NCBI GenBank assembly: GCA_964457245.1
Contig: CAYWET010000006.1
Coordinates: 21,098 to 85,097, forward strand
Direction of reading: 5' to 3'
From: an uncultured Chryseobacterium sp.
GTDB lineage: Bacteria > Bacteroidota > Bacteroidia > UBA10329
Length of the DNA: 64,000 nucleotides
Shown: one piece after another, positions 1 to 64,000 of the stretch
How the letters are laid out: each line of letters opens with the position of its first letter
How positions within the stretch are numbered: the first letter of the stretch is position 1
Translations under genes and position numbers: made by a program
Notes under the pieces: model-generated
What the model saw: the letters and a program-made list of their open reading frames with translations, nothing else
The model's database searches: none
What the model was told of the DNA's origin: nothing

Positions 1-250
1 AACGAAATACAACAAAGTAATTATGTTTTTACTATCCCTATTTGTGATACAGTGTTAAAAATAACAATCGATTTTGTGGATGAAAAAATTAACAATCTTT
101 TTTTAATCGGGGTGTGGGACTTGTAAAAAATTTAATTTTTAAACGGCCTGTTGGGTTGCGGGTTCTTTTAATAAAAAAGTATCCGTTTTCGTGGTTCTTC
201 AGGTAAAGACCTCTATTCGTTGGCTTTTACTGAGCGGATGTTTGAGTTAG

Positions 251-284
251 AAACAAAAAAAACCGGAGCCATTAGGCTCCGGTT
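251..284 (-). terminator. Rho-independent terminator of the giant gene at 330..4937
   Basis: Perfect 10-bp inverted repeat aaccggagcc/ggctccggtt (261-270/275-284) with a 4-nt loop. On the minus strand it is followed by a run of 8-10 T (plus-strand A run 251-260). It lies 45 bp past the stop codon. Confidence 0.75.
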
Positions 285-329
285 GCTTGATTAGTTGAAA
301 GATCTACTTTTCGCAGTGCGCCAATATTA

Positions 330-3300
330 CTATTGTGCTCCAAGTTTGGATTTCAAACTCTCAATCTCCAACTGTTGTTTCTCCGTGGTTTCAATTAGCT
401 TACGGATGAGTTCTGAAAGTTCTTCGTCTTCGTGAGATTGAGCACTCGGAACCGAGGATGCAACGGGTTTTCCACTTTTCAGAGCTTCTATTTGTCGCTG
501 CTGTTCTTTCATGGCTTCCACCAAAATTGGAGTTACCTTACCGTAGTCCACGGTGAGTAGGTTTTCTCCATCAATTTGACCTACAACCTCGGGGAAAAGC
601 TTCTGTAGGTCTTGCGCAATGAACCCTAGGTGATTCTTGTTCTTTTCAGGGTTTTCTTCATTGTAAGGTGCGGTGCCTGGCTTAATGTCATACGTGTATG
701 CTTTCAATTGTAGTAACTTATCCAAAGCGGACGAGGAAGACAACGGCCTTAGATTTTCCTTGACTGCTAAATCAGAGAAATAGTAATATCCAGACACGGC
801 ATAGTGGTAATAAGCCCAAACCGAATACCAGTAATTCTGGAGACGTCCTATCTGGCCATGGTTAGCAGACTGGGTCCTGAGAGTGGTTCTACCATCATCG
901 TTGGAAACATAAAAGTCTTGCCCTGTTGGTAGGTCAACCCGAAGTCGGTCAATAATGTTGACCACATCTGCACCTGTGCCATTCGCATCTTCTGCATATA
1001 TGGTGTTCACGGTAAGGTTGTTTACATCCCACACATTATAGTCTTGTAAGCGGATGTCACGCCACATGGTAAGCCCAGCTTCGTTGAATTGCGCAGTTTG
1101 TGACTCACCGTTGTTCGCATAAATTCTTACACCACCATAATCGCCATGAGCAGAAAGCTTGATACCCGTATGGAAACGTATCATCAGGTCTGGATAGGGA
1201 TGTGACCAACCACCGGCTTCCTGATAGATTGCGTATGCGCGATCTACACCGTGCCAACCGATTCCAAGGTCTCCATGATTGGGAGTTACGTTTGGCTTGA
1301 CCATCATCCAGTTGTTGTTGAGGTTCAATGTGGTTGTTGCGGTGTGGTTACCAAGATTGTCACCATAACTTCCTACGTTTCCGGTGGTGATCAGTTCGGT
1401 CCAGCCAGTAGTTCCGCTTCCGTTGGTTTTTCTGAACCAAAGCCGTTGATCATAAAAGCTGCCAGCAATCTGCATAGCATAATTATTGCCCGAATTACTG
1501 TGTCGAGAGTCGATAAGGTGCCACCAACCAGATGATCCTGTTGGGTATCCTTCTCCAGCACTGGCAGAACTGGTTTCGTAGAATCCAGATAGAACACCGT
1601 CTGTGTTTCCATAAAGTGTGTTATTATCCCTTGTTTGGGTTCTGGAGCTGTTGTTACCATAGAAGAGGTTTCCTTCAAGCTCAAGGCCGAGGTTATTGGA
1701 TTGCCAATCGAAGAAATGGATTCTTCGGTTTGAGTATGGAAGACCAGCAATATTATAGTTCTGTGCCAAGCGCATTGTTCCTTCGGCCACCCCACCGTTA
1801 TGGAATGATATAGTAGCTCGGTTTCCGGTTGTACTTGTATTTTCTGCAATTGCCAGTGTGTAGTCTCCACCACTGCAACACTCAGTTGCTCCATCTCTGG
1901 TCAGTGTGGTTTGACCATGAACATCAAAAGTTGAACTAGGGTCCATGGTTCTTACCCCAACTCGCTTGTTAAGCCCATCCAACGTAAGAACTTGATCGGT
2001 CGCATTGATATTCGAGTGTGGATTTGTTCGTCCTCCAGTATTTGCATAGCCGAAGTCGAGGTAATGCATTCGGTTGCCCCAGTTACCTTGATTCACAACG
2101 AATTTTCTGTAGTCGGCTGCGTTACTCGGGTTATATGATGCAAATGTCAATGTACTGCCATGACTATTATTGGCCTGACTAGAGGCAATAACAACATCAC
2201 TGTAAGAAGAGGATACCACTAATTGTCCTCTACCATTGGCGGATCCTGGAGTTTCTATTCCTGTGAATAGGTTTTGACCACCACCTCCACCACTTTGGTG
2301 AATGTTGGTTCGACCCATTACGTGCAACATGGAGACAGGGGCGGTTGTGCCAATTCCCACATATCCTGTGTTCGCTTTAACACGGATTCTTTCATTTGTT
2401 CCATTGGCGTATAGTCTTAGATCCGCGCTTGCCCCACCAGAACTGTTGTAGTTCAAATACATACCGTCTTGATATGATGTGGAGTTATTCTGAATGACAC
2501 GAAGATTGCCATACACATCTGCACCTGAACCGAAAATTACATTGGTATTATCCAATCGGTAGGCATTCTCGACATTTGCAAGCCCATTGATCCAAAAATC
2601 TGCGGTTTGAGCCGAGCCGAACTGATTCCAGATGTATCCAGCGTCATTATTGGGAACATCAGTAGTAGGATACAGCGTTCCATTATTATCGGCCATAAGG
2701 ATACGATTACCACCGCCAGCAAGGCTTTCGACCTGAAGACCCGCAGACCCCGCAGTTCCCCCTCCCGCAGCGCGATACGTGTCGTTGATGACAACGTTCG
2801 ATCCGGCAGGAGGCGAAAGATGAATGTTCGCGTTGGCTGAGACCACCCTACCTTGAATCACCATGTCTCCCCAACCAGAACCTCCGATGGGGTAGGGGTC
2901 TGATGTGGAACCACAGTTTACACAATCAAAAAACAAGGAACCATTCAAGGTCATGTGACCACCATTGCTGATGGAAGCAACAGGAGTAGTTCCGTTAACA
3001 CCCCAGGTCCAACCACGATCACCTTGCGCATCGTTGTTCATGTTCATTTTGATGCTATAGTCTTGAACATCCCCGTACTGGTATTCCCCAGTGTTACCCA
3101 TAGAGATCTTGTAGTCGTTGCTACTCCAGAATCGAAGACCGTAGCCATTAGCGGCTCGCATATCGAGGTGGTTGATGTTATCAATCTCATTGTTGTTCAT
3201 GTTCAGAGTACCCGTGGCAGTATGATTACCAAGGTTATCGCCCATCCCGGTTCCGACCAGTGAAGAAAGATTTACAAGGTCCCCATCTGCATCAGAAATT

Positions 3301-4937
3301 ATCAGTTGGTTGGCACTCGAAAGTCCCGAAACGCGAATGCCACCTCCTAGGATGTCCAATTTTCGGCCAGGAGAGGTTGTTCCCACCCCAACATTACCCG
3401 AGTTGAGCGACATGACATGTGTGCTTCCTGACGTAACCGTATTGTACTGGGTTCCATCTGTCACATAAAAATCGATGGCGTTATTGGTTGAACCACCAGA
3501 GCTATTATGTCGAGTATGGATGAAATGTTGGAAGGCATCATCCCCATCATAACCGAAGGCTATCTGAGCTCCATTAGCAAAGGTGCTCTGACCATTTCCA
3601 CCTCTAAGTCCAAGAGTGGCTCGGGTATCTGTGTTAGACCCATTTACAACCAATTTGTTCTGAATGCCTGTGCTTAGACCGATTCCGACTTGCTGAGTAT
3701 TGTTGATACGCATGGCCTCACCACCTGCTGTTGAAAGCCTTATCTGGTCTTCGTCTGCAGTTGCTTCGACTTCTACTTTCGTGTCGCCATCATCATCAAC
3801 TAGAACTCTTCTCAACGGATCCAAATCAACTGTTTGAAGACCACCGGCATCGTCTTCCACCTGTAGTTGCAGGTCGGTTCCGCTCAAAGAAAATGTAGTA
3901 ATCGCTTGATCATCGGTATTATCAGCAAACTGTGACAGATCCAAGGTTTGATTGGCCTGTCCGTCATCTTCCAGCGAAATATTGAGGGTATTTCCCGAAA
4001 GGGAAAGTACATCGATAGTTTGGTCATCAGTATTATCGGCAAAACCGGAAAGGTCAATGGAGTGGGTGGCCTGTCCATCATTCTCCAAAGAAAGTTGTAG
4101 CGTGTTTCCACTCAGTTGAACCACATCGAACTGCTGCTCATCGGTATTGTCCTTGTACGGAGAAAGGTCGAGCACATGAGTGGCCTGGCCATCAGCCTCT
4201 AAAGAGAGTCGAAGTTCATCCGAAGTGATGTTAATTACATCGAACTGCTGGTCGTCCGTGTTGTCCATGAATTGCGATAGGTCCAAAGTTTGAGTAGCCT
4301 GTCCGTCATCTTCCAACGAGATGTTCATTGTATTTCCTGTCAGAGAAAGAACATCAATTGCCTGATCATCAGTATCCACGGCCAAACTGCTGAGGTCCAC
4401 GACATGTGTTGCAAGACCGTCATTCTGAAGAGACAGTTGCAGGTTAGTACCAACCAATTGTACCACATCGAACTGTTGTTCATCGGTGTTGTCCAAGTAA
4501 CCGGAGAGGTCGAGGACGTGGGTTGCTTGCCCGTCATTTGAGATTGAAAGCAGCAATTGGTTTGAACCGTTAATGGACACCTGATCGAACTGCTGGACGT
4601 CTGTATTGTCCAAGAAAGAACTCAGATCGATACTGTGTGTTGCCTGTCCGTCATTCTCGACAGATATTTCAAGGTCGGTTCCGTTGAGTTGAATGACATC
4701 TAACACCTGATCGTCTGTGTTTGCGTTGAGCGTTATCCACTGGGTTCCATCATGGAACTGGAAAGCAGTGCCGGTCCATCGCAATGAACCTGCTGATCCG
4801 GTTGTGGTGCTACCGACCTTGATGGCCCCGGCCACATCGAGTTTCTGTTGCGGAGCTGCTATATCTACGCCCACGTTCTGTGCGAATGAGACACTTAAAG
4901 AACCAGCAAATATTGTGAGTAAAAAGAGCTTTTTCAT
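330..4937 (-). CDS. Giant secreted tail-fibre-domain protein, 1535 aa. It has a signal peptide, 8 x 38-aa Asp-rich repeats, beta-rich VGIGTT-motif region and a C-terminal intramolecular-chaperone (peptidase S74-like) domain.
   Basis: Single uninterrupted ORF. N-terminus MKKLFLLTIFAGSLSVSFAQ is a signal peptide. The repeats have the form ...DLSxxxDNTDDQ. VGIGTTAPVSMLHV is a tail-fibre hallmark. The C-terminus FSDLAVKENLRPL...GFIAQDLQKLFPEVV matches the phage endosialidase/tail-spike chaperone motif (S-D-x-x-x-K-E-N-I/L) plus GFIAQ. Confidence 0.85.
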   Translation of the reverse strand: MKKLFLLTIFAGSLSVSFAQNVGVDIAAPQQKLDVAGAIKVGSTTTGSAGSLRWTGTAFQFHDGTQWITLNANTDDQVLDVIQLNGTDLEISVENDGQATHSIDLSSFLDNTDVQQFDQVSINGSNQLLLSISNDGQATHVLDLSGYLDNTDEQQFDVVQLVGTNLQLSLQNDGLATHVVDLSSLAVDTDDQAIDVLSLTGNTMNISLEDDGQATQTLDLSQFMDNTDDQQFDVINITSDELRLSLEADGQATHVLDLSPYKDNTDEQQFDVVQLSGNTLQLSLENDGQATHSIDLSGFADNTDDQTIDVLSLSGNTLNISLEDDGQANQTLDLSQFADNTDDQAITTFSLSGTDLQLQVEDDAGGLQTVDLDPLRRVLVDDDGDTKVEVEATADEDQIRLSTAGGEAMRINNTQQVGIGLSTGIQNKLVVNGSNTDTRATLGLRGGNGQSTFANGAQIAFGYDGDDAFQHFIHTRHNSSGGSTNNAIDFYVTDGTQYNTVTSGSTHVMSLNSGNVGVGTTSPGRKLDILGGGIRVSGLSSANQLIISDADGDLVNLSSLVGTGMGDNLGNHTATGTLNMNNNEIDNINHLDMRAANGYGLRFWSSNDYKISMGNTGEYQYGDVQDYSIKMNMNNDAQGDRGWTWGVNGTTPVASISNGGHMTLNGSLFFDCVNCGSTSDPYPIGGSGWGDMVIQGRVVSANANIHLSPPAGSNVVINDTYRAAGGGTAGSAGLQVESLAGGGNRILMADNNGTLYPTTDVPNNDAGYIWNQFGSAQTADFWINGLANVENAYRLDNTNVIFGSGADVYGNLRVIQNNSTSYQDGMYLNYNSSGGASADLRLYANGTNERIRVKANTGYVGIGTTAPVSMLHVMGRTNIHQSGGGGGQNLFTGIETPGSANGRGQLVVSSSYSDVVIASSQANNSHGSTLTFASYNPSNAADYRKFVVNQGNWGNRMHYLDFGYANTGGRTNPHSNINATDQVLTLDGLNKRVGVRTMDPSSTFDVHGQTTLTRDGATECCSGGDYTLAIAENTSTTGNRATISFHNGGVAEGTMRLAQNYNIAGLPYSNRRIHFFDWQSNNLGLELEGNLFYGNNSSRTQTRDNNTLYGNTDGVLSGFYETSSASAGEGYPTGSSGWWHLIDSRHSNSGNNYAMQIAGSFYDQRLWFRKTNGSGTTGWTELITTGNVGSYGDNLGNHTATTTLNLNNNWMMVKPNVTPNHGDLGIGWHGVDRAYAIYQEAGGWSHPYPDLMIRFHTGIKLSAHGDYGGVRIYANNGESQTAQFNEAGLTMWRDIRLQDYNVWDVNNLTVNTIYAEDANGTGADVVNIIDRLRVDLPTGQDFYVSNDDGRTTLRTQSANHGQIGRLQNYWYSVWAYYHYAVSGYYYFSDLAVKENLRPLSSSSALDKLLQLKAYTYDIKPGTAPYNEENPEKNKNHLGFIAQDLQKLFPEVVGQIDGENLLTVDYGKVTPILVEAMKEQQRQIEALKSGKPVASSVPSAQSHEDEELSELIRKLIETTEKQQLEIESLKSKLGAQ
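3794..4706 (-). repeat. In-frame tandem array of 8 x 114-bp (38-aa) Asp-rich repeats inside the giant gene
   Basis: Periodic protein motif [FIL]D[VL]xxLxGxxLxLSLExDGxATHxxDLSxYxDNTD(D/E)Q counted 8 times. Confidence 0.8.
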
Positions 4938-5361
4938 GGCATTTCAAACTAATGTTGAATATGCAAGATAGTGGTCGATTGTCACTTAGCTTACAAATCA
5001 ACCCTTGCTGTGAACGGATAAATGCCCAAAGTTTTAAGGTTCTCGCTGTGCCGAAATAAGCAGGTTTAGTCTAATGGTGATAAAAACTCGGAATCAGAAT
5101 TTCTCGCACTTATTTGAGTTTTGGTTTTGATACTGCCAAAATTTCGTAAAAATTCAGGGTGTTATTTTTAAGCGAGACCGAGCAGGGCCTTGATACAAGT
5201 ATAAGGTAATCACAAATTCCTAGCAATGTTTTTTAAGAGGCAAACTTCTTATGCGGTGGTAGTCATCGCCCATTTGGAGTTTAGGACAATTTATGCACAG
5301 GGTGGGCAACCAGAGCCCATTCACCCTGTGGTTATAAACCCAGAAGACGGCATTAAAAAAC

Positions 5362-8300
5362 TTATCTCCCTTCTTCCGCTGGAAATGAATTTTCTTCTTC
5401 AACCGGAGCCTCTAGCGGTGCTGGCGTAAGTGACGGTTTAGCGTCTTTTACAGAATCCTCAACAGGAATTTCCACGTTTTCCAAAGCATTTTCAGGAGGA
5501 AATACACCACCAGACCACGGAGCAGTAGGGTCTTCCATCGGCTCATAGAACTCATCACCTAATCGTTCAATTTCCTTCGGATGTTCTTTGGTTAACGCCT
5601 CATGTTCTGCTGTTTCCAACATGTCGACGAATCGTTCTGAGTATTTGTTGGATGCAAGTGCCTCTTCATCCTCTGGTATTCTGGCCATTGCAATCCAGCT
5701 GAACGGAACACTCTCTGACTCGGATTTATCTACAAAAAAACCGGTTTGATCGATATTGGATACCGAAGGGTTAAAATTACCGCTGCCACCCATGGCAGAA
5801 ACGGTGACCACCGGTTGAGCACCATTAAGTGACGCGATGAACTCTGGAGAGAACTCAACTCGAGCACGCTGTCCATCTATCACATCAACACCAAAATCCT
5901 TAATGTTTCTAAGCTGTTTTTCAATTGCTTGGAGCTCTTTTTTCAAAATCTTCAGAGCCCCAGTATTATATATCGAGAGTTCGCCATAGAGTACGCCTTT
6001 CTTGCCAGGCGTAGTTAAGGCGCCTGGAGTTTCCTCCGCTATAAAACCTACCTGAACAGCATCACTGAAGCCTTTTGTAGTTCCCTCATCCTTGTACTTG
6101 TAATAGTTTAGGTTGAGATCATCCATAAAAGCCCATGCGCTCTCGTAATCTTCGTTATCAAATGGATGGATGTTTTTTTTCTTGTCTCGGGTACTCAGAT
6201 AACCATAGGTGGTGGCATACACATAACCTTGCGCATAAACGGAGTAATTTGCACCAGAGAACTGTCCGTTCCAGTAACCGTTGGTGGCGCTGATGGAGTA
6301 TATAACCGTTTGGTTAGGGCAGTATGGGTGAAAAGCGTAGCTACCAGCAGTATTGTTGATGTGTACCGACTTGTTACCATAACTTCTTATCCATGTGCCG
6401 TCAGACATTTGCCAACCACCTCCGTACGAACCATTGTACCAGCCCGTACTGTTGTAGCTGCGATGCCATCCGGCACCATCGTCAATTACGGTCAGACCAT
6501 CAATTACGGAGCTTCCTGCAGCAACAATGGATACTGTACCAGGCTGTGCTGGATTGGCACTGTATCCGTTATTGTTCCAGTCAATGAAGATGGGGAAGTT
6601 AGCATCTCCACCATTACTTACGCTGGCAACGTCACTTCCGCTTCTTCTGAATCGGGCAATTTCCGATGAGTTATTACCAGAGGCAAAGTAGAATCTGTTA
6701 GAGTGATATTCTAATTTTCCTTCATCAGCGCCTGGGTTGCCCGTCCAAGACTCATTACCCTCTTCATCAAAATATAGGTTAGGAGAATATCCGTCATCGT
6801 TTCTTGTGCGAAGTTGCCATTGTCTGGCCGCATTCAGCCAACCCTGCCAGTCTGCGGTCCAGTGCATATAGCTTCTGGTACCAGTACTATTCATAAGAGC
6901 CAATCCACCAGAACCATTGCCCGTTCTGATGTTGATGTCGGAATTGTTTCGCGGATAAATGTGCCAACCGTTATTGCTCCAAAGAACACCGTCATTGTCG
7001 CTATGACGTTGCCAGTTGCTCAGGTAAAAATCGGTTACACCATTAACTACGTTGTTTTGCACGTTGAGGGTTGTGGTACCTAAGTGGTTACCTAGGTTGT
7101 CGCCAAGACCCGAACCATTCAGGTTGGCTACGGTATATAGATCTCCCGCAGCATTGGCCATGGTAATTCGGTTTCCGGAACCAGCCAGACCAGTAATTCT
7201 AACGGCATCGTTAAGCAAGAGGGTTCCGCCATCGTTGGCAATACCGGCCCTAGCATACATTTGATTCTGTGAATAGAACGTTCCTCCATTGTTGTACATA
7301 CCTGTTCGGAACTCTGTAAGCGTGGCACCTCCATTTCTGTATGATGCGATTTCCGGATAACTATCATTGAAGGTGACGCTCATGTGGTCATTAACATCCT
7401 GTGCATCTTCCATGTCAACACCTGCGGAGAACGCCAATGATGCGTAGCCATCATTACGATCATAAATACCACCATCGTCAGAAATGTGAATACCACCACC
7501 AGTTGCATTATTGTTTGATACTTTAAGTGACTTTTCAATCTGCATAGCACCCGCGGTGTTCAACGCGGCAACTGGCGTTACACCATAAACACCCCAAGTC
7601 CAGCCCCGTCCGGCTGTGTTACTCATGTGCATCTTAATGCTGTAATCGGTTACAGGCCCGAAATGATATTCTGAGCTGTTTCCCATTCCAATAGCGTACT
7701 GGTTATCTGACCAGAACCTAAGACCACGGCTAGTCCCAGGGGTAATGTCCAAATATCCGACATTGTCCAACTCGTTGTTACTCATGTTCAGATTGGTTGT
7801 GGCTGTATGGTTTCCGAGATTGTCTCCCATTCCAGAAGGCACGCTGGTGGCGCCAACGAGATTTCCAGAGTTGTCCGTTGTAACCAACCTTGTTCCGCCA
7901 CCAGTTAGACTTGAAATTCTGGTTGTTCCAACCACCTCCAATTGTTGATTCGGACTCAAAGTTCCGATTCCAACGTTGCCAGAATTCATTGACATGGCAT
8001 GAGTGCTACCACTCGTCACGGAGTTGTTCTGGGTTCCATCGCTTACATAGAAATCGATAGAATTGTTTGTTGAACCTCCAGAACTGTTATGACGTGTTTG
8101 AATGTAGTGCTCGTAGTCGTCAGCACCATTGTATCCAAAGGCAATCTGCGCACCATTATTGAAGGTGAATTGCTCGTTTCCACCAAGAAGGCCAAGAGTT
8201 GAAGAAACATCTGACGTGCTGCCATTAACAACCAATCGGTTACTGATACCAGAAGACAACCCAACACCCACTTGCTGGGAAGAGTTAATAATCATAGCCT

Positions 8301-9999
8301 CAGTTCCATCGGTGGTAAACCGAATCTGATCCTCATTCGGGTTTGCCTCAACCTCAACGCGTGTGTCTCCGTTGGCGTCTTTTAGAAGTCTTCTTAATGA
8401 TTCCAGATCTACGCTTTGGGCACCTCCAGCATCAGATTCAACCTGAACAGAAAGAGTTGTCCCGCTGAGAGAAAGGTTCGTAATTTTTTGGTCATCTGTA
8501 TTGTCCAAATAGCCGCTGAGATTGACTGATTGTGGGCCCACACCATCATTTTCGAACTCCATTGTGAGGGCATTCCCCGCTAATATCGCGAAGGTCTCGA
8601 TCTGTTGATCGTCTGTATTGTCCAGATATCCTGAAAGATCGAAGCTATGAGTTGCGGCACCATCGTTTTCCAGCGATAGCTGAAGGGTGTTTCCAGAAAG
8701 TTGAACCACGTCCAACGCTTGGTCATCAGTGTTGTCAAGGTAGCCGGAAAGGTCAATGCTGTGGGTTGCAACACCATCATTCTCCAACGATACTTGAAGT
8801 GTATTTCCAGAGAGTTGGATTACGTCAAGCCCTTGGTCGTCTGTGTTGTCTAGATATGGCGAAAGACTCAAAACGTGAGGCGCTACACCATCATTTTCTA
8901 TGGACAAACGCAAGTTATTGGAAGAAATGTCCACAAGGTCAAATGCTTGATCATCTGTGTTGTCTAGGTAACCGCTAAGATCCAAGGTGTGGGTGGCCTG
9001 ACCATCATCTTCAAGTGAGAGTCGCAATTCATCAGATGTAATGTTGATCACATCAAACGTTTGGTCATCTGTATTGTCCGAGAAACCGCTCAAATCAATG
9101 TTGTGAGTTGCCTGCCCATCATTCTCAAGGGATAACTGCAGGTTCGAACCCACAAGTTGACCAACATCCAGACCCTGTTCATCTGTGTTGTCCTTATAGG
9201 GTGAAAGGCTAAGAACATGCGTTGCCTGCCCGTCACCTTCAACCGAAAGGCGAAGCTGGTCTGACGTAATATTTGCAACGTCCAACTTCTGATCGTCCGT
9301 ATTGTCTGCAAGACTGCTGAGGTCAATTATCTCAGTAGCTACTCCATCATCCTCAAGGGACAATTCAAGATTGGTTCCATTAAGTTGAGCGACATCCAAT
9401 GTCTGATCATCGGTATCAGTACCAATACTACTAAGGTTAATAACATGAGTTCCAACACCATCGTTCTGCAACGAAAGCTCTAAGTTGGTTCCCGAGAGTT
9501 GAACCACATCAAGTTGCTGTTGATCCGTATTGTCGAGATAACCAGAGAGATCCAAAACATGAGTAGCCTGCCCGTCCCCCTCAATAGACAGTAACAGCTG
9601 ATTAGCACCATTGATGGTTACCTGATCGAACTTCTGGTCATCAACATTGTCAAGATATCCACTCAGGTCAATGGAGTGCGTGGGCACACCATCAGCCTCA
9701 ATTGAAATCTCGAGATCGGTTCCGTTCAATTGGATTACATCGAATATTTGGTCGTCAGAATTTGAGTTCAATACAATCCAAGAGGTGCCATCGTGGAACT
9801 GAAGTTCTGTTCCGGTCCAACGTATGGAGCCAGCAGAACCCGATGTGGTATTTGCGATTTTCACAGACCCATTAACATCTAACTTCTGTTCGGGAACAAG
9901 TCTGTCTAGACCCAAATTCTGTGCTGATAAACCACTGCTGAAGCAGAAAAGCACCGTTAGTATGAGATAAATTCGATTCATATCTATGATTTTTTGCAA
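5362..9999 (-). CDS. Giant secreted tail-fibre-domain protein paralogue, 1545 aa. It has 12 x 38-aa repeats, a C-terminal S74-like chaperone motif (STRDKKKNIHPF) and a further acidic/Pro-rich extension of roughly 250 aa.
   Basis: Single ORF. Signal peptide (start possibly at the internal Met, MNRIYLILTVLFCFSSGLSAQ). The repeat block is homologous to the neighbours. Middle and C-terminal regions align by eye along their length with the ORF at 10034..14659. Confidence 0.85.
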   Translation of the reverse strand: MQKIIDMNRIYLILTVLFCFSSGLSAQNLGLDRLVPEQKLDVNGSVKIANTTSGSAGSIRWTGTELQFHDGTSWIVLNSNSDDQIFDVIQLNGTDLEISIEADGVPTHSIDLSGYLDNVDDQKFDQVTINGANQLLLSIEGDGQATHVLDLSGYLDNTDQQQLDVVQLSGTNLELSLQNDGVGTHVINLSSIGTDTDDQTLDVAQLNGTNLELSLEDDGVATEIIDLSSLADNTDDQKLDVANITSDQLRLSVEGDGQATHVLSLSPYKDNTDEQGLDVGQLVGSNLQLSLENDGQATHNIDLSGFSDNTDDQTFDVINITSDELRLSLEDDGQATHTLDLSGYLDNTDDQAFDLVDISSNNLRLSIENDGVAPHVLSLSPYLDNTDDQGLDVIQLSGNTLQVSLENDGVATHSIDLSGYLDNTDDQALDVVQLSGNTLQLSLENDGAATHSFDLSGYLDNTDDQQIETFAILAGNALTMEFENDGVGPQSVNLSGYLDNTDDQKITNLSLSGTTLSVQVESDAGGAQSVDLESLRRLLKDANGDTRVEVEANPNEDQIRFTTDGTEAMIINSSQQVGVGLSSGISNRLVVNGSTSDVSSTLGLLGGNEQFTFNNGAQIAFGYNGADDYEHYIQTRHNSSGGSTNNSIDFYVSDGTQNNSVTSGSTHAMSMNSGNVGIGTLSPNQQLEVVGTTRISSLTGGGTRLVTTDNSGNLVGATSVPSGMGDNLGNHTATTNLNMSNNELDNVGYLDITPGTSRGLRFWSDNQYAIGMGNSSEYHFGPVTDYSIKMHMSNTAGRGWTWGVYGVTPVAALNTAGAMQIEKSLKVSNNNATGGGIHISDDGGIYDRNDGYASLAFSAGVDMEDAQDVNDHMSVTFNDSYPEIASYRNGGATLTEFRTGMYNNGGTFYSQNQMYARAGIANDGGTLLLNDAVRITGLAGSGNRITMANAAGDLYTVANLNGSGLGDNLGNHLGTTTLNVQNNVVNGVTDFYLSNWQRHSDNDGVLWSNNGWHIYPRNNSDINIRTGNGSGGLALMNSTGTRSYMHWTADWQGWLNAARQWQLRTRNDDGYSPNLYFDEEGNESWTGNPGADEGKLEYHSNRFYFASGNNSSEIARFRRSGSDVASVSNGGDANFPIFIDWNNNGYSANPAQPGTVSIVAAGSSVIDGLTVIDDGAGWHRSYNSTGWYNGSYGGGWQMSDGTWIRSYGNKSVHINNTAGSYAFHPYCPNQTVIYSISATNGYWNGQFSGANYSVYAQGYVYATTYGYLSTRDKKKNIHPFDNEDYESAWAFMDDLNLNYYKYKDEGTTKGFSDAVQVGFIAEETPGALTTPGKKGVLYGELSIYNTGALKILKKELQAIEKQLRNIKDFGVDVIDGQRARVEFSPEFIASLNGAQPVVTVSAMGGSGNFNPSVSNIDQTGFFVDKSESESVPFSWIAMARIPEDEEALASNKYSERFVDMLETAEHEALTKEHPKEIERLGDEFYEPMEDPTAPWSGGVFPPENALENVEIPVEDSVKDAKPSLTPAPLEAPVEEENSFPAEEGR
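8394..9747 (-). repeat. In-frame tandem array of 12 x 114-bp repeats in the second giant gene
   Basis: The same 38-aa unit counted 12 times. Confidence 0.8.
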
Positions 10000-10033
10000 G
10001 AGGTTTAAATCAATTGTTGTCGTTCAGTTCAAT

Positions 10034-13000
10034 TTACTTACGACCACTTTCAATATCCTTTTCTCTTGCCGGATATGGATCCATTTCTTCGTCTTTAACA
10101 GGAGGGTCCAACGGAATCGGCTCTAATGATGGACCAGCATCCTTTACCGAGTCGTCAACAGGAACTTCAGCCGACTCAAATGCATTGCTTGGAGGGAATT
10201 GCCCACCTTCCCAAGGGGCTGTTGGGTCTTCATGCTGCTCGTAGAACTCCGCAGGCATTGGCTCGATTTCTTCTGGGTGTTCTTTTGTTAGCGCCTCGTG
10301 CTCAGCCGTTTCCAGCATATGGACAAACCTTTCGGAGTATCCTTTGGCCTCCAAAGCATCTTCGGTTGGCACCTTCGCCATGGCAATCCAGTTAAATGGA
10401 ACAGAGCCTTCCTTGGTTTTATTGACGTAGAAACCTGACTGATCAACCTCAGTAACCAAGAGGTTAAATGTTCCGTTGCCACCCATAGCGGTTACCGTGA
10501 CCACAGGTTGAGCACCATTCAAGGTTGAAGTGAAATCTGAGGAGAATTCTACCCTAGTTCTTTCATTTTCGATTTGCTCCACACCAAAGTCGCTTACGCT
10601 ACGTAGTTGCTCTTTGATATTCTTCAATTTTTTCTTGATAACCTTTAGAGCCCCAGTGTTGTAAATCGCCAACTCCCCATAGCGAACCCCAGTTTTTCCG
10701 GGGGTTGTGAGCGCTCCAGGAGTTTCTTCAGCCATAAATCCAACGTGTACGGCATCGCTGAAGCCTTTAGTTGTCCCTTCATCCTTGTACTTATAGTAGT
10801 TCAGTTCAAGGTCATCCATAAAAGCCAAAGCGCTTTCGTAGTCTTCGTCCTCAAATGGTCTTATGTCTTTTTTCTTCTCACGGGTACTTAGGTATCCATA
10901 AGTAGTAGCATATACATACCCTTGCGCATAGACTGAATAGTTGGCCCCAGCAAAGTAACCGTTCCAGTAACTGTTGGTTCCACTGATGGAATAGATTACT
11001 GTATGGTTAGGACTGTAAGGGTGGAATGCATAATACCCGCTTCTGTTAATATGAACGGATTTATTCCCGTAAGAACGAATCCATGTGCCGTCAGACATGT
11101 GCCAACCACCACCGTAAGAACCATTGTACCATCCAGTACCACCGTAGCTTCGATGCCAACCACCACCATCATCAATAACGGTGTTTCCATCAATCATGAA
11201 ACCACCAGCAGTGTAGACTGAAGGGTTACTTGCTGGATTAAGATAGTAGCCTGTATTGTTCCAGTCTCTAAAGATTGTGAAGATTGCCTCACCACTGTTG
11301 GTTACTCTACCCACATCGCTACCACTTCTTCTAAACCGTGCAATTTCTGTTGAATTGCTACCAGAAGCGATGTAAAATCTATTAGAATGATACTCGATTT
11401 TTCCTTCATCCGCTCCTGGGTTACCTGTCCACGATTCATTGCCTTCCTCATCGAAGTAAAGGCTCGGAGAATAGCCATCCAGATTCTGGGTTCTCAACTG
11501 CCACTGGCGTGCGGAGTTCAACCAACCTTGGTATCCACTATACCAGTGCAAATAACCACGTGTACTTCCGCCATTCATTAGAGCCACGCCACCAGAAGTT
11601 CCATTACCCGTTCGAAGGTTCATGTCAGAACTGTTTCTTGGATAAATGTGCCAAGCGTTATTGCTCCAGTAAATACCATCATTGTCGCTATGACGCTCCC
11701 AGTTGCTCAAATAGAAATCCGTCACACCATTTATAACGTTATTCTGCATGTTGAGCGTAGTGGTTCCCAAATGGTTTCCAAGATTGTCGCCCAGTCCTGT
11801 TCCGTTCAGGCTGCTAGTTGTGTAAAGGTCGCCCGATGGGTTTGACATTACTATTCTGTTACCAGTTCCGGCCAGACCTGTAATTCTAACAGCGTCATTG
11901 AGAGTAAGCGTTCCCTGATCATTGGCGATTCCAGCTCTCGCATACATTTGATTTTGAGAGTAGAAAGTTCCACCATTATTAAATATCCCGGTTCTGAACT
12001 CCGTAAGAGTGGTACCGTTGTTTCGGTAAGACCATATTTCCGGGTAACTATCGTTGAATCGAACTTCCAAGTGATCGGTAGCATCTTGAGCATCTTCAAA
12101 ATCGACCCCAGCAGAAAACGCAAATGACCCGTAAGCATCATTTCTATCATAAATACCACCATCATCCGACAGAATCAATCCTCCTCCCGTGGTGTTATCG
12201 TTGGATACCCGCAAGGAACCTTGTATCTGCATTTCACCAGATGTATTGATTGCAGCAACAGGCGTTTGACCGTCAACACCCCAGGTCCAACCTCTGCCGG
12301 CAGTATTGCTCATATGAGATTTAATGCTGTAATCAGTAACCGGGCCGTAACGATATTCCGTAGCGTTCCCCATGGCTATTGCATAAGAATTACTTGACCA
12401 AAAGCGAATACCCCGTCCATTTCCAGGAGTTATATCCACATAACCAGCATTATCTATTTCGTTATTATTCATGTTAAGGTTGGTGGTAGCTGTGTGGTTT
12501 CCAAGGTTGTCACCCATCCCGGCTGGAACGCTTGTAGCCGCCACCAGGTCTCCTTGGTTGTTGGTGGTCACTAGTCGTGTTCCACCACCAGCTAAACTTG
12601 AAACACGAGTTGTTCCGATTACATGTAGTTCGGTTTGCGGGTCTGTTGTCCTAACCCCAACATTTCCAGCATTTAGAGATAGCACATGCGTTGATCCACT
12701 TGTTACGGAACTAGTTTGAGTGCCATCACTGACATAAAAGTCAATTGCGTTGTTTGCAGCGGCACTGTTGTGTCTCGTGTGAATAAAGTGCTGATATCCA
12801 TTGGTTCCGTTGTATCCGAAAGCAATCTGAGCCCCATTGTTAAACGTGGTCGAGCCATTACCACCGCGCAGTCCGAGAACGGATGTAGCGTCTGAACCGG
12901 TTCCATATACCGCAAGCTTGTTATTGATGCCGGTTGAAAGCCCGATTCCTACTTGCTGTGAGGGATTAATAATCATCGCACCAGCGCCATCGGTTGTGAA

Positions 13001-14659
13001 ACGAATCTGGTCTTCATTCGGGTTTGCCTCAACTTCAACTCGGGTGTCACCGTTGGCATCACGAATCAATCTTCTCAACGGATCTAAATCAACGTTTTGA
13101 GCACCACCCGCGTCAGACTCTAGTTGCATCGTTAATGTGGTCCCGGACAAAGAGAAATCAGTAATCGACTGGTCGTCTGTATTGTCAAGGTAGCCACTAA
13201 GGTCAACAGTTTGAGCTGCCTGCCCATCATCCTCTATTTCTAACGAAAGCGTGTTTCCTGACAGGGAGAAGTTGTCTATCGTTTGATTATCTGTGTTGTC
13301 CAAATAAGGGGAAAGGTCGATACTGTGAGTTCCTACCCCATCATTTTCAATAGAAAGTTGGAGTGTGTTTCCAGAAAGCTGAATCACGTCAAAAACCTGA
13401 TCATCGGTATTGTCTAGGTATCCTGAAAGGTCGATGCTATGTGTTCCTACCCCGTCATTTTCAATGGAAAATTGGAGTGTGTTTCCAGAAAGCTGGATTA
13501 CATCAAAAACCTGATCATCGGTATTATCCAAGTATGGACTAAGGTCTAAGATATGAGGGGCAACCCCATCATCTTCGATTGACAAACGAAGATTGTTAGA
13601 GTTAATATCGATAAGATCGAAGGCTTGGTCGTCCGTGTTATCCAAATATGGGCTCAGATCTAAAACATAAGAAGCTTGACCATCATCTTCCAATGAAAGT
13701 ACTAGTTGGTGAGAAGCATTGATGGTGATGACATCAAAAACCTGATCATCTGTATTGTCAACAAAACCGCTCATGTCAATCACATTAGTAGCAACACCAT
13801 CCCCTTCGATAGACAGCTCCAAGTTATTACCAACCAACTGAATTATATCGAAAATCTGATCATCCGTGTTATCGAGATATGGACTAAGGTCCAATACATG
13901 CGTAGCTTGGCCGTCATCCTCTAAAGACAGACGCAGTTCATTCGAAGTAATGTTAACCACGTCAAACTGCTGATCATCGGTATTGTCAGCCAAACTGCTA
14001 AGGTCAATCACTTCAGTGGCTACACCGTCATCTTCTAACGAAAGCTCCAGGTTTGTTCCATTGAGCTGTGCAACATCAAACGCTTGATCGTCCGTATCCA
14101 CAGCCAAACTGCTGAGGTCAATCACGTGAGTTCCAACCCCATCGTTTTGAAGTGATAGTTCCAAATTGGTTCCGTTCAATTGTACAACATCAAATTGCTG
14201 CTCATCTGTGTTGTCCAGGTAACCAGAGAGGTCAAGAACATGTGTAGCCTGACCATCATCTTCCAATGAGAGCAAAAGCTGGTTCGACCCGTTTATGGAA
14301 ACCTGATCAAAGGTTTGATCATCGGTGTTGTCCAAAAAACTACTTAGGTCGATGGTATGCGTGGCCTGGCCATCATTTTCAATGGAGATTTCGAGATCAT
14401 TCCCGTTAAGTTGGATGACATCTAGCACCTGATCATCCGTATTTGCATTCAGCGTAACCCACTGTGTGCCATCATGGAACTGGAATTCTGTTCCCGTCCA
14501 CCGTAAAGATCCGGCAACGCCATTGGTTGTGCTACCAATCCGAAGCGCACCGGCCACGTCTAATTTTTGTTGCGGAGAGGCAACATCGACACCAACATTT
14601 TGAGCGAATGTGAAGCCAGACGATAGAAGAAGAGAGACTGCTAGGTAAAAATGTTTCAT
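10034..14659 (-). CDS. Giant secreted tail-fibre-domain protein paralogue, 1541 aa. It has 12 x 38-aa repeats, an S74-like chaperone motif and a C-terminal extension.
   Basis: Single ORF. The N-terminal ~75 aa and the first repeats are near-identical to ORF 330..4937. The middle and C-terminus resemble ORF 5362..9999. Only 35 bp separate its stop from the start of the downstream paralogue, so the two are probably co-transcribed. Confidence 0.85.
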   Translation of the reverse strand: MKHFYLAVSLLLSSGFTFAQNVGVDVASPQQKLDVAGALRIGSTTNGVAGSLRWTGTEFQFHDGTQWVTLNANTDDQVLDVIQLNGNDLEISIENDGQATHTIDLSSFLDNTDDQTFDQVSINGSNQLLLSLEDDGQATHVLDLSGYLDNTDEQQFDVVQLNGTNLELSLQNDGVGTHVIDLSSLAVDTDDQAFDVAQLNGTNLELSLEDDGVATEVIDLSSLADNTDDQQFDVVNITSNELRLSLEDDGQATHVLDLSPYLDNTDDQIFDIIQLVGNNLELSIEGDGVATNVIDMSGFVDNTDDQVFDVITINASHQLVLSLEDDGQASYVLDLSPYLDNTDDQAFDLIDINSNNLRLSIEDDGVAPHILDLSPYLDNTDDQVFDVIQLSGNTLQFSIENDGVGTHSIDLSGYLDNTDDQVFDVIQLSGNTLQLSIENDGVGTHSIDLSPYLDNTDNQTIDNFSLSGNTLSLEIEDDGQAAQTVDLSGYLDNTDDQSITDFSLSGTTLTMQLESDAGGAQNVDLDPLRRLIRDANGDTRVEVEANPNEDQIRFTTDGAGAMIINPSQQVGIGLSTGINNKLAVYGTGSDATSVLGLRGGNGSTTFNNGAQIAFGYNGTNGYQHFIHTRHNSAAANNAIDFYVSDGTQTSSVTSGSTHVLSLNAGNVGVRTTDPQTELHVIGTTRVSSLAGGGTRLVTTNNQGDLVAATSVPAGMGDNLGNHTATTNLNMNNNEIDNAGYVDITPGNGRGIRFWSSNSYAIAMGNATEYRYGPVTDYSIKSHMSNTAGRGWTWGVDGQTPVAAINTSGEMQIQGSLRVSNDNTTGGGLILSDDGGIYDRNDAYGSFAFSAGVDFEDAQDATDHLEVRFNDSYPEIWSYRNNGTTLTEFRTGIFNNGGTFYSQNQMYARAGIANDQGTLTLNDAVRITGLAGTGNRIVMSNPSGDLYTTSSLNGTGLGDNLGNHLGTTTLNMQNNVINGVTDFYLSNWERHSDNDGIYWSNNAWHIYPRNSSDMNLRTGNGTSGGVALMNGGSTRGYLHWYSGYQGWLNSARQWQLRTQNLDGYSPSLYFDEEGNESWTGNPGADEGKIEYHSNRFYIASGSNSTEIARFRRSGSDVGRVTNSGEAIFTIFRDWNNTGYYLNPASNPSVYTAGGFMIDGNTVIDDGGGWHRSYGGTGWYNGSYGGGWHMSDGTWIRSYGNKSVHINRSGYYAFHPYSPNHTVIYSISGTNSYWNGYFAGANYSVYAQGYVYATTYGYLSTREKKKDIRPFEDEDYESALAFMDDLELNYYKYKDEGTTKGFSDAVHVGFMAEETPGALTTPGKTGVRYGELAIYNTGALKVIKKKLKNIKEQLRSVSDFGVEQIENERTRVEFSSDFTSTLNGAQPVVTVTAMGGNGTFNLLVTEVDQSGFYVNKTKEGSVPFNWIAMAKVPTEDALEAKGYSERFVHMLETAEHEALTKEHPEEIEPMPAEFYEQHEDPTAPWEGGQFPPSNAFESAEVPVDDSVKDAGPSLEPIPLDPPVKDEEMDPYPAREKDIESGRK
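13075..14428 (-). repeat. In-frame tandem array of 12 x 114-bp repeats in the third giant gene
   Basis: The same 38-aa unit counted 12 times. Confidence 0.8.
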
Positions 14660-14838
14660 TGTGCCAACTGTTTGATGGTAAATCCGAGCGAGAGTGGTTT
14701 GGATGAATTCAAAATGGGAACGCTCGGATTTTGCAATTTAGGGCATAATGACAAATCGGTGAAACATAAATGGATGAAAAACCTCCGTATATGCCGATAG
14801 ATTTAAGATTTATCTATAATCTAACAGTGCAGGTCGCC

Positions 14839-15630
14839 CTAGAATGGGCTGATACCAATGCCGATAGAGACTGGAATGGCTTTCGTGCCTCGTCCTTCAA
14901 CAAAAAGTGGTGTCAGAGAATAAAAAACGTTCAAGTAGAAATTCGCATAGCCCACCCGGGCGGTTAACCCGTAACGAAATTTGGTGAGGTTTGGGATGTC
15001 ATAGGTTTTAATCTTCCGACCAAAGTTCACGCCTTGGTAAAAATAGTCGTCTTCTACCTTGGTTTTGGTGTGACTTTGTACAAGCCAGCCAAGTTTAAAT
15101 CCGACTGAAGCCGCTATACGCTTGCCATTTTTATGGGGCTTTGATCGAAAACGAACTTCAACAGGAATATCAATAAAGTTGGTACTCAACTTATTGACGG
15201 TGATACTTTGACCATCGAAAAATTTAGCATCCAGATGTGTGTATGTTGAACCATTTGTGGTCGGATGCTCGATTGGGAATGCCTCCATGTGAATGTTGTG
15301 CGAGTTGAACCCAATACCACCCGCAACGCTGAAAACACTTTTGGCAATTACGTAGTCGTAAAGGACCGCAACATCCACTCCCCTAGATGAAAACCACTTT
15401 GGTTCCACGGTAGAAGGATGGAATAACCAGCTGTCAAAATTCAGGTTAACCAGAACCATTTCCTTCTTTGGTGGCTTCCGTTTTTTCTTTGGTTTTTCGT
15501 CTGCCACGGTGGACGTTGAGGTTTCTTGAGCGAAAACAGCCGAAGCGCTTAAGATTAGCAAGAAGAATATAAAAAGAGCTCTCCGCATAAGAAGTTGAAC
15601 AAAGATAGTCGAAGGACTTTGCTTAGTCAT
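14839..15630 (-). CDS. Outer-membrane beta-barrel (porin-family-like) protein; the true start is probably the internal Met (MRRALFIFF...).
   Basis: Signal peptide. Lys-rich linker. Alternating hydrophobic beta-strand pattern. C-terminal aromatic residue (ends ...GISPF). Confidence 0.55.
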   Translation of the reverse strand: MTKQSPSTIFVQLLMRRALFIFFLLILSASAVFAQETSTSTVADEKPKKKRKPPKKEMVLVNLNFDSWLFHPSTVEPKWFSSRGVDVAVLYDYVIAKSVFSVAGGIGFNSHNIHMEAFPIEHPTTNGSTYTHLDAKFFDGQSITVNKLSTNFIDIPVEVRFRSKPHKNGKRIAASVGFKLGWLVQSHTKTKVEDDYFYQGVNFGRKIKTYDIPNLTKFRYGLTARVGYANFYLNVFYSLTPLFVEGRGTKAIPVSIGIGISPF

Positions 15631-17374
15631 TTGAGTTCGGATTCCATTCTAATTCAAAATCCCAGTTGGCTCGCACCTCTGCTGAGGATTGAATAACTCG
15701 AATAGGCTCCGGTTGTAGCTTTTCGGAGTACCGACCGCTATCCCATTTGCCATTGCCGTTCAGGTCGCGGATTACATTAACTGAGTAGTTCCCGGCATCT
15801 AATTGCTCAAATTTCACCACCCCGGATTCAGCTACGCTTCGAACGTCAACTAACTTTCCAGCGGAGGTGAGCAGTTCTACTAAAACTGGTGATGCAGGAG
15901 TTTCTGTCACCTTTAAGCTTAGCGACCCGAACATGTCTTTGTCCGTGCCAACAAATGAATACTCAATAGTGTCATTCCAAAACCCGTAGATATCGGTGAA
16001 AGCGGAATCAAGAATAAATAGTCGATACCGTTTTCCTGCCTGCCACGTATAGGCGAGGTCAAACCTACGGAGTGCCTTATCGCTGGTAGTTATATCATAC
16101 TTTACGCGTACCGAATCCTCGTAAAGTTTCATTCTGGAGATGTCCAAACCAAGTATCGGGTGATTCCACACTAAAGTAAACGGAGTACCGGGTTTAGGTG
16201 GTCGATTGTTGCCTGGAATGGAAGAAGCGGTAAGACTAAAGACCGCCTCTTTACGCCCTCTAGACGCTCCTCTGCCCTTTGTTGCCTTTGGGTTTGTCCC
16301 AGTTAACTTGGGGCGTTCTTTCATTACCAATTCCACGGTGTCTGGCACCTTTTCGTTTACGGAAACAAGAAAATTCATCGTATCCGGTACAATATCAGTT
16401 ATCCAAACGGTCACCGAATCTTGGGTTGTGCTGACGTCTTCCAATCGCCATTGTTTTTTAGAACTGAACCCAGTCAAATTCAAATCAAATGTCTTTACCG
16501 GTAGATTGTAAATGAAGACCAGCTTACCGTATTGATCGCAGTAAGTTTTCTTTAGAAATTGAGTCGTGTCATCCTCAACAAACATGGTCATGTTGTAACT
16601 AGTAATAGGTGGTTCATTCTGAAGATTCAATGAATCAATAGCCAAAGAATCCACCGCTAAAGAATCAATGGAGGAGGAATCAATTACCGCTGGTTGAGGC
16701 GGGGAAAATGGTTTGATAAGAGTATCTAGAAACCCAATTTTTTCTGTGGGAACGTCAAACTTGTAGTTGGCGTTTTCATCCTTCAATGCAAAAATTTTGT
16801 ACCACTGATTCGCCACATTTTTGATGTGGTACTGACCGTTTTCATCTGTGCGAGTGAAATAGTCCGGAATGGTGTCCAACGGCAATGAATCAACATCATT
16901 TTTGTAAAGCATGACCAACGCATCTGCTTCCGGCTTGCCCGTTAAAACATCCGTCAGCTGACCTTTTACCTGCATGCTATCGAGATGACTCCCCGTGCTG
17001 AATACGTAAGTGTAATTCTGTAGAATGTTGCCTTCGTTATTGTCTCGAATTGCCTCGCCAAAGTTGATAGTGTAAGTAGTGTTTTCTGTGAATGGTTCCT
17101 CGAACTTTACTATCAGCGACTTCTTTTTGAACTGATAAGAAGGCGACTTGAGAATCGGTGGAGAAATGACCACTTGATCAGAAGCAGAGCGCAACTGAAT
17201 GTATTCATCAAACGCAATTTCTATTTGCTGACCCTCAAAGTTTGTAGAAAGGTTGGCGGGTTTTTCATAAAGAACGGCTGGTGGAGTTGTGTCCTTCGGG
17301 CCGCCAGTAGGAGCAACCTGCTGAGCACAACCGAACAGCAACAGACCACCGAATATGAGCAGCTGCCGTCTCAT
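15623..17374 (-). CDS. Lipoprotein with an N-terminal Ig-like (SbsA/Big_5-like) domain
   Basis: Lipobox LLLFGC. PPAVLYEKPANLSTNF...IEIAFDEYI is typical of Bacteroidota Ig-like-domain lipoproteins. 583-aa uninterrupted ORF. Confidence 0.5.
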   Translation of the reverse strand: MRRQLLIFGGLLLFGCAQQVAPTGGPKDTTPPAVLYEKPANLSTNFEGQQIEIAFDEYIQLRSASDQVVISPPILKSPSYQFKKKSLIVKFEEPFTENTTYTINFGEAIRDNNEGNILQNYTYVFSTGSHLDSMQVKGQLTDVLTGKPEADALVMLYKNDVDSLPLDTIPDYFTRTDENGQYHIKNVANQWYKIFALKDENANYKFDVPTEKIGFLDTLIKPFSPPQPAVIDSSSIDSLAVDSLAIDSLNLQNEPPITSYNMTMFVEDDTTQFLKKTYCDQYGKLVFIYNLPVKTFDLNLTGFSSKKQWRLEDVSTTQDSVTVWITDIVPDTMNFLVSVNEKVPDTVELVMKERPKLTGTNPKATKGRGASRGRKEAVFSLTASSIPGNNRPPKPGTPFTLVWNHPILGLDISRMKLYEDSVRVKYDITTSDKALRRFDLAYTWQAGKRYRLFILDSAFTDIYGFWNDTIEYSFVGTDKDMFGSLSLKVTETPASPVLVELLTSAGKLVDVRSVAESGVVKFEQLDAGNYSVNVIRDLNGNGKWDSGRYSEKLQPEPIRVIQSSAEVRANWDFELEWNPNSND

Positions 17375-17886
17375 GTAAACTTGTCGGATAGAATTTTGGC
17401 CACAGCTTCAAGACCCTCTTGGTCTTCACTATCAAAAGCGTTAAGACTTTCGCTATCCACATCTAGGACGGCTACAACAATTTCATCTTTTATAACTGGA
17501 ACAACAATTTCCGACCGCGACTGCGAACTGCAAGCAATATGGCCTGGAAACTCATCCACGTTCGGGACTATAATGGTCTGGGCTTTTTGCCAAGCGGTTC
17601 CACAAACACCTATTCCGAAGGCGATTCTAGTGCAAGCCACATCGCCCTGAAACGGGCCCAAAACCAATTCATTGTCATCGACAACATAAAAACCGACCCA
17701 GAAAAAGCCGAATGTTTGGCGAAGTGCCGCAGCCGTATTTGCCAAGCTGGCGGTAAGGGATGTCTCACCTTCTAAAAGTGCTTCCAGCTGAGGAAGAAGC
17801 TCTTCATACCTTTCCTTCTTCGAGGTAGATGATATAGCAAGACTTTCCATCAGTTTTTGAAAAAGGCTATTAGAATTTTGAGACAT
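17371..17886 (-). CDS. GAF-domain protein (free methionine-R-sulfoxide reductase-like)
   Basis: 171 aa. Motifs FYVVDDNELVLGPFQG...ACTRIAFGIGVCGTA are characteristic of the fRMsr GAF family. Confidence 0.6.
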   Translation of the reverse strand: MSQNSNSLFQKLMESLAISSTSKKERYEELLPQLEALLEGETSLTASLANTAAALRQTFGFFWVGFYVVDDNELVLGPFQGDVACTRIAFGIGVCGTAWQKAQTIIVPNVDEFPGHIACSSQSRSEIVVPVIKDEIVVAVLDVDSESLNAFDSEDQEGLEAVAKILSDKFT

Positions 17887-18707
17887 TCTTCTGGTGCTTC
17901 CAGATGACCCATATGGCCGATTGTGCTGATTTTAGCCAGCGAAACATTTTCATTCAATCCAGCTAAGGACTCAACATCTTCCGTTTTTATGACCGGATCT
18001 AACAAACCATGGACAATCAGTTTTGGAAACGTTGCATGTTGAAGCACCTGCTCTAACGAAGGCCGCTCCATCATTCCTCTGATGTTCGCAATGATTCCTT
18101 GCTCAGAAAACCCGATAGCTGTTTCTATCAACTCACTTATTTCGCTTTGAAGCATTTTTCGGGTTTCTTCTGCAAATAAAGAAGGAATAACGGTCTTTAT
18201 GTAAACCTCCTTGTTCCTTTGAGCCAGTCCGATTACACGCTCGCGTTCCTTTTTTCTTTCATCAGAGTCGGCATAGGCCGTTGAATGAAAAAGCGTCAAA
18301 GAGTTGATTTTTTCAGGAAACGTATTTGCCAATCCTAGTGCCACATACCCACCCATCGAATGCCCGATAACATGAAACTTCTCGACTTCCTCAGCATCTA
18401 GAACAGCCGAAACTGCTTGGGCATGGTCGTTCATGCTATGAACATATCCAAGGCAACCACTCTCGCCTTGCCCCAATAGGTCAACCGTAATGACATTGAA
18501 TTTGCTGACAAAGGCTTCGGCATAGTTGTTCCACATTCCCCGCTCTTCTAAAAAACCATGCAGCAGCACAAGCGTTTCACCACCACCGCGTTGTGAATAA
18601 ACTACCTCAACCCCTTTATATTTTACGGTCTTGCGCAAGCTAATTTTGTGAGCGCGCCAAAAGTACATACTAAGCAGAATACCAATCCGTTCCAAAAGTG
18701 CAACCAA
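17850..18707 (-). CDS. Alpha/beta-fold hydrolase; start uncertain
   Basis: LVLLHGF...GHSMGG nucleophile elbow. 285-aa ORF. Confidence 0.65.
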   Translation of the reverse strand: MVALLERIGILLSMYFWRAHKISLRKTVKYKGVEVVYSQRGGGETLVLLHGFLEERGMWNNYAEAFVSKFNVITVDLLGQGESGCLGYVHSMNDHAQAVSAVLDAEEVEKFHVIGHSMGGYVALGLANTFPEKINSLTLFHSTAYADSDERKKERERVIGLAQRNKEVYIKTVIPSLFAEETRKMLQSEISELIETAIGFSEQGIIANIRGMMERPSLEQVLQHATFPKLIVHGLLDPVIKTEDVESLAGLNENVSLAKISTIGHMGHLEAPEECLKILIAFFKN

Positions 18708-19534
18708 TCCGATCCATTATGAAGTATTGCGCCATCCTCCTACTGTGCATTACGGTCGTTTCAAACAGTCGAGATTCTCTCGCTCAAGGAAAGTTGGGCG
18801 CTTTTGTCGGTGCCGGAACTATGTTCTACAGCGGTGATCTGCAAGAAAGTTTTTTGCCACATCCCGCAACGATTCGCTGGACAGTTGATGCAGGTCTCCA
18901 TTGGCAGATCACCAAAAGATGGGGGTTGCAACTGAATTACACGCTGGGAGAAATTACCGGCAGCGACCAGTTTGCGGTGAGCCCGGGTAAACAGAAACGC
19001 GACCTCCGGTTCCGATCATTGATACATGAAATCGGACTAAGAGGCACGTTCGACATTCTGAGGAATGACAAATGGAAGTTCCTTCCATACTTAACCGCAG
19101 GGGTCAGCGCGGTGAATTTTGAACCGAAACGAGACGGTGTTGCCCTCAGGCCATTGGCGACCGAGGGTGTGGGCTATTCTAATTGGAATGTGAGTTTCCC
19201 TACAGGTCTTGGGTTGAAGTATCAGATCAACTGCCGCTGGGCTTTGAAAGGGGAGATTCTTTACCACTGGACCATGACCGATTATTTGGATGATGTCAGT
19301 GGGGCGTATCCTGATGAAGAAGTTGAATACTATACGGATCCTGGAGACGCTCACCCCAACAGGGTTATGCGTGGAAATCCTAAGTGGAAGGATGGGTTCT
19401 TTGATATCAACGTAGGTGTCATTTTCTTCTTCGTAGGGTGCGGAAGTTCCAAGAAAGGAGGATTAATTGAAGATTGTGACGAACTTTACAAGGATGTTGA
19501 CATGGACAAGCTCATGGAGCGGTATAAGCAGTAA
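18698..19534 (+). CDS. Outer-membrane beta-barrel protein (Bacteroidota DUF-type)
   Basis: Signal peptide followed by amphipathic beta-strand pattern. 278 aa. Confidence 0.45.
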   Translation: MQPIRSIMKYCAILLLCITVVSNSRDSLAQGKLGAFVGAGTMFYSGDLQESFLPHPATIRWTVDAGLHWQITKRWGLQLNYTLGEITGSDQFAVSPGKQKRDLRFRSLIHEIGLRGTFDILRNDKWKFLPYLTAGVSAVNFEPKRDGVALRPLATEGVGYSNWNVSFPTGLGLKYQINCRWALKGEILYHWTMTDYLDDVSGAYPDEEVEYYTDPGDAHPNRVMRGNPKWKDGFFDINVGVIFFFVGCGSSKKGGLIEDCDELYKDVDMDKLMERYKQ

Positions 19535-19546
19535 CATTCATCAGGT

Positions 19547-21400
19547 TTGAAGAATCTCTCAGCACCTCTTTCTCTTGTTGCAGGGGCGTTTGCCTTTGCT
19601 GTTGTGCTAGCTACAGCATTTGTTTGGTTTCCTCCCAACATTATTTCTTGGGATGTATTCGGGTACTATCTGTATCTACCAATGACCTTCATTTATAATG
19701 ACCTACGGTTACAAGATGTGACAGTAGTACAGGGTATTGTTGAACAGTACAATGTGTCATCAACATTTTATCAGGCGTTTTCACTTCCCAATGGTAATTG
19801 GGTAATGAAATATTCTGCCGGCATGGCCATTCTTTACCTACCGGCATTTGTCTTCGGTCATGTAATGGCGTTAATGACTGAATACCCAGCCGATGGCTTC
19901 TCTTGGCCGTACCAGCTGGGAATGTTCATTGAGGTGATGATCATTGCCGGATTATCTATCTGGTATTTGAGAAAACTGCTTCTGCGCTTCTTCAATGATA
20001 AGATGGTTGCCATGTTGATTCTGCTGGTGATTGTTGGCACTAACTATCTCATCAACACATCATACATCGGTGCGGGCGCTGGAACGCACAATTATCTGTT
20101 CTTGATCTATTGCTTCATTGTGATTCTGACAATGGAGTACCACGAGCACTTCAGACAGCGTGATATTATTCTTCTTGGAATTGCCTGTGGTATGGCAATC
20201 CTCTCACGGCCATCGGAAATTGTATGCCTGCTAATACCGCTATTCTGGGGAGTTACCTCGCAAGAGGGGCTTCGCGAAAAGGTTTTATTGTTCAAGAAGC
20301 ATTGGAAGCACTTGGCGGTTTTCAGCGCTGTGGTTGTGGCTATTGGATCTGTTCAGCTTTTCTATTGGAAATACGTCACCGACTCGTTTTTCCACTACAG
20401 CTACGGTGGTGGTGCAGGCTCGTCTTTCAACTTTTTACAACCGCATACGCTAAAGGTGCTTTTCAGTTATAGAAAGGGCTGGTATCTATACACGCCAATG
20501 ATGTTGCTGGCCACCATTGGGCTGATTGTTGCTCTGAGAAAAAAACTGAATGGTTCGTGGAGTTTTGGGCTGTATTTTCTGTTCAACCTTTGGATTGTTT
20601 CAAGCTGGCATTGCTGGTGGTATGCCGAAAGCTTTGGGCAACGTTCGCTGGTTCAAAGCATGCCTATAATGGCTGTGGGGCTTGGTTACCTCTTCAATAG
20701 CGTAAACCGTGACTGGCTGCGGAAAGGACTGATGTCTTTAGGGGTTTTACTTCTGCTGTTAAACCTATTTCAATCTTACCAGTTCAGCTATTGGATCATT
20801 GACCCATCTCGACAGACAGGTAAATACTATTGGGCTTCGTTTTTTGATCTTTATCCATCAGGGAAACATGAACGTCTTAAGCTGGTTCAGCGTGATGGCC
20901 TTGGAAAGGCAAACTTTGGGTCGGAGTCGGACTATTACCATTTCGAACATGCAACATTTGATTATGAAGGAGGTCTGTTAACCGAGCGGGTACAATTGGA
21001 CTCTACCGTTGTTAAAGACGGGAAATACAGTGCTTTTCTTACTGGGGAATTTTCAGATCAACATCTGGTCAAGTTCAATGACCTGACTACTGGTCATTAC
21101 GTTTGGTTTAAGGTTTCCGTAGACGTTTTTCCGCTAAAGGAACTTCAAGAACATCCGTTTTCATTGGTTATGTGTACAAATTATGGAGATGATTCATATA
21201 AGTACCAAGCGTTGGATTCAGAAGGTCTTGAGCTCAAGAACGGGCAGTGGAACAAGATTAGCATGCTCTATCTGAGTCCAGAAATGAGGACTAATACAGA
21301 TCCGATTAAGGCGTACCTATGGAACAGAGGAGGCAATCAAATGTATATGGACAACTTCAAGTTGGAGGTGTATGTTCCCAAATTTGACCCAGAACGCTAG
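19547..21400 (+). CDS. Polytopic membrane protein (possibly glycosyltransferase-39/ArnT-like) with a C-terminal soluble domain
   Basis: 617-aa ORF with many hydrophobic helices in the first ~430 aa and a C-terminal beta-rich domain. Confidence 0.4.
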   Translation: MKNLSAPLSLVAGAFAFAVVLATAFVWFPPNIISWDVFGYYLYLPMTFIYNDLRLQDVTVVQGIVEQYNVSSTFYQAFSLPNGNWVMKYSAGMAILYLPAFVFGHVMALMTEYPADGFSWPYQLGMFIEVMIIAGLSIWYLRKLLLRFFNDKMVAMLILLVIVGTNYLINTSYIGAGAGTHNYLFLIYCFIVILTMEYHEHFRQRDIILLGIACGMAILSRPSEIVCLLIPLFWGVTSQEGLREKVLLFKKHWKHLAVFSAVVVAIGSVQLFYWKYVTDSFFHYSYGGGAGSSFNFLQPHTLKVLFSYRKGWYLYTPMMLLATIGLIVALRKKLNGSWSFGLYFLFNLWIVSSWHCWWYAESFGQRSLVQSMPIMAVGLGYLFNSVNRDWLRKGLMSLGVLLLLLNLFQSYQFSYWIIDPSRQTGKYYWASFFDLYPSGKHERLKLVQRDGLGKANFGSESDYYHFEHATFDYEGGLLTERVQLDSTVVKDGKYSAFLTGEFSDQHLVKFNDLTTGHYVWFKVSVDVFPLKELQEHPFSLVMCTNYGDDSYKYQALDSEGLELKNGQWNKISMLYLSPEMRTNTDPIKAYLWNRGGNQMYMDNFKLEVYVPKFDPER

Positions 21401-22506
21401 CGCATTGGATTAAGCGCAAGTTTGACTGCCGCAGACGTTCGGTCAATATGCTCGTCATTCACAATCCCCATATGACCAACGCGGAAGTATTGGGTTTTGT
21501 GTGATGGAAGCAGACCGCCAGCAATGATCACTCCGTTCTCACCAACTTTTCCCAAGAATTCACCACCATTTACACCTTCAGGATAGTACGTTGCAGAAAG
21601 CGTATTGGCGGTTATTTCTTCTGACTTTGGAATAAACGAAAGCCCGAGCGAGCGCATCTCATCGCGGAATTTCTGAGCCAATCGTTTGTGGCGAGCAAAT
21701 CGCGCATCCATTCCTTCTTCAAGAATCAATTCAAGACTTCTTTCCAGCGCTTGAATGAGATTTACTGGTGGTGTGGCAAAGTAGGAGGGTTTCCGTGCTT
21801 CGTACGCCTGCATTATCGGTAGCCACAAACTCCAATCGCAATAGTAATTGCCAACGGGTGTTTTACGGTTTTTCCAAGCGTCCATGGCTTTTTCGGAGGC
21901 GACCAAAAGCGCCAGTCCGGGAGGAACGCCAACCGCTTTTTGCGATGCAGTTACCACCACATCAATTCCCCATTCTTCCTGACGGATTTCCTCGCCAGCA
22001 ACGGAGCAAACACCATCCAAAATGCTGAGGACGTTGTATTTCTGTGCGAGTTCGCCCATTTTCTTGGCATCTACAAGTACCCCTGTTGATGTATCCACAT
22101 GCGTGAAGGTCATTAGCTTGTACTTGCCCGTGGCGAGTTCAGCTTCTACCGTTTCGTAAGGCACGACATCACCAACTTCGGATTGGAGAAAAGTAACGTT
22201 CGCACCGTAGCGAGTCAAAAGTTCCGCGTAGCGCTCTCCGAAATAGCCAGTGGAAACCACCAAGACGTTATCGCCAGCTTCTATCAGGTTGGCACCAGCC
22301 ATGTCCATGGCCAAGGTTCCAGAACCAGCAACAATAAATGGTTGTCCGCTTGGCGCTAACCAAACATCACGCATCATTTCAATGGCGCGGCCGAAAGACT
22401 CTATAAATGCTGGTGCCACATGACTCAAGGTCGGCTGACCCACTTTCTCCATCACACTTGGGTCGAATTCAATCGGGCCCGGAATCATCAATAGTTTTCT
22501 GCTCAT
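21397..22506 (-). CDS. Class V aminotransferase (alanine-glyoxylate/serine-pyruvate aminotransferase family)
   Basis: 369 aa. PLP-Lys context TASQKAVGVPPG. Overall fold-type I pattern. Confidence 0.7.
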   Translation of the reverse strand: MSRKLLMIPGPIEFDPSVMEKVGQPTLSHVAPAFIESFGRAIEMMRDVWLAPSGQPFIVAGSGTLAMDMAGANLIEAGDNVLVVSTGYFGERYAELLTRYGANVTFLQSEVGDVVPYETVEAELATGKYKLMTFTHVDTSTGVLVDAKKMGELAQKYNVLSILDGVCSVAGEEIRQEEWGIDVVVTASQKAVGVPPGLALLVASEKAMDAWKNRKTPVGNYYCDWSLWLPIMQAYEARKPSYFATPPVNLIQALERSLELILEEGMDARFARHKRLAQKFRDEMRSLGLSFIPKSEEITANTLSATYYPEGVNGGEFLGKVGENGVIIAGGLLPSHKTQYFRVGHMGIVNDEHIDRTSAAVKLALNPMR

Positions 22507-22523
22507 CTAATAAAAAGTAGTGC

Positions 22524-23813
22524 TTACGAATTCATCAACCCCTCAATCTCCTCAACCTCTTTCGGAATATTCTTCATCAGGTTGTGCGGGCCGTTCTTGG
22601 TCACAAGAATATCGTCCTCAATTCGAATACCAATCTCCTCTTCCAGAATGTAAATGCCAGGTTCGCAGGTAAACACGTTTCCTTCTTGCATAGGTACGTC
22701 CCAATTGCCCACATCGTGCGTATCCAACCCAAGGAAATGGCTGGTGCCATGCATGAAGTATTTCTTATACGCTGGCCATTTTGGGTTCTGATTCTGAATA
22801 TCGGCCTTGTCAATCAGCTTCAACTTTACCAATTCATCCTGCATCAATAGGCCAACCTCCTTATGGTATTCCTTCAAGATCGTTCCCGGACGAAGCATTT
22901 CGATGGCAGCTTTCTGAACACTCAGCACCGCGTTGTAAACATCTTTTTGGCGTTGAGAAAATCTGCCATTTACAGGAATGGTGCGCGAAAGGTCCGCATC
23001 ATAATTGGCGTACTCCGCACCAATATCGAGAAGCAACACATCGCCATCCTTACATTGCTGATTGTTCTGAATGTAGTGTAGCACGCAAGAACTTCTTCCC
23101 GATGCAATGATCGGTTCGTAAGCAAATCCCTGTGCGCGATTCCGTATGAATTCGTGCCACAGTTCTGCTTCTATTTCGTACTCCCAAACACCAGGCTTCA
23201 CTTTATCAAGCAACCTGCGGAATCCTTTTTCGGTGATGTTGCACGCTTCCTGTAAAAGCATCACCTCGAACTTAGATTTCACCGAGCGGATGCGTTCCAT
23301 AACTGGCGCGCATCTCCTGAACTTATGCAGTGGATATTTCTCCATGCACCATTTCACAAACCGGGCATCGCGCGTCTCAACCTCTATGTTGGCACGCCCA
23401 TGCTCGTTCGAGTTCAAATAGATGTGAGAAGCCTCATTGACCAGCATATTGAACACACGGTTGAAATCCTTTAGCCAGTAAATGGTCTGAATGCCAGAAA
23501 CCTGCTGTGCTTGCTCAACGGTCAGCTTGGCACCTTCCCAAATGGCAATGGTCTCGTTGGTTTCCTTTAGGAAAAGCACTTCGCGATGATTCTCATCGCG
23601 AGCATTTGGTGCCAAAACCAGAACCGACTCTTCCTGATCAACGCCTGTCAGGTAAAAAAGGTCGCTATTCTGCTTGAATTTCATGGTGCCATCCGCATTG
23701 GTGGGCATCACATCGTTGCTATTGAAAACAGCCACACTTTGCGGTACAATTCCCTCAATGAACCGCTGTCGGTTATTGATGAAAAGTTCGTTGTCTATTC
23801 GGTCGTATCTCAT
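22524..23813 (-). CDS. pepP: Xaa-Pro aminopeptidase (M24B family)
   Basis: 429 aa. M24 signature HGTSHFLGLDTHDVG and EPGIYI...GIRIEDD metal-ligand motifs. Confidence 0.75.
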   Translation of the reverse strand: MRYDRIDNELFINNRQRFIEGIVPQSVAVFNSNDVMPTNADGTMKFKQNSDLFYLTGVDQEESVLVLAPNARDENHREVLFLKETNETIAIWEGAKLTVEQAQQVSGIQTIYWLKDFNRVFNMLVNEASHIYLNSNEHGRANIEVETRDARFVKWCMEKYPLHKFRRCAPVMERIRSVKSKFEVMLLQEACNITEKGFRRLLDKVKPGVWEYEIEAELWHEFIRNRAQGFAYEPIIASGRSSCVLHYIQNNQQCKDGDVLLLDIGAEYANYDADLSRTIPVNGRFSQRQKDVYNAVLSVQKAAIEMLRPGTILKEYHKEVGLLMQDELVKLKLIDKADIQNQNPKWPAYKKYFMHGTSHFLGLDTHDVGNWDVPMQEGNVFTCEPGIYILEEEIGIRIEDDILVTKNGPHNLMKNIPKEVEEIEGLMNS

Positions 23814-23985
23814 GGTCTGAACTTGTTGCCCAAATGTATGTTATTCCAAAATGAGAGCAAATTCGCGTCCCTTGTTATTAAGAATGTTTCTAAATAAATG
23901 GCTTGGGGGAGGCAATCAGACGCAGGTATTACATTTGCCAGCAATTGCGCTACCCTCCTAGGTTTTAACACAAAATCAGACATCA

Positions 23986-24666
23986 ATGTCAAGTTCAGTA
24001 GGTAAAAAGATAGCAATGGCCCTTTCGGGTTTCTTCTTGCTTGTCTTCCTTCTCCAGCATTTGGCCATCAACTTCATTTCCGTGATTAGTGCCGATGGTT
24101 TTAATGAGGCATCCCATTTTATGGGAACCAATCCGATCGTTCAATTCCTTTTCCAGCCGATTTTGGCATTCGGTGTCATTTTCCACTTAGCAATGGGAAT
24201 GCGATTGGAATTGCAGAATCGTGCTGCGCGACCAGTAAAATACGCCATGAACAAAGGTGGAGAGAATTCATCTTGGATGAGCAGAAACATGATTATCACA
24301 GGAATCATGATTCTTCTTTTCCTCGGATTGCATTTCTACGATTTCTGGATTCCAGAATTGAATGTGAAGTACGTTCAAGGCGATATGTCTGGTCTTATCG
24401 ACCCGATGTATCCAGACAGTGGAATGCGTTATTGGGAAGAACTTCATCACAAGTTCCACGACCCAGTTCGCGTTGGGATCTATGTGCTTTCGTTTGTGTT
24501 TCTTGCCCTGCATCTGATGCATGGTTTCCAGTCGGCTTTTCAGTCGGTCGGTTTCAACCACAGGAAATACACTCCAGTTATCAAGCAATTGTCGAACATT
24601 TACGCAGTTGTGGTACCGTTGGGATTCATCATCGTTGCGGTTTATCACTTTGCTACACAATCATAA
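23986..24666 (+). CDS. sdhC: Succinate dehydrogenase/fumarate reductase cytochrome b subunit (b558 family)
   Basis: 226-aa polytopic protein immediately upstream of the flavoprotein and Fe-S subunits. Conserved His residues lie in the TM helices. Confidence 0.75.
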   Translation: MSSSVGKKIAMALSGFFLLVFLLQHLAINFISVISADGFNEASHFMGTNPIVQFLFQPILAFGVIFHLAMGMRLELQNRAARPVKYAMNKGGENSSWMSRNMIITGIMILLFLGLHFYDFWIPELNVKYVQGDMSGLIDPMYPDSGMRYWEELHHKFHDPVRVGIYVLSFVFLALHLMHGFQSAFQSVGFNHRKYTPVIKQLSNIYAVVVPLGFIIVAVYHFATQS

Positions 24667-24678
24667 AATCTTACGCCA

Positions 24679-26691
24679 ATGTCATTGGATGCCAAGATAC
24701 CTGCTGGTCCAATCAAGGATAAATGGACCAACCACAAGAACAAGATTAACGTTGTAAACCCTGCCAACAAGCGTCTGATTGACGTGATTGTTGTTGGTAC
24801 TGGTTTGGCGGGAGGTTCGGCCTCTGCTTCACTTGCCGAGTTGGGGTACAACGTAAAGGCTTTCTGCTATCAAGACAGCCCACGGAGAGCGCACTCAATT
24901 GCGGCTCAAGGTGGTATAAACGCTGCGAAGAACTATCAGAATGATGGTGACTCGACTTACCGTCTGTTTTACGATACTGTAAAAGGTGGCGATTACCGTG
25001 CTCGCGAAGCGAATGTTTATCGTTTGGCGGAGGTTTCGGCCAACATCATTGACCAATGCGTGGCGCAAGGTGTGCCGTTTGCGCGTGAGTATGGAGGTCT
25101 TTTGGACAACCGTTCGTTCGGTGGGGTTTTGGTTTCAAGAACATTCTACGCGAAAGGACAGACCGGACAGCAGTTGCTTTTGGGAGCATATTCTGCTATG
25201 AACCGTCAGATTGCGAAGGGAAAGATTGAAATGTACAATCGCCATGAGATGCTTGATGTAGTGCTTGTGGATGGAAAAGCTCGCGGAATCATCGCTCGAA
25301 ACTTGGTTACAGGCGAGATTGAAAGACACTCTGCTCATGCGGTGATCATTGCCAGTGGAGGTTACGGAAACGTATTCTTCTTGAGTACAAATGCAATGGG
25401 TTCGAACGTGACCGCTTCGTGGAAGATTCACAAGAAGGGCGCTTATTTTGCAAACCCTTGCTACACGCAGATTCACCCAACGTGTATTCCGCGTTCGGGA
25501 GACCACCAATCGAAACTGACGTTGATGTCAGAGTCACTTCGTAACGATGGTCGAATTTGGGTTCCGAAGAAAATGGAGGATGTAAAAGCCATCCGCGAAG
25601 GCAAATTGAAGCCAACCGAGATCAAAGAAGAAGACCGAGATTACTACTTGGAAAGACGTTACCCAGCGTTTGGTAACCTTGTTCCGCGTGATGTGGCTTC
25701 TCGCGCAGCCAAAGAGCGTTGCGATGCTGGTTTTGGTGTGAACCAAACTGGTGAGGCAGTTTATCTGGATTTCAGTTCTGCTATTATGCGTTACGGGAAA
25801 ACCGAAGCGCACCTTCAAGGACTTCATAACCCAACGGATGCACAGATTCGTGAGTTGGGCGAGAAAGTAGTGGAGGCCAAATATGGAAACTTGTTCCAGA
25901 TGTACGAGAAGATCGTAGATCAGAACCCGTACAAAACGCCAATGATGATCTACCCTGCGGTACACTATACCATGGGTGGTATTTGGGTTGATTACAACCT
26001 GATGACAACCATTCCGGGTTGTTATGCGGCTGGCGAGGCAAACTTCTCCGATCACGGTGCAAACCGATTGGGAGCTTCGGCTTTGATGCAAGGATTGGCA
26101 GATGGTTACTTCGTGCTTCCTTACACAGTTGGCGATTACTTGGCGGCTGAAATCCGTACTGGAAAAATCCCAACTGATTCCCCTGAGTTTGATGCCGCTG
26201 AGAAAGAGGTGAAAGACCGTCTACAGCAATTCATCGATATCAAGGGAACGAAGTCTGTCGATTACTTCCACAAGCGTTTGGGTAAAGTGATGTGGGATAA
26301 AGTCGGCATGGCCCGAAATGCACAAGGCTTGAAGGAGGCGATGGATGAGATTCGTCAAATCCGTGAGGAATTCTGGAAAGATGTTCGTGTTCCAGGAGCA
26401 GTAAATGAGTTGAATCCTGAGCTAGAGAAAGCAGGTCGTGTGGCTGATTTCCTTGAATTGGGAGAGCTTTTCGCTAAGGATGCATTGGAAAGAAATGAGA
26501 GCTGCGGAGGCCACTTCCGAGAGGAATCTGTAGAGCTTGATGGCGAGCAGAAAGGCGAGGCCAAGCGAGACGATAAGAACTTCGCTTACGTGGCGGCTTG
26601 GGAGTGGACTGGAGACCCTCGCGAGTCAAAAGTTCACAAGGAGAATTTGGAGTTCAATGACATTGAGCTGAAGCAAAGAAGTTACAAATAA
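24679..26691 (+). CDS. sdhA: Succinate dehydrogenase/fumarate reductase flavoprotein subunit
   Basis: 670 aa. FAD-binding GxGxxG ([12 protein letters not shown]). HYTMGGIW and the rest of the family signature. Confidence 0.9.
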
Positions 26692-26705
26692 GAAATCCGA
26701 GAGAC

Positions 26706-27458
26706 ATGAATTTGACACTCAAAGTCTGGAGACAGAAAGACGGAAAAGCAAAAGGCGCGTTGGAATCGTACGAGCTGAAAGACGTTTCGCCTGATTCATC
26801 TTTCTTGGAAATGATGGATATGCTCAACGAGCAACTCATCAACGATGGAAAAGACCCAGTGGCATTCGACCACGACTGTCGTGAAGGAATCTGCGGTATG
26901 TGCTCCATGTACATTAATGGAGAGGCGCACGGACCAGGTCGCTTGATCACTACATGCCAGTTGCACATGCGATCATTTAAGGATGGCGAAACTATCTACA
27001 TCGAACCATTCCGTTCTGCAGCATTCCCTGTTATCAAAGACCTTACTGTAGATAGAAGTTCATTTGACCGTATTCAGCAGGCTGGTGGATACATTTCTGT
27101 GAACACTTCAGGAAATACACAGGATGCTAATGCACTTCCTGTTCCGAAGGATGATGCAGACAAAGCCTTTGATGCTGCAACATGTATTGGTTGTGGGGCT
27201 TGCGTAGCTACTTGTAAGAACTCTTCTGCGATGCTTTTCGTTTCAGCAAAAGTGTCTCAGTTTGCATTACTCCCACAAGGAAAAGTGGAAGCTAAGAGAC
27301 GCGTGTTGAACATGGTAAAGCAGATGGACGAAGAAGGTTTCGGTAACTGCACCAACACAGGCGCTTGCGAAGTAGAATGCCCGAAAGGAATCTCTCTAGA
27401 AAACATCGCCCGAATGAACCGAGAATATCTTTCCGCTTCGGTTACAAGCGAAGACTGA
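26706..27458 (+). CDS. sdhB: Succinate dehydrogenase/fumarate reductase iron-sulfur subunit
   Basis: 250 aa. 2Fe-2S Cys cluster [11 protein letters not shown]. Ferredoxin-type clusters [11 protein letters not shown] and [12 protein letters not shown]. Confidence 0.9.
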
Positions 27459-27480
27459 GTTTAGGATAATGACAAAAAGA

Positions 27481-27510
27481 AAAGGCCGCAATTTGCGGCC
27501 TTTTTTGTTT
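27481..27510. terminator. Bidirectional rho-independent terminator between sdhB and the convergent dehydrogenase gene
   Basis: aaaaggccgcaatttgcggccttttttg is a GC stem with a 3-4-nt loop, flanked by an A run upstream and a T run downstream. Confidence 0.8.
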
Positions 27511-27554
27511 AGTGAAACTGAATTAGAAGACAGAGAAGTACTATAATCAGGAGG

Positions 27555-28724
27555 TTACTTTTCCCCAAACACCTTCACAATTACATCATAGCGGAGGGTG
27601 GTGTCCTTCTTCATATGATCGTAAGCGGTCCTGCCAACAGGAAGAATGTTGGCGGTTGAGAAATAGAGGTTTCCATCAGTATCGGCTTCCAGATCTCTTA
27701 TCCTTCCAAACATTTCATTGAATATAATTTGTTCTTCAACGGCCTTCTTTTCCGACTCTAAGTTGACAACCCTAATGTCATTTTCCTTAAGGGTTGAAAT
27801 GAGGAATTTTCCTTGTAGGGATGGCAACTTAGAATGGTCGTAATACAACAAGCTTGATGGCGCAATGGTCGGAGTCCAAAAGCATAGCGCTTCATTCACC
27901 TTTAAGGTGTCGCAGATACGCTTTTCCTCTTCCGTATCGCTGATTCCTCTTACAATTGGCCAACCGTAGTTGGCGCCAGGTTCAACTTTATTGAACTCGT
28001 CATCGGTTACAGGGCCATGCTCGCTGATATAAATCGAGCCGTCATCCATTATCATAATTCCTTGTGGGTTTCTGTGGCCAAGCGTGTAAATAGGTGAACC
28101 CGGAAAAGGATTGTCTTCCGGAATGCTTCCATCAAGATTGAACCGCAATATCTTACCTGAAAGGTTGTTCATATCCTGTGCATCATTGACATCGACTTCG
28201 CAAGAAGCTACAACTATCAATTTTTCGTCCTTGGTTATTTTCATTCGACCACCCGGATTGTGCGATTCTGGTGTGTGTAACGAGTCAATAATTAGCGTCT
28301 CCATGCTTATCACTTTTCTCGCAGTGTCGTACTTGGCTAAGAAAACATCTACGTATCCGGTCTTCATTTCGGTAATTGGTGGGTAAAGCGTGCTTAGGTA
28401 AAGAAGTCCGTTGTTTGAAAAGTCGGGGTGGAATGCCATTCCTAACATGTAGAAAGAATCGCGTTCGAAATTTTCAAGCTTTATGATTTCTTGAGAGTGG
28501 TCGCTTAGGGAGACTCGGATTACTTTTTTTACTTGGTCTGTAGCCCAGAGGTAACCGTCAGGCCCTATTTCAAGATTCCAAGGCATCATCAGGTCATCAG
28601 CTATCACTTCATAGCTGAATTCGGGCTCTGGAGATACTGTTAGTGATGGTGATGGTGGTTGTGAGCATGATAACACCAGTAAGGAAATGAGGGTGAAAAG
28701 AGTTGTTCGATAAGATTCCATCAT
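27555..28724 (-). CDS. PQQ-dependent sugar (glucose/sorbosone) dehydrogenase-family beta-propeller lipoprotein
   Basis: Lipoprotein signal LLVLSC. Motifs GPDGYLW, GHRNPQGIMIMDDGSIYISEHGP. The start was chosen at the internal Met after the signal-less N-extension. Confidence 0.6.
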   Translation of the reverse strand: MMESYRTTLFTLISLLVLSCSQPPSPSLTVSPEPEFSYEVIADDLMMPWNLEIGPDGYLWATDQVKKVIRVSLSDHSQEIIKLENFERDSFYMLGMAFHPDFSNNGLLYLSTLYPPITEMKTGYVDVFLAKYDTARKVISMETLIIDSLHTPESHNPGGRMKITKDEKLIVVASCEVDVNDAQDMNNLSGKILRFNLDGSIPEDNPFPGSPIYTLGHRNPQGIMIMDDGSIYISEHGPVTDDEFNKVEPGANYGWPIVRGISDTEEEKRICDTLKVNEALCFWTPTIAPSSLLYYDHSKLPSLQGKFLISTLKENDIRVVNLESEKKAVEEQIIFNEMFGRIRDLEADTDGNLYFSTANILPVGRTAYDHMKKDTTLRYDVIVKVFGEK

Positions 28725-28732
28725 CAGATTGT

Positions 28733-29608
28733 TTAGAAAACAATATAATCCACCGGATTCACTGGCCGTCCATTGAACCAAAGTTCGAAATGAAGATGTG
28801 GACCTGTGGTCAATTCCCCAGAGTTTCCTACTACGGCAACTACTTCGCCAGCTTTTACGGCATCGCCCGTTTTCTTCAGAAGAACAGAGCAGTGTTTGTA
28901 GAAAGAAGTGAGATTGCTGGAGTGCTGAATGGCAATCACGTGGCCAGAATCATACGTCCAAGAAGAGAAGATGACGGTGCCATCCAAGCAGGCCTTAATC
29001 GGTTCGTTTTCTTTCGCCACAACATCAACCGCAAAGTGCTGGTCTTTTGAATCAAAACCAGCGGTAATATCACCCTTCAAGGGCGCGAAAAAGAAGATGT
29101 CGCGTATGTTCATCTCCATAGATTGTTTCGCCCCGAACTGAATGTTCTGGATGTTGTAACGCTCTTCCTGTTCCACCATAGCGCGTAGCAACGAATCCTG
29201 CTCAGATTGCCGGAACTCAATGGCATCGTAATTCTTAGTAGTGTCTGGCTCTTGGGTTTCCTGATCTGGTGTCTCACCAGCAATGATCATGTTGATGTTT
29301 TTCAAGTACTGATCTTTCATGGCCAGTTCTCGCTCCAACGAATCTGCACGCAGCGTATTTACTACCACCTGATTACGAAGGTTCGTGTCAGAATAACCAG
29401 GAATGTACTCTCGCAAAGGCGTAAAAGCAATGATGTAAGTAATCAGAACAATAAGGAAAATGGCCAAGGAACCACCGAAAATGATAACGTTGAGTGGGGT
29501 AAGCAACAGGCTGGCTTTTTCCTTGAACGTCTCTTCGTTCATCACAACCAAGCGGTACTTGACCCGAAGACGGTTGCGTAGCTTTTTCTTTGTTTCTTTT
29601 TCTGCCAT
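28733..29608 (-). CDS. M23-family metallopeptidase with an N-terminal TM anchor
   Basis: HxxxD...GNSGELTTGPHLHFELW zinc-binding motifs. The start was taken at MAEKETKKK. The six-frame ORF extends to 29674. Confidence 0.75.
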   Translation of the reverse strand: MAEKETKKKLRNRLRVKYRLVVMNEETFKEKASLLLTPLNVIIFGGSLAIFLIVLITYIIAFTPLREYIPGYSDTNLRNQVVVNTLRADSLERELAMKDQYLKNINMIIAGETPDQETQEPDTTKNYDAIEFRQSEQDSLLRAMVEQEERYNIQNIQFGAKQSMEMNIRDIFFFAPLKGDITAGFDSKDQHFAVDVVAKENEPIKACLDGTVIFSSWTYDSGHVIAIQHSSNLTSFYKHCSVLLKKTGDAVKAGEVVAVVGNSGELTTGPHLHFELWFNGRPVNPVDYIVF

Positions 29609-29741
29609 GAAAGACCCAAATATCGGAATGATTGTCGGTACAACTAAGCCTGTTACCTTTGCCGTTCGGCCCAAGGCTGAAATGTATGCTGAAAATGAAA
29701 TATTTTTGCGCTTCGTCAGTTAGGGCTGTGCGCATACTGTT

Positions 29742-32363
29742 TTGAACCGTTTCAACCGATATATATCCCTTCCGTTTCTCGTTGTTGGACTAACGCTTGT
29801 TAGCGGGTGTTCGACCAAGAAGAAGAACTTTTTGAGCCGAGGTTATCATAACCTCACGGCCAAGTACAATGTTTATTGGAACGGTAAGGAGGCCATGAAA
29901 GAAGGTGTGGCCAAGCTGGAAAAAAGCCACAGCGACAACTACGAAGAAATACTTGAGGTTTTCCCGATAGGAACGGCAGAATCGGCCAAGTCGGTTTATG
30001 GTGAGATGGATCGAGCCATTGAGAAAGGCGGACTCACCATCACCAAGCACTCTATGCTGATCAAAGGCAAGGAGTATGTTGCCAGCATTGATGACTCTTA
30101 CATGCTTATCGGGAAGGCGCATTTCTACAAGCGCGATTATTTGCAGGCGTTGGAGATGTTCAATTATGTGATCAAGCAGTATAAGAAGAACGACATCCGT
30201 TTTGATGGCTACATGTGGCTTATTCGGACATTTTCAGAGCTAGCACGTTTTAAGGATGGAGAAAAGATTCTGACACTTCTTGAAGAGGAAAAGAAATTCC
30301 CGAAGAAAAAGCGTGGAGAATTGGCCGCGGTAAAGGCCGATTATTACATCAAGAAAGGAGATTACGCCAAGGCGAAAGATCAGCTGAAAAATGCGATTGA
30401 GACGACCAAAAGGCGAAAAAGCAAGACACGCTATACATACATTCTTGCGCAACTCTATGAAGAGCTGAATAATCAGGACAGCGCTTATTATTTCTACGCG
30501 CAGGTGCTCAAAAAGAACTCGCCATATGTCATGGAGTTCAACGCACGCATTAACCGAGCATTGATGGCAAGCGCCAAGTCTGGGAATATTGAGGCCATCA
30601 AGAAAGAGTTGATCAAGATGTCGAAAGACGATAAGAACATCGACTACTACGATAGGATATTCTACGCCCTTGGAGACATTGCCCTAGACGAAGGTGAGAA
30701 AGACCTCGCTCTAGACTACCTAAAAAAATCGGTGGCGGCTACTACTCAGAATATGACGCAAAAAGCGGTCTCGTATTTTACCATTGCTGACCTCTATTTT
30801 GATAAACCAGAGTATGAACTGGCTTCGGCCTACTACGATAGTTCCATAGCCATTCTACCGCCCGTTCACGATGAATTTCAGCGTGTTTCTGCGCGCCAGC
30901 AAAGTTTGGCTGAGTTGGTCAAAAACATCCGGATTATTGAACGACAGGACAGCCTTTTGGAGTTAAGTCAAATGTCGGATTTGGAACTTGACGCTTTCAT
31001 TGCCGACCTGATGGAAGAGATCAAGGAGGAGGAAGAGCAAAGGAGGTTTAATGAGGCAAATGCTCAGAGCGCTCAGCAGCAGCTCAATCAACTCAATCAA
31101 AGCCAGAGTAATGGCTTACAAACAACAGGAACTGGATGGTATTTCTACAACACCACTGCACTGAGCTTTGGTGCCAACAACTTCCGCCAGAAATGGGGAG
31201 AGAGAAAGTTGGAGGATAACTGGAGACGCTCAAACAAACGATCGAATGCATTACAAGAAATTGTTAATGAAAACGGAGATACGACAGCAGTAACCACTGC
31301 GCAGCTTTTGGATCCAGAGTTTTACAAAAAAGACATTCCGCGGACTCCTGAGCAGATTGATAGCGCCAACATCAAAATCCAAAACGCTTACTACGATTTG
31401 GGGACAATCTACAAGGAACAACTTTCGGAGAATCAACGCTCTATCAACACGTTTGAAGAGTTATTGAAGCGTTACCCGCAGGGAACTTGGAACCTTGAAA
31501 CGTACTACCAGTTGTATCGTCTTTACACTGCCGAAGGCGACCAGCGCAAGGCGCAGGAGTACGCAAATCGTATTCTGCGCGAATTCCCAGACAGCGATTA
31601 CGCAGAAATTATAAAAGACCCTAAATACCTCGAAAAGTTGGAGGCAATGCGCGGTCGTTTAGGCACCATGTACGACATGGCGTTTGAGAATTTCCATAAA
31701 CAAGAATATGAGCGTGTAATTGAAGCATGCGACAGTGCGCTTACCACGTTTGATGATGACGACCTGTTGAGCAAATTCGCTCTGCTTAAGGTGATGGCTA
31801 TCGGAGCCACTGAAAAGCTGATTGTCTATCGCAAAGCGCTTGAAGAATATATTGCCAAGTACACCGCTGCGCCAGAAAAGGAGCGTGCCGAAGATCTCTT
31901 GGCCTATGTTAAGGGTCTAATGGGCGAGGGAATTCCTGATGAGCCTGTTTCCGAAAGCACTGGCGAAGAAAAGCCGAAGGAGAATGCAGATGGCTACGTG
32001 TATGACGACCAAGCCAAGCATTATTACATGCTTGTGGGTCAAGGGTTGCCGGAGCTTGCCGAAATGAAGGGGCGGTTGTCCAACTTTAATTCAACTATGT
32101 TTTCATTGGAAAACCTGTCCATCAAAAACCTCCAATATTCGTCCAACGAAGACCTCATTTTTGTCCAAGGTTTCCAAGAAACTAAGAAGGCCATGGACTA
32201 CTATAACGCTGTCCAAGCAGATACAACGGTGTTCGATGGGGTGAACCTTCAAACGGTGTCGCAATTCATTATTTCGAAAGAAAACTTCACCAAGTTCTAC
32301 CAGAAAAAACAAATTCCTCCTTACGTCAAGTTTTTCAACGAAAACTACCTGAAAGAGGATTGA
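29742..32363 (+). CDS. Large TPR-repeat lipoprotein (SprE/PorW-like gliding/T9SS-associated TPR lipoprotein is a possibility)
   Basis: Lipobox LTLVSGC. TPR-like helical repeats throughout. 873 aa. Located upstream of ileS as in many Bacteroidota. Identity to sprE not verified. Confidence 0.6.
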   Translation: MNRFNRYISLPFLVVGLTLVSGCSTKKKNFLSRGYHNLTAKYNVYWNGKEAMKEGVAKLEKSHSDNYEEILEVFPIGTAESAKSVYGEMDRAIEKGGLTITKHSMLIKGKEYVASIDDSYMLIGKAHFYKRDYLQALEMFNYVIKQYKKNDIRFDGYMWLIRTFSELARFKDGEKILTLLEEEKKFPKKKRGELAAVKADYYIKKGDYAKAKDQLKNAIETTKRRKSKTRYTYILAQLYEELNNQDSAYYFYAQVLKKNSPYVMEFNARINRALMASAKSGNIEAIKKELIKMSKDDKNIDYYDRIFYALGDIALDEGEKDLALDYLKKSVAATTQNMTQKAVSYFTIADLYFDKPEYELASAYYDSSIAILPPVHDEFQRVSARQQSLAELVKNIRIIERQDSLLELSQMSDLELDAFIADLMEEIKEEEEQRRFNEANAQSAQQQLNQLNQSQSNGLQTTGTGWYFYNTTALSFGANNFRQKWGERKLEDNWRRSNKRSNALQEIVNENGDTTAVTTAQLLDPEFYKKDIPRTPEQIDSANIKIQNAYYDLGTIYKEQLSENQRSINTFEELLKRYPQGTWNLETYYQLYRLYTAEGDQRKAQEYANRILREFPDSDYAEIIKDPKYLEKLEAMRGRLGTMYDMAFENFHKQEYERVIEACDSALTTFDDDDLLSKFALLKVMAIGATEKLIVYRKALEEYIAKYTAAPEKERAEDLLAYVKGLMGEGIPDEPVSESTGEEKPKENADGYVYDDQAKHYYMLVGQGLPELAEMKGRLSNFNSTMFSLENLSIKNLQYSSNEDLIFVQGFQETKKAMDYYNAVQADTTVFDGVNLQTVSQFIISKENFTKFYQKKQIPPYVKFFNENYLKED

Positions 32364-32446
32364 TTCTGGTCTCAATTCACCGCTTGTTACTCAGCTTCGT
32401 TTGAGGCAGTCAGTTTCTTATCTTCGCGCTCCTTTCGGAAAATACG

Positions 32447-35400
32447 ATGGCGAAGAAGTACAACGAATACAACCAATTGAACCTCCCAGCGGTTGCTGAC
32501 GAGGTACTGAAGTTTTGGGAGGATAACGACATTTTCCAGAAGAGTATTGAGACGCGTGAAGGGCACGAACCTTTCGTGTTTTACGAGGGACCGCCATCAG
32601 CCAACGGTATGCCGGGCATTCACCACGTTATGGCACGTACCATCAAGGATATTTTCTGCCGTTACCGTACCCTGAAAGGTTATCAGGTTAAGCGAAAAGC
32701 TGGTTGGGATACACACGGATTGCCCGTAGAGTTAGGCGTGGAGAAGGAGCTTGGCATCACAAAGGAGGACATTGGCAAGACCATAACCATTGCCGAATAC
32801 AACGAGGCGTGCCGTAAGGCGGTGATGAAATACACGGACGTTTGGAACGACCTGACCCGGAAGATCGGGTACTGGGTGGATATGGACGACCCGTATGTGA
32901 CGTACGACAACAAGTACATTGAAAGCGTTTGGTGGTTGCTGAAAAATCTGTTCGACAAGGGTTTGCTGTACAAGGGCTACACTATTCAGCCGTATTCGCC
33001 CAAGGCAGGAACGGGTTTGAGTTCGCACGAATTGAACCAACCTGGAACCTACCGCGATGTGAAGGATACCACGGTTGTGGCGCAGTTCCGTGCCTCTTCG
33101 TTGGATACCAAATTCGGTGGAGAAACCCACATTTTGGCTTGGACGACCACACCTTGGACGCTTCCGTCAAATACGGCTCTGGCCGTTGGGGAGAACATCG
33201 ACTATGTGGCCGTGAAAACCTTCAATCAGTACACTTCAGCACCTGTTGTGGTGGTCTTGGCGAAAGACCTTGTCGGAAAGTGGTTCAAGGCTGAAAATGC
33301 CGAATTAGCCTTGGAGGATTATCAAGAAGGCGACAAGAAGATTCCGTATCAGGTTGTTGCTGAATTCAAAGGTTCTGAACTGGTGGGAATGGCCTATGAG
33401 CAACTACTTCCTTATGCACAACCAGATGGTGAAGGTTTCCGTGTAATTGCGGGAGATTTCGTTTCGACTGAAGACGGTACGGGAATCGTGCATATTGCGC
33501 CAACATTCGGAGCGGATGATGCCCGCGTAGCGAAAGCCGCTGGCATTGGTGCCATGCTGGTGGATGACGGCCAAGGGAACATGGTTCCGTTGGTGGATCT
33601 GCAAGGGCGTTTCCGTCCAGAAGTGAGCGATTTTGCAGGCGAATACGTGAAAGCCGAGTATTACACAGATGAGGAAATTGAGGCAGAAACGAAAAAGCAG
33701 GGTCGCGACAACTACCTGTCGGTGGATGAGCGTATTGCCATCAAATTAAAGGAGGAGAACAAGGCGTTCCGAGTTGAGAAATATGTTCACAGCTACCCAC
33801 ATTGCTGGAGAACGGATAAGCCAGTTCTATACTACCCGTTGGATTCGTGGTTTGTGCGTACAACAGAGGCGAAAGACCGCTTGATTGAGCTCAACAAGAC
33901 TATCAACTGGAAACCAGAAAGCACGGGAATAGGTCGTTTTGGGAACTGGTTGGAGAATCTTCAGGATTGGAACCTTTCGCGAAGCCGTTTTTGGGGAATT
34001 CCATTGCCTATTTGGTCAACGGAAGACAAGGCAGAACGCAAATGCATCGGGTCGGTTGAAGAATTGAAAGCCGAATGCGAGAAAGCAGTTGCTGCTGGAG
34101 CGATGGATAAAAATCCATTGGCTGATTTCGATGCTGGAAACATGGATGAGGCGAACTACAAGACCTTCGACCTACATCGCCCATACATGGATGATATTGT
34201 ACTGGTTTCCGAATCGGGAAAACCGATGAACCGCGAAACGGATTTGATTGATGTGTGGTTCGATTCGGGAGCAATGCCATACGCGCAACTTCACTACCCG
34301 TTCGAGAACGAGGAATTGATTGACGGAAAGAGCAACTATCCAGCCGATTTTATTGCGGAGGGAGTTGACCAAACGCGTGGTTGGTTCTTTACCCTGCATG
34401 CTATTGGAACCATGTGTTTTGATTCTGTAGCGTATAAGAATGTGGTTTCTAACGGACTTGTGTTGGATAAGAACGGGCAGAAGATGTCCAAGCGATTGGG
34501 TAATGCGGTTGATCCGTTCGAAACACTCAAGAAATACGGCCCAGATGCCACGCGTTGGTACATGATCACCAACGCAGAGCCTTGGGATAACCTGAAATTC
34601 GACATTGAAGGAATCGCAGAAGTGCAGCGCAAGTTCTTCGGAACGCTGTACAACACGTACGGATTCTATGCGCTTTACGCGAACATTGATGGTTATGATT
34701 TCAGTGAGGCGGAAGTTCCCGTTTCAGAACGGCCAGAAATCGACCGTTGGATCATGTCCAAGCTCAACTCTCTGATCGCGGAGGTTGACGAGCACTACAT
34801 GGCGTTTGAGCCGAAGAAGGCCGGTCGCGCCATTCAGGAATTCGTGAATGAAAACCTGAGCAATTGGTACGTTCGCTTGTGCAGAAGAAGATTCTGGAAA
34901 GGTGAGCCATCTAAAGACAAATCATCGGCCTATCAAACACTTTACACTTGTTTGGATGTCAGTGCGAAGTTGATGAGCCCGATTGCACCATTCTATGCAG
35001 ATAAGTTGTTCTTGGATCTGAATGCGGTTACTGGAAAGGACAGTTCGGAGTCTGTTCATTTGGCCGAGATGCCCGTTGCAAATCAAGAATACATTGATGT
35101 GGACTTGGAAGAGCGTATGGCGATTGCGCAACAAGTAACGTCTTTGATTCTGAGCATTCGAAAAAAGGAAAGTAAGCGTGTGCGCCAGCCATTGGCAAAA
35201 GTGATGGTTCCAATTCTGAGTGAGAAGTTTGAACGTCAGCTAAAAGCGGTTGAAGAATTGATTTTGTCTGAGGTGAACGTAAAGGAGTTGGAGTACTTGA
35301 AAGAGACGGCTGGTGTCATAGAAAAGAGCATCAAACCGAACTTCAAAGCGCTTGGACCGAAGTACGGCAAGCTGATGAAGCAGATTGCCGGGGAAGTTGG

Positions 35401-35854
35401 TAAAATGGGCCAGGAGGAGATTACTAAGTTGGAATCAGTAGGAACATTCTCCATCACGATATCAGACCAGAAGGTTGATCTTACCACTGATGACGTTGAG
35501 ATTGCATCGAAAGACATTCCTGGCTGGTCGGTGGCTTCAGAAGGAGGAGTTACCGTAGCTCTTGACCTGACGATAACCGATGAATTGCGGCAGGAAGGAC
35601 TTGCGCGAGAGTTGGTAAATCGTATTCAGAACATCAGAAAAGACAAAGGTTTGGAGGTTACCGATCGTATTTCTTTGGCCATTCAAGATGGTGCAGAAAT
35701 CAACGAGGCAGTAACTAACAATCTTAAATATATTTGCGCGGAAACGCTGGCAGAGGAGCTTGAGCTCGTTTCAACATTGGATTCGACCAATTCGGTTACC
35801 GTTGAACTTGTTGACGACCTCAAAACACAGATTAATATTAGTACATTGAATTAA
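32447..35854 (+). CDS. ileS: Isoleucine-tRNA ligase (type 2)
   Basis: 1135 aa. HIGH-type motif PGIHH. KMSKS motif KMSKRLGN. Class-I editing-domain architecture. Confidence 0.95.
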   Translation: MAKKYNEYNQLNLPAVADEVLKFWEDNDIFQKSIETREGHEPFVFYEGPPSANGMPGIHHVMARTIKDIFCRYRTLKGYQVKRKAGWDTHGLPVELGVEKELGITKEDIGKTITIAEYNEACRKAVMKYTDVWNDLTRKIGYWVDMDDPYVTYDNKYIESVWWLLKNLFDKGLLYKGYTIQPYSPKAGTGLSSHELNQPGTYRDVKDTTVVAQFRASSLDTKFGGETHILAWTTTPWTLPSNTALAVGENIDYVAVKTFNQYTSAPVVVVLAKDLVGKWFKAENAELALEDYQEGDKKIPYQVVAEFKGSELVGMAYEQLLPYAQPDGEGFRVIAGDFVSTEDGTGIVHIAPTFGADDARVAKAAGIGAMLVDDGQGNMVPLVDLQGRFRPEVSDFAGEYVKAEYYTDEEIEAETKKQGRDNYLSVDERIAIKLKEENKAFRVEKYVHSYPHCWRTDKPVLYYPLDSWFVRTTEAKDRLIELNKTINWKPESTGIGRFGNWLENLQDWNLSRSRFWGIPLPIWSTEDKAERKCIGSVEELKAECEKAVAAGAMDKNPLADFDAGNMDEANYKTFDLHRPYMDDIVLVSESGKPMNRETDLIDVWFDSGAMPYAQLHYPFENEELIDGKSNYPADFIAEGVDQTRGWFFTLHAIGTMCFDSVAYKNVVSNGLVLDKNGQKMSKRLGNAVDPFETLKKYGPDATRWYMITNAEPWDNLKFDIEGIAEVQRKFFGTLYNTYGFYALYANIDGYDFSEAEVPVSERPEIDRWIMSKLNSLIAEVDEHYMAFEPKKAGRAIQEFVNENLSNWYVRLCRRRFWKGEPSKDKSSAYQTLYTCLDVSAKLMSPIAPFYADKLFLDLNAVTGKDSSESVHLAEMPVANQEYIDVDLEERMAIAQQVTSLILSIRKKESKRVRQPLAKVMVPILSEKFERQLKAVEELILSEVNVKELEYLKETAGVIEKSIKPNFKALGPKYGKLMKQIAGEVGKMGQEEITKLESVGTFSITISDQKVDLTTDDVEIASKDIPGWSVASEGGVTVALDLTITDELRQEGLARELVNRIQNIRKDKGLEVTDRISLAIQDGAEINEAVTNNLKYICAETLAEELELVSTLDSTNSVTVELVDDLKTQINISTLN

Positions 35855-35866
35855 AGACCATCGAAC

Positions 35867-36244
35867 ATGGCAGAAAAGACGAAATATTCAAAAGAAGAGC
35901 TCGAAGAGTTCAAAGGCATCATCAACGAAAAGTTGGATAAAGCCAAAGAAGACCTGCAATTGTTGGTCGATCAGCTATCACATAAAGACGATCACGGAAC
36001 GGATGATACTTCACCAACATTCAAGTTGATGGATGAAGGTTCTGAGGTTCTTTCCAGAGAAGAGATCAATCAGCTTGCAGCGCGTCAGCAGAAGTTCATA
36101 CAAAGCTTGGAAAACGCGTTGATTCGTATCCAGAATGGTACGTATGGCGTGTGTCGTGCTACAGGTAAGCTCATTGCCAAAGAGCGCTTGCGAATCGTTC
36201 CACATGCTACACTCAGCATCGAAGCGAAGAACGCTCAAGGATAA
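35867..36244 (+). CDS. DksA/TraR-family regulator
   Basis: 125-aa coiled-coil protein with C-terminal CRATGKLIAKERLRIVPHATLSIE. Sits in the conserved position between ileS and lspA. Confidence 0.65.
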   Translation: MAEKTKYSKEELEEFKGIINEKLDKAKEDLQLLVDQLSHKDDHGTDDTSPTFKLMDEGSEVLSREEINQLAARQQKFIQSLENALIRIQNGTYGVCRATGKLIAKERLRIVPHATLSIEAKNAQG

Positions 36245-36261
36245 TCCAATAAATGATTCAA

Positions 36262-36292
36262 AGAGGTCTGATTCAGGCCTCTTTTAGTTTGC
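36262..36292 (+). terminator. Putative terminator/attenuator hairpin between the dksA-like gene and lspA
   Basis: agaggtc-tgattca-ggcctct stem-loop (7 bp with one G-U) followed by ttttagttt. Confidence 0.4.
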
Positions 36293-36296
36293 AGTC

Positions 36297-36890
36297 TTGA
36301 GGAAAGCACTGACCATCATATTTTCTGTTCTACTTGCCGATCAGGCGTTGAAGATTTGGATCAAGACCAACATGGTTCTTGGTCAGGAATACGTTATTGC
36401 CGATTGGTTCATTATCCATTTTACGGAGAATGTAGGCATGGCCTTCGGAATGAGTTTTGGAGGCGAGTGGGGGAAACTTGCGCTGAGCCTCTTTCGAATT
36501 CTAGCTGTTGGTGGAATCGGTTATTATCTCTGGTACGTCACCCAAAGAGGAGCTACTTCTGCTGTGGTTGTTTCCTTGTCACTTGTATTCGCTGGTGCAT
36601 TGGGCAACATTATCGACAGCACGTTCTACGGGATTCTATTTACAGACAGTTATGGCCATGTTGCTGAGTTTTTGACGCAGGAAGGTGGATATGCTAGATT
36701 GCTACACGGCAGAGTGGTGGACATGTTTTACTTTCCTTTGTTTGAAGGGACGTTTCCAGAATGGATTCCCAAAATCGGTGGTGACCGTTTTCTATTCTTC
36801 AACGCAATATTCAATATTGCAGATGCCGCGATAACGGTCGGGATGGCACTGATAATTCTGTTTCAAAAACAGTTTGTCAAAGAAGGCTAG
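36297..36890 (+). CDS. lspA: Lipoprotein signal peptidase II
   Basis: 197 aa, 4 TM helices. Conserved FNIADAAITVGMALIIL and NxGxAFG-type motifs. Confidence 0.85.
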   Translation: MRKALTIIFSVLLADQALKIWIKTNMVLGQEYVIADWFIIHFTENVGMAFGMSFGGEWGKLALSLFRILAVGGIGYYLWYVTQRGATSAVVVSLSLVFAGALGNIIDSTFYGILFTDSYGHVAEFLTQEGGYARLLHGRVVDMFYFPLFEGTFPEWIPKIGGDRFLFFNAIFNIADAAITVGMALIILFQKQFVKEG

Positions 36891-37341
36891 TTAGGCAACT
36901 TCTTCTAACAGCAGGAAGTAGATGTATGAAGCAAGTACACCTGCAAATAAAATGGCTGTCAGCAACATGGGGTCTGTTTTGCAGCTCAATGTTAGATAAT
37001 CTTTTCCGAGGTTAGGATAAGCAGCTACCGAAGTTTTACACATCGGTTTCAACAGTTTTTCAACTGAAACGGTACAAAATCTTCAAAACTACCAAAAGAA
37101 TAACTATTAGAATTACACCTAGTAGAAAACGGTTTGAGCCCGTAAAATACTGCGGTGATTTTTGACGGTCGCTACGGTAGGCAAATACCGTTGCGCCTAC
37201 GAATAAAAGCGCAAAAAGACTAGCAAAAACCCAATGCCCTGTACCTATTTCGATAAGTAAATGTGTTTAGAGGATTGACACAAAAAAGCCTTGATTCTCG
37301 ACTGAATCAAGGCTTTCTGAAAATGTTTTTAACTACAGTTC

Positions 37342-39129
37342 TTATAAAATAACCTTTCTCGTTATAGGTTTATTGTTCACCATAGCTCTCAAAATGTAGC
37401 TTCCAGTAGCTAAACCTTCCAAGTTAATTTCATTCTTACCCTCATTAAGGTTCGAGGTTTGGTGAACAAGTTCTCCTAGTGCGTTAAACACCTCTAATTG
37501 CGCTTTTCCATCAAGTTCAGGTAAGAAAATGAATGCACTGTGGTCGTGGGCATAAAGAAGAATGTCGTCACCAGTATAAATGGGCTCTTCACCATCAAGT
37601 CTGAAATGCAATAGGAATCGTTCTGGGTCATCAGACTCATCAGCATTGAAAGTATATATTGGATTTACCGTCAACTCTTGGATCTTATCCAGCTTGAGGT
37701 CTTCCAGATAAACATGTGCCTCAACCGTAAAATCATCCAAAAGCTTAGCGGTAAACTTAAACTCTCCTGACACCCCAGGTATCAAATCCATGGGAATGGT
37801 CATAGGATGGTCATCCAAAGACAGTGAATTTATCGAGTACTCGACCCCTCTTAATCTGGTCTTCAATGTTGGTTGTGCTCCTGGAGCATCAATTTTATTG
37901 GCGTCCAGCATGGAGTCAAATCCATTTGATTCTCCATCATTGCCAAACCGAACTCTAGTTTGATCTGAAAAGGTTCCTGTTTCGACTACAATGTCAAAAG
38001 TGTTAGATAGGTCTTCTTTGTAAAATGGCGGATTCCCGAGACTTCTGTAGGTCTGCGGTAAAGCAAAACTTGAAGGGCCTGCACTAGTTCGGACAAAGAA
38101 TCCTTGGCTTGATGCAATGAGCGAACCTGGGCTTGGCAACATAGCTTGATATGTCCCAGCGTATGTTCCGTTGGTCTGCCATATCTGCGCCTGCCCATCG
38201 AAACCAGAAGGTGGTGCAAACCATACCATCGGAGACGGAAATGGATTACTCACCAAATGCCAGCCATCTCCTGTTGCGTTAGTGTTGGACAAACTAGGGT
38301 AAGTAACGGTTGTTATTTCCGAAGTATTACCAGGGGCACCACCGATTTCAATTGTCTGACCAGCATTGCCAAGAATACCGTAACCACGAGCGTTGGTCAT
38401 TGTCCCCGAGCTTCTGACATACCATCCTGACTGAGTACATCCAGGTACAGTCCATGGACCATCTTCATGCCATTCCAACATAACGCCATATGGAGAACCA
38501 TAAGCCAAGGCATAAGGAGAACAGTCTGATTGCGGAATTAGCTGACCTCCGTTCGGTCCATAAAGACCTAGTTCCGAGAGTTCGCTCACATTTGCGGTAT
38601 TTACCGCACTTCCAATATAATGGCTTCCATTGGTCGGTAACCATCTTTGCACCCTTAGGTTACCAGTTAAAGAGCCGTCATAGCCAGGGTCAGAAAAATC
38701 ATCAACTAGGCCAGTCCCACTTGATGTAGAACGAATAACGGTATTTCCGTTTGCATTCATATTACCGGAGTTAAGCCGGAGAATGTCCATAATCTCTACA
38801 GTACCAGATGTAACCGTAGCAGAAGAGCCTGATTTATCAATCTCTAAAATATCATTGAACCGGGTCAATCCGGTCACAGATTGTGTGTTTGCCCCGTAAA
38901 AAACAACCAATTCATCCACTTCCGGGGTGCCGGAGTTATTAAAATTACCGGAAATCCGAACCTCACCTGAGTTATACAGGGTACTTCCTGATCGGTTGTC
39001 ATAATTGTTGTCGACATACAGTGTAGCACCAGCCTCAACATGGAGATTTGTCTCATTAAATAATCCTTGACCGTAAGCACATGCTGTAAATCCAGCCAGA
39101 ACAGCCATTGTTAAGTAATACTTTTGCAT
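37342..39129 (-). CDS. Secreted T9SS cargo protein with a C-terminal sorting domain
   Basis: Signal peptide. C-terminal ~80 aa ...LEVFNALGELVHQ...GSYILRAMVNNKPITRKVIL match the Por secretion CTD pattern. Confidence 0.7.
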   Translation of the reverse strand: MQKYYLTMAVLAGFTACAYGQGLFNETNLHVEAGATLYVDNNYDNRSGSTLYNSGEVRISGNFNNSGTPEVDELVVFYGANTQSVTGLTRFNDILEIDKSGSSATVTSGTVEIMDILRLNSGNMNANGNTVIRSTSSGTGLVDDFSDPGYDGSLTGNLRVQRWLPTNGSHYIGSAVNTANVSELSELGLYGPNGGQLIPQSDCSPYALAYGSPYGVMLEWHEDGPWTVPGCTQSGWYVRSSGTMTNARGYGILGNAGQTIEIGGAPGNTSEITTVTYPSLSNTNATGDGWHLVSNPFPSPMVWFAPPSGFDGQAQIWQTNGTYAGTYQAMLPSPGSLIASSQGFFVRTSAGPSSFALPQTYRSLGNPPFYKEDLSNTFDIVVETGTFSDQTRVRFGNDGESNGFDSMLDANKIDAPGAQPTLKTRLRGVEYSINSLSLDDHPMTIPMDLIPGVSGEFKFTAKLLDDFTVEAHVYLEDLKLDKIQELTVNPIYTFNADESDDPERFLLHFRLDGEEPIYTGDDILLYAHDHSAFIFLPELDGKAQLEVFNALGELVHQTSNLNEGKNEINLEGLATGSYILRAMVNNKPITRKVIL

Positions 39130-39215
39130 CGTTCAGAACATTAAGAGTTCAATAGTTGAGCTAAGATAAGAACTTATAAACAACCGCAACATAGCTACAA
39201 ATTGTTCAAAACGAA

Positions 39216-40844
39216 CTATTTGATTTCAATTGAATATTCCAATCGATGAAAATCTACTGGAGTGCGGTGCCCTAGGGGACAGTTTTCTTTGTAAGACTTA
39301 CCCTCGCCAGAGATAATAAAGTGGTTGTTAGAGTGTAATTCCAGCGGAGAATGGTATATGATTGACTCACCCATGTTATCATCTTCACAGCCACCATAAC
39401 CAACTGGAGTTGGGTCTAACATGAGATTGTTTATTCGATTTTTCAGCTCAGGTGTACAATCAGATTCTTGGTCAATGATATGTCCCATTACCTTGTCAAC
39501 CCCGTCTGCTTCCCAGCCACCAGCATAGACGCGGAATGACTCATCTTCGGGAACGTGTACCGTGAATGATTTATTAATTTTCCAATGGCGTTTTATGGTG
39601 CGGCCAAGCCCAGAACGAAGAATGTCTTTGTTGTTGGAAACAAACTCGTTGAGGAAAATGTACTGCCCACCAACCTCTGCAAACATTCGCAGCTCTGCTG
39701 GCGTCAGGAAGAAGATTTCTGATAACCTGCGGATTTTCAGCTTTTCCAGATTCACAACGTAGGTGTGAACCCTGTAATCAGTTGATATTCCATTGCCTTC
39801 ATCCCAATAGAGAAAAAGTGTTTTGCCATAAACCAATGTGTCTGGCAAATCAAGGGTTGACCAAGGAATGGTGATTGACGCACCAGCTGAATCGGAAGAA
39901 TTAAAAACGTCTATTTCAGTTTTGCCTTTGAAAGAGTTTCCTTTCCGATCAACGAGTTTGAATTTAAGCTGAGCCGTTTCTGACGGTCGAGCAAGTGTAT
40001 GTAATACGTTGAATTTGTAGTCCTTTGAGCTCATTTTCACAGGATGGGCCCAGTCGCCCGTATCCTGGTTATTGTAGAACGCGCTGCCATCGCCATTGGC
40101 GTAAATGTCAATTCGTGTAGCGAAAACAGAATCTCCTTTTTCAGACTCGATTTTATCTGGAAGATTTCTTCGGGTAACAAGAAGTCGCACGGGGTGTATT
40201 TCTGTCTTTGCTGGCGGGTGGCCGCGATCCCAAATCCATAAACCCTCGACATGAACCCAATCGCCCGCAGTCGGCCAATTCCAGATTACATCGTAACGTT
40301 CATGACCAGCAGTTGCAAACCCAGCACTTCCACCCTTGCGGCAGACTTTGGCGTGTTTGTTCCCGCGATTTCCAGCGGCAAGCCCACTTTCCCATTCGCA
40401 ATGAACCCAATCACGTACAATCGTATCGCGAAGCTCATTTCCTAAACTATCTTTTGTGATTTTGATGTATCGCGATAGCAGATTTCGATAACCTTCATCA
40501 GGAAAAACGTTGAACGAAAAATCGTGTGTATAATGGTAAAGGGGAAGGTCTTCGAAACTAACGTGCGGCACACCGAAAGCATAACCTTCATGCCCCTCAA
40601 TTGGCATGATCTGCCCTTCAAGAACCACAACCGTATCATGATTGACTACTGGTCTCCATGATGGGAGTATCAGGCTTATGTCGATAATGTTCTTGAATCC
40701 ATAAACCTTCATGGTGTCCATGCAGGGGTAAATGCCAATGTCGGCCTCGTGCGACCAGCGAAGGTTTTTGGGGTATTTAAAAGGAGCCTGAGCTTGCGCG
40801 GACAAGCCGATCAGAATGACCGCAAGCGTCAGCAGGACTCTCAT
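39216..40844 (-). CDS. Secreted hypothetical protein, 542 aa, no recognisable domain
   Basis: Signal peptide MRVLLTLAVILIGLSAQAQA. Long uninterrupted ORF. Confidence 0.6.
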   Translation of the reverse strand: MRVLLTLAVILIGLSAQAQAPFKYPKNLRWSHEADIGIYPCMDTMKVYGFKNIIDISLILPSWRPVVNHDTVVVLEGQIMPIEGHEGYAFGVPHVSFEDLPLYHYTHDFSFNVFPDEGYRNLLSRYIKITKDSLGNELRDTIVRDWVHCEWESGLAAGNRGNKHAKVCRKGGSAGFATAGHERYDVIWNWPTAGDWVHVEGLWIWDRGHPPAKTEIHPVRLLVTRRNLPDKIESEKGDSVFATRIDIYANGDGSAFYNNQDTGDWAHPVKMSSKDYKFNVLHTLARPSETAQLKFKLVDRKGNSFKGKTEIDVFNSSDSAGASITIPWSTLDLPDTLVYGKTLFLYWDEGNGISTDYRVHTYVVNLEKLKIRRLSEIFFLTPAELRMFAEVGGQYIFLNEFVSNNKDILRSGLGRTIKRHWKINKSFTVHVPEDESFRVYAGGWEADGVDKVMGHIIDQESDCTPELKNRINNLMLDPTPVGYGGCEDDNMGESIIYHSPLELHSNNHFIISGEGKSYKENCPLGHRTPVDFHRLEYSIEIK

Positions 40845-41827
40845 TTTTGCTGCGTGAGCTTTTCCAGTATTTGAACTGCGTTTGTTGCTGCACCCTTTCT
40901 AAGATTATCGGCCACAATCCAAAGATTAAAGGCGTTTTCGGCACTCTCGTCTTTCCTGATTCTACCCACAAAAGTCTCATCCTTCCTGTGTACATTCAAT
41001 GGCATCGGATAAGAATTCGAGTTTGGGTCATCTTGGAGAATAATTCCTTCTGCCGAGGAAAGAACCTGTCTGATTTCATCTACTGAAGTCGCCCTTTCAA
41101 ACTCCACATTCACCGATTCTGAATGCCCGCCAACCACAGGCACACGCACCGCAGTAGCTGTTACTTTCAGGTTTGGAATGCCAAGAATCTTGCGGCTTTC
41201 GTTCACCAATTTCATTTCCTCTTTGGTGTAACCGTTCTCCAAAAACACATCGCAATGCGGAATGCAGTTACGATGAATCTGATAATTATATGCAGGGCTT
41301 GAAGCAGTCCGACCAGCTTCCTCTTCTTCCAGCTGCTGCATGGCCGCTTTTCCCGTTCCTGTAACCGATTGATACGTGCTGATGACCACTCGTTTCAATC
41401 CAAAGGCCTTGTGCAATGGCGCCAAAGCAACCACCAATTGAATGGTAGAACAATTCGGGTTTGCGATGATCTTTGAACCATCAGCTGCCGCAGCAATGTT
41501 CACTTCGGGCACAACCAAGGGCGTGTTTTCGTCCATTCGCCAAGCGGATGAGTTGTCGATAACAACCGTTCCAGCCTCTGAAAACTTTGGTGCCCACTCC
41601 AAAGAAGTGCTACCGCCAGCAGAGAACAACGCAAAGTCAGGTTTCAGAGAAATGGCCTGTTTCATACCAATTACTTTCACGTCTTTTCCTTTGAAGGAAA
41701 CGGTGGTTCCAACAGATCTTTCTGAAGCCACGGGAAACAGCTCATTAACAGCAATGTTCCGCTCTTCAAGAACAGTCAACATTTCTCGGCCAACCAATCC
41801 TGTGGCACCGACTACGGCAATTCTCAT
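40841..41827 (-). CDS. asd: Aspartate-semialdehyde dehydrogenase
   Basis: N-terminal Rossmann motif MRIAVVGATGLVGREM. Active-site context NPNCSTIQL. 328 aa. Confidence 0.9.
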   Translation of the reverse strand: MRIAVVGATGLVGREMLTVLEERNIAVNELFPVASERSVGTTVSFKGKDVKVIGMKQAISLKPDFALFSAGGSTSLEWAPKFSEAGTVVIDNSSAWRMDENTPLVVPEVNIAAAADGSKIIANPNCSTIQLVVALAPLHKAFGLKRVVISTYQSVTGTGKAAMQQLEEEEAGRTASSPAYNYQIHRNCIPHCDVFLENGYTKEEMKLVNESRKILGIPNLKVTATAVRVPVVGGHSESVNVEFERATSVDEIRQVLSSAEGIILQDDPNSNSYPMPLNVHRKDETFVGRIRKDESAENAFNLWIVADNLRKGAATNAVQILEKLTQQK

Positions 41828-41910
41828 AATTCGCTAACGAAAGGTTAAACTTAAACGGGTGGCAAAAGTACTATATTTACCCTCCTTGCCTGCGGGCAAA
41901 AACGCATTGT

Positions 41911-44520
41911 ATGCCGACTATTTCACGCCAGTTTTTCTTTTTGATTTTCATTCTGATTCCAACCCTTGGTTTTGGTCAGTTCGTAGATGATTTTTCGGAT
42001 GGTGATTTTACTGCCAATCCTACCTGGAGTGGCGATGCAGCCAATTTTGAAGTGGACGGAGGTCAAAAGTTGCACCTGAACGCGCCAGCAGAATCGGATA
42101 CCTCTTACTTGTCGGTTTTCAGCGAAGCGATTGATGATGCCACTTGGGAGTTTTTGGTTGAGCTGGATTTCAATCCGTCTTCAAGCAATTTGGCAAGGGT
42201 TTATCTCGTCTCAAACAACTCGAACCTTGAAGGGGCTTTGAACGGTTATTACGTTCGATTGGGTGGAGAAACCGAAGACAGAATCAGTCTTTATCGTCAG
42301 ACGGGAACTTCATCAACACAATTGATTACTTCTGCTGATGGATTGCTAAGCACAGATCCATCAGGAGCCAGGGTTCGCGTTACCCGAACAGCAAGTTCCG
42401 ATTGGGAATTAATGGCAGATACTTCGGGCGGAACAACGTTTGTTTCTATCGGAACGGTGAACGACACCACTTACGAGCAAAGTCTTTATTCGGGCGTTTG
42501 GTGCAAGTACACCAGTACACGGTCGGATAAGTTCTATTTCGATGATTTCAATGTGACAGGAAATCCGTTTGTGGATTCAGAAGCACCGACCGTTGAATCG
42601 GTAACCACCATTTCCAACACTCAGGTCGATGTTCAATTCAGCGAACCAGTTGACCAAACAACTGCGGAAACCCTCACGAATTATTTGGCAGATGGCTCGT
42701 TGGGAAATCCATCTTCCGCCCAGCGAGACGTCACGGATCAAAGCCTTGTGCATTTGACCTTCGCCACTCAGTTTACCAATGGAACGACTTACAATCTCAC
42801 CATTTCTAATGTTGAGGATCTGGCTGGAAACCCTGTCTCAACCAATACAGAACCTTTTATATATGTCATCCCATCACCAGCGGGATTCAGAGATGTGGTG
42901 ATCAATGAGTTCATGTGCGATCAAAGCCCTGTTGTTGGATTGCCTGAAGCAGAGTTTGTTGAGGTCTTCAATACCACAAATAATTTCATTGACCTTACTG
43001 GGTGGAAACTGGGAGATGCGTCTTCGTTGGGTACTGTCGGTTCGCATATTATTGGACCAGGTGAATTCGCAATTCTGACATCGACATCAAACGATTCCGC
43101 GTTCATGCCATTTTCAAATGTGGTTTTGGTGAGTTCATTTCCATCGCTAAATAACTCTGGAGACGACATCATTCTGCAAGATGCCAATGAGGTGGTAATC
43201 GATCAATTGAGCTACGATTTGAGCTGGTATCAGGATGAGGATAAGGAAGATGGTGGTTACACCTTGGAACAGATCAATCCGTTTGCGTCTTGTGTTAACG
43301 CGAATAATTGGAAAGGCTCCGATGATGTTTTAGGAGGCACACCCTCTGCACAGAATTCGGTGTTTGATGATACGCCTGATCAAATTGGGCCAGCATTGCT
43401 GAGTATTGACATTCTCGGCATACAGACCGTTCAGGTAAACATGAACGAGGCGTTGGACGCAGGATCGGTTTCAGTATTTAATTTCACGGTTGACCCAACG
43501 TTGAATGTGGTTTCGGCTTCGGCTATTGCACCTGCCAACAGTTCGTTGATTGTTTCGCTAGGAAACCCCATTGATACTGGAGTGGTTTACACGCTTACCT
43601 TTTCGGGAATTACAGATTGCGAAGGAAACCTACAGGGTTCGGATTCTGTTGGAACGTTTGTACTTCCGTTTGATGCCGATTCGGGTGATTTCGTGATAAA
43701 CGAAGTGCTGTTTAACCCGTACACAGGCGGTTCGGATTATGTAGAGTTGGTCAACGTAACCGACCGCCCTCTGAACTTGAAAGGTTGGCAATTTGCCAAC
43801 TATGACGAGGAAAATGGCATTAGCAGTCTCCGCACGATCGTAGAAAGCAATTATTCGGTTGAAGCTGGCGGGTACGTTTTAATAACGGAAGACACTTCGG
43901 ACGTGATGATGAACTACATCCAGCATGGCATCAACAATTTTATTGAGGCAGATCTTCCATCTTACAATAATGACTCAGGTACGGTGTATCTATTAAACCT
44001 GGACTCCATCGTTACTGAGGCATTTTCATATTCAGAAGAAATGCATTTCGCATTGCTTGATGACGTAAATGGTGTGTCTTTAGAACGATTGGATTTCAAC
44101 TCGCCAGTTACCTCAAAAGAAAATTGGCATTCTGCTGCTGAAACAGCAGGATTTGGAACACCAGGAGTGGAGAATTCGCAGTATTTCCCCAATCAAGGAC
44201 CAACTGGTGAGGTGAGCCTTTTTCCAGAGTTGTTTTCTCCTCGTGATGGAAATGGAGAAAATGTACTTTATGTGAACTTCAAGTTTGACTCTCCTGGTTT
44301 TGTTGCCACGGTTCGAGTGTTTGATTCCAACGGAAGATTGATCAGAACGTTGGCCACCAATGAGCTTCTTGAAAATGAAGGGTTCTTCAAATGGGATGGA
44401 AATACGGACAAAGGCGAACTCGCTCGCATTGGGATGTACATCGTCTTTTTCGAGGCATTCAGTACAAGCGGAGAAAAGTCCGTTCATAAACTTTCTGCTG
44501 CTTTGGGCGGGAGATTGTAG
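41911..44520 (+). CDS. Secreted protein with two lamin-tail (LTD) domains and a T9SS C-terminal sorting domain
   Basis: LTD-like segments VINEFM...EFVEVFNTT...LTGWKL and FVINEVLFNP...DYVELVNVT...LKGWQF. C-terminus VRVFDSNGRLIRT...GMYIVFFEA... Confidence 0.6.
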   Translation: MPTISRQFFFLIFILIPTLGFGQFVDDFSDGDFTANPTWSGDAANFEVDGGQKLHLNAPAESDTSYLSVFSEAIDDATWEFLVELDFNPSSSNLARVYLVSNNSNLEGALNGYYVRLGGETEDRISLYRQTGTSSTQLITSADGLLSTDPSGARVRVTRTASSDWELMADTSGGTTFVSIGTVNDTTYEQSLYSGVWCKYTSTRSDKFYFDDFNVTGNPFVDSEAPTVESVTTISNTQVDVQFSEPVDQTTAETLTNYLADGSLGNPSSAQRDVTDQSLVHLTFATQFTNGTTYNLTISNVEDLAGNPVSTNTEPFIYVIPSPAGFRDVVINEFMCDQSPVVGLPEAEFVEVFNTTNNFIDLTGWKLGDASSLGTVGSHIIGPGEFAILTSTSNDSAFMPFSNVVLVSSFPSLNNSGDDIILQDANEVVIDQLSYDLSWYQDEDKEDGGYTLEQINPFASCVNANNWKGSDDVLGGTPSAQNSVFDDTPDQIGPALLSIDILGIQTVQVNMNEALDAGSVSVFNFTVDPTLNVVSASAIAPANSSLIVSLGNPIDTGVVYTLTFSGITDCEGNLQGSDSVGTFVLPFDADSGDFVINEVLFNPYTGGSDYVELVNVTDRPLNLKGWQFANYDEENGISSLRTIVESNYSVEAGGYVLITEDTSDVMMNYIQHGINNFIEADLPSYNNDSGTVYLLNLDSIVTEAFSYSEEMHFALLDDVNGVSLERLDFNSPVTSKENWHSAAETAGFGTPGVENSQYFPNQGPTGEVSLFPELFSPRDGNGENVLYVNFKFDSPGFVATVRVFDSNGRLIRTLATNELLENEGFFKWDGNTDKGELARIGMYIVFFEAFSTSGEKSVHKLSAALGGRL

Positions 44521-44591
44521 GTAGTTTCCCTGTGCCGTTCCCGCATAAAGTGCGGAAGGCTGAATCCATTATTTCATTGTGTTAGATTTGG

Positions 44592-47018
44592 GTGGACAAA
44601 TCCTCACTTATGGTTGCCATCACATTCCGATACATTGTCCACATATTCTTTTTACTGATACCTACCATTGCATCGGCTCAGGTAAATGTTGATTCGCTTT
44701 TACAGATATGGAATGATGAGAGTAAGCGAGACACAGTAAGGCTTGAGGCGCTAAAAAAAGTTGCAGGAGATGGGTATCTGCACACACATCCTGATAGCGC
44801 CTATTACTATGCGAATATATTGGCCGAATTTTCTTCCAACAAAGGATACCCTAAATATGAAGCTGATGCGATAAATATTCAAGGAACCTCGTATTACCAT
44901 CGTGGCGATTTGAAAGAAGCATCGAAACATTTTGCATTGAGTTATCAAAAACGAAAGGATCTTGGAGATAAACAGGGAGTTGCTGGGTCCTTGAATAATT
45001 TTGGACTGGTTTCCTTAAGACAGGGAAATTTTGAGGAGGCAAAAGGGTATTATTTAGAAAGCCTGACCACCTACCAAGGAATTCAGGATAGTGCCGGGAT
45101 AGCTCTTTCTCTTAACAATATTGGCAGTGTCTATAGAAATCAGGGAGACTATGATAGCGCGTTGGAATACTATTTCAAGAGTTTGTTCATAAGAGAGAAG
45201 ATTAATGATTTATCAGGGGTTGGATTTACAAACAACAATATTGGACTGATTCATATGAGAGAAGGAAGTTACGATAGCGCAGTACAGTATCTTTTAGTTG
45301 GTGGAAATATTCTTAAGGAAATCAACAACCAGCGTGGATATGCCGGTACAATGATTAACCTAGCCAACGTCTATAATTATCAGGGAGAACCATCTTTAGC
45401 ACTTGAGTATTATGAACAGGCAATGAATTCTATGAATGGTATTGGAGAAAAGAAGGGGGTTGCCATATGTTTAAGTAACATGGCTTTGATATGTAGGACG
45501 CAGGGTAACTATATCCGCGCTATTAAATACATGGTGGACGGTTTGGAAATGGAACGGAAAATTGGTGATAAGCAAGGGGAAGGAATCTCCCTTAACGGCA
45601 TCGGAACACTATATCTGGAGCAAAATGACGTTGAACATAGCCTTCCTTACTTTGAAGAGGCACTTTCCATATTGGAAGGAATTGGAGATAAGGATAACAC
45701 GACAATTGCTTTGCACAATATTGGAAATGTTCACATGAAGCGCAATGACCTTGATGCGGCCAAATTGTTTTTTACCAAGGCGCTAAAAATAAATCAGCTA
45801 ATTGAAGACAAGGCAGGAATTGCAAATTCCCTGAATAGTCTTGGTAATGTTTATAGTAAGTCAAATGATTTGGAAACGGCTGAGAAACATTATGAAAAGA
45901 GTGTTTTACTTAAGCGTAGCATTGGACTTAAAGAAGGGATGATTCCGTCACTCGTTGGGATTGCATTGATAAGTAATAGAATGGGGCGATTCGAAAAGGC
46001 AGTTGTTCTTGGTTCGGAAGCACTTGAGATTGGAAACGAATTAAACATGGTGTCGGGTATTAGAGATGCAGCGGAGTCTTTGTATTATTCTTATAAGGCA
46101 ACAGGCAACTCCTCCAAGGCTCTTGAAATGCACGAACTCTTCGTTGCGATGCGGGATAGCATTATGAGTGAAGAAAACCAGCGTGCCACTATCCGCACAG
46201 AGTTTCAGCACGATATGGATATGAAAGATGCTCAGATAAAACTGCTTGATGAGGAGAGTGCACGAAAGGCTGCCGAAGCACGCGCAGAGCGAAACAAACG
46301 CCTGTTAACCTTAGGTGTTTCCGCTTCGTTAATCGTTATTCTTTTCGGAGGGGCTTACTTTGTTCAACGCAACAGAAAACAAAGGCATCAGGTTGAGATA
46401 ACCCGTGCCGAGCTGGAGAAAAAACTGGTTGAGAACGATTTTCTTCGGTCACAACTGGATCCGCATTTCATTAAGAACGCCCTGATTAACATAGACCGAC
46501 TTTTGGCCGAAGGAAAAACGGAAGAAGCGCAACGTTATAACGACCGCTTCTACAAATTAATGAACCTAACACTTGACAATGCGAGAGAACAACTGATCGG
46601 TTTGGATGAGGAATTGGAAATGATCGAACAATATCTGGCCATTGAATCCGAGCGATTGGGAAACCGCCTACAGTGGTCAGTTACCACTGCCGATGATGTG
46701 AACCGGGCAGAGGTGGAAATTCCGCCAATGATTCTTCAACCGTTAGTGGAGAATGCACTGAAACATGGTGCAGATATGAAAACTGGCAATGGTCTTGTGA
46801 AATTGGAGGTACGTGTAGAGAACGACCGAATTCTTTGCGTTGTGGAGGACAATGGCGGTGGTGTCGACCTCGAAAAAATGAAACGTTCCACCTCGCATGG
46901 GTTGCGCATTACGAGAGAGCGTCTTGAGATGTTCAGTAAATTGAATTTGGCCGAAGCAAAACTGGATCTGATAAATATTGGAACAGGCACCCAAGCTGTG
47001 GTTTCATTTAAAATCTAA
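44592..47018 (+). CDS. TPR-repeat sensor fused to a LytS/YehU-type histidine kinase (His_kinase + HATPase_c)
   Basis: Signal peptide. ~12 TPR-like units (...LNNIG.VY...GDYD.AL.YY...). One TM helix LLTLGVSASLIVILFGGAYFV. Phospho-His motif QLDPHFIKNAL. ATPase motif LVENALKHG...DNGGG. Confidence 0.8.
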   Translation: MDKSSLMVAITFRYIVHIFFLLIPTIASAQVNVDSLLQIWNDESKRDTVRLEALKKVAGDGYLHTHPDSAYYYANILAEFSSNKGYPKYEADAINIQGTSYYHRGDLKEASKHFALSYQKRKDLGDKQGVAGSLNNFGLVSLRQGNFEEAKGYYLESLTTYQGIQDSAGIALSLNNIGSVYRNQGDYDSALEYYFKSLFIREKINDLSGVGFTNNNIGLIHMREGSYDSAVQYLLVGGNILKEINNQRGYAGTMINLANVYNYQGEPSLALEYYEQAMNSMNGIGEKKGVAICLSNMALICRTQGNYIRAIKYMVDGLEMERKIGDKQGEGISLNGIGTLYLEQNDVEHSLPYFEEALSILEGIGDKDNTTIALHNIGNVHMKRNDLDAAKLFFTKALKINQLIEDKAGIANSLNSLGNVYSKSNDLETAEKHYEKSVLLKRSIGLKEGMIPSLVGIALISNRMGRFEKAVVLGSEALEIGNELNMVSGIRDAAESLYYSYKATGNSSKALEMHELFVAMRDSIMSEENQRATIRTEFQHDMDMKDAQIKLLDEESARKAAEARAERNKRLLTLGVSASLIVILFGGAYFVQRNRKQRHQVEITRAELEKKLVENDFLRSQLDPHFIKNALINIDRLLAEGKTEEAQRYNDRFYKLMNLTLDNAREQLIGLDEELEMIEQYLAIESERLGNRLQWSVTTADDVNRAEVEIPPMILQPLVENALKHGADMKTGNGLVKLEVRVENDRILCVVEDNGGGVDLEKMKRSTSHGLRITRERLEMFSKLNLAEAKLDLINIGTGTQAVVSFKI

Positions 47019-47031
47019 GCCGGAAAAGGAA

Positions 47032-48942
47032 ATGAAGAAACTGACCACCATTCTTTTTGTTTTGACTCCGATGCTTCCGTGTAGCGCCCAGATCAATTCA
47101 GATTCATTAATGATTGTGTGGAATGATAAGAGTAAGACCGATACGCTTCGTCTTATGGCAATCGAACAGCTGAGCACAGCCTTGGTGTTTTCAAATCCAG
47201 ATTCTGCCATTTCTCTTGCCCAGTTGCAGTACGAATTTGCATTAGGCAAAAGAAGGAAATGGGAGTGTAGCGCCTTGAACCTTCAAGGGCATGCTCTTGC
47301 GGTAAAAAGTCAGTATGAAGAAGCGGTGGTTCTTTACAGGAAAAGCCTTGAAGTAGGTAAGGAAATCGGTGATGAGACTGGAATGGCCAGAGCACTCAAC
47401 AATATTGGTCTGATACTCATGGATGTGGGTGATCTTCCAGAAGCTATCGAACACTTTCAGCAAAGCCTTCTGTTGAAGGAGAAAACGAATAATCCAGCAG
47501 AGGTTATTCCTGCACTGATAAACATTGCAAATCTATATGAGACCATAGGGGAACTCGATACTGCCATTAACCGTTATCGGAGGACTCTCGAAATCTGTAA
47601 TCAGGTCGGACACGTACGTGGTTCAGCTTACTGTCTTGGTAATATGGGTATGGTGTACAAGACCAAGGGTGAATTTAACATTGCAGATTCTCTGCTGAAC
47701 GAAGCACTCGTTTTAGGGAAACAGCTGAACGATCAGCAGGCAATTGCACGATGCTTTGCGGGTCTTGGAATGGTTCAGAAGGAACGCGGTGAATACATAA
47801 AAGCGCGGGATTTTTTTCTGCAATGCGTACAAATCGCTGAATCGGTAGAAGATAAAGAAGGAATCGGTGCCATCTACTACAATCTAGGCGAGGTTTACAG
47901 GCTTCAGGGAGATTTGAGTAAGGCTCAAATTTATGCGGAGAAAGCAATTGGAGTTGCTCGAAGTGTATCACATGCTGCAGATATTAGAAATGCCGCAGAA
48001 TCCCTCTACAAGATTTACAAAGCCACGAATAGCCCCTCAAAAGCACTTGTAATGCATGAATTGTACATCGCTATGCGCGACAGCATCATGAGCGAAGAGA
48101 ATCAGCGCGCCACAATCCGTACAGAGTTTCAGCACGATATGGATATGAAAGATGCGCAGATAAAACTGCTCGATGAGGAAAAGGCGCGTAAAGATGCGGA
48201 GGCAAGGGCAGAGCGTAACAAGCGTCTGTTAACGTTAGGTATTTCCGCTTCGTTGATTGTCATTCTTATTGGAGGGGCTTATTTTCTTCAACGCAATAGA
48301 AAACAGAAACATCAGGTTGAAATTACGCGTGCGGAATTAGAGAAAAAATTGGTGGAGAATGACTTTCTACGCTCTCAATTAGATCCACATTTTATCAAAA
48401 ACGCTCTTTACAATATCGACCGTCTTTTGGTGGAAGGAAAAACTGAAGAGGCGCAACGTTATAATGACCGCTTCTATAAACTGATGAACCTGACACTTGA
48501 CCATGCTAGAGAACAATTGATTGGTCTAGATGAGGAATTGGAGATGATGGAACAATATCTGTCGCTTGAGACCGATCGGCTTGGAAACCGCCTGCAGTGG
48601 TCTGTTACGGTGGCCGATGATGTTAACCCTGCCGATATAGAACTTCCACCAATGATTCTTCAACCACTGGTAGAGAATGCGCTGAAACATGGCGCGGATA
48701 TGAAAAGTGACAAGGGTGAAGTTAAACTGGAAGTTCGGGTTGAAAATGACCGAATTCTTTGCATTGTGGAGGACAACGGTGGCGGTATCGATCTGGAAAA
48801 GGTGAAACGCTCAACCTCGCATGGGTTGCGAATTACTACGGAGCGTCTTGAGATGTTCAGTAAGCTCAACCTTGCAGAAGCTAGGTTGGATATGCAAAAT
48901 ACCGGTAACGGTACACGAGCGGTGGTGTCATTTGCAGTTTAA
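47032..48942 (+). CDS. Paralogous TPR-sensor/LytS-type histidine kinase
   Basis: Same architecture. The C-terminal ~290 aa are near-identical to the upstream kinase; the TPR region is divergent. The start was taken at MKKLTTILF (the six-frame ORF begins at 46978, overlapping the upstream gene). Confidence 0.8.
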   Translation: MKKLTTILFVLTPMLPCSAQINSDSLMIVWNDKSKTDTLRLMAIEQLSTALVFSNPDSAISLAQLQYEFALGKRRKWECSALNLQGHALAVKSQYEEAVVLYRKSLEVGKEIGDETGMARALNNIGLILMDVGDLPEAIEHFQQSLLLKEKTNNPAEVIPALINIANLYETIGELDTAINRYRRTLEICNQVGHVRGSAYCLGNMGMVYKTKGEFNIADSLLNEALVLGKQLNDQQAIARCFAGLGMVQKERGEYIKARDFFLQCVQIAESVEDKEGIGAIYYNLGEVYRLQGDLSKAQIYAEKAIGVARSVSHAADIRNAAESLYKIYKATNSPSKALVMHELYIAMRDSIMSEENQRATIRTEFQHDMDMKDAQIKLLDEEKARKDAEARAERNKRLLTLGISASLIVILIGGAYFLQRNRKQKHQVEITRAELEKKLVENDFLRSQLDPHFIKNALYNIDRLLVEGKTEEAQRYNDRFYKLMNLTLDHAREQLIGLDEELEMMEQYLSLETDRLGNRLQWSVTVADDVNPADIELPPMILQPLVENALKHGADMKSDKGEVKLEVRVENDRILCIVEDNGGGIDLEKVKRSTSHGLRITTERLEMFSKLNLAEARLDMQNTGNGTRAVVSFAV

Positions 48943-48955
48943 GTAGTTTCGAAGA

Positions 48956-49705
48956 ATGATTCGCGCCATCATTATAGAAGACATCCAAGACCATAGGGAA
49001 TTGCTGAAAGAGCGCCTCGAGGATCATGATGATGTAACAGTTGTGGGCGAATTCGTGAATGCTGACAAAGGGCTTGTTGGAATTAGGCAACATAAACCTG
49101 ATCTGATCTTTCTTGATGTGGAAATGCCGTCTGGAATGAATGGATTGGAGATGCTTGAACAGATTCCCACCGATGATCGTGATTTCGGACTGATTTTTAC
49201 CACCATGCACGAGAAGTATGCGCGTAGGGCGATTGACATGGCATGTTTAGATTACCTAGACAAGCCAATTGTGGCTGAAAAGTTAGCCGAGGCTCTTAGA
49301 CGATTCAGAGAATCGGATAAGGAATCTCTGACCAAGCGCAACGGTATATTGGGCAAGGAGAACATGCTGGCAATTGCCAACATCCAAAAGGGGAAACGGT
49401 ACGAAACAATTGTTGATGCTCGAAACATCATATACTGCAAGGCAGACGGGAATTATACCGAATTCTATCTTAAAGATGGCCGCTTTTTATCCGCAAGCAA
49501 GGGCATCGCACATTACACTAAGTTGCTTGAATCATATGGAATGCTAAAGGTGCATCGGTCTTACCTGATAAATCTGAATCATGTCGATTCAATTGCCCAA
49601 GATGAAGTTATTATGAGAATGGAGGCACACCCGGAAAGTGTTAAGCGTTCCGTGTCTGTTTCCCGTGCCTATTCGCAGATTCTTCAGGCCCGCTTGTTGA
49701 GGTAA
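48956..49705 (+). CDS. LytTR-family two-component response regulator (receiver + LytTR DNA-binding domain)
   Basis: Receiver with acidic pocket IIIEDIQD and phospho-Asp context LIFLDVEMP. C-terminal LytTR pattern (...YCKADGNYTEFYLKDG...HRSYLINL...). Confidence 0.85.
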   Translation: MIRAIIIEDIQDHRELLKERLEDHDDVTVVGEFVNADKGLVGIRQHKPDLIFLDVEMPSGMNGLEMLEQIPTDDRDFGLIFTTMHEKYARRAIDMACLDYLDKPIVAEKLAEALRRFRESDKESLTKRNGILGKENMLAIANIQKGKRYETIVDARNIIYCKADGNYTEFYLKDGRFLSASKGIAHYTKLLESYGMLKVHRSYLINLNHVDSIAQDEVIMRMEAHPESVKRSVSVSRAYSQILQARLLR

Positions 49706-49954
49706 GTACCCTTCTGCTTTCTGACCAGTACCGCCATTTGCATAAGCGGTATTCTCCTGATTTTCCATTCGTACAGAGAATCCTACCATTCGACAGGAAA
49801 TGATGTCCATTCATACATCTTGATCTTCCTGTGCTCACTTCTCAAATACGTTTGCTCCTGTAATCGAAAACAAAAACATGAGCAAAGTTACCGGTCATAA
49901 AGTTCAAACCACCTCTTGTCAATTGAATGGCACAGTTCGGTTTGAACAAGGGTA

Positions 49955-50368
49955 ATGGACACTCGAAATAAAGAATTTAACAAACTGAATAAGATGAAAA
50001 ATCACCCTAAAACCATAGCAGTATTAGAACTCCTGCATGTGCTTGCCGAAGATGGGATACACCGTATGAGTTTGAACCAGATCACCTGTCTCAACTCATC
50101 AGGAGCTTACACTCACATTCATTACCTGAATGGGAAAAAAGTAGAGGTCGGCAAAAACCTGAGAAGGTTTGAAGAGGCATTGGAGCCGTACCAATTTTTC
50201 AGGGTGCACAAAAGTCACGTGGTGAACATGGAGCGTATAGAACGCTACCGTGCAACCAAAAGTGGAGGCACAGTGGAGCTTTCGGATGGCAGAACCCTAC
50301 CAGTGGCACGCTCCAGAAAATCAGCATTTCTCAAGGCATTCAAAGAACTGGCAACAGTAACCATATAG
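49955..50368 (+). CDS. Stand-alone LytTR DNA-binding domain protein (no receiver)
   Basis: 137 aa. LytTR pattern ...YTHIHYLNGKKVEV...FRVHKSHVVNMERI.... The start may be the internal Met at 49994. Confidence 0.7.
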   Translation: MDTRNKEFNKLNKMKNHPKTIAVLELLHVLAEDGIHRMSLNQITCLNSSGAYTHIHYLNGKKVEVGKNLRRFEEALEPYQFFRVHKSHVVNMERIERYRATKSGGTVELSDGRTLPVARSRKSAFLKAFKELATVTI

Positions 50369-50402
50369 AAAACAATCATTCAACAATCAAAAAATCAAGA
50401 TC

Positions 50403-51815
50403 ATGAAAAAGACAGCACTTATTATTCTACTCCTTGCAGCGGCTAACGTCTTTGCCTTACCGCAGGAACTCCAACAGGCCATAACGGAAATCAAGAACGA
50501 CCTGCACGAAATACGCTCAGTACGATATACCGTTAATCAGAGCATCCTACCTGTTTCAGGTTCAATAGTTGACTTTCAACTTAATAACACGGATAGTAAA
50601 GGTCGTGTTTCTTCGACCACATATCGTGTTGACCTAGCAGACATTGACCCTCTACTTCTTACAAGTGGTGTGGAACGAGACATGATGAAAGTGGAGGTTC
50701 ATGCAAAGGGAAAACAACGTTTCATTACCGAACTGAAGGGCGGTGAGGTGACGCGTTACACAGACCGTTTTAAGCTTGATGTACGCGATATGGATAACGC
50801 ACGACAACTTATGGATGCTTTTAAGAAAGGCATTGCTGTTGCTGAAAGTATGGACACGTATAAAGGTCAGTTCGGCTCGTTGCGAGAGGTGTTACTAGAG
50901 CTTTCGTCCTTGGTAAAACCATTGGGCAATACGGTTTCTGTACAGAAAATACTCGTTTCTGAAGACAGAGCAGAGAAACTGCAGCACGTAATCCGCAGAG
51001 GAGATGGAGTCGTTCTCAAGCATGAGTTCAACCTAAAAGATATGAACGCTACCACCGTAGATTACGTGGCCAGCGGCCGCAACTTGAGTATTAAATTGAA
51101 TACGTACGGGGGAAGCAAAGCGGTAAAAAGATACCAGAATGATCTGGCAAAAGACTTCGTACCCAATTTTACGGTAGCGGCAGAAACCGTTGAGCAAGCT
51201 AAAAAGATAAAAGCCCTTTTTGAACTGGCAATCAATGCTGCCAATGGCAATGCTCTGAAGAAAACACATTCTGCTCCGTCACGGTCATCTGCTCCACCAA
51301 GTGGATCTTCTGCCAGCAGAAAAACATCTTCCGCACAAACTCCATCTCAGGATAATGGTGGATTTCCAAAGGTGGAGTTGACCAAAGACCCTGAAAGTGG
51401 AAAATATGCTTGGGCTGGCGTATATCACTTTCCAGGACAATCTCTAGAGGAGCTTTACCGAGCGGCAGAGGCTTCCATACCAACTAACATGGTTATTTCA
51501 AAAACGGACAACCAAATCGTTTTTCAACGTATGGGAGGAAACCGAACCGCCCTGAGATTGGGAGGAGACGCCTATATCTCCTTCACCATAAAAGTGAGCT
51601 TCAAAGAAGGAAAGATACGAATGGAAGAGACCGACTTCTTCTATGATAACCGCGCTTGGGGATTCTCGGCACCACAAACTCTTGAAACCATGAATGCCAA
51701 GAAACTGAACAAAATCGTAGGAGACATTAACGAACGACTCACGAAGGGCAACAACACTATGATGGATGGCCTAAAGACCAAGTTGAGGCTCACTTCCCAA
51801 GAAGAAGATTGGTAA
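50403..51815 (+). CDS. Secreted hypothetical protein, 470 aa
   Basis: Signal peptide MKKTALIILLLAAANVFA. Ser/Pro-rich linker in the middle. No motif recognised. Confidence 0.6.
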   Translation: MKKTALIILLLAAANVFALPQELQQAITEIKNDLHEIRSVRYTVNQSILPVSGSIVDFQLNNTDSKGRVSSTTYRVDLADIDPLLLTSGVERDMMKVEVHAKGKQRFITELKGGEVTRYTDRFKLDVRDMDNARQLMDAFKKGIAVAESMDTYKGQFGSLREVLLELSSLVKPLGNTVSVQKILVSEDRAEKLQHVIRRGDGVVLKHEFNLKDMNATTVDYVASGRNLSIKLNTYGGSKAVKRYQNDLAKDFVPNFTVAAETVEQAKKIKALFELAINAANGNALKKTHSAPSRSSAPPSGSSASRKTSSAQTPSQDNGGFPKVELTKDPESGKYAWAGVYHFPGQSLEELYRAAEASIPTNMVISKTDNQIVFQRMGGNRTALRLGGDAYISFTIKVSFKEGKIRMEETDFFYDNRAWGFSAPQTLETMNAKKLNKIVGDINERLTKGNNTMMDGLKTKLRLTSQEEDW

Positions 51816-51882
51816 GAGTGAACCCTAAACCCGAAAGGGATTGAAAGCAAAAACAGTTCAATAACCATAAATATCAATAATC

Positions 51883-52077
51883 ATGAAAACAAAACTCGTT
51901 TTACTAATTGCCACAGCTGGACTTATGACATTCAGCTCTTGCAAGAAATGCTACACGTGTCAATTTGATGGCAGTGCGTCCACCGAGGAGATATGCAAGC
52001 CAAATAATATGAACCAGAAAGGCTGGCGAGAATATGTGAAGAACTACGAAGAGTGGTATGATGCAGATTGTAAGTGA
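51883..52077 (+). CDS. Small Cys-rich lipoprotein/peptide, 64 aa (mature part roughly 45 aa with 4-5 Cys)
   Basis: Signal peptide with lipobox-like ...LMTFSSC. Mature region CKKCYTCQ...C...C. Placed between operon genes with short spacers. Confidence 0.45.
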   Translation: MKTKLVLLIATAGLMTFSSCKKCYTCQFDGSASTEEICKPNNMNQKGWREYVKNYEEWYDADCK

Positions 52078-52157
52078 TCATTCTTTAGCCCTGTCAACGT
52101 TTTGAACGCTGGCAGGGTTTAATAATCTTTACAACACAACCCTTAAGATAAAAGACC

Positions 52158-53630
52158 ATGAAAACATTAGTAATTCAAAATACCGTTTCGCTGTTCATTG
52201 CAGCTACTTTGTCTATCAGTATTGCAGTGGCCAATCAGATAAACATGCAAGATGGAGTAACTGTAACAAGTTGTTCTGGAACAATTTACGATCATGCAGG
52301 ACCAAACGGAAGTATCCAATCGTATAGCAGCCATAGGGTTTTAACCATACGGTCTGCCGAGCCAAATAAAGCGGTTCAACTGGTCTTTGAAGAACTAAGG
52401 TTTGGATATAGCAACGCATTCAACCTGAAAATATATGATGGTGGTAACACTCAATCCCCGTTGCTGGTAGAGTTTACCACCGGATGGGACAACAGCCCCT
52501 ACATCGGCACGGGGATCATGGCCAATTCGGGAGAAATGACCCTTGAATTCACCTCAATATCGGTCTATCCTGCGCACGAAACGGCAGATGGTTGGAAGGC
52601 AAGTTGGAACTGTGTGGAAAAAAGTTACAACATGCAGAACGGAAGCGTGACCGCATGCGCTGGAGCACTGCACGATCCCGGAGGCCCCAGTGGTTCGAGT
52701 TCCGAGAATGAAACCTACATTTTTACTATAAACCCAGAAAGCTCCGGACAAGCAATTGTAATGGACATTCTATTCGCGAATCTATGGGTGAGTGATCTTA
52801 CTCTGTTCGATGGCTTAAACACAACCGCACCTGTTATATGGTCTGGAACTGGAATAATTACGGACATTCCGGCCCAAATAGCGCCTTCTGGAGCGATGAC
52901 CGTTGAACTGGTTGTCTCTGGTTCTTCAGCTCCGAATTTTCTTGGGGTTTGGCATTGCATAGATCAATCGGGCATTGAAATGTCAGACGGTACCACCGCA
53001 AGCTGTTTTGGCACTATCTATGACAGCGGAGGTCTTAATGGAGATTATTCTAATAATGAAGACCATACTTATGTAGTTTCAACCAACGAAGTGAACACGG
53101 TGATAGATTTCAGATTGTTTTCATTTGGCTCCGAATTTGGGCATGATACTCTTTGGGTGTATGATGGAGCAAGCGCTGACCCAGCGAACGTTTTAATTAC
53201 GGGTTCGGGTTATCTCAATGGGTCATCAATTTTTGTTAGTTCCAATTCCAATGCGATGACTTTCAGATTCAAGTCTGATGGTACCGGGACAGAGCGTGGT
53301 TTTATTGGAAACTGGTCATGTCGCGATACAATTTCAGCATGGTCGGTTAGCACTGGAGTTGAGGACCATCCTTATTCACTGGAATCTCCTATCATCTTTC
53401 CAAATCCATCAAGCGGACGGATGAACATGGTCATACCTTGGTCAACCCAGGATGTCGAGATACGAGTGTTCAATGCTATAGGTCAGATAATGCATCAAGA
53501 GCGGGTCGGGAATCTGACGAAAGGTGTTTCCAGAACACTGAACCTTTCAGATTTGATGGATGGCATCTATTGGTGTAATGTCAGCAGTAAAGAAAAAACC
53601 GCTTGCCAGAGAATTGTGATTCGGCATTGA
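52158..53630 (+). CDS. Secreted T9SS cargo protein with three CUB-like repeats and a C-terminal sorting domain
   Basis: Signal peptide. Thrice-repeated C-x-G-x-[IL]-x-D-x-G-G-x-x-G-x-Y modules. CTD ...FPNPSSGRMNMVIP...VEIRVFNAIGQ...GIYWCNV.... Confidence 0.65.
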   Translation: MKTLVIQNTVSLFIAATLSISIAVANQINMQDGVTVTSCSGTIYDHAGPNGSIQSYSSHRVLTIRSAEPNKAVQLVFEELRFGYSNAFNLKIYDGGNTQSPLLVEFTTGWDNSPYIGTGIMANSGEMTLEFTSISVYPAHETADGWKASWNCVEKSYNMQNGSVTACAGALHDPGGPSGSSSENETYIFTINPESSGQAIVMDILFANLWVSDLTLFDGLNTTAPVIWSGTGIITDIPAQIAPSGAMTVELVVSGSSAPNFLGVWHCIDQSGIEMSDGTTASCFGTIYDSGGLNGDYSNNEDHTYVVSTNEVNTVIDFRLFSFGSEFGHDTLWVYDGASADPANVLITGSGYLNGSSIFVSSNSNAMTFRFKSDGTGTERGFIGNWSCRDTISAWSVSTGVEDHPYSLESPIIFPNPSSGRMNMVIPWSTQDVEIRVFNAIGQIMHQERVGNLTKGVSRTLNLSDLMDGIYWCNVSSKEKTACQRIVIRH

Positions 53631-53807
53631 CCTCATTCGAAAACGTACTGGTTAACCCCGTATCCAAGATTCGTTGGTTAAGGAATGAGGCCGGGTGTTG
53701 TTCGCGTACATTTTACTACTTTTCGACTAAACTGTTAATTTGGCCGACCAATGAGGTGCTTTTTGAGCTATAGCACAAAAGGGCGATTATACCAAGAAAC
53801 CAATACG

Positions 53808-54968
53808 ATGAAAATAAATTCAATCATAGCAGGACTCATGTTGTTCTGGGTCACAGCCGCACAGGCTCAGTTTGGAGTGGGGGCAAGAGTAGGTGTTTCT
53901 ATGAGTACCATGGTTGGGGTCCGTGGTGCCGATCTGATTCCAAACCCAGGTTTGGTAACGGGCGTTTCCGGAGAGTTCCGATTGGTGGATAATCAGTCGC
54001 TTTCGTTCTACCTACAACCAGAATTCGCATTAGAGCAAAAGGGCTATGCCACCAAATTTACTTCGGGTAGTTTCAGGTCCGAAACCCAATATAATTTTGA
54101 TTATGCCTCTTTACCTGTTGCAGCCAAACTGATTTTTGGAAGCGGCAAATTCAAAGGGGGAATAAATGTGGGAGTTGCTCCTGCCTTGCTTATTGGAAGG
54201 TATGCACAGTACAAGAACAGCGATGGTGATAGGAGTAGGACTGTAATAAGCAGGAGTAGCGTAAAGGTTTTTGACATCAATGCCTTTATTGGCGGAGTGA
54301 TGGAGTATGCGCTTGGTCCTGGGGCCCTTTTTGCTGACCTCAGGTATACGCAGGGCTTTGTAGACCCATTTTCCAGCTACTTGGCAAAGCCTCACCTTGG
54401 TTCCAGTTACCTGAATGCATCGCCATCGTTTTCGGTGGGTTACGTTTTCAGAATAGGTGGAGGTAAGACATCTTCGGTTCCTTCCGGAAGTTCGTATTCA
54501 GATCCGTCTGATTCGGGTTTTACCGACATTGAGAACACCCAAGAAGAACCTGAAACCGTTTGGGAAGATGAAAGCGAACCTGTTGAAACCCGCCCCTCAA
54601 CGATAGATGAAGAAGTTAGCAAATCAAGTTCGCAGGAGCTAAGGCCTTCGCCCAAGCCGCGTGAGAACACGGCAGCGGTCAGTTCAGATTTTGAGGAAAT
54701 GATCGAACTCAACAAACACTTTGACGTGATTGCTGATGTACATGCATCAGACACCGATAAAGAGATCAGTAAAACTGAGATTCTTAGCAGGTTCAAACAT
54801 GGAGACGTTCTGGTAAAGATTGAGATTGATAAGGTGGTCGTTGACTATTTCGGCATCAACGAGTTTCTTGGTGCTATCCGTCTCAATCATTCCCGGTATA
54901 AAATTGCCGACCGTATTAAGGATGAAAACGGCATGATTAGCGAAATAACCATGCGTAAGATCGGATAA
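53808..54968 (+). CDS. Outer-membrane beta-barrel protein fused to a C-terminal domain of unknown function
   Basis: Signal peptide MKINSIIAGLMLFWVTAAQAQ. Porin-family-like beta pattern over ~220 aa. Ser-rich linker. C-terminal ~130-aa soluble domain. The six-frame ORF starts at 53751. Confidence 0.55.
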   Translation: MKINSIIAGLMLFWVTAAQAQFGVGARVGVSMSTMVGVRGADLIPNPGLVTGVSGEFRLVDNQSLSFYLQPEFALEQKGYATKFTSGSFRSETQYNFDYASLPVAAKLIFGSGKFKGGINVGVAPALLIGRYAQYKNSDGDRSRTVISRSSVKVFDINAFIGGVMEYALGPGALFADLRYTQGFVDPFSSYLAKPHLGSSYLNASPSFSVGYVFRIGGGKTSSVPSGSSYSDPSDSGFTDIENTQEEPETVWEDESEPVETRPSTIDEEVSKSSSQELRPSPKPRENTAAVSSDFEEMIELNKHFDVIADVHASDTDKEISKTEILSRFKHGDVLVKIEIDKVVVDYFGINEFLGAIRLNHSRYKIADRIKDENGMISEITMRKIG

Positions 54969-54981
54969 GCTTTTTAAGGAT

Positions 54982-55557
54982 ATGATGAGATCAATAGTAT
55001 TTGTTGTAGGGGTTCTTCTTTTGGGTTCGGAATTGAAAGCTCAGGACCTGAATCTTACTGAGCAAGAGCGTGCCGCATTTGCGCAACAGGCACTTGAGAA
55101 AGCGCGGGAATTGAGTATGTACATAGACAAACTCTGCAACAAGAGCACACCATCCTCAATTCAAGTAGAGGCCATGGATTTGGCTTTAGACCTTTTTAGA
55201 GACCACGAACGAATAGTTGAAGTTTCGAAAAAGAACTCTGATGACCTACTTTACCCCACTATTGACCGTTACCTCAATCGGTTAGTGAACTATAACTACA
55301 CCAAAGTGGAGGTGACATGGTACGATGTTTCCTATGCTTCTGACCTGAAACCAGGAACCGATGGCCGTTACTACGGAACCATAACCGTGTTTCAAAAATT
55401 TGTGGGTTATGTTGGGGATGGCATTGTAGCATACGAAGACGTTACGCAGAAAAACATTGAGGTGATACTGGAACCGCGCATCAAACGTGTTGGAGATCAA
55501 GAATTCGAGGCTCTCATTGTTCTTCTTGGTGACATTCAGGTAATGCAGACCGAATGA
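54982..55557 (+). CDS. Secreted hypothetical protein, 191 aa
   Basis: Signal peptide. The ORF stop overlaps the next start (ATGA). Confidence 0.55.
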   Translation: MMRSIVFVVGVLLLGSELKAQDLNLTEQERAAFAQQALEKARELSMYIDKLCNKSTPSSIQVEAMDLALDLFRDHERIVEVSKKNSDDLLYPTIDRYLNRLVNYNYTKVEVTWYDVSYASDLKPGTDGRYYGTITVFQKFVGYVGDGIVAYEDVTQKNIEVILEPRIKRVGDQEFEALIVLLGDIQVMQTE

Positions 55558-56408
55558 GCAAGAAACTACTCTTACCTATTCTAGTTATTGTTTTCCAACT
55601 CCCATTAAGTGTGTTAGGGCAGTCTGTTGGTAAGCAGGTAGTGGAGCACGAGTTGAAATTATTGGTCAAGAACTACGATGAGTTCATGGCGCGGTTCAAC
55701 TTTACCATGGATCCTTTCGGTAACCCCATTAAAGACACAGCCCATGTTTACTTGGAAAACGTAGCAGGGATTCAAAAAATTGATCGAAAACTCTCAGTGT
55801 CGTTCCTTATTGATGCGGAACTTTGCGAACGACATCCAGATTTGTGCGAACGTTTTGTGGATGATGTTACTGACAAGGAAAATCCGTATTTGCTCAATTT
55901 CCATGACCCGAATTGGTACTGCGTGCGGCCCGCAACGGTCAGGTTCAACGGGAGTGAACAAAGCCTTAGTCTAACCATGCAGGTGGAAGTTCATGACGGG
56001 CGACAGTCAAAATGGGTAATCTGTGGTGTAGATGCTCCCTTTCTGCCTGCGATAAAAACGGAGCACGACAAAGATCGACTCATTGCACCAGATAGCAACA
56101 GCAGCGGTTTTGTGGCGCTAAGACGTGCTTTTGAAGATGTTGAACACTTTGATGAATACCTGCCGAGGAGTTTTGGAACTGATGGACTGACTCGTTTGGC
56201 CACGGCTTGCAAAAACGGGCAGCTGGAATATGTCAGTGCTAAAGGGCAACAGGAGTATCATCTGCTTCAAATACCGGGCTGGGTTGTAATGATTCAATAT
56301 TTCAAACGGAAAGATGGTAATCGAGGGTGGCTTATTTCTGAACTGCACCCGTTAACGGATGAGGAAAAAGAAATCTATTTGAAGGAATATCTCAACATCG
56401 GTCAATGA
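55554..56408 (+). CDS. Secreted hypothetical protein, 284 aa
   Basis: Signal peptide MSKKLLLPILVIVFQLPLSVLGQ. 4-bp overlaps with both neighbours. Confidence 0.55.
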   Translation: MSKKLLLPILVIVFQLPLSVLGQSVGKQVVEHELKLLVKNYDEFMARFNFTMDPFGNPIKDTAHVYLENVAGIQKIDRKLSVSFLIDAELCERHPDLCERFVDDVTDKENPYLLNFHDPNWYCVRPATVRFNGSEQSLSLTMQVEVHDGRQSKWVICGVDAPFLPAIKTEHDKDRLIAPDSNSSGFVALRRAFEDVEHFDEYLPRSFGTDGLTRLATACKNGQLEYVSAKGQQEYHLLQIPGWVVMIQYFKRKDGNRGWLISELHPLTDEEKEIYLKEYLNIGQ

Positions 56409-58699
56409 GGTGGTTGATACATATCGTTTTGGTGTTGATTCCCATGGCCGGGGTTGCACAGCAAACTTTTGAGGTAAGTCCCACAGAAAAGGAACAGTTT
56501 GTTCGAGATGCACAATCGGTTGTAAAAAGGTATGGTTTAAATCTCATTGAATTAGGCGACAGTCTGCGAGAGCCGTGGGAAAAGCAAGTAGAAGAAGTGG
56601 CCATCCTGAACCTGTTCGATCGAACGGATGTCCTGGTTCCGAATGATATTGACGCGTCTGGAGAACAATCCAAGGAAAAATCAATTTCAGCGTATCTAAG
56701 TACTCTGAAAATCAATTATTCTCGCTTTGGACTGGATATTGATACACGAATAGATCGCTCACGGAGCAACGCTTTATATATAGATTCGAAAAGCGCTAAT
56801 CCATACCTGTTTGTGAAGGTGGTGGTGGAGAGAAGCCTGAAAGGAAAGAATGATCAAGACATTTCGATTGACACCACCTTGTGGTTGGATGTTTATGTAC
56901 TTTATTGGCTTAACGGAGACGGAACGTATGACCCCAATGCCTACATCTATGCAATAGAACCGCACGACCCTGACACCAAGTATGAACAGGTGCCGATAAA
57001 GGGAGAACGGCCACAAGCTGTCGCCAGAGTAGATCAACAGACCATCACCAGCCCAACGACACCTAAACCGACCGAAGAGAGCGTGCCTACGGCTCAAAGC
57101 CAACCGAAGCAAACAGATACGGACTCTCAAAAGACTGTTCCGGTTCCCCAAGAACCCAAGGATTGTCCATACAAACCACCACGTTTTGTTTCTTCATCTG
57201 ACCACAAAAGGTTATGGAAGGAATTTGTTTATTCCAGCAACGCCTACAGGAAGGCAGTACTTGAGAAGGGTGTACGTGGAAGCGGAACCATCTGGTTTAC
57301 CGTTAAGGCTGATGGCGCTATATACGACCCAACACTGGGGATTGACTCTGAAGTATTTGAAGGCAAAGAATATGCGATAAAGGAGGTTGCTCAACAGTTG
57401 ATGACCGAAAGTTCATCAAACGGAAACGCTTGGATTCCTGCAGAAGCCAACTGCGAAAAGGTTGCCCGTCAGGTAAGTGAGGAGGTGACCTTTGAATTAC
57501 ACAGAGTTAAGAGCAAAGGTTCTGAACTCACGCCTTCTAACAGGGTTCAGGTTCCTCAGAATGAGATTCCTCCTAAGCCGCTATCTAGAAAACAACAACG
57601 GAGAGGCGAAAGAGCGAATCGCAAGGAGGAAAGAGCGTGTGCCGAAGAATACCGTAGACCTAGATTCAACTCCTGCAGCAGGCACAAAAAGGAGTGGAGG
57701 GCATACGTTGGTAAGAACAACCTTTTTGTTAAGGCGGTTTTACAGGATGGGGTAAGAGGGTTTGTTGATGCAAGTGCGAGCATTACCAGAAATGGAGATA
57801 TAGAACCGGGCTCTACGCGAATAAGGCTTGGAAACCATGTGCGAAAACGGTTTGAGGCAACAGATGTAGCTATAAAACTCATTGAAGGAAGCACGGAGGG
57901 GAATAACAAGTGGATACCAGGAAAGCATCAAGGCGCAGCCGTTCAGAAACGAGGTGGCGTACACCTAGCCTATGGTAAAAGTTGGCTTGACCCGAATACT
58001 GCGATTGAATCGGGTCTGTTGACCGAACGTGGGAAGCGTAAAATGAAACGTAAAGCCGCATGGCTAGACCATAAGAAGGAAAAGATCGGAGGGGTTCATT
58101 TCAACATCGGGGGAGGTTACGCTTTTCCACTTGGTGCCAATGGGTTTAAGGGCGGTGTAGCTGAAGCTGCTTTTGGTGGATTGTTTGGGCATCATGTTGG
58201 AATGGAATTGAAATATCGGACGGTTATCGATCAGCAAGCGGGAAGATGGTTTGAGAATCTTTCTTCCAAGGCACAGACTTTCGTTCAAGTAGATAGGGCC
58301 AGTACGCTTCTTCACACATTAAGTTTGGGCTTAATATTTAACACCTCTAAAAAGCGGGTAAGACCTTACTTTACGATTCATGGTGGAGTCAATTGGCTCA
58401 GTATAGATGTAAAAGGTCAAGCTCAAGATTTCGGAGATGCTTCACCTCGATATGGTGCTGTTAGGTATTCTACCGACATGGGGTGGCACTTATCTCCTGG
58501 GTTCGGAATAGACTTCAAGATTCCGAAATATGGTAGCTTTTTCATTGCAGGAGAATTTAGCATGTACATACTCAATTTTCGGCCAATGGAATTTGATGCC
58601 AACCTAGGCTCCAATATTATTTTGTTTAGCAATCATTTCAGCTTAGGAGACAATTTGCAATTACCGGTGACCATTGGCTTCCGATTCTCCAGGTGGTAA
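56405..58699 (+). CDS. Secreted protein with two TonB-C-like domains and a C-terminal outer-membrane beta-barrel-like region
   Basis: Two segments (WKEFVYSSNAYRKAVLEKGVRGSGTIWFTVKADGAI and WRAYVGKNNLFVKAVLQDGVRGFVDASASITRNGDI) resemble the TonB C-terminal fold motif. C-terminal Gly/aromatic-rich beta pattern ending ...IGFRFSRW. Confidence 0.5.
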   Translation: MRWLIHIVLVLIPMAGVAQQTFEVSPTEKEQFVRDAQSVVKRYGLNLIELGDSLREPWEKQVEEVAILNLFDRTDVLVPNDIDASGEQSKEKSISAYLSTLKINYSRFGLDIDTRIDRSRSNALYIDSKSANPYLFVKVVVERSLKGKNDQDISIDTTLWLDVYVLYWLNGDGTYDPNAYIYAIEPHDPDTKYEQVPIKGERPQAVARVDQQTITSPTTPKPTEESVPTAQSQPKQTDTDSQKTVPVPQEPKDCPYKPPRFVSSSDHKRLWKEFVYSSNAYRKAVLEKGVRGSGTIWFTVKADGAIYDPTLGIDSEVFEGKEYAIKEVAQQLMTESSSNGNAWIPAEANCEKVARQVSEEVTFELHRVKSKGSELTPSNRVQVPQNEIPPKPLSRKQQRRGERANRKEERACAEEYRRPRFNSCSRHKKEWRAYVGKNNLFVKAVLQDGVRGFVDASASITRNGDIEPGSTRIRLGNHVRKRFEATDVAIKLIEGSTEGNNKWIPGKHQGAAVQKRGGVHLAYGKSWLDPNTAIESGLLTERGKRKMKRKAAWLDHKKEKIGGVHFNIGGGYAFPLGANGFKGGVAEAAFGGLFGHHVGMELKYRTVIDQQAGRWFENLSSKAQTFVQVDRASTLLHTLSLGLIFNTSKKRVRPYFTIHGGVNWLSIDVKGQAQDFGDASPRYGAVRYSTDMGWHLSPGFGIDFKIPKYGSFFIAGEFSMYILNFRPMEFDANLGSNIILFSNHFSLGDNLQLPVTIGFRFSRW

Positions 58700-58717
58700 C
58701 AACTAAAAACAGATCAC

Positions 58718-60214
58718 ATGAAACAAAGCTTTAGCCTCCTTCTTTTAATGATTTTGAGCCACGCGGTCATTTCGCAGAACTGCAACCTTACCGAAGACCG
58801 AAAAGACGGCTACGGGAACATACTTCGTGGTACAGAATGGTCATATACCGATGCCAGTGGCAACTACATGCACCTTCAGTTAGACCGAACCAAGGATCGA
58901 TATACGTTTGTTGTTAGTCTGGATCAGCCCACAAGTAGCGCGGTTAGGTTTAAGATAGATGGAGAGATTCATCCTATCATATTCAATCTTAGCAATGGAG
59001 CAACCGCTAAAGCTTGGGTAAGCGAAAGCCGTGTCTATGAAAGCGAGAACGGTACAGACCGCGTAGCATTTGCAGAACAGTACACTTTTGATGCTTCTGG
59101 TCTTGCAAACTTTGATAATGCAAGAGTAACCGCCATTGTTTTCCGATGCAGTGGTCGCTCGCTTTCAACAGGAAATGCGGTGAATGAAATTCGAATTGTT
59201 CCTGATCTCGAAGCTGGAGAAAGTCTGAGTAATGCCATGAGTTGTCTTCAGAAAGAAGATGAAGCAGTTGCGCTCAAACCAGCTCCCAAACCACGAAAAG
59301 AGTCGCATGCAATCACTACTTCCACTTCAGGAAGCGCCACTTCAGACGCTCTAATGAGAGAACTGATCCAAGTAGTTGGAGAAGGCACCAAGAACATTGA
59401 TGAAAGTGTGAAAGAAAGTGGCACTACCCAAATGGAACAGAACATGTTGATGATGGAGAAGCTTGAAAACCTTTCCGCGGCCATAGAAAAACTCAACGAA
59501 ACCAAAAAAGAGGAAAAGGAATTTGTACCACGTGTATTCGGATTTGGTGCTTACTTCAAAACCAATTTTCTTTTTAGCGAAATTGATATGAACTACGGAC
59601 TGGCGGAAGCTCAGGTTTCTAAATTCCTTTCTGGAACCAGTATTAACATGTCATTGAATGCAGGGATGAGGGCTCGTGTTGGTTTTAGGTTTGAGATTAC
59701 TGCCGATTTTCTTACGTCTTTCAACGAGGTCGTTAAGTACACCGATAGCATCTACCCTCGAACAGTTACTCCCGACACCATTTATTTTGGACAACCGTAT
59801 CTTGAAACGTTTGAAAGAAGTCAAACCTGGTCGTTCTATGATGTTGGTTTGAACCCCTTGCTTGTCATTCGAAGGGGTAAGGTGAACATTTATCTCGGTT
59901 TGTCAGCATCATACATCAGGATTGAAGGAAAGTACAAGGATTCGAGCCCAAGTCAGCTTCAGGATCGTAAAGAGACAGGACAGATAACCGCGTTCAGACA
60001 AGGGGTATCACTTGGGTTTATTTTAGGAGGGGAGTATCTTATTACACCGCATTTTGGCGTTCGGGTTGAATCTGGATTAAGGTATTTTGGCATCGGAAAA
60101 ACGGTAATAAGCAGCAATGACTTATTTGAATATGATGATGACTCGAGTGTAGGGGACAATCGGCAAAACGTTTTCGGTTCGTTCGCGAGAATAGGCGGGA
60201 GTTTTTATTTCTAA
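58718..60214 (+). CDS. Secreted hypothetical protein with a C-terminal beta-barrel-like domain, 498 aa
   Basis: Signal peptide. C-terminal alternating pattern ending ...FARIGGSFYF (terminal aromatic). Confidence 0.5.
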   Translation: MKQSFSLLLLMILSHAVISQNCNLTEDRKDGYGNILRGTEWSYTDASGNYMHLQLDRTKDRYTFVVSLDQPTSSAVRFKIDGEIHPIIFNLSNGATAKAWVSESRVYESENGTDRVAFAEQYTFDASGLANFDNARVTAIVFRCSGRSLSTGNAVNEIRIVPDLEAGESLSNAMSCLQKEDEAVALKPAPKPRKESHAITTSTSGSATSDALMRELIQVVGEGTKNIDESVKESGTTQMEQNMLMMEKLENLSAAIEKLNETKKEEKEFVPRVFGFGAYFKTNFLFSEIDMNYGLAEAQVSKFLSGTSINMSLNAGMRARVGFRFEITADFLTSFNEVVKYTDSIYPRTVTPDTIYFGQPYLETFERSQTWSFYDVGLNPLLVIRRGKVNIYLGLSASYIRIEGKYKDSSPSQLQDRKETGQITAFRQGVSLGFILGGEYLITPHFGVRVESGLRYFGIGKTVISSNDLFEYDDDSSVGDNRQNVFGSFARIGGSFYF

Positions 60215-60231
60215 ATTAAAAGAAGCAGATT

Positions 60232-60771
60232 ATGTCAACGCAGACTGTAGTCGTAGTCAATCAAAAGAGCATGGCCGTTGGCCTACTGCTCACTTTTTTC
60301 TTTGGGCCTTTAGGTATGTTGTATTCAACAGTTTTAGGTGCAGTGATCATGTTCTTCGTTAACATATTGGCATTCGTTTTTACGGCAGGTATCGGCCTCT
60401 TGCTTACTTGGCCCATTGGCCTGATTTGGTCAGGAGTTGCCATCAGCAGTCATAATAGTAATCTTGTTTCTACCGGTGCCGCCACTCCACACCAAAAAAA
60501 CCAAGAAGCACAGGCCCCAAGTGCGCCCGTTACAGAGCGACCCGCTGCAACAGATCAACCACCAGTTGAAAAGACAACTCCCGCCAAAGCTTACCAAACT
60601 GTACCCAAGGCTTCGGGCTGTGCCAAGTGTGGAACCGAGATGGAAGCGGATGACAAATTCTGTTTCAACTGCGGCACCGAAAGAAAACAACAGCAGTTTT
60701 GTGCAAATTGTGGAAACACAATAACGGCCAATAACAAGTTCTGCAGTGGTTGTGGCGCCAAGGTAGCTTAA
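60232..60771 (+). CDS. TM2-domain membrane protein with a C-terminal double zinc ribbon
   Basis: Two TM helices with a GPLGMLYS motif (TM2-like). Two CxxC...CxxC pairs (CAKCG...CFNCG; CANCG...CSGCG). Confidence 0.55.
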   Translation: MSTQTVVVVNQKSMAVGLLLTFFFGPLGMLYSTVLGAVIMFFVNILAFVFTAGIGLLLTWPIGLIWSGVAISSHNSNLVSTGAATPHQKNQEAQAPSAPVTERPAATDQPPVEKTTPAKAYQTVPKASGCAKCGTEMEADDKFCFNCGTERKQQQFCANCGNTITANNKFCSGCGAKVA

Positions 60772-60802
60772 CCCCTAATATGAACCTTAAATACCCGTTA
60801 AC

Positions 60803-61546
60803 ATGAACTTTCTCACCTTCCTGTTTCCTTACATAGAAACCGTTACATCGGGAAGCTTTCTCCGAAAATTCTTTGGTATCCTGTACAAGGTTTTCGGCTG
60901 GTTTTTCTTTGGTGGCAGTATTGTAGCCATGCTTATGGGGTTGTTTGCCGCATTCAAAACAGAGCAGATGATGATTGTGCTCGGATCACTGTTCACGGCT
61001 CCGATATTGGCGGCTGGCGGTTATTTGCTTTTGCAGATAAGCCTTTACAGGTCTAAGACACTTACAGAATTGACCAAAGAAGATTATACCGCCATTCCAA
61101 TTGTTTCCATTTTTCTTCGGTACGTGGGCGAACTTTACTTTGCTGTGGTACTTGTTCAAGGGCTCATAATGCTTATAGGTTCTTTGTTTGTTGCAAATTC
61201 GTTTTTCGGTGGATTTTCGTCTATGTTGCATTGGATAGATTTGCCATTTGTTAATGAGTTACGATACAACGGAGGGGCGTTTGTTGCAGTCCTTCTTATG
61301 TACGTAGCTGCGCTTATCGGTGGGGTGCTCGTATTGTTGTTCAGTTATCTGTTGGCAGAACTGGTAGTTGTGCTGGCAGAGATAGCTTCCAACACCAGAA
61401 AGCTGAATACAGGGGTGTCGGTTCCGTTAGAAGAACAGGGCACTTCGATTACTGAAGAAGCCCCCCGGCCTGGCAAATGTTCGGCCTGCGGACAACAGAA
61501 TACCGAAGAAGACACTTTCTGTATCAACTGTGGCAATAAACTCTGA
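60803..61546 (+). CDS. Polytopic membrane protein with a C-terminal zinc ribbon
   Basis: ~6 hydrophobic helices. C-terminal CSACG...CINCG. Confidence 0.55.
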   Translation: MNFLTFLFPYIETVTSGSFLRKFFGILYKVFGWFFFGGSIVAMLMGLFAAFKTEQMMIVLGSLFTAPILAAGGYLLLQISLYRSKTLTELTKEDYTAIPIVSIFLRYVGELYFAVVLVQGLIMLIGSLFVANSFFGGFSSMLHWIDLPFVNELRYNGGAFVAVLLMYVAALIGGVLVLLFSYLLAELVVVLAEIASNTRKLNTGVSVPLEEQGTSITEEAPRPGKCSACGQQNTEEDTFCINCGNKL

Positions 61547-61551
61547 ACACC

Positions 61552-62838
61552 ATGTACTGTACTTCTTGCGGCAATCAACTTAAAGAAGGACAGAAATTCT
61601 GTCCAAAATGCGGCACACCCTCAAAGGCCGCAACAAAAACCGGCCTCGCACAAAATACTGCTGATAAAAACCTTGAAAAGGAAAGGTTGAGGCAACAGGC
61701 AGAGCAAAAGCGAATTAAAGAAGAACAGGAGGCCAAAGAACGAGAGGCTGCTAGAGAAAAACGGCAACAGGAAGAGGCCGAAAAAAGGTTGGCGATTGCC
61801 AAGGCGGAAGAGGAACGAAAAAAGCAGGAAGAACTCCAACGACAAGCTGAGTTAGAAAGAAAGGCAAGAGAAGAGGCCGAAAATGCAGCGCGTAAACAAC
61901 TTGAACAACGGGAAAGGAAGCGGATGGAGGAAATGCGTATGCCGCTACCAGACTCAATCTTACTTGCAGTGCGAACCTCTTTGCTGGAGCATGGAGTTTT
62001 TAACCAGGAACAGGTTGACGACATCTATAGAAAGACCAGAGCAGCAGGAATTGACGATGCGCGTACAAAGTTTCAATTGGAATCGGAGCTTGAACGATTT
62101 GAAAAACGGACTGTCTCACCGGTTGTGAAGGAAAAGAAGAAACCCAAACGCAGTTGGGTTGGATTGGTGTGGTTTCTTGGCATACTTCTTATCCTGGCCC
62201 TTTTGGTAGGGTTTGGTTACGTCTTCCGGCTTGAGGTATTGAATACCTTGGATAATTGGGGCCTACAGACCACAGCCCTCCGCGGAAAGTTGGGCGTAGA
62301 GAGTCAGACCAGGGTCATCGATACCATCATGGTAGATAAATTGAATGATGCCGAGGTAGGTAAGATTGAAGAACCAGACCTTACTGCAATGGAGGAATCT
62401 GATGTAATAGAAGATTCCGTTGAAGTTGGTGAGAATGAGCATGTCGGAGAAGCCGAAATCTCAACCAAAGCCGTCTATAAACCTGACCCAAAGCCTGAAC
62501 CAGTTCCTAAAACACCTCAATCTCCCAAGATCTATTCCGTTGTGGATGTCTCACCCGAATATCCGGGAGGTACCAAAGGGCTACAGTCTTTTATTGAAAG
62601 AAATATGCGCTATCCGGTCGAAGCTCGAAGAAAAGACCAAACAGGAACAGTATTTCTCAAGTATGAAGTAACCTCTGCGGGAAGTATTGGCGAGGTTCAA
62701 GTAATTCGGGGAGTTGCGCCTTCCCTAGATCAAGAAGCCGTTCGCATCATTAAAAGCATTAGTGGTTACAGCCCTGGATATAAGGACGGAAAAGCTGTCA
62801 GCACTTACCAAAATACTAAGGTTAGATTCATGTTGTGA
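61552..62838 (+). CDS. TonB-C-terminal-domain protein with an N-terminal zinc ribbon and a long ER/K-rich single alpha-helix on the cytoplasmic side of its TM segment
   Basis: N-terminus MYCTSCG...CPKCG. ~90-aa E/R/K-rich helix. TM helix WVGLVWFLGILLILALLVGFGYVF. C-terminal YSVVDVSPEYPGG...GTVFLKYEVTSAGSIGEVQVIRG... matches the TonB_C fold motif. Confidence 0.65.
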   Translation: MYCTSCGNQLKEGQKFCPKCGTPSKAATKTGLAQNTADKNLEKERLRQQAEQKRIKEEQEAKEREAAREKRQQEEAEKRLAIAKAEEERKKQEELQRQAELERKAREEAENAARKQLEQRERKRMEEMRMPLPDSILLAVRTSLLEHGVFNQEQVDDIYRKTRAAGIDDARTKFQLESELERFEKRTVSPVVKEKKKPKRSWVGLVWFLGILLILALLVGFGYVFRLEVLNTLDNWGLQTTALRGKLGVESQTRVIDTIMVDKLNDAEVGKIEEPDLTAMEESDVIEDSVEVGENEHVGEAEISTKAVYKPDPKPEPVPKTPQSPKIYSVVDVSPEYPGGTKGLQSFIERNMRYPVEARRKDQTGTVFLKYEVTSAGSIGEVQVIRGVAPSLDQEAVRIIKSISGYSPGYKDGKAVSTYQNTKVRFML

Positions 62839-62983
62839 CAAACATTGGCGCAAGCGCTCCTAACGAAAACTTGGTACAGAGTAGGAGCAAAACCAAAGTC
62901 AATTCAACTTTAAGTGATGATGCCTTTGGCTGTAAAACATTCGTATTGTACTAAAACCGTTGCTAGCGAGGAGGCATCAAAGG

Positions 62984-64000
62984 TTATAATAGTTCATTCG
63001 CCAAATTGGCCAACTCAGAACGCTCACCTTTCTCTAGTGTAACGTGAGCGTAGATTGGATTTCCTTTTACTTTCTCAATCAAATACGAAAGGCCGTTACT
63101 CTGCGTGTCCAAGTATGGCGTGTCAATCTGGAAAATATCTCCCGTAAAGATAATCTTGGTGTTCTCACCCGCACGGGTAATGATGGTTTTCACTTCGTGA
63201 GGAGTGAGGTTCTGCGCTTCATCAATAATGAAGAAGATGTTGGAAAGACTTCGCCCACGGATGTACGCCAAAGGCGTGATAAGCAGTTTTTCCTGCTCAA
63301 CCATTTGCTGTATCTGCTTAGCTTCTTTGCCTTTCTCTGGAAACTGACTCTGAATAAACTTCAGGTTATCCCAAAGCGGCTCCATGTATGGATTGATCTT
63401 ACTCTTGATGTCTCCAGGCAAATAGCCGATGTCCTTATTACTCAGCGGAACAATCGGTCTTGCGAGGAAAATCTGTCTGAAATCACGCTTTTGTTGCAGC
63501 GCACCCGCTAAAGCCAGAAGCGTTTTCCCCGTTCCAGCCACGCCTTGTAGCGTAACCAGTTTTACATTCGGGTCGAGAATGGCATGCAGGGCAAATACTT
63601 GCTCAGCATTCAGTGGTCTGATGCCGTAGGCCGTGGCTTTTTCAATTCGATGAAGCAGCCCACTTTCAGGATTGTTGTGAACCAATGCCGACTTTTTGCC
63701 ATTCTTCAGCACATAGTAATGGTTGTTCGGAGCATTTTTTAAACCAACCTTGTCGGGTTCGCAAGTTCCGTCCTTATACAGCTCGTTTATGGTGGTTGAT
63801 GAAATGCCTTCAACGGTGCTTTCTCCCTTATATATGGAGTCGACATCTTTGATTTTGCCCGTTTCGTAATCTTCCGCAAATACATTCAGCGACTTGGCTT
63901 TCAACCGTAGGTTAATGTCTTTACTCACCAAGACAACCTTGCGCTCTTTACACTCGGCTTGCAATGCCAAAGCCGCATTCAGAATTTTATGGTCGGCCTT
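62984..64000 (-). CDS. PhoH-like ATPase with an upstream PIN domain (YlaK-type); the N-terminus runs off the window
   Basis: Walker A GVAGTGKT. PhoH-type motifs ...NIFFIIDEAQNLTPHEVKTIITRAGENTKIIFTGD. ORF open to the window edge. Confidence 0.8.
   Translation of the reverse strand, partial: KADHKILNAALALQAECKERKVVLVSKDINLRLKAKSLNVFAEDYETGKIKDVDSIYKGESTVEGISSTTINELYKDGTCEPDKVGLKNAPNNHYYVLKNGKKSALVHNNPESGLLHRIEKATAYGIRPLNAEQVFALHAILDPNVKLVTLQGVAGTGKTLLALAGALQQKRDFRQIFLARPIVPLSNKDIGYLPGDIKSKINPYMEPLWDNLKFIQSQFPEKGKEAKQIQQMVEQEKLLITPLAYIRGRSLSNIFFIIDEAQNLTPHEVKTIITRAGENTKIIFTGDIFQIDTPYLDTQSNGLSYLIEKVKGNPIYAHVTLEKGERSELANLANELL

What the first reader, a model, noticed from the sequence alone, without database searches (positions are those of the whole stretch)
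330..14659. Tandem triplet of ~4.6-kb paralogous genes for giant secreted tail-fibre-like proteins with mosaic (cassette-swapped) architecture
Three same-strand ORFs (1535/1545/1541 aa) share a near-identical signal peptide, N-terminal ~75 aa and repeat block. After the conserved region ...DYSIKM.M.N...GRGWTWGV.G.TPVA they split into two alternative middle-plus-C-terminal modules. The middle gene and the one upstream of it on the minus strand share one module. The downstream gene, which has its own upstream region and terminator, carries a different one. That gene resembles the middle one less than it resembles the third at the N-terminus. This is the pattern expected from recombination between paralogues, as in surface-variation or host-range cassette systems. 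Both C-terminal modules still end in an autoproteolytic chaperone domain. A ~14-kb investment in three huge secreted beta-rich proteins is exceptional for an otherwise housekeeping neighbourhood.
Basis: partly seen in the sequence, partly recalled or inferred. Interest (0 to 1): 0.7.

Follow-up and report, generated by a model that had tools for sequence, protein, structure and literature searches.

The report
Tandem mosaic tail-fibre-like adhesin genes
A Bacteroidota chromosome carries a row of very large genes for exported proteins built like phage tail fibres, with a shared base and different tips. They resemble the recently described 'mosaic adhesive trimer' fibres of predatory bacteria, and the mixing of parts is ancient, not an active switching system.

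Summary
Three minus-strand genes, A 330-4937, B 5362-9981/9999 and C 10034-14659, encode 1535-1541-aa paralogues. All three share the same base: an N-terminal domain, 8 or 12 copies of a 38-aa repeat, and a stalk. They diverge sharply just after GWTWGV..TPVA. B and C share one distal module; A has another.

Three details need correcting. The signal peptides are not near-identical. B and C do not end in the S74 chaperone: a helix, an H-type-lectin-like domain and an acidic tail follow it. The array probably has a fourth gene just beyond window position 1.

The proteins are Sec-exported and resemble phage tail fibres (PHROG tail-fibre families, Peptidase_S74 with the Ser/Lys pair intact). They sit in a conserved housekeeping locus. 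Related genomes hold 2, 3 or 5 such genes at the same site, and modules are swapped even between orthologues.

The paralogues are old. DNA identity is 60-76%, synonymous sites are near saturation, and the longest shared exact word is 15-20 nt. I found no inverted repeats, silent cassettes or recombinase. Evolutionary module shuffling is supported; programmed cassette variation is not.

The closest known kind is the MAT fibre superfamily of Bdellovibrio. These proteins differ from it in the N-terminal domain and in the non-terminal S74. The surface-adhesin function is inferred, not shown.

The parts
10034..14659 (-). Gene C, 1541 aa, first fibre gene of the array. Layout: signal peptide 1-19, N-domain 20-73, 12 x 38-aa repeats 74-530, stalk 531-795, distal module 796-1257, S74 Ser at 1258, C-terminal fragment 1258-1541.
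5362..9981 (-). Gene B, 1539 aa from the ATG at 9981 (the ORF is open from TTG 9999). It is an old tandem duplicate of C with the same architecture: 12 repeats and the S74 Ser at 1263.
330..4937 (-). Gene A, 1535 aa. It has the same base as B and C but 8 repeats, a different distal module (residues 648-1387) and a classical terminal S74 domain with the Ser at 1388.
4881..4937 (-). Signal peptide of A (MKKLFLLTIFAGSLSVSFA | QN...). The equivalents are 9922-9981 in B and 14603-14659 in C. All look like signal peptidase I sites with Gln at +1.
   Evidence: read from the sequence; no predictor was run
4719..4880 (-). Conserved 54-aa N-terminal domain of A (QNVGVD..QKLDVAG..GSLRWTG..FQFHDGTQW). The equivalents are 9760-9921 in B and 14441-14602 in C. 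I take it to be the cell-proximal anchor.
3807..4718 (-). Repeat block of A: 8 units of 38-39 aa (TDDQxFDVxQLxGxxLxLSLExDGxATHxxDLSxYLDN).
8389..9759 (-). Repeat block of B: 12 units of 38-39 aa.
13070..14440 (-). Repeat block of C: 12 units of 38-39 aa.
2997..3806 (-). Shared stalk of A (residues 378-647, ending at GWTWGV). The equivalents are 7588-8388 in B and 12275-13069 in C. The A / B,C breakpoint lies just below it, near 2934 in A and 12212 in C.
   Evidence: (family D10)
777..2996 (-). Distal variable region of A (residues 648-1387). It is itself a mosaic. Residues ~761-1240 are replaced in the orthologue J_3. Residues ~840-1010 form a module found at 50-70% identity in more than 100 other fibre proteins. 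Residues 891-1185 are ~50% identical to a cyanophage S-TIM5/54 tail fibre.
10889..12274 (-). Distal module of C (residues 796-1257). The equivalent in B is 6196-7587. Homologues often carry Shufflon_N-type (PF04917) motifs. C residues 1044-1160 are 41% identical to the tail fibre of Synechococcus phage S-WAM2.
333..776 (-). C-terminal fragment of A: the S74 intramolecular chaperone / autoprotease domain (S1388-D-L-A-V-K1393) plus a coiled-coil tail, 148 aa in all. I predict it is cut off after trimer folding.
   Evidence: (PF13884, 55.8 bits against a cut-off of 22)
10037..10888 (-). C-terminal fragment of C, 284 aa: S74 domain (S1258-T-R-E-K-K1263), a long helix, an H-type-lectin-like beta-sandwich (10370-10591) and an acidic, proline-rich tail (10037-10369).
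5365..6195 (-). C-terminal fragment of B, 277 aa, with the same layout as in C. The H-type-lectin-like domain is at 5677-5898 and the tail at 5365-5676.
261..284 (-). Intrinsic-terminator-like hairpin after gene A: 10-bp stem, 7 G-C pairs, then a T run. It is conserved in L003 after J_3.
1..260 (-). Start of the intergenic region that leads to a probable fourth fibre gene. That gene would be P0009, the orthologue of J_4, and would begin about 190 nt beyond the window edge.
   Evidence: inferred; the gene itself is outside the window
4938..5361 (-). B-A intergenic region: the separate upstream region of gene A. It holds a 9-bp-stem inverted repeat at 5296-5330 after the stop of B. The last ~20 nt before the ATG resemble those before other A-type genes.

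Best explanation
The locus is a chromosomal repertoire of Sec-exported fibres that are homologous to phage tail fibres and are probably trimeric. It has three genes in the window and probably four in all.

Each protein has four parts:
- a cleavable signal peptide;
- a small conserved N-terminal domain, which I infer holds the fibre on a cell-envelope element;
- a spacer of variable length made of 38-aa repeats, followed by a shared stalk;
- an exchangeable distal part that ends with a Peptidase_S74 intramolecular chaperone.

By analogy with endosialidase and T5 pb1, and with the Bdellovibrio MAT fibre Bd3182, the S74 domain should drive trimer folding. It should then cut itself off at the conserved Ser: S1388 in A, S1263 in B, S1258 in C.

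In B and C the released piece also carries a helix, an H-type-lectin-like domain and an acidic tail.

The different distal modules give the cell several binding specificities at once. The most likely use is adhesion to glycans or to other cells.

The mosaic arose over evolutionary time. Tandem duplication and illegitimate or short-homology recombination acted within a large module pool shared with other Bacteroidota fibres and with phage tail fibres. It is not a programmed switching device.

What is shown: gene structure, homology, breakpoints, age of the paralogues, and variation of the locus between genomes. What is inferred: trimerisation, autoproteolysis, surface display and adhesin function.
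For: - **Three paralogues with a sharp breakpoint:**
- **Tail-fibre homology:** PHROG tail-fibre families match both ends of A (phrog_5668 at 2e-24, phrog_9942 at 5e-20) and also C and P0009.
- **S74 domain:** PF13884 scores above its gathering cut-off in all three genes. The Ser-x4-Lys pair is conserved in A, B, C and their homologues.
- **Fold searches** (the models are low-confidence overall):
  - the A model hits the T4 gp34 fibre at E 1.6e-6, and Bdellovibrio Bd3182 / Bd2439 fibres weakly;
  - the C model hits H-type lectins, the Pam1 tailspike receptor-binding domain and pyocin fibres;
  - the C model also gives 45 BFVD matches at E <= 1e-3, mostly phage tail fibres and S74 proteins.
- **Post-S74 domain:** it is modelled at pLDDT 84-90. 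Three of 14 homologues of that segment hit Pfam H_lectin, best E 1.7e-4.
- **Chromosomal, not phage, context:** neighbours are housekeeping genes. The same flanks occur in L001, L003 and L018, with 3, 5 and 2 fibre genes respectively.
- **Mosaicism between orthologues and discordant segment trees:**
- **Modules shared with cyanophage tail fibres at 41-54% identity:**
- **Ancient paralogues:**
- **Functional precedent:** the Bdellovibrio MAT fibres have a signal peptide, a conserved N-domain, a trimeric fibre, and S74 or other tips. They are surface-displayed and bind glycans (PMC10769870).
Against: - No experiment bears on location or function.
- No outer-membrane export route is evident. There is no T9SS C-terminal domain, although the genome has T9SS cargo. 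There is no lipobox and no autotransporter barrel.
- Both AlphaFold monomer models were poor, with mean pLDDT 56.7 and 54.7. Trimeric fibre geometry is therefore not shown.
- The N-domain is 54 aa, not the ~130-aa MAT domain. It does not match the long N-domain of a Salinivirgaceae fibre.
- In B and C, placing a lectin-like domain in the piece that should be cleaved off is hard to square with a simple 'tip binds ligand' picture.
Confidence: 0.62

Rival explanations
1. The array is an active variation system. Recombination or gene conversion between the tandem copies reshuffles tips within a population, as in antigenic variation, shufflons or phage host-range cassettes.
For: - The architecture is mosaic and segment trees disagree.
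- Copy number differs between related genomes.
- One local patch of high DNA identity exists between two neighbouring copies in L003: a 62-nt exact match, with 89% nt identity over aa 241-280.
- Many homologues of the C-type module carry Shufflon_N-type motifs.
Against: - Within the window the longest exact match between copies is 15-20 nt and nucleotide identity is 60-76%.
- Synonymous sites are near saturation.
- All copies are complete, separately startable genes rather than silent cassettes.
- There are no inverted repeats, and no invertase, integrase or reverse transcriptase in the flanks I examined.
- Orthologues keep position and sequence across genomes. C~E_1 are 92-98% identical, and D~J_4 fall in one 90% cluster.
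- Two assemblies of the E genome are identical over the first 18.5 kb compared, which includes the three fibre genes.
Confidence: 0.06
2. The genes are leftover or working fibres of a prophage, tailocin or contractile injection system, not cell-surface proteins.
For: - PHROG tail-fibre families, the S74 domain and structural matches to phage and pyocin fibres all point to phage-type fibres.
- Some database homologues are labelled as phage or phycodnavirus proteins.
Against: - All copies have N-terminal signal peptides. Virion and tailocin fibres assemble in the cytoplasm and lack them.
- No capsid, sheath, tube, baseplate, terminase or integrase gene, and no tRNA, lies nearby.
- The flanking housekeeping genes are syntenic in four genomes, while only the number of fibre genes changes.
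- GC content is even across the region.
Confidence: 0.05
3. The proteins are released effectors rather than anchored adhesins. Examples would be soluble or vesicle-borne lectins or bacteriocin-like proteins, or polymorphic-toxin-style carriers whose cleaved C-terminal fragment is the active part.
For: - The S74 cut would free a 277-284-aa piece with an H-type-lectin-like domain in B and C.
- No anchoring device is recognisable.
- Tail-fibre repeats are known carriers in polymorphic toxin systems (PMC3482391).
Against: - No toxin domain or immunity gene was found.
- The most conserved part is the N-terminal domain (72-97% identity between A-, C- and D-type genes). That fits a common attachment point.
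- A's released piece is only the chaperone plus a coiled coil.
Confidence: 0.12
4. The fibres are specifically prey- or host-recognition fibres of a predatory or epibiotic Bacteroidota. This would be a direct functional equivalent of the Bdellovibrio MAT fibres, rather than general adhesins.
For: - Architecture, multiplicity and tip diversity are the same as in MAT fibres (PMC10769870).
- That paper lists MAT-like proteins in predatory FCB-group bacteria: Saprospiraceae, Salinivirga and Kordia.
- Relatives of this locus come from Saprospiraceae-, Cytophagales- and Flavobacteriales-type MAGs.
Against: - Nothing in the window indicates a predatory lifestyle.
- The organism is unidentified.
- The N-terminal module family is very widespread: 3362 cluster representatives at E <= 1e-3. 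That argues for a general function.
Confidence: 0.15

Closest known systems
MAT (mosaic adhesive trimer) fibre superfamily of Bdellovibrio bacteriovorus, S74 group such as Bd3182 (Caulton et al. 2024, Nat Microbiol, PMC10769870)
   Same: - Both are chromosomally encoded and carry a signal peptide.
- One end is conserved and the other diversified, with a long fibre related to phage tail fibres in between.
- Many copies occur per genome, some adjacent.
- Many members end in an S74 chaperone/protease with a Ser...Lys motif.
- The authors already list FCB-group examples.
   Different: - The N-terminal domain here is ~54 aa, not ~130 aa. It shows no similarity to the long N-domain of a Salinivirgaceae fibre.
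- The shaft contains a block of 8-12 acidic 38-aa repeats.
- B and C carry an extra helix, an H-type-lectin-like domain and an acidic tail after S74.
- The genes form one tandem array of 2-5 at a conserved site.
- Surface display is untested.
Phage tail fibres and tailspikes with a C-terminal intramolecular chaperone (K1F endosialidase, T5 pb1, GA-1 neck appendage; Pfam PF13884)
   Same: - The S74 domain with its catalytic pair is present.
- PHROG tail-fibre families match.
- Architecture is modular and mosaic, as is classic for tail-fibre genes.
- Modules are 41-54% identical to cyanophage fibres.
   Different: - These proteins have signal peptides.
- There is no phage context, and the genes sit in a stable housekeeping locus.
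- In B and C the S74 domain is not terminal.
Shufflon and invertible tail-fibre cassette systems (R64 PilV/Rci, Mu Gin, P1 Cin)
   Same: - A constant N-terminal part is joined to alternative C-terminal parts.
- Homologues of the C-type module are often tagged Shufflon_N, PF04917.
   Different: - There are no inverted crossover sites and no recombinase was found.
- There are no promoterless alternative segments; each variant is a full gene.
MYRF (eukaryotic myelin regulatory factor), which has an internal S74-type ICA domain. This comparison rests on my own knowledge; the MAT paper's supplement only mentions MYRF.
   Same: The S74-type domain is not at the C-terminus, and further domains lie downstream of the cleavage site, as in B and C.
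   Different: MYRF is a eukaryotic membrane-bound transcription factor. It is not a fibre and is not secreted.

Membership tests
Peptidase_S74 / intramolecular chaperone auto-processing domain (PF13884) | Profile match above the curated threshold | tested here: met
   A scores 55.8 bits, B 23.5 and C 25.3, against a cut-off of 22. B and C are only just above it.
Peptidase_S74 / intramolecular chaperone auto-processing domain (PF13884) | Catalytic Ser followed five residues later by Lys (SDxxxK-type motif) | tested here: met
   A has S1388-DLAV-K, B has S1263-TRDK-K and C has S1258-TREK-K. Ser and Lys are kept in homologues (input rows). The Asp at +1 is replaced by Thr in B and C.
Peptidase_S74 / intramolecular chaperone auto-processing domain (PF13884) | Domain forms the C-terminal end of the protein | tested here: not met
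   This holds for A only, where 148 aa follow and include the domain. In B and C, 277 / 284 residues follow the Ser, including a separately folded beta-sandwich.
Peptidase_S74 / intramolecular chaperone auto-processing domain (PF13884) | Autoproteolytic release after trimerisation | not testable with these tools
   Needs expression of C-terminal constructs and Ser-to-Ala mutants.
MAT fibre superfamily (Caulton et al. 2024) | N-terminal signal peptide | tested here: met
   Judged by reading the sequence. Each has a basic n-region, a hydrophobic core, small residues at -3/-1 and Gln at +1. No predictor was available.
MAT fibre superfamily (Caulton et al. 2024) | [quoted passage not shown] | tested here: inconclusive
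   Here a conserved domain of only 54 aa precedes the repeats. It does not align with the ~115-aa N-domain of the Salinivirgaceae fibre in L014; only the repeats align. No Bdellovibrio MAT N-domain sequence or structure was available for a direct comparison.
MAT fibre superfamily (Caulton et al. 2024) | Conserved base with diversified, mosaic distal end; several paralogues per genome | tested here: met
MAT fibre superfamily (Caulton et al. 2024) | Elongated homotrimer displayed on the cell surface | not testable with these tools
   Monomer models were poor, with pLDDT 55-57. Fold hits to fibre proteins are only suggestive.
Phage or tailocin virion tail fibre | Encoded within a phage, prophage or tailocin structural gene cluster | tested here: not met
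   Neighbours are housekeeping genes, and the flanks are syntenic in four genomes.
Shufflon / invertible cassette system | Inverted crossover repeats and a site-specific recombinase next to alternative C-terminal segments | tested here: not met
   No inverted repeats in 1-15000 at seed 12. No recombinase among the neighbours I examined.
Diversity-generating retroelement target | Near-identical template/variable repeat pair and a reverse transcriptase | tested here: not met
   No repeat pair above ~83% identity. No reverse transcriptase among the neighbours I examined.
Type IX secretion cargo | C-terminal sorting domain (Por_Secre_tail or type B CTD) | tested here: not met
   Pfam and NCBIfam find none in A, B or C. 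The same scan finds one in another gene of the window, 37342-39129.
Trimeric autotransporter adhesin | C-terminal YadA-type membrane anchor barrel | tested here: not met
   No such hit. Some distant homologues have YadA head repeats but also end in S74.
H-type lectin domain (PF09458), for the post-S74 domain of B and C | Profile or fold match to H-type lectins | tested here: inconclusive
   The window's own segment gives no Pfam hit. Three of 14 homologous segments hit H_lectin, best E 1.7e-4, and two hit Gp53-like_C. Foldseek's top PDB hits are SLL-2, Helix pomatia agglutinin and discoidin II (E 4e-3 to 0.2, TM to target 0.25-0.54). A BFVD 'H-type lectin domain' protein also matches. A profile search against PDB sequences found nothing.

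The most novel reading that the evidence does not exclude
A conserved chromosomal site in a Bacteroidota lineage acts as an expansion hotspot, building a repertoire of 2-5 Sec-exported tail-fibre-like fibres from modules traded with phage tail fibres. The B/C type would represent an undescribed S74 architecture. In it, autoproteolysis releases not just a chaperone but a chaperone-helix-lectin-like unit. That unit either stays on the fibre tip as a binding cap or works as a separate soluble lectin. These fibres would also use a short N-terminal anchor domain different from that of the Bdellovibrio MAT fibres, implying a different and unknown envelope docking and export route.
Probability: 0.25. 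Interest if true: 0.55.

Novelty: new variant of a known kind. Interest (0 to 1): 0.4.

Why it matters
If these are surface fibres, cell-encoded tail-fibre-like adhesin repertoires (the MAT concept) are not a speciality of Bdellovibrio. They would also be a widespread and expandable toolkit in Bacteroidota, which dominate particle and algal-surface colonisation. The N-terminal module family has 3362 cluster representatives.

The locus offers a clean natural series of 2, 3, about 4 and 5 genes at one site. That series could be used to study how tail-fibre modules move between phages and their hosts' own surface proteins.

The S74 domain followed by a lectin-like domain could extend what intramolecular chaperones are thought to release.

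None of this overturns current understanding. The mosaic nature of tail-fibre genes and the MAT family are already known.

Tried and rejected
- **Source contig:** The genome-contig scan did not return the source genome; the nearest relative is only 56% identical. The organism and the fourth gene's DNA therefore remain unseen.
- **PDB sequence searches:** searches with A and C found nothing. A profile of the post-S74 domain against PDB sequences gave only noise.
- **First alignment for structure prediction:** A1 misplaced the C-terminal fragments and I discarded it.
- **AlphaFold monomer models:** both had low overall confidence, pLDDT 56.7 and 54.7. I use only the local high-confidence domain and the general 'fibre-like' hits.
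- **Literature:** searches for S74 or tail-fibre proteins in Bacteroidetes found nothing specific. The MAT paper turned up through a fold hit.
- **PF26696:** this family tags many homologues in the precomputed tables but is absent from the local Pfam copy, so I could not name it.
- **Intergenic regions:** alignment across copies showed little conservation beyond the terminator and the ~20 nt before the start codons.
- **Promoter scan:** the sigma-70 consensus scan was no better than shuffled sequence, 27 sites against 26.7 expected, and it does not model Bacteroidota promoters.
- **Upstream OMP gene as partner:** I considered the upstream OMP_b-brl_2 gene as a dedicated partner and rejected the idea. 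It is adjacent in four syntenic genomes, but the whole region is syntenic there, and a more distant homologue (L019) lacks it.
Full report
**Observation.** The window holds three large minus-strand ORFs at 330-4937 (A, 1535 aa), 5362-9999 (B) and 10034-14659 (C, 1541 aa). B is 1545 aa from a TTG. It more likely starts at the ATG at 9981, giving 1539 aa, as in database protein P0015 and in the orthologues.

A three-way protein alignment gives these identities:

| Pair | First ~800 columns | Remaining columns |
|---|---|---|
| B~C | 60-95% | 60-95% |
| A~B, A~C | 55-90% | 5-25% |

The last DNA block common to A and C is 2934-3014 / 12212-12292.

A is closer to C than to B at the N-terminus: 90% against 78% over the first 200 aa, and 87% against 73% over 170 aa. 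C and B are ~50 nt apart. A has a 424-nt upstream region and a strong terminator-like hairpin at 284-261.

- The signal peptides are only 34-57% identical.
- B and C do not end in the chaperone domain (described under C-terminal ends).
- The array very probably continues beyond the window (described under Related genomes).

**Anatomy.** Coordinates are. Each protein has these parts, in order:
- a signal peptide of 19-20 residues ending ..SFA/LSA/TFA | QN;
- a conserved 54-aa N-domain;
- a block of 38-39-aa acidic repeats, 8 in A and 12 in B and C;
- a shared stalk of ~265 aa;
- a distal region of 460-740 aa;
- a Peptidase_S74 domain.

Gln at +1 is typical of Bacteroidota signal peptidase I substrates; this is from my own knowledge.

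The only Pfam family found in the three proteins is PF13884. A scores 55.8 bits, B 23.5 and C 25.3, against a cut-off of 22. NCBIfam finds nothing meaningful.

PHROGs places both ends of A, and parts of C and of the fourth paralogue, in tail-fibre families: phrog_5668 at 2e-24 and phrog_9942 at 5e-20.

**Are the copies exchanging DNA now?** No.
- Codon-aligned comparison shows 60-76% nucleotide identity between A, B and C, even where the proteins are ~90% identical.
- Only 30-50% of identical residues use the same codon, so synonymous sites are near saturation.
- The longest exact word shared by any two of the three genes is 15-20 nt.
- There are no inverted repeats. The best direct repeat is 83% over 131 nt, between neighbouring repeat units inside C.
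- Orthologues in other genomes are more alike than paralogues in this one. C~E_1 is 76-95% at the nucleotide level.
- The duplications therefore predate the split of these genomes. The conserved base is kept by selection on the protein, not by recent conversion.
- The one sign of local conversion is in another genome: J_3 and J_4 share a 62-nt exact tract and 89% nucleotide identity over residues 241-280.

**Related genomes.** Exact-protein look-ups of homologues returned syntenic loci:

| Locus | Source | Gene order |
|---|---|---|
| L001 / L002 | ENA | OMP_b-brl_2 - 1541 - 1541 - 1422 - HD - Usp |
| L003 | JGI | ...1541 - 1545 - 1381 - 1470 - 1341 - HD - Usp |
| L018 | Flavobacteriales MAG GCA_020635495.1 | M24 peptidase - aminotransferase - OMP - hydrolase - GAF - Big_5 - OMP_b-brl_2 - 930 - 1145 - HD - Usp |

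The upstream genes in L018 appear in the same order as in the window. One conserved chromosomal site thus holds 2, 3 or 5 fibre genes.

The window's own array likely has four. It falls in the same 90% cluster as J_4, the last gene in L003. Window 1-332 aligns with the J_3-J_4 intergenic region, including the identical terminator.

Orthology by both ends is C~E_1, B~E_2~J_1, A~E_3~J_3 and D~J_4, with J_2 as an extra gene.

**Mosaicism.** Comparisons with A along its length:

| Partner | Regions alike | Regions unrelated |
|---|---|---|
| J_3 | 1-760 and 1241-1535, 68-98% | 761-1240, 10-30% |
| E_3 | whole length | none, but three repeats fewer |
| P0004 | ~1-780 and ~1321-1480 | the rest |
| D (P0009) | 1-520, 75-98% | the distal part |

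Trees differ by segment:
- In the first 170 mature residues, A groups with the D-type genes. It is 97% identical to J_4, from another genome.
- In the stalk, A groups with E_3, J_3 and J_2, and the D-type genes are far away at 53%.

So there are at least four breakpoints, and modules have been exchanged on an evolutionary timescale. B against C is a plain old duplicate.

**Module pool.**
- The N-terminal 530 aa find 3362 cluster representatives at E <= 1e-3, and 793 at E <= 1e-10, among 1.84 billion proteins. The repeats often sit in the middle of other large proteins.
- A's residues ~840-1010 recur at 50-70% identity in more than 100 proteins with other contexts: collagen, Phage_fiber_2, and a protein annotated as PilV-type.
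- Homologues of the C-type module often carry PF04917 (Shufflon_N) together with S74.
- Parts of both distal regions are 41-54% identical to tail-fibre or virion proteins of cyanomyophages S-TIM5, S-TIM54 and S-WAM2.
- At least three kinds of N-terminal domain occur on proteins with the same repeats.

**C-terminal ends.**
- A has the classical layout: S1388-DLAV-K, an S74 domain and a coiled coil to the end.
- B and C have S-TR(D/E)K-K with Ser and Lys conserved, followed by 277 / 284 residues.
- The AlphaFold model of C 790-1541 is poor overall, with pLDDT 54.7. A helix and a six-stranded sandwich at model residues 538-641 (C 1327-1430) reach pLDDT 84-90.
- Foldseek's best PDB hits for that model are H-type lectins (SLL-2, Helix pomatia agglutinin, discoidin II), the Pam1 tailspike receptor-binding domain and R-pyocin fibres.
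- BFVD gives 45 hits at E <= 1e-3. They are mostly phage tail fibres or S74 proteins, and they include an 'H-type lectin domain' protein.
- Scanning only this segment from 14 homologues, three hit Pfam H_lectin (best E 1.7e-4) and two hit Gp53-like_C.
- The assignment is reasonable but not firm. The window's own segment has no Pfam hit, and a profile search of PDB sequences failed.
- The model of A 681-1260 has pLDDT 56.7. It matched the T4 gp34 fibre at E 1.6e-6, and Bdellovibrio Bd3182 / Bd2439 fibres weakly.

**Context and export.**
- Neighbours are ordinary chromosomal genes: succinate dehydrogenase, IleRS, aminopeptidase P, TPR histidine kinases.
- There is no tRNA and GC content is even.
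- The genome encodes T9SS cargo (37342-39129), but A, B and C lack any T9SS C-terminal domain, lipobox or autotransporter barrel.
- How they would cross the outer membrane is unknown. By my reading of the MAT paper, the export route of the Bdellovibrio fibres is not established either; I did not check this point specifically.

**Closest known.** The MAT superfamily (PMC10769870) is defined by four features: a signal peptide, a conserved ~130-aa beta-rich N-domain, a trimeric fibre and diversified tips.
- 13 of the 21 Bdellovibrio members end in S74 with SDxxxK.
- Self-cleavage at S782 of Bd3182, surface display and glycan binding were shown experimentally.
- The paper's supplementary table lists FCB-group members.

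This locus works like an S74-group MAT repertoire. Formal membership is open, because the N-domain here is only 54 aa and I could not compare it with a Bdellovibrio one. It does not resemble the long N-domain of a Salinivirgaceae fibre. No follow-up work on such fibres in Bacteroidota was found.

**Verdict.** The finding is real, and its 'mosaic paralogues' reading is right in the evolutionary sense. The 'cassette variation system' reading is not supported.

It is a new variant of a known kind (MAT-like, tail-fibre-derived cell fibres). Three features are new:
- a tandem array that expands and contracts at a fixed chromosomal site;
- a short, distinct N-domain;
- a non-terminal S74 followed by a lectin-like domain.

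Function is inferred. I rate interest at about 0.4.

Noticed in passing
window 37342-39129 (-): A 595-aa protein with a Por_Secre_tail sorting domain. The organism therefore has type IX secretion cargo, yet the three fibre proteins lack that domain.
   Followed up: partly
window 19547-21400 (+): A 617-aa ORF with no Pfam match sits between the aminotransferase and the OMP_b-brl/DUF6089 gene. In the syntenic locus L018 those two genes are directly adjacent, so this looks like an insertion in the window's lineage.
   Followed up: no
window 44592-47018 and 46978-48942 (+): Two adjacent, slightly overlapping genes both encode a TPR-repeat plus His_kinase/HATPase_c sensor protein. This looks like a second tandem paralogue pair in the window.
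   Followed up: no
window 41911-44520 (+): An 869-aa protein combines Big_5, two Lamin Tail Domains and an FlgD-Ig-like domain. It is probably another surface protein.
   Followed up: no
L003 10001-14413 and 14916-18941: Neighbouring fibre genes J_3 and J_4 share a 62-nt exact tract and 89% nucleotide identity over residues 241-280, inside the repeat block. This is the only clear sign of recent local gene conversion in any of the arrays.
   Followed up: partly
window ~1905-2420 (A residues ~840-1010): A ~170-aa module (..HQSGxGGGQNxFxG..SSxYSDLVIASSQAN..HGSTLTFAxYNP..YRKFVINQGNWG..NPH..) is conserved at 50-70% identity in more than 100 otherwise different fibre proteins. One of them is annotated as PilV in the cyanobacterium Moorena. 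The conservation is unusually strong for a fibre segment.
   Followed up: partly
L014 4965-8075: A Salinivirgaceae fibre has a different, long N-domain (FKYQAILRD...), the same 38-aa-type repeats, YadA-head-like NTTG repeats and a terminal S74. N-domains, shafts and tips all seem to recombine in this protein superfamily.
   Followed up: partly
window 1391-1894 (-) and 6166-6669 (+): 167-aa ORFs lie wholly inside genes A and B in other frames. They are almost certainly spurious.
   Followed up: no
window 14839-15630 (-): An OMP_b-brl_2 outer-membrane barrel gene (263 aa) lies directly upstream of the array in the window, L001/L002 and L018, but not next to the more distant homologue in L019. 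The adjacency may be mere synteny, or the protein may be an envelope partner.
   Followed up: partly

Follow-up and report, generated by a model that had tools for sequence, protein, structure and literature searches.

The repeat number varies in the stalks of trimeric autotransporters and in Ig-like repeat adhesins. Peptidase_S74, an intramolecular chaperone, is a C-terminal element of other long fibres, where in the characterised relatives it drives trimer folding and then cleaves itself off. Among bacterial fibres that resemble the tail fibres of phages, the mosaic adhesive trimers (MAT) of Bdellovibrio bacteriovorus are represented by the crystallised fibres Bd2133 (8OND), Bd3182 (8OJN) and Bd2439 (8OL4). 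In these proteins, the S74 domain carries the motif SDxxxK and the capping loops follow the consensus V-G-G/N-pi-x-x-P-x-x-x-L (PMC10769870).

We analysed a stretch of 64,000 nucleotides (the window) from an uncultured member of the marine Flavobacteriales. As originally predicted, in-frame head-to-tail units ending in DNTDDQ are present in three minus-strand ORFs of 1535, 1545 and 1541 aa, denoted as genes A, B and C. The features of the locus are as follows.

261-284, minus strand: strong terminator-like hairpin (stem of 10 bp, then a T-run), lying 46 nt past the gene A stop
330-4937, minus strand: gene A, 1535 aa, from the ORF and its translation
582-776, minus strand: Peptidase_S74 domain of A (Pfam, residues 1388-1452, 55.8 bits, cut-off 22), beginning at S-D-L-A-V-K
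3243-3803, minus strand: post-array domain of A, RRxLxDxDGDTKVEVE ... AQIAFGY ... HFIHTRHN ... GNVGVGTTSPxxKL, with MAT homology by profile
3804-4706, minus strand: array A, 7 full units and 1 degenerate unit from unit boundaries and HMM, net charge -54, pI 4.05
4707-4937, minus strand: signal-peptide-like N-terminus of gene A (MKKLFLLTIFAGSLSVSFA/QN) and conserved head of about 55 aa ending in NANTDDQ, read in the translation
5362-9999, minus strand: gene B, 1545 aa, ORF start TTG at 9999, encoding an array of 12 units plus an S74 domain
6028-6189, minus strand: Peptidase_S74 domain of B (Pfam, residues 1271-1324, 23.5 bits, cut-off 22), motif S-T-R-D-K-K-K
8386-9747, minus strand: array B, 11 full units and 1 degenerate unit, net charge -78
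8605-8832, minus strand: units B9 and B10, 75% nucleotide identity, second among adjacent pairs
10034-14659, minus strand: gene C, 1541 aa, encoding an array of 12 units plus an S74 domain; its orthologue cluster has 5 full-length members
10721-10885, minus strand: Peptidase_S74 domain of C (Pfam, residues 1259-1313, 25.3 bits, cut-off 22), motif S-T-R-E-K-K-K
13067-14428, minus strand: array C, 11 full units and 1 degenerate unit, net charge -91
13283-13510, minus strand: units C9 and C10, 82% nucleotide identity, longest exact match 24 nt, 35 of 38 residues the same
14839-15630, minus strand: OMP_b-brl_2 outer-membrane barrel, upstream of the fibre genes (Pfam)
15623-17374, minus strand: Big_5/CarboxypepD_reg protein, upstream of the fibre genes (Pfam)
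17371-17886, minus strand: GAF protein, upstream of the fibre genes (Pfam)

From N- to C-terminus, the translation and the Pfam and PHROG matches of gene A give a signal-peptide-like N-terminus, a small head, the array of 8 units, a region resembling the MAT beta-helix, a variable centre, Peptidase_S74 and a coiled-coil-like C-terminal tail. The exact sequence of the gene is present in NCBI on a contig of 123,487 bp. In the case of gene B, the true start is likely the ATG at 9981 (MNRIYLIL...), because its orthologue B' in a sister species (locus L048, 88.7% identical) begins with MNRIY. We consider it probable that each array forms the proximal stalk of its fibre protein, that the three proteins are Sec-exported tandem paralogues resembling phage tail fibres and MATs, with ancient units whose number is stable and lineage-specific, and that slippage is not the mechanism by which this number changes. 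In this reading, all three proteins would begin with a signal peptide and a small conserved head, continue with the array, an intertwined trimeric beta-helix of MAT type with capping loops and a variable distal portion, and end in the S74 chaperone.

The stops and starts of the GAF, Big_5 and OMP_b-brl_2 genes overlap (14839-17886, minus strand), and the three genes show synteny with the fibre slot in the related genomes L048, L051 and L052. In an OMP look-up, a 7.2-kb Logan contig that is 100% identical to the window stopped within unit C1. A sigma-70 promoter scan gave scores at the level of the shuffled control, the sigma-70 consensus not being informative for Bacteroidota. An invertible-segment mechanism at the fibre locus was ruled out, since positions 1-18000 of the window contain no inverted repeats. 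No T9SS sorting domain was recognisable in proteins A, B and C.

The repeat has a clear period, with a nucleotide identity of 0.59-0.67 at a lag of 114 compared with 0.25 +/- 0.03 at other lags. Using a unit HMM, we reproduced the predicted counts of 8, 12 and 12 units in A, B and C, respectively. Each array closes with a degenerate 34-aa unit lacking DNTDDQ, so the counts are really 7+1, 11+1 and 11+1. The predicted limits of the arrays (3794-4706, 8394-9747 and 13075-14428) held at the N-terminal side and moved at the other, giving 3804-4706, 8386-9747 and 13067-14428 when measured again. Units had been described as exactly 38 aa each, which is incorrect for unit 2 in all three genes and for B11 and C7, all of 39 aa; the full units of array A measure 38, 39, 38, 38, 38, 38 and 38 aa before the 34-aa degenerate one. 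Unit lengths are thus 114 or 117 nt, in frame. The His of the proposed ATH motif was found in only 18 of the 24 units of exactly 38 aa. Among 45 aligned fragments from the window and from homologues, D and Q of the final T-D-x-Q were invariant in all four units and T in two of the four, while D3, D19 and G20 were nearly invariant. The linker is usually D-N-T-D-D-Q in genes A, B and C. Homologues have GTGTDDQ, SINTDNQ or LVGTDDQ instead, so only T-D-[DN]-Q is general. Asp makes up 15-17% of the arrays, and the proposal that they form a highly acidic, repeat-built fibre stalk was supported.

On the C-terminal side of the array, a profile of the post-array region (alignment A2) matched the PDB entries 8OND (E 3.7e-8), 8OJN (4.8e-4) and 8OL4 (1.8e-3). 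The alignment passes through GNVGIGTTxPxxxLxV; relative to the published capping-loop consensus, the Pro of the window motif is shifted by one position towards the C-terminus. This homology is one of sequence. Judged by these profiles, the post-array domain is homologous to the MAT trimeric beta-helix with capping loops. PF13884 was found near the C-terminus of all three proteins above the Pfam gathering score, though only marginally in B and C (23.5 and 25.3 against 22). The Ser and the Lys five residues downstream, as read in the translations, are present in A, B and C. The Asp directly after the Ser is kept in A (S-D-L-A-V-K) and replaced by Thr in B and C. PHROG tail-fibre families also matched, phrog_9942 covering the head, the array and the post-array region. 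With such domains, fibres A, B and C would be trimeric.

The genes are mosaics with sharp breakpoints. Compared with P0129, protein A is 78-100% identical over residues 1-500 and about 18% identical thereafter; compared with P0133, it is mostly 76-92% identical up to residue 750 and unrelated beyond. The head is 60-97% identical across about 22 homologues. The number of tandem paralogues in related genomes is 3, at least 4, or 5, and the tip of P0003 is of the collar type. Several paralogues with exchangeable tips, a property of the MAT class, were observed here as tandem paralogues, sharp breakpoints and the tip of P0003. The chromosomal fibre slot is conserved in four genomes. When genome contigs were scanned with the post-array peptide of C, the one distant locus found was L001, at 33% identity.

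To describe the unit in structural terms, we used two AlphaFold2 runs, both of low confidence (pLDDT 67 and 55, pTM 0.38 and 0.20). Every unit was modelled as strand-hairpin-strand-loop-strand, that is, a three-stranded beta-meander followed by a disordered acidic linker, with a 2-residue turn joining strands 1 and 2. There was no confident packing between units. The head of A was modelled as three short strands with a pLDDT of up to 80. A beta-solenoid, as originally proposed, is not supported by these low-confidence models, in which each unit contains a hairpin and the coils are not stacked. A Foldseek search of the 4-unit model against the PDB yielded no significant match (best E 0.03, TM 0.2), the results being beta-propeller and sliding-clamp noise.

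Based on these models, each 38-aa unit is predicted to form a short antiparallel meander of three beta-strands, hydrophobic on one face, that leads into a strongly acidic linker. Most likely, three chains lie parallel to one another, and their units would bury the hydrophobic faces jointly. The array is probably a spacer that sets the reach of the distal binding tip. Its high negative charge probably requires divalent cations of seawater as counter-ions. Unit number would change rarely, when whole units are gained or lost in register and when paralogues exchange N-terminal modules by recombination; replication slippage as a continuing process would not be the route. Surface location, spacer function and cation dependence of the fibres are what we infer from this arrangement.

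Because the linker is a dense cluster of oxygen donors, binding of Ca2+ or other cations by the linkers is plausible. A stronger form of this idea, which we regard as possible but rather unlikely, is that the array serves mainly to bind cations or ligands, in place of a passive spacer role. Its T-D-D-Q linkers, together with the conserved D3 of the next unit, would chelate Ca2+/Mg2+, which would either stiffen the stalk or let it adhere in a Ca2+-dependent way to anionic polysaccharides or particles; avidity, not reach, would then be tuned by unit number. The extreme charge of the arrays (net -54, -78 and -91, pI 4.05, 15-17% Asp), the conservation of D and Q in T-D-x-Q and of D3, D19 and G20, and the marine source habitat are consistent with it, seawater containing about 10 mM Ca2+. 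In addition, 21 linkers conform to D-x-[DNST]-x-[DENSTG]-[DNQ..]-x-[LIVMCF]-[D..], a relaxed version of an EF-loop-like pattern. However, just 2 of 22 relaxed matches have an acidic residue at loop position 12, and the strict EF-hand pattern PS00018 and DxDxDG gave zero matches. Moreover, no Ca2+-repeat family (RTX, Calx-beta, cadherin, TSP3 and others) in Pfam or NCBIfam matched at E <= 0.1, the linker is disordered in the AlphaFold2 models, and it varies in homologues except for T-D-[DN]-Q.

A more elaborate picture, to which we give a similarly small chance, is that the TDDQ repeat represents an undescribed trimeric stalk fold. Prism-like beads of three meanders would have a His/Gln ladder in the core, and their acidic linkers would converge on the three-fold axis and chelate Ca2+/Mg2+, resulting in a cation-rigidified molecular ruler. 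In marine Flavobacteriales, the conserved chromosomal slot would then hold a battery of such MAT-like fibres with fixed but different lengths (5-12 units) and varied tips, the Big_5 protein and the outer-membrane barrel being a possible anchor or exporter.

The reading of the arrays as old, slowly changing stalks was further examined with the DNA of the units. The original prediction held that adjacent units are very similar in DNA. The measured identity is 48-71% with a median of about 60%, the only exceptions being C9/C10 at 82% and B9/B10 at 75%. Adjacent units share exact tracts of 5-15 nt at the longest (24 nt for C9/C10), and array units of different paralogues share at most 17 nt. Near-identical units with long exact tracts, as in a hypervariable repeat, were not observed in these arrays, in which tracts reach 24 nt at most and identity is 48-71% apart from the two pairs at 75% and 82%. 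A tandem-repeat finder, proposed as a check, detected only 2.1-2.4 copies in arrays B and C, and TRF on gene A returned no rows even at score 30. Positional orthologues are 84-92% identical in protein compared with about 73-75% in DNA; identity is 79-100% at codon positions 1 and 2 and 26-50% at position 3. Even in the best adjacent unit pair, third-position identity is 61%. Synonymous sites of the units are saturated. Judging from this divergence, the units are ancient duplicates, each conserved by position. Such old, diverged copies point to a slowly evolving length module, not to a hypervariable repeat.

Unit number was compared between species, the closest relatives found having flanks of 78-84% nucleotide identity. 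Each of the five full-length C-type proteins contains 12 units, and their arrays are free of indels. P0125, P0239, P0240 and P0242, which are 89-94.6% identical to C, have the same 38/39-aa pattern through unit 10. B' of the sister species (L048) has 12 units like B, so that both B-type proteins agree, and 8 units were counted in both P0129 and P0243 and likewise in both P0133 and P0244. An identical number in relatives, named beforehand as the observation contrary to slippage, was thus found for the C, B and P0129 types, as it was for the P0133 type, whereas the A type differs. The A orthologue P0193 at the syntenic locus in L048 has 5 units compared with 8 in A, the remainder of the protein being mostly 86-98% identical, and 10 units were found in J3 and J4 (L049) and in the L003 gene, giving A-type numbers of 5, 8, 10 and 10 across species. 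The predicted difference between paralogues (8, 12 and 12) was confirmed and, together with that among A-type species, makes stalk length an evolving trait. Considering that the differences in the A lineage are large at between-species distance, "stable" unit number is true of some lineages only.

As for the mechanism originally proposed, a Ca2+-binding beta-solenoid with near-identical DNA units that slip or cross over unequally and cause frequent fibre-length variation in the population, like a contingency locus, we find it very improbable. The different unit numbers of the paralogues and of the A-type orthologues (5, 8 and 10) would agree with it, and C9/C10 are still 82% identical with a 24-nt exact tract. 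Within the same family, the P0006 gene in L050 is a genuine DNA tandem repeat (periods 207 and 300 nt, 95% matches, TRF score 1900), so a slippage-type mechanism does operate in this repeat family. For the arrays in the window, however, such a substrate is contradicted by units that are 48-82% identical in DNA, by exact tracts of no more than 15 nt outside one pair, by saturated third positions, by the blank TRF result in A and by equal unit numbers in 5/5 C-type, 2/2 B-type, 2/2 P0129-type and 2/2 P0133-type proteins. The tight beta-hairpin modelled with low confidence in each unit is not solenoid-like, and the repeat matched neither a Ca2+-repeat family nor a strict motif. Since a protein repeat that looks highly similar to the eye can be very old in DNA, copy-number differences between paralogues are no evidence of an active slippage locus.

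The repeat itself belongs to a wider family. The 38-aa unit had no match in the copies of Pfam and NCBIfam used; its profile matched no PDB sequence, and whole A and C proteins gave no PDB match for the stalk repeat. In the literature, nothing was found on the repeat motif strings or on Peptidase_S74 with Bacteroidetes. The repeat matches about 1,550 protein clusters (about 1,553 representatives), and in other Bacteroidota proteins it occurs together with T9SS sorting domains, with S74 domains or with tips of the phage tail-collar type. A viral scan with a 3-unit sequence found it at 12 IMG/VR loci, and it also occurs in giant ORFs on viral contigs. Scanning metagenomes with the post-array domain gave 33 loci, with a DNTDDQ array only in L003; the rest are giant ORFs of fibre-like character in which the GNVGIGT-type domain is all that is shared. 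That genes A, B and C supply the tail fibres of some particle of phage origin (a prophage, a tailocin or another) and not cell-surface components is likewise very improbable, given that, despite the S74 chaperone domain, the PHROG tail-fibre matches and an IMG/VR locus with the repeat two genes from a portal gene, the neighbours are housekeeping and envelope genes (sdhABC, pepP, aminotransferase, hydrolase, GAF, Big_5, OMPs and ileS) with no phage structural gene within 60 kb, the slot is chromosomal and conserved, all copies have signal-peptide-like N-termini, which are unusual for virion fibres, and tblastn of array C against 50,697 GenBank phage records gave no match.

Taken all together, the result is mostly corrective and descriptive, and supports stalks of exported fibre proteins with old units. 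It connects the recently described MAT class of trimeric fibres, which are chromosomal, of phage origin and so far studied in the predator Bdellovibrio, with abundant marine Flavobacteriales that are uncultured. If surface-exposed, the fibres would be candidates for adhesion to particles, to algae or to other cells, and stalk length would be a heritable, lineage-specific parameter.

Compared with the EF-hand loop (PS00018/DxDxDG), the linker is likewise rich in Asp, Asn and Thr with oxygen donors at alternating positions, but it has neither the acidic position 12 nor the Gly at position 6, nor a Pfam match. Repeat-built adhesin stalks of the trimeric autotransporter and Ig-like kinds are similar in having tandem in-frame repeats with unit numbers that differ between paralogues and species, and some members of the present family also show recent DNA-identical expansions (L050). 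Unlike in those stalks, the units in the window are ancient and conserved by position, and the repeat has no similarity to curated Pfam or NCBIfam repeat families. Phage tail fibres and tailspikes with S74 (K1F endosialidase, 3GW6; T5 pb1, 4UW8) share PF13884 with its Ser...Lys dyad, the PHROG tail-fibre matches and a modular, mosaic evolution. They differ in that the window has no phage context, the present proteins have signal-peptide-like N-termini, and the stalk repeat is without a match in GenBank phage records or PDB sequences. In the case of the MAT fibres of Bdellovibrio bacteriovorus (mosaic adhesive trimer; Caulton et al. 2024, PMC10769870), the host belongs to Bdellovibrionota and not to non-predatory-looking marine Flavobacteriales, the N-terminal domain is about 130 aa compared with a head of about 55 aa here (set side by side by size alone), and the solved fragments contain no counterpart of the 38-aa DNTDDQ array by profile search. 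The present genes, unlike those of MATs, occupy one tandem slot beside a Big_5/OMP pair. Nevertheless, both form families of several chromosomal paralogues with a likeness to phage tail fibres, and both combine a signal peptide (here a signal-peptide-like N-terminus read in translation), a conserved N-terminal beta domain and a long fibre that ends in an S74 chaperone (SDxxxK) or an alternative tip, with tip swapping and differing fibre lengths.

Genes A, B and C are three tandem paralogous ORFs, all on the minus strand, and each carries an in-frame array whose units were counted with a unit HMM.

330-4937, minus strand: gene A, an ORF of 1535 aa
3804-4706, minus strand: array A, 8 units
5362-9999, minus strand: gene B, an ORF with its likely true start at ATG 9981
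8386-9747, minus strand: array B, 12 units
10034-14659, minus strand: gene C, an ORF of 1541 aa
13067-14428, minus strand: array C, 12 units

The new unit boundaries almost exactly matched the coordinates of the original prediction, and the unit HMM returned the same counts of 8, 12 and 12. At lag 114, the nucleotide identity was 0.59-0.67, compared with 0.25 +/- 0.03 at all other lags, and the difference is so large that the periodicity is not due to chance. At the N-terminus of each protein lies a signal-peptide-like segment (e.g. MKKLFLLTIFAGSLSVSFA/QN), followed by a conserved head of ~55 aa ending in NANTDDQ and then by the array, in which units are joined head to tail with the consensus x[FLI]DVxQLxGNxLxLSLE[ND]DGxAT[HQ]x[IL]DLSx[YF]LDNTDDQ. 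While most units are 38 aa long, as was claimed for all of them, five have 39 aa (unit 2 in A, B and C, as well as B11 and C7), and the terminal unit of every array is degenerate, with 34 aa and without DNTDDQ. Another conserved motif, G[ML]GDNLGNHTATTxLNMxNNxI, is present in two copies per protein (aa ~560-590 and 1110-1130 in A; aa ~730 and 950 in B and C) and seems to mark module boundaries.

Adjacent units had been described as very similar at the DNA level. However, neighbouring units exhibited only 48-71% nucleotide identity with a median near 60%, the sole exceptions being C9/C10 (82%) and B9/B10 (75%), and their longest exact tracts were 5-15 nt, or 24 nt in C9/C10. Tandem Repeats Finder reported just 2.1-2.4 copies in B and C, and no repeat in A with the minimum score lowered to 30. 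Comparing positional orthologues (A1/C1, A2/C2, B4/C4 etc.), codon positions 1 and 2 were 79-100% identical, while position 3 was saturated at 26-50%; in the most similar adjacent pair, 61% of third positions were identical. Conserved first and second positions together with saturated third positions identify the units as ancient duplicates, kept alike by purifying selection on the protein, which explains why the protein units look alike. The units retain their positional identity across paralogues: A1, A2, A3, A5 and A8 pair with C1, C2, C3, C5 and C12 at 71-90% amino acid identity, well above other pairings. Since exact tracts between paralogues do not exceed 17 nt, no recent gene conversion between them is visible.

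The window sits within a 123,487-bp NCBI contig that belongs to the MAG of an uncultured marine member of the Flavobacteriales, and unit numbers were compared among its relatives. In the 90%-identity cluster with C, there are five full-length proteins of independent origin, which are 89-94.6% identical to C. All five contain 12 units and share the 38-/39-aa pattern through unit 10, with no indels within the array. A sister species has a syntenic locus (L048) with flanking DNA 78-84% identical to that of the window, and its genes run in the order GAF, Big_5, OMP, C' (12 units), B' (12 units), A' (5 units) and HD, where primes denote the counterparts of our genes. A' (P0193), with three units fewer, shares mostly 86-98% identity with A over residues 350-1300. 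A third genome (L049) carries five tandem paralogues with 12, probably 12, 10, 10 and 8 units, locus L003 has an A-type gene with 10 units followed by another paralogue, and locus L051 has one gene only in the equivalent slot, with 6 units and a collar-like tip. Unit number is fixed within each of the C, B, P0129 and P0133 lineages, the last two named after homologous proteins, and varies only in the A lineage and only between species. With units diverged in DNA and constant counts in the C cluster, an active copy-number-variable repeat in the window, serving as a substrate for slippage or unequal crossing-over, was not supported. Two independent short-read contigs break off in the first array unit (L002, ending at window position 14349, and L003, at 6269). 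As short-read contigs can end inside arrays, MAG-derived unit counts should be used with caution; the agreement among the five C orthologues speaks for the reliability of the present counts.

A is 78-100% identical to P0129 up to residue 500 and ~18% identical beyond, and it is mostly 76-92% identical to P0133 up to residue 750 and unrelated beyond. With 1340 aa and 8 units, P0129 is apparently a fourth paralogue, probably located on the same 123-kb contig outside the window. Behind the Big_5/OMP pair, related genomes have 1, 3, at least 4, or 5 fibre genes in the slot. Because the genes are such sharp mosaics, module exchange probably lies behind part of the unit-number variation in the A lineage.

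Slippage or unequal crossing-over does take place in the repeat family, but not recently in the window. In another Bacteroidota genome (L050), the gene of the homologue P0006 contains a true DNA tandem repeat of the same family, with periods of 207 and 300 nt, 95% matches and a TRF score of 1900. At 5524-6017 of L050, a reverse-complement copy of the repeat lies directly upstream of the 6018-7442 array, which may reflect either programmed inversion or faulty assembly; 'tail fiber domain-containing protein' is one of the families listed as enriched where programmed inversions are predicted (PMC9881135). The P0006 ORF lacks a signal peptide and is followed by CHU_C and PorP_SprF genes.

To model the unit, we ran AlphaFold2 on four units with a 45-row in-register alignment (pLDDT 67, pTM 0.38) and on residues 21-470 of A with 23 homologues (pLDDT 55, pTM 0.20). 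Both runs were of low confidence, and they predicted identical secondary structure in every unit: a 7-residue strand, a 2-residue turn (3 residues in the 39-aa unit 2), a 6-residue strand, the 7-residue loop E[ND]DGxAT, a 4-residue strand and a short helical turn, closed by the D-N-T-D-D-Q linker, which was modelled with low confidence. A Foldseek search of the predicted model against PDB gave no match. The predicted hairpin within each unit would speak against a canonical solenoid, the fold originally proposed together with Ca2+ binding. The strands are amphipathic, with L12, L14 and L16 on one face and H24, I26 and L28 together. Such a face could not be buried by a three-stranded sheet on its own, which fits the trimer implied by the homologies to Peptidase_S74 and to mosaic adhesive trimer (MAT) fibres, and the fibre is presumably trimeric. 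As for cations, the arrays lack Cys and Trp and are extremely acidic (net charge -54 in A, -78 in B and -91 in C; pI 4.05), so that cation binding is plausible. Pfam, NCBIfam and motif patterns gave no match to a known Ca2+-binding family or strict motif in the arrays, and the linker resembles an EF loop but has no acidic residue at position 12. Across the aligned fragments, just two linker residues never vary in any of the four units, the D and Q of the final T-D-x-Q, and the remainder of the linker varies among homologues.

The stalk repeat itself is undescribed: neither Pfam nor NCBIfam, in the copies used, contains a match, and the repeat profile matched no PDB sequence. Among 1.84 billion proteins, the 4-unit profile retrieved 1,553 cluster representatives at E <= 1e-3, of which 862 also passed E <= 1e-10, with 1 to 53 units per protein (median 6). 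Units fall into two classes, three-strand units of ~36-42 aa and two-strand units of ~28-31 aa. The partners of the repeat are T9SS sorting domains, S74 domains or phage tail-collar/Gp10_C tips. Giant ORFs on IMG/VR contigs carry the repeat too, and on one of these contigs a portal gene lies two genes away. Repeat-bearing ORFs on three viral-classed IMG/VR contigs (L038, L039 and L047) have a signal-peptide-like start, which virion fibres do not usually have; the proteins may be secreted, or some contigs may in fact come from bacteria. Many homologues (P0002, P0005, P0014, P0027 and others) bear the precomputed label PF26696, whereas repeat-only proteins such as P0006 do not, nor do window-type proteins. 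The label probably denotes an alternative N-terminal head (SAMLDVxSxxKGxLxPRMT...GLxVYxT...W) and not the repeat.

The neighbours of the fibre genes are ordinary chromosomal genes (sdh, pepP, ileS, T9SS cargo, histidine kinases), with no phage genes among those surrounding A, B and C, and a strong terminator-like hairpin lies downstream of A.

14839-17886: GAF, Big_5/CarboxypepD_reg and OMP_b-brl_2 genes, directly upstream of C, with overlapping stop/start codons
19547-21400, 39216-40844, 50403-51815 and 56405-58699: ORFs of 617, 542, 470 and 764 aa without a Pfam match at the thresholds used
37342-39129: T9SS cargo gene
41911-44520: Lamin-tail/Big_5 protein gene

The GAF/Big_5/OMP_b-brl_2 set preceding A-B-C is syntenic in relatives: L048 and L051 share the arrangement, and in locus L052 the OMP gene is directly upstream of the fibre gene. 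The fibre genes of P0133 and L003 are without these neighbours. The products could be a fibre anchor or export partner, or the arrangement could be mere synteny.

Peptidase_S74, known as the intramolecular chaperone of endosialidase, was the only Pfam match in A, B and C and lies near the C-terminus (55.8, 23.5 and 25.3 bits, respectively; Pfam cut-off 22), with the Ser...Lys dyad present as S-D-L-A-V-K in A and S-T-R-[DE]-K-K-K in B and C. An NCBIfam search of the three proteins gave no relevant match. In PHROGs, A and C matched tail-fibre families, and phrog_9942 covers the head, array and post-array region. Furthermore, the profile of the post-array domain matched the crystal structures 8OND (Bd2133, E 3.7e-8), 8OJN (Bd3182, E 4.8e-4) and 8OL4 (Bd2439, E 1.8e-3), which belong to Bdellovibrio MAT fibres and are intertwined trimeric beta-helices with capping loops (PMC10769870). 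Overall, the arrays are best read as a stable, ancient stalk module of MAT-like or phage-tail-fibre-like, probably trimeric fibres, with a stalk length that changes rarely and by whole units.

The motif GNVG[IV]GTxxPxxxLxV is found in several copies in each of the three proteins (e.g. at window ~3300-3400 and 2300-2400) and in giant marine ORFs of 2,000-4,600 aa without a DNTDDQ array (L004-L035). It is similar to the capping-loop consensus of MATs, V-G-G/N-pi-x-x-P-x-x-x-L, except that the Pro is one position off. MAT fibres are encoded on the chromosome, carry a signal peptide and a conserved N-terminal domain, and comprise many paralogues of different lengths with S74 or non-S74 tips (PMC10769870). 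The window proteins closely fit this description, although they come from another phylum than the Bdellovibrio MATs.

Follow-up and report, generated by a model that had tools for sequence, protein, structure and literature searches.

In two of three tandem surface-fibre proteins of a Bacteroidota cell, the S74-type intramolecular chaperone (IMC) is followed by an extension whose first 76 aa have the predicted fold of an H-type lectin. As far as we found, the combination of these known parts is new: a lectin foot placed beyond an S74 self-cleavage site, conserved in at least 54 protein clusters. S74 chaperones are usually regarded as disposable C-terminal ends. No literature combining an H-type lectin with an intramolecular chaperone or with S74 was found, within an incomplete coverage of the literature. 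We consider it on balance probable that the two proteins, p1 and p2, carry a composite C-terminal pro-region, from which cleavage would release an IMC-lectin-tail fragment serving as a glycan-binding tether or as a second product.

Three tandem fibre genes on a cellular chromosome

The window, meaning the whole 64,000-nucleotide stretch of DNA that was analysed, contains three tandem paralogues of ~1,540 aa each:

5362..9999, minus strand: p1, S74 fibre paralogue (stop codon 5362..5364)
10034..14659, minus strand: p2, S74 fibre paralogue
330..4937, minus strand: p3, S74 fibre paralogue
8618..8895 (p1) and 13284..13576 (p2), minus strand: 38-aa repeats with the motif DNTDDQ…L.LS.E.DG
14839..17374, minus strand: OMP_b-brl_2 outer-membrane β-barrel (263 aa) and Big_5/CarboxypepD_reg protein (583 aa), directly upstream of the fibre genes

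Each paralogue has an N-terminal signal peptide, DNTDDQ-containing tandem repeats and a long Gly/Asn/Thr-rich body. The TRF repeat period in p1 and p2 is 114 nt (38 aa), and the translations show ~13-15 copies in these two proteins and fewer in p3; thus, the paralogues vary in repeat number and central body, besides the C-terminus. Note that the p1 ORF begins at TTG 9999 (LQKIIDMNRIYL…; window 9981..9999, minus strand), from which p1 residues are counted throughout. Since its orthologue on a metagenome contig begins MNRIYL…, the real start is probably the ATG at 9981, which would give a protein of 1,539 aa.

The neighbours in the window (OMP β-barrels, DUF6089, aminopeptidase P, class V aminotransferase, SdhA) are ordinary chromosomal genes, so p1, p2 and p3 are surface-fibre genes of a Bacteroidota cell and not part of a prophage. 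A 205-kb metagenome contig (L001) is syntenic with this locus and also carries the three paralogues. There the order of the OMP_b-brl_2 and Big_5/CarboxypepD_reg genes is also kept, but it is not at the more distant loci L007 and L008; the two genes may encode an export or anchoring partner of the fibres that is restricted to this lineage. Across the loci compared, no accessory gene is conserved beside the fibre genes. Further along the window, a 617-aa ORF (19547..21400, plus strand) has no Pfam match, and neither does the syntenic L001 gene, of 523 aa.

The S74 chaperone is not the C-terminus of p1 and p2

The C-terminal features of the three proteins are the following:

5902..6219, minus strand: p1 IMC, residues 1261-1366, with a helix at its end (…LKILKKELQAIEKQLRNIK), from the local IMC profile
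10595..10912, minus strand: p2 IMC, residues 1250-1355, from Pfam S74 and the local IMC profile
6193..6195, minus strand: p1 putative autocleavage serine S1269, motif YLS-TRDKK
6178..6180, minus strand: p1 partner lysine K1274, five residues past S1269
10886..10888, minus strand: p2 putative cleavage serine S1258, with partner lysine K1263
5365..5898, minus strand: p1 extension, 178 aa, starting after the IMC
10037..10591, minus strand: p2 extension, 185 aa, starting after the IMC
333..794, minus strand: p3 canonical C-terminus (control), IMC 1382-1489 followed by a 46-aa helical end

All three proteins match Pfam Peptidase_S74 (PF13884) above its gathering score of 22 bits: p1 with 23.5 bits (residues 1271-1324), p2 with 25.3 bits (1259-1313) and p3 with 55.8 bits (1388-1452). 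Four independent alignments agree that the p1 IMC ends at about residue 1366, namely those to T5 pb1, to PHROG profiles, to p3 and to a local IMC profile that was constructed from the family by iteration; the phmmer alignment of p1 to the T5 pb1 fibre and chaperone (6f45) stops at about residue 1369. PHROG tail-protein profiles match p1 in the IMC portion only, and the E-values for the p1 and p2 IMCs (1e-4 to 9e-3) contrast with that for p3 (5e-24), whose strong PHROG tail-fibre matches reach the profiles' C-termini. Thus p3 and the PHROG tail-fibre profiles terminate with the IMC, whereas in p1 and p2 a further 178 and 185 aa follow it. The alignments do not show an S74 domain spanning the whole C-terminus.

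From the S74 serine to the end there are 277 residues in p1, 284 in p2 and 150 in p3. This agrees with the initial annotation, which had placed an extension in two of the three paralogues: p3 stops 150 aa after the serine and has no such segment, and the lectin-like domain profile does not match it. The peptide strings quoted for the extension can also all be read in the two translated ORFs, 5362..9999 and 10034..14659 (both minus strand). The proposed length of ~250 aa proved too large. The extension measures ~180 aa, and ~45 of the 250 aa belong to the IMC, an overcount that arises because the Pfam S74 model stops ~55 aa into the chaperone; in p1, 222 aa separate the end of the VGFIAEE motif from the stop.

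The dyad formed by the serine and the lysine five residues later is invariant across the alignment of full-length IMCs (53 of 53), which includes all those that bear the lectin domain. Because of this invariance, it is a reasonable inference that the extension is released together with the chaperone, and a loss of proteolysis in this family appears unlikely.

The extension begins with a lectin-type β-sandwich

The ~180 aa behind the IMC comprise a 76-aa β-sandwich, ~29 aa of acidic helices and a disordered tail of ~75-80 aa:

5671..5898, minus strand: p1 H-type-lectin-like β-sandwich, residues 1368-1443 (DFGVDVIDG…FSWIAMARIPE)
10364..10591, minus strand: p2 H-type-lectin-like domain, residues 1357-1432 (domain profile E 9e-50)
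5584..5670, minus strand: p1 acidic helical segment, residues 1444-1472 (…YSERFVDMLETAEHEALTKEH), helices in the AF2 model
5365..5583, minus strand: p1 disordered acidic Pro-rich tail, residues 1473-1545, with the DPTAPW.GG motif
10037..10363, minus strand: p2 acidic helices (1433-1461) and Pro/Glu-rich tail (1462-1541)
5503..5529 (p1) and 10187..10213 (p2), minus strand: EDPTAPW.GG.FPP motif in the disordered tail

The description of the whole extension as acidic and Pro-rich holds in full for the tail (D+E 26% and Pro 16% in p1; 28% and 19% in p2) and in part for the helices, which are acidic (D+E 28-31%, 31% in p1) and contain no Pro. It does not hold for the first 76 aa, an ordinary globular domain, so that this character is confined to the final ~100 aa.

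With a 66-sequence alignment, AlphaFold2 modelled the extension as a monomer with a mean pLDDT of 90.2, and with values above 94 across most of the β-domain; the single-sequence model of the 302-aa C-terminus reached a pLDDT of 32. In the model, two helices (residues 84-89 and 94-109 of the model, pLDDT ~75-88) come after a small β-sandwich. The 76 aa thus fold alone with high confidence in the prediction, as a lectin-type β-sandwich with the small antiparallel architecture of Helix pomatia agglutinin (HPA) and discoidin. The fold relatives, with their scores, are:

7eea, cyanophage Pam1 tailspike: 8.8 (71 aa at 1.8 Å)
6cu2 / 6cl6, R2 pyocin fibre: 7.8
2w94, Discoidin I: 7.8
4ru4, LKA1 gp49: 7.5
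4mtm, AP22 gp53: 7.2
3wmp, coral lectin SLL-2: 6.6
2ccv, Helix pomatia agglutinin: 6.5

Foldseek against the PDB independently recovered the same set, and against viral models it returned tail fibres and proteins annotated with an H-type lectin domain. The pyocin foot, AP22 gp53, the C-terminal domains of LKA1 and phi297, HPA, the discoidins and SLL-2 share one discoidin-like or H-type-lectin-like fold, which is trimeric and binds sugars via variable distal loops (PMC6116203, PMC6363177).

At the level of sequence the affinity is faint. A scan of Pfam and NCBIfam gave no model matching the 76-aa module in p1 or p2; neither protein matches Gp53-like_C or Pfam H_lectin, the latter even at E<=10, and the family profile found no relative by sequence among solved structures. 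Among 66 relatives, 18 match H_lectin weakly (best E 0.001) and 4 match Gp53-like_C. The module consensus, from 69 cluster representatives, reads ISDFG…V.FS..F…L.G..PVVTVTP……L.V……GF.V………F.WIAMAKV; its invariant positions resemble core residues, and no binding-site residue is conserved family-wide. The 76-aa domain is probably a divergent branch of the H-type lectins, one that current Pfam models do not pick up above threshold.

The domain recurs behind chaperones and without them

An exhaustive profile search with the p1 and p2 extension retrieved 71 cluster representatives among 1.84 billion. Two of them, P0059 and P0062, were rejected as repeat or TPR artefacts, which leaves 69 clusters. In 54 of these, at most 10 aa separate the end of the IMC from the module; another 7 are fragments truncated at the N-terminus, and the remaining 8 carry the module without any IMC. 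The domain is thus independent of the S74 domain. Since the p1 IMC ends near residue 1366 and the module occurs alone, the proposal of a separate domain distal to the autoprocessing site was borne out.

Among the IMC-free proteins, P0040 and P0066 are fibre-like with Gly-rich repeats, P0068 is fibre-like with the module at its extreme C-terminus, and P0070 has the N-terminus of the same fibre type. A stand-alone form, for which a search of other genomes had been suggested, does exist: P0052 is a complete gene whose 163-aa product has a signal peptide of its own; it is present on 11 contigs and lies 24 nt downstream of a gene for a 972-aa Gly-rich fibre. At this locus (L009, 2059..6362) it sits between the fibre gene and that of a 274-aa Cys-rich secreted protein; these two share an N-terminal domain (…PRVINYQAKLTDADGVA…), and none of the three products has a Pfam match. 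Together with that fibre gene, P0052 is the unfused counterpart of the fused IMC-lectin fibre proteins. As for other candidates, P0019 resembled an IMC-plus-lectin gene standing alone but is a fragment with a frameshift, from a contig of 1.4 kb, and the remaining short family matches are truncated gene calls; all were rejected.

In a word-index search of proteins, the extension alone gave no match and the 66-sequence profile gave two fragments only. Likewise, a genome scan with the p1 C-terminus found nothing, and one with a closer alignment picked up more distant relatives at 5 loci, in MAGs of Flavobacteriales, Bacteroidia and Chitinophagaceae. At L007 (5302..17678), three tandem fibre paralogues of 1458, 1448 and 1500 aa (P0011, P0028 and P0012) all carry the IMC-plus-lectin extension, and tandem expansion seems typical of these fibre genes. 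Precomputed annotation assigns the N-terminal part of P0003 (L008, 8001..11312) and of P0070 (L013, 832..2949) to PF26696 (PTL_trimer), a family absent from the Pfam release scanned here; this may be the family of the N-terminal head in fibres of this class.

The IMC-free proteins bear on another explanation, that the knob is a retained distal foot. It would then form the tip or base of the mature fibre, with an IMC that does not cleave or with a fragment that stays attached non-covalently. The domain is indeed part of the mature fibre in the IMC-free P0066, P0068 and P0070, and its fold is the receptor-binding foot of the pyocin and AP22 fibres. However, the invariant catalytic dyad in 53/53 IMCs argues that proteolysis has been kept, and the characterised IMCs, of endosialidase and T5 pb1, dissociate once cleaved. 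We regard a retained foot as unlikely.

The extension is under purifying selection

dN/dS was calculated against the orthologues on the 205-kb metagenome contig, that of p2 being P0001:

76-aa domain: p1 0.024, p2 0.063
helices: p1 0.075, p2 0
tail: p1 0.18, p2 0.067
fibre body: p1 ~0.02, p2 ~0.02

The whole extension is coding and under purifying selection, with the tail as the least constrained part. Low dN/dS and the recurrence of the domain in 69 clusters mean that the extension is not a chance feature. Identity between p1 and p2 differs along the proteins:

lectin-like domain: 61%
tail: 66%
fibre body and IMC: 77-80%

Between p1 and p2, the lectin-like domain and the tail have thus diverged most, but between orthologues the domain is 95% conserved.

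These figures matter for the alternative of an enlarged chaperone, in which a knob with no ligand and the tail work as a foldon-like trimerisation and registration clamp, helping a divergent IMC to nucleate a very long fibre, and are discarded with it. The same data are consistent with a role that is structural and no more, that of an additional trimerisation clamp: the fold is trimeric in solved relatives, the domain abuts the terminal helix of the IMC without a linker in 54 clusters, the p1 and p2 IMCs are far more divergent from phage IMCs than that of p3, and ligand-binding residues are not conserved. On the other hand, the domain ends IMC-free fibres and forms a separate secreted protein, where it is no disposable pro-piece, and 61% identity between p1 and p2 against 95% between orthologues better fits a specificity module. 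A clamp and nothing else is in our view possible but rather doubtful. We favour a glycan-binding tether or second product, because the same module serves elsewhere as the end of mature fibres and as a separate secreted protein, and because it has diverged between the paralogues while being held constant between orthologues. Counting against this reading are the missing H_lectin match in p1 and p2, the failure of the family profile to find a solved relative by sequence, the lack of conserved binding residues and the fact that the model is monomeric.

The tails are hydrophilic and show neither a membrane anchor nor a T9SS signal

Family-wide, the domain is followed by 0-200 residues, typically 40-140, which are hydrophilic, charged and often Pro-rich. 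Two motifs mark a p1-like subgroup: the helix motif YS.kF..MLEsAE (MLESAE-like), in 20 of the 71 sequences scanned, and DP[ST]AP(W.GG), in 8 of 71; other subgroups have different helices behind the domain. The EDPTAPW.GG.FPP stretch could be a linear docking motif.

The initial annotation had likened the distal part to released effector or anchor modules. Nothing in it points to an enzymatic or toxic function. As an anchor, the extension would hold the precursor at the membrane as in MYRF, or act as a T9SS C-terminal signal, and cleavage would free the fibre. The architecture, a self-cleaving IMC and then more protein, offers an analogy, and the organism belongs to the Bacteroidota, where C-terminal sorting domains are common. 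But hydrophobic segments are absent from every tail in the family (maximal 19-residue Kyte-Doolittle mean below 1.0; 0.04 in p1 and 0.01 in p2), and a membrane anchor of the MYRF kind was rejected on this basis. The T9SS signal was rejected too: the NCBIfam T9SS-CTD models do not match p1 or p2, and the domain is not at the extreme C-terminus, with ~100 residues trailing it in p1 and p2 and up to ~200 in the family. No accessory gene accompanies the fibre genes from locus to locus either, and we judge any anchoring role of this sort highly improbable.

A model for the composite pro-region

In the model that we prefer, the glycan-binding tether or second product, p1 and p2 would be Sec-exported trimeric fibre proteins whose pro-region consists of an intact S74 IMC, the linkerless 76-aa H-type-lectin or fibre-'foot' β-sandwich, the acidic helix and the disordered Pro/Glu-rich tail. 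The three chains would register at the C-terminus, with the IMC and the lectin-like knob sharing one three-fold axis; such an axis is expected because the terminal helix of the IMC enters the first strand of the lectin fold directly and the fold is trimeric in solved relatives. The fibre would then zip up in the N-terminal direction, and the Ser-Lys dyad would cut before S1269 in p1 or S1258 in p2. One gene could thereby yield two trimeric products, the mature fibre and an IMC-knob-helix-tail fragment of ~30 kDa per chain. Until cleavage, the knob may act as a glycan-binding module that tethers the C-terminal end of the assembling fibre to envelope or target polysaccharide, and after cleavage it may persist as a separate lectin.

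A related proposal, less probable but worth considering, is that, in one lineage of Bacteroidota surface fibres, the S74 IMC has been turned into a built-in maturation switch separating the fibre from a free trimeric lectin that does other work: it could mark or cross-link glycans of the envelope or of prey, or keep hold of the fibre until it is released. It would be a bacterial counterpart of the 'cleave-to-release' logic of MYRF, and P0052 beside its fibre gene would represent the unfused pair.

At least 54 clusters from Bacteroidota-type organisms have a conserved and selected lectin-fold domain beyond the cleavage site, and therefore the 'waste' fragment may be a functional protein. If our reading is correct, it makes a bacterial addition to the few self-cleaving precursors that yield two working products, defines a divergent lectin family below current Pfam thresholds and offers a way into a large, uncharacterised class of environmental Bacteroidota fibre proteins.

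Comparison with known systems

As occurs in the phage S74/IMC proteins, such as K1F endoNF and T5 pb1, p1 and p2 have an S74 match above threshold and a Ser-Lys(+5) pair, placed after a long fibre; p3, within the same array, has the textbook phage-type arrangement. Unlike the IMCs of phage endosialidases and tail fibres, those of p1 and p2 have ~180 residues behind them, are distant in sequence and belong to a cell. The lectin-type feet of pyocin, AP22 gp53, LKA1 gp49, phi297 and Pam1 end the mature fibre, whereas the foot of p1 and p2 lies beyond the cleavage site; R-type pyocin fibres have a separately encoded chaperone. Compared with the H-type lectins (HPA, the C-terminal domain of discoidin I/II, SLL-2; PF09458), p1 and p2 show no PF09458 match and no identifiable sugar-binding residues, and their domain lies between the protease/chaperone to which it is fused and a disordered tail.

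Finally, the MYRF-type ICA proteins of eukaryotes resemble p1 and p2 in having an S74-type self-cleaving trimerisation domain, the ICA domain, that is not C-terminal. In MYRF the segment after the ICA domain is membrane-held: its distal part is a transmembrane helix and a lumenal domain, whereas in p1 and p2 it is a lectin-fold domain with no hydrophobic segment. In both cases the S74-type domain is internal, and cleavage would therefore part two functional portions of one precursor.

Follow-up and report, generated by a model that had tools for sequence, protein, structure and literature searches.

In LytS/LytR-class systems (LytSR, YehUT/YpdAB, and FimS-AlgR), a membrane sensor of the 5TM-Lyt or GAF type feeds a transmitter composed of His_kinase (PF06580) and HATPase_c, whose partner is a REC-LytTR regulator. 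Among these regulators, AlgR and LytR act on functions of the cell surface or envelope. In LytTR Regulatory Systems (HdrRM and BrsRM of Streptococcus mutans), the first gene of the operon encodes a soluble, receiver-less LytTR protein, and its neighbor encodes the cognate membrane inhibitor. Autoactivation by the receiver-less regulators runs through two 9-bp repeats, 12 bp apart, immediately in front of the regulator's promoter (Zou et al. 2018, PMC6193735). Bacteroides "LRS-like" examples combine a TAnnTTTG −7 box with ATTCA-containing repeats (PMC6193735), as does the locus described here. By analogy, we consider the LytTR Regulatory System, which is absent from the earlier note, to be the closest regulatory precedent.

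The locus occupies positions 44592–62838 of the window, the whole 64-kb stretch of DNA analyzed. Re-examination of the ORF list places 15 co-directional ORFs there, all on the plus strand, as are all features given below, and each is where the earlier note had put it. The 4-nt overlaps between ORF9 and ORF10 (55554/55557) and between ORF10 and ORF11 (56405/56408) are present, and the remaining gaps from ORF8 to ORF15 are 5–31 bp. Short junctions had been claimed throughout, but larger gaps interrupt the array upstream: 249 bp between the response regulator gene and the LytTR-only gene, 67 and 80 bp on the two sides of ORF6, and 120–177 bp upstream of ORF8. Nearly all of the earlier domain calls are reproduced with Pfam, and a signal peptide or TM segments are seen on every one of ORF5–ORF15. 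In agreement with the earlier statement that no named system matches, none is returned by Pfam, NCBIfam, or PADLOC; in these resources, ORF5, ORF6, ORF9, and ORF10 have no matches, and the remaining operon products have only generic domains above cut-off (OM barrel, zinc ribbon, and TonB_C).

The same gene order is found in three further loci (L001, L019/L021, and L020), with protein identities of 35–69%. The genes for the response regulator, the LytTR-only protein, ORF5, and ORF8–ORF12 are colinear in all of them, with one gene-order change in L020 relative to the others. This recurrence excludes a chance juxtaposition, which the earlier note had named as the alternative. The carriers are a few uncultured Flavobacteriales.

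The first two genes encode sensor kinases, each with TPR, His_kinase (PF06580), and HATPase_c domains in Pfam. HK1 (44592–47018; likely start, ATG at 44610) is composed of a signal peptide or anchor, ~11 periplasmic TPRs, a coiled coil, a TM segment (residues 571–589), and the LytS-type transmitter. HK2 (47032–48942) has the same architecture with a shorter TPR array; its likely start is the ATG at 47032, where the ORF lister had the TTG at 46978. The two kinases have near-identical transmitters and divergent periplasmic TPR sensors: they are 59% identical in a full-length alignment, ~93% identical over the last ~310 residues (counted by eye on the alignment), and 27–29% identical in the TPR sensor regions. 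The response regulator (48956–49705; REC and LytTR DNA-binding domains in Pfam) has a receiver with the acidic pocket, the D of "LIFLDVEMP", and the T and K residues, and has orthologues in L001, L019, and L020. The transmitters and their partner are those of the LytS/LytR class, but the sensors are long periplasmic TPR arrays behind a signal peptide, there are two kinases, and the target genes are unrelated. A Bacteroidetes-type −7 box just upstream of HK1 (TAGATTTG, TAnnTTTG; 44583–44590) is a putative promoter of the kinase–kinase–regulator unit; the intergenic regions of the cluster have just two TAnnTTTG matches on the plus strand, this one included.

The gene downstream of the response regulator encodes a receiver-less LytTR protein of 137 residues (49955–50368; LytTR, E = 2e-18 in Pfam), with orthologues in L001, L019, and L020 (40–56% identity). 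Upstream of it, three 9-bp direct repeats with 12-bp spacers and a 21-bp period form a putative LytTR operator (49764–49814): TCCATTCGT (49764–49772), ACCATTCGA (49785–49793), and TCCATTCAT (49806–49814). Their CCATTC[AG] cores at 49765, 49786, and 49807 make up the sole site of this phasing in the 64 kb, where 0.13 such sites are expected by chance and none of 100 shuffles gave two matches. The repeats are followed by a candidate promoter −7 box of the Bacteroidetes type (TACGTTTG, TAnGTTTG; 49847–49854). All four loci have TA[CG]GTTTG in the corresponding position, and in none of them do the intergenic regions downstream of the regulator gene contain another consensus −7 box. The spacing is retained wholly or partly in the four loci: measured from the −7 box, the repeat cores are at −80, −59, and −38 in the window and L001, at −80 and −59 in L019, and at −59 only in L020. 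The LytTR control that had been claimed for the locus thus gains a putative operator and promoter directly upstream of the LytTR-only gene. As in LytTR Regulatory Systems, a soluble receiver-less protein is encoded by the first gene behind 9-bp repeats with 12-bp spacers adjoining the promoter, and positive autoregulation is predicted. Unlike those systems, the locus has three repeats instead of two, a secreted protein in place of the membrane inhibitor as neighbor, a complete kinase/REC-LytTR two-component system directly upstream, and up to ten further envelope genes in the operon.

That neighbor, ORF5 (50403–51815), is a secreted protein of 470 residues with two domains joined by a Ser/Pro-rich linker; its C-terminal half faintly matches DUF4468 (TBP-like). 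Only five relatives are found among 5.8 billion proteins, and every one with readable surroundings lies inside this cluster type. ORF6 (51883–52077) is a lipoprotein-like precursor of 64 residues, with a mature part of ~45 residues that starts CKKCYTC and five conserved Cys residues. The window, L001 (69% identity), and L020 carry the gene. An RNA hairpin (52087–52119; −19.8 kcal/mol) followed by UUUAAUAAUCUUU lies directly downstream, a candidate terminator or attenuator. The hairpin accompanies ORF6 in all three loci that have the gene (z = −3.8 in the window and −3.3 and −4.6 in the other two), even where the following gene changes, and its stem carries compensatory changes between the window and L001 (read by eye). 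The special position that the earlier note gave to the small lipoprotein is thus borne out.

The same note had drawn an analogy to peptide signaling, and ORF6 might be the secreted autoinducer of a classical quorum-sensing, bacteriocin, or competence locus. Such loci are often under LytTR regulators, and many genes for pheromones or structural peptides share the traits of ORF6: a small, Cys-rich, conserved product and a terminator behind the gene. However, its leader is a lipoprotein signal peptide, neither of the double-glycine nor of the AgrD type, and the cluster has no C39/ABC exporter, AgrB-like processing enzyme, or HPK10-type kinase in Pfam, nor does any small immunity-like ORF stand out. 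In addition, the residues that follow the lipid-attachment Cys are basic (CKK), whereas surface-exposed Bacteroidota lipoproteins are known to have acidic residues there. The analogy lacks its defining parts, and the peptide-signaling reading is very doubtful.

ORF6 and ORF8 flank a variable slot. In the window, it holds ORF7 (52158–53630), a T9SS cargo protein with CUB-like repeats and a C-terminal T9SS sorting domain (Pfam); L020 has a homologue, L019 has a PKD/T9SS protein instead, and L001 lacks it. The genes had been described as one 11-gene operon. Synteny and co-directionality hold, but the conserved strong hairpin and the variable slot suggest that the operon is probably attenuated or split after ORF6. 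The L001 hairpin, with its U6 tract, reads as a textbook intrinsic terminator, and L019 has another terminator-like hairpin downstream of its T9SS gene (read by eye from the sequence). Therefore, ORF8–ORF15 may need a non-consensus promoter; no consensus −7 box precedes ORF8 in any of the loci.

ORF8 (53808–54968; likely start, ATG at 53808, where the ORF lister had 53751) is an outer-membrane β-barrel (OMP_b-brl_2) with an acidic linker and a C-terminal domain of ~100 residues. ORF9 (54982–55557) is a secreted protein of 191 residues without a Pfam family. ORF10 (55554–56408), a secreted protein of 284 residues with the motifs VKQxDEFxxRFN, KWVI, and NSGWLI, founds a large unnamed family of 971 representative clusters for which neither Pfam nor NCBIfam has a model; its fold matches are NTF2-like and weak only. 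ORF11 (56405–58699) consists of a signal peptide, an N-domain, a Pro/Thr/Gln-rich linker, two TonB_C-like repeats (57158–57502 and 57638–57982), and a C-terminal outer-membrane barrel (~58082–58696; weak, sub-threshold OMP_b-brl). Two TonB-C folds had been assigned to this protein. Its own repeats do not match Pfam TonB_C even at E ≤ 10, and the folds are supported indirectly: the L001 orthologue scores 33.6 bits (cut-off, 24.6 bits), and the best four PDB matches of a profile of five repeats are all TonB C-terminal domains (E = 0.013–0.042). ORF12 (58718–60214) has a signal peptide, an N-domain, a charged or coiled linker, and a C-terminal β-barrel (sub-threshold OMP_b-brl); its orthologues in L001, L019/L021, and L020 are 38–50% identical.

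The core from the ORF8 C-domain to the ORF11 N-domain is a widespread Bacteroidota module and not specific to this cluster. The ORF9–ORF10 pair is kept in more than 10 distant loci, with ORF9 relatives always directly upstream of ORF10 relatives, and an ORF9 profile built from the four close loci recovers all distant copies (E ≤ 4e-15). In the distant loci, the pair is accompanied by a caspase-like protein and by Sel1/WG/LRR/TPR adaptors. The upstream protein carries the same C-terminal domain as ORF8 (reciprocal profile matches, 1e-6 and 5e-7), and the ORF11 N-domain recurs, in several loci, on the downstream protein together with a variable binding domain and a terminal or adjacent outer-membrane barrel. 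In L009–L017, however, a Peptidase_C14 (caspase-like) enzyme stands upstream where this cluster has a barrel, the adaptors carry Sel1, WG, LRR, TPR, PEGA, or TSP_3 repeats instead of TonB_C, and LytTR, TPR-kinase, ORF5, ORF6, ORF12, and zinc-ribbon genes are absent. Nearly all distant loci lack a LytTR or kinase gene alongside, so the tie between the LytTR cassette and the core module may be recent and loose.

One may ask whether two or three independent units merely travel together, the LytTR cassette controlling only a short transcript of the receiver-less LytTR gene (LytTR4), ORF5, and ORF6 that stops at the hairpin, and ORF8–ORF15 forming a separate structural operon. The hairpin after ORF6, the insertion slot, the spread of the ORF9–ORF10 module without LytTR genes, and the lack of further phased repeats elsewhere in the window all point that way. 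However, all four loci keep the two parts side by side and in the same orientation, for all their divergence (35–69% identity) and the rearrangement in L020; ORF5 relatives with readable surroundings are confined to this cluster type; and ORF8 lacks an upstream consensus −7 box in every locus. We regard this separation as possible but less likely.

At the downstream end, zinc-ribbon proteins are found in all three loci that reach so far. The two zinc-ribbon membrane proteins reported for the window are seen with their TM segments and ribbons in Pfam: ORF13 (60232–60771), a small inner-membrane protein with two TM segments and a C-terminal double zinc ribbon, and ORF14 (60803–61546), a polytopic protein with ~4–5 TM segments and a C-terminal zinc ribbon. 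Neither is conserved as such. The position of ORF13 is taken by an M48 peptidase with a zinc ribbon (HtpX-like) in L001 and by a Band_7_1 protein with a double zinc ribbon (SPFH-like) in L021, a hint of quality control. ORF7, ORF13, and ORF14, which had been counted as operon members, are not conserved members. ORF15 (61552–62838) has an N-terminal zinc ribbon (61555–61620), a Glu/Arg/Lys-rich helix, one TM segment (residues 203–221; 62158–62214), a Pro-rich linker, and TonB_C (62602–62832; 57 bits in Pfam), in accordance with the ~200 cytoplasmic residues described before. As a member it is less secure: of the three loci extending to its position, two have it (51% identity in L001) and L021 does not. 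With ORF15 missing there and ORF13 and ORF14 unconserved, the inner-membrane link is not a fixed feature.

ORF15 resembles the TonB/TolA family in its single TM segment, Pro-rich periplasmic linker, and C-terminal TonB_C. It could be a TonB paralogue serving uptake or energy transduction by energizing the cluster's outer-membrane proteins, and its TonB_C is bona fide. The TM segment of E. coli TonB has an SxxxH motif; that of ORF15 has no His and follows the ~200 residues of zinc ribbon and charged helix. The cluster barrels are small and OmpA-type, TonB_C-like domains also occur on the outer-membrane-anchored ORF11, and the cluster is without TolQR partners and, from 44.5 to 62.8 kb, without a Plug/TonB_dep_Rec receptor or ExbB/ExbD in Pfam. 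TonB-dependent uptake or energy transduction, already disfavored, is highly improbable.

The topology of ORF15 (cytoplasmic zinc ribbon, one TM segment, periplasmic TonB_C) is also anti-sigma-like. In a signaling route across the envelope, akin to a LytTR Regulatory System, ORF15, perhaps with ORF13 and ORF14, might sequester the receiver-less LytTR protein at the inner membrane in an inactive state. TonB_C contacts would sense changes in the outer-membrane complex, and the freed protein would then start autoinduction, a LytTR equivalent of cell-surface signaling of the Fec type. The 21-bp-phased repeats, the presence of zinc-ribbon proteins in every locus reaching this position, and TonB_C domains on the inner- and outer-membrane sides alike are in line with such a route. 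However, the neighbor of the LytTR-only gene encodes no membrane inhibitor, L021 lacks ORF15, and the zinc-ribbon proteins are alike only in the ribbon, so that we consider this route unlikely.

With moderate confidence, we instead regard the locus as a lineage-specific chromosomal envelope cluster in which a LytTR regulatory cassette has come to stand in front of the widespread Bacteroidota periplasm and outer-membrane module. A periplasmic ligand on either TPR sensor would lead to phosphorylation of the regulator; the regulator, the receiver-less LytTR protein, or both would bind the repeats and switch on the promoter. Transcription would begin with the receiver-less LytTR gene, giving positive feedback like that reported for LytTR Regulatory Systems. 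Owing to the hairpin, LytTR4, ORF5, and ORF6 would be the abundant products, with ORF7–ORF15 supplied through read-through.

On the best reading, the products would assemble an inducible, outer-membrane-anchored scaffold facing the periplasm, built from the β-barrels ORF8, ORF11, and ORF12 with their periplasmic domains and from two soluble proteins, ORF9 and ORF10, with one or more NTF2-like domains in ORF10. The link to the inner membrane would in this lineage be provided by ORF15, through TonB_C-to-TonB_C or TonB_C-to-barrel contacts, and by the zinc-ribbon membrane proteins. The role of such a scaffold would most likely be inducible envelope remodeling or quality control rather than transport.

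The cluster is composed of 15 genes on the plus strand between 44592 and 62838, co-directional as the earlier note had described them: two sensor kinases (HK1 and HK2), a response regulator, a LytTR-only protein, and ORF5–ORF15. The likely true starts of HK1, HK2, and ORF8, all on the plus strand, are 44610, 47032, and 53808, respectively. Between ORF8 and ORF15, ORF9/ORF10 and ORF10/ORF11 overlap by 4 nt, and the other junctions measure 5–31 bp. Pfam bears out the domains previously assigned to the kinases, the regulator, the LytTR-only protein, ORF7, ORF8, and ORF13–ORF15. HK1 and HK2 carry TPR arrays, His_kinase (PF06580), and HATPase_c; the regulator combines REC and LytTR; ORF7 has CUB and a T9SS sorting domain; ORF8 has OMP_b-brl_2; ORF13 and ORF14 contain zinc ribbons; and ORF15 has a zinc ribbon at the N-terminus and TonB_C at the C-terminus. 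ORF11 matches OMP_b-brl weakly and below threshold, as does ORF12, for which this is the only match. ORF5, ORF6, ORF9, and ORF10 have zero matches in Pfam or NCBIfam, the latter adding only TonB_C and one sub-threshold barrel family. ORF7, whose Por_Secre_tail (residues 413–488) scores 44 bits in Pfam, is T9SS cargo, and this holds for ORF7 only. A hydropathy scan places two TMs in ORF13 and about four to five in ORF14.

Ordinary chromosomal genes (sdhCAB, ileS, asd, and a PhoH-like gene) flank the cluster, and the scanned upstream ORFs encode housekeeping or secreted proteins (14.8–23.8 kb being mostly outside the scan). On these grounds, a mobile element was rejected. An autotransporter was rejected because PF03797 is absent, and an anti-phage defence system was ruled out because none of the ten cluster proteins scanned with PADLOC matched any model. 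Upstream of the cluster lie an 873-aa TPR protein (29742–32363, plus strand), a T9SS cargo protein of 595 aa without any further recognisable domain (37342–39129, minus strand), and, co-directional with the cluster, a secreted protein of 869 aa that carries Lamin-tail (LTD), Big_5, and FlgD_ig-like domains (41911–44520, plus strand). A short GC hairpin (CCGCA-TAAAG-TGCGG; 44534–44560) separates the latter gene from the kinase promoter box. Farther upstream, three tandem paralogues on the minus strand (330–4937, 5362–9999, and 10034–14659) encode secreted proteins of ~1540 aa, mutually 60–74% identical in parts. The product of 330–4937, the only paralogue scanned, has a Peptidase_S74 domain at its end. 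Peptidase_S74 acts as an intramolecular chaperone in endosialidase and tail-spike proteins, and the paralogues may be surface fibres that cleave themselves and whose middle regions have diversified.

Close relatives of ORF10 are few. One, with 52% identity, lies on locus L001, where the order is the same (regulator, LytTR-only, ORF5, ORF6, ORF8–ORF12, and ORF15) and the identities are 35–69%. ORF5 has five relatives only among 5.8 billion proteins, and two of these led to further loci of the same layout, L019/L021 (a MAG labelled 'Flavobacteriales bacterium' by NCBI) and L020. The gene neighbourhood that the earlier note had proposed as a unit therefore recurs in L001, L019/L021, and L020, indicating that the cluster is not a random juxtaposition. 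With the window included, the complete 15-gene form was found in only four loci, all from uncultured bacteria; among the relatives, only the Flavobacteriales MAG is labelled. Some positions vary. The place of ORF7 is taken by a PKD/T9SS protein in L019 and by thioredoxin-like and small genes in L001, and L020 has an ORF7 homologue ahead of ORF6 and ORF5. At the place of ORF13 and ORF14, L001 encodes an M48 peptidase with a zinc ribbon (13636–14547) and a 101-aa zinc-ribbon protein, and L021, which lacks ORF15, encodes Band_7_1 with a double zinc ribbon (15310–16599), a membrane protein, and a 771-aa zinc-ribbon protein. The zinc ribbon is the constant element, and the fused partner domain (HtpX-like M48 or SPFH-like Band_7_1) is interchangeable.

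His_kinase and HATPase_c score 59.9 and 30.7 bits in HK1 and 58.3 and 33.5 bits in HK2 (Pfam), and the H-box ('QLDPHFIKNAL') and the N-box ('LQPLVENALKHG') are readable in the sequence. The regulator, whose gene starts 13 bp after the end of HK2, scores 76 bits for Response_reg and 45.7 bits for LytTR (Pfam), with the acceptor Asp in 'LIFLDVEMP'. A PF06580 kinase with an adjacent REC–LytTR regulator is the arrangement of the LytS/LytTR two-component class, but the polytopic 5TM-Lyt sensor of LytS/YehU is replaced by a signal peptide, a TPR array, and a single TM. In the hydropathy scan, both kinases begin with a signal or anchor and have a single TM ahead of the transmitter, which puts the TPR arrays on the periplasmic side. 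The whole-length alignment of HK1 and HK2 is 59% identical, the TPR regions being 27–29% identical and the last ~310 residues (~930 nt; genes 44610–47018 and 47032–48942) about 93% identical at the protein level, as counted from the alignment. With near-identical transmitters and divergent TPR halves, two sensors would feed one almost identical output, and the sequence pattern suggests a recent duplication or a gene conversion limited to the transmitter. The second kinase is not conserved in L019, which has one only. In L001, the kinase–regulator link is interrupted by two inserted genes (123–1120), one of them with PRiA4_ORF3, which separate the regulator gene from what remains of a kinase where the contig begins; the inserted region has its own TAAATTTG box at position 514.

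The LytTR-only protein (137 aa) consists of a LytTR domain (residues 34–129) with no receiver detected by Pfam. The 249-bp spacer ahead of its gene contains three 9-mers, TCCATTCGT at 49764, ACCATTCGA at 49785, and TCCATTCAT at 49806, separated by 12 bp, and 32 bp after the end of the third is a Bacteroidetes -7 box, TACGTTTG, at 49847. The box was sought as TAnnTTTG because the sigma-70 consensus is unsuited to Bacteroidota; a sigma-70 promoter scan was discarded, as its 29 sites showed no excess over the 31 in shuffles. Only 0.13 phased repeat pairs are expected by chance in the window, and the sole matches are in this spacer. When the four loci are anchored on TA[CG]GTTTG, the TTC[AG] repeat cores lie at -80/-59/-38 relative to the -7 box in the window and L001, at -80/-59 in L019, and at -59 in L020, whose flanking copies match at 6/9 positions as read by eye. 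From the regulator gene onward, each of the four loci has a single intergenic consensus -7 box. No phased repeats were found ahead of HK1 or ORF8, nor, in any of the four loci, a consensus internal promoter upstream of ORF8.

Autoactivating receiver-less LytTR regulators of the LytTR Regulatory System (LRS) use two 9-bp repeats with 12 bp spacing just upstream of the promoter (PMC6193735). The cluster resembles LRS in its receiver-less LytTR regulator and in having 9-bp direct repeats (11–13 bp apart in LRS, 12 here) immediately upstream of the operon's own promoter, at positions kept wholly or partly in the four loci. This shared geometry leads us to infer a promoter activated by the regulator, the LytTR-only protein, or both, with positive feedback from the LytTR-only protein. 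The cluster differs from LRS in having three repeats and in the neighbour of the LytTR-only gene, where LRS encodes the cognate transmembrane inhibitor, whose loss releases LRS autoregulation, and the cluster encodes the secreted ORF5. The membrane proteins with cytoplasmic domains (ORF13–ORF15) lie 10 kb farther downstream, and as a set they are not conserved. That the cluster as a whole is an LRS-like trans-envelope signalling device is, in our view, rather unlikely. The regulatory half is a LytS/LytTR two-component system combined with an LRS-like receiver-less LytTR protein, departing from both.

Directly 3' of ORF6, a small Cys-rich lipoprotein-like gene, is a 14-pair hairpin (52087–52119; -19.8 kcal/mol, z -3.8) with a U-rich stretch after it. 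Equally strong hairpins follow the ORF6 homologues of L001 (z -3.3) and L020 (z -4.6), and that of L020 is kept although the next gene there is ORF5. Two stem positions are changed on both sides between the window and L001, as read by eye. These features suggest either that the LytTR-only gene, ORF5, and ORF6 form a promoter-proximal, highly expressed unit past which read-through is attenuated, or that the transcript truly ends here. The five Cys residues of ORF6 are conserved in all three loci having it. A small Cys-rich lipoprotein, an echo of ORF6, is also encoded near the distant module of L013 (11788–12234). The earlier note had likened the cluster to peptide-signalled bacteriocin or competence programmes. 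The cluster lacks the hallmarks of Agr/ComCDE/Pln loci, which are a leader-peptide pheromone gene, a dedicated exporter or processing enzyme, and an HPK10-type kinase. Peptide quorum sensing, in which ORF6 would be the candidate signal, was rejected and keeps very little probability: the cluster has neither an ABC/C39 exporter nor AgrB, the signal of ORF6 is that of a lipoprotein, and the kinases are of the TPR–PF06580 type.

The C-terminal TonB_C of ORF15 scores 57.3 bits (Pfam cut-off 24.6) and 33.2 bits with TIGR01352, the feature it shares with a TonB energy transducer. E. coli TonB has an N-terminal signal-anchor TM with an SxxxH motif. In contrast, the hydropathy scan finds one TM in ORF15, at residues 203–221 (VGLVWFLGILLILALLVGF), with no His and thus no N-terminal SxxxH anchor, and Pfam finds no ExbB/ExbD or MotA/TolQ domain among the 15 genes. 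TonB-dependent uptake was rejected on the missing His and the missing ExbB/ExbD, and we regard it as highly improbable. Fec-type signalling differs as well, since an ECF sigma factor, a FecR-like anti-sigma, and a TonB-dependent transducer are all absent from the cluster (Pfam).

TonB_C folds had also been claimed twice within ORF11. In Pfam, the repeats (residues ~252–366 and ~412–526) fail to match PF03544 even at E<=10, nor do they show up when ORF11 is compared by BLAST with itself and with the TonB_C domain of ORF15. The claim gains support from the L001 orthologue, which passes the TonB_C cut-off (33.6 bits, three stretches) and whose first TonB_C-like repeat aligns with the second repeat of the window (E 2e-6). 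A five-repeat profile has TonB C-terminal structures as its four best PDB matches (E 0.013–0.042), and hhalign of the ORF11 repeats with the TonB_C of ORF15 gives E 0.0056 at a probability of 6.6%. The two repeats are probably TonB_C-like.

The ORF9–ORF10 pair extends far beyond the four close loci. Degenerate-pattern scans recover ORF10 relatives with 25–33% identity in MAGs labelled Chitinophagaceae, Flavobacteriales, and unclassified Bacteroidota/Bacteroidetes, and in metagenomes including human gut. Against 1.84 billion representatives (clusters at 50% identity), the ORF10 profile has 971 matches at E<=1e-3, 531 of them at E<=1e-30. An ORF9 relative precedes the ORF10 relative in every locus with readable upstream DNA, and an ORF9 profile built from the four close loci alone recovers all distant copies at E<=4e-15. 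The protein upstream of the pair has C-terminal ~100 residues homologous to the ORF8 C-domain (reciprocal profiles 1e-6 and 5e-7), and its N-terminal part is usually a caspase-like Peptidase_C14 instead of a barrel. The downstream gene encodes a large protein whose repeat region varies (Sel1, WG, LRR, TPR, PEGA, or TSP_3) and which has, in several loci, an ORF11-like N-domain (L018, 3e-10; L009, 0.017; weaker elsewhere; undetected in Sel1 loci). The OMP_b-brl_2 barrel is fused to this adaptor or is the product of the next gene. ORF11 fits the adaptor template, with its TonB_C-like repeats as the variable part; homology of its barrel to those of the distant adaptors is not detectable.

The ORF10 family has no Pfam or NCBIfam model and no convincing structural relative; searches of PDB sequences with the ORF9- and ORF10-family profiles found nothing, and a literature search on the ORF10 family returned no paper. 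Literature searches likewise gave no relevant account of a LytTR/TPR system in Bacteroidetes or of an operon of the caspase/Sel1/OM kind. The structural half of the cluster belongs to no described system, and novelty is likeliest in the unnamed ORF9–ORF10 module. Neighbours of the distant module include an LTD and T9SS protein in L003, a streptopain-like Peptidase_C10 protease in L009 (13086–14765), and a HipA toxin kinase in L016 (4562–5644). Directly before the pair in L018, CHASE8, HisKA, HATPase_c, and receiver pieces occur as four short genes (6918–9186), possibly the fragments of one hybrid kinase disrupted by frameshifts or by errors in assembly.

L018 is the only distant locus with sensory genes beside the module, and the two halves of the cluster could be independent units merely travelling together, as the module does occur apart from LytTR genes. 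The two halves are nevertheless adjacent and co-directional in all four close loci, and we give independence a minority share of the probability. To LytTR-controlled induction of an outer-membrane-anchored periplasmic scaffold, a picture whose regulation and product we infer from sequence, we give about even confidence. A periplasmic ligand would act on the TPR kinases, and the phosphorylated regulator would bind the operator, with positive feedback contributed by the LytTR-only protein. ORF5 and ORF6 would be made in excess, and ORF7–ORF15 would be supplied through read-through. ORF8, ORF9, ORF10, ORF11, and ORF12 would form the scaffold, which in this lineage may touch inner-membrane proteins via the TonB_C and zinc-ribbon partners. 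The M48 (HtpX-like) or Band_7 (SPFH-like) protein at the zinc-ribbon position in the relatives hints at membrane quality control.

A more far-reaching reading, which we hold to be improbable, is that the ORF8 C-domain, ORF9, ORF10, and the ORF11 N-domain form an undescribed, widespread envelope machine of Bacteroidota, here wired into a trans-envelope LytTR circuit. An outer-membrane-anchored adaptor with interchangeable binding domains would work with soluble ORF9 and ORF10 (at least partly NTF2-like), joined in most lineages by a caspase-like protease of the periplasm. The receiver-less LytTR regulator of this Flavobacteriales lineage would be gated by TonB_C contacts and by zinc-ribbon proteins of the inner membrane. 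If true, the circuit would amount to a LytTR counterpart of cell-surface signalling by anti-sigma/ECF pairs, on top of a two-sensor TPR kinase system.

To our knowledge, LytTR regulation has rarely been studied in Bacteroidota, and no ligand is known for any of their numerous TPR-sensor kinases. The cluster is real, conserved, and testable. Its putative operator is an unusually clean Bacteroidota regulatory element, with three phased putative LytTR half-sites at a fixed distance from the -7 box. A phosphorylated REC–LytTR regulator and a receiver-less LytTR autoregulator acting on one promoter would join the LRS and two-component paradigms, and naming and characterising the ORF9–ORF10 family would bring annotation to a block of hypothetical envelope genes that recurs.
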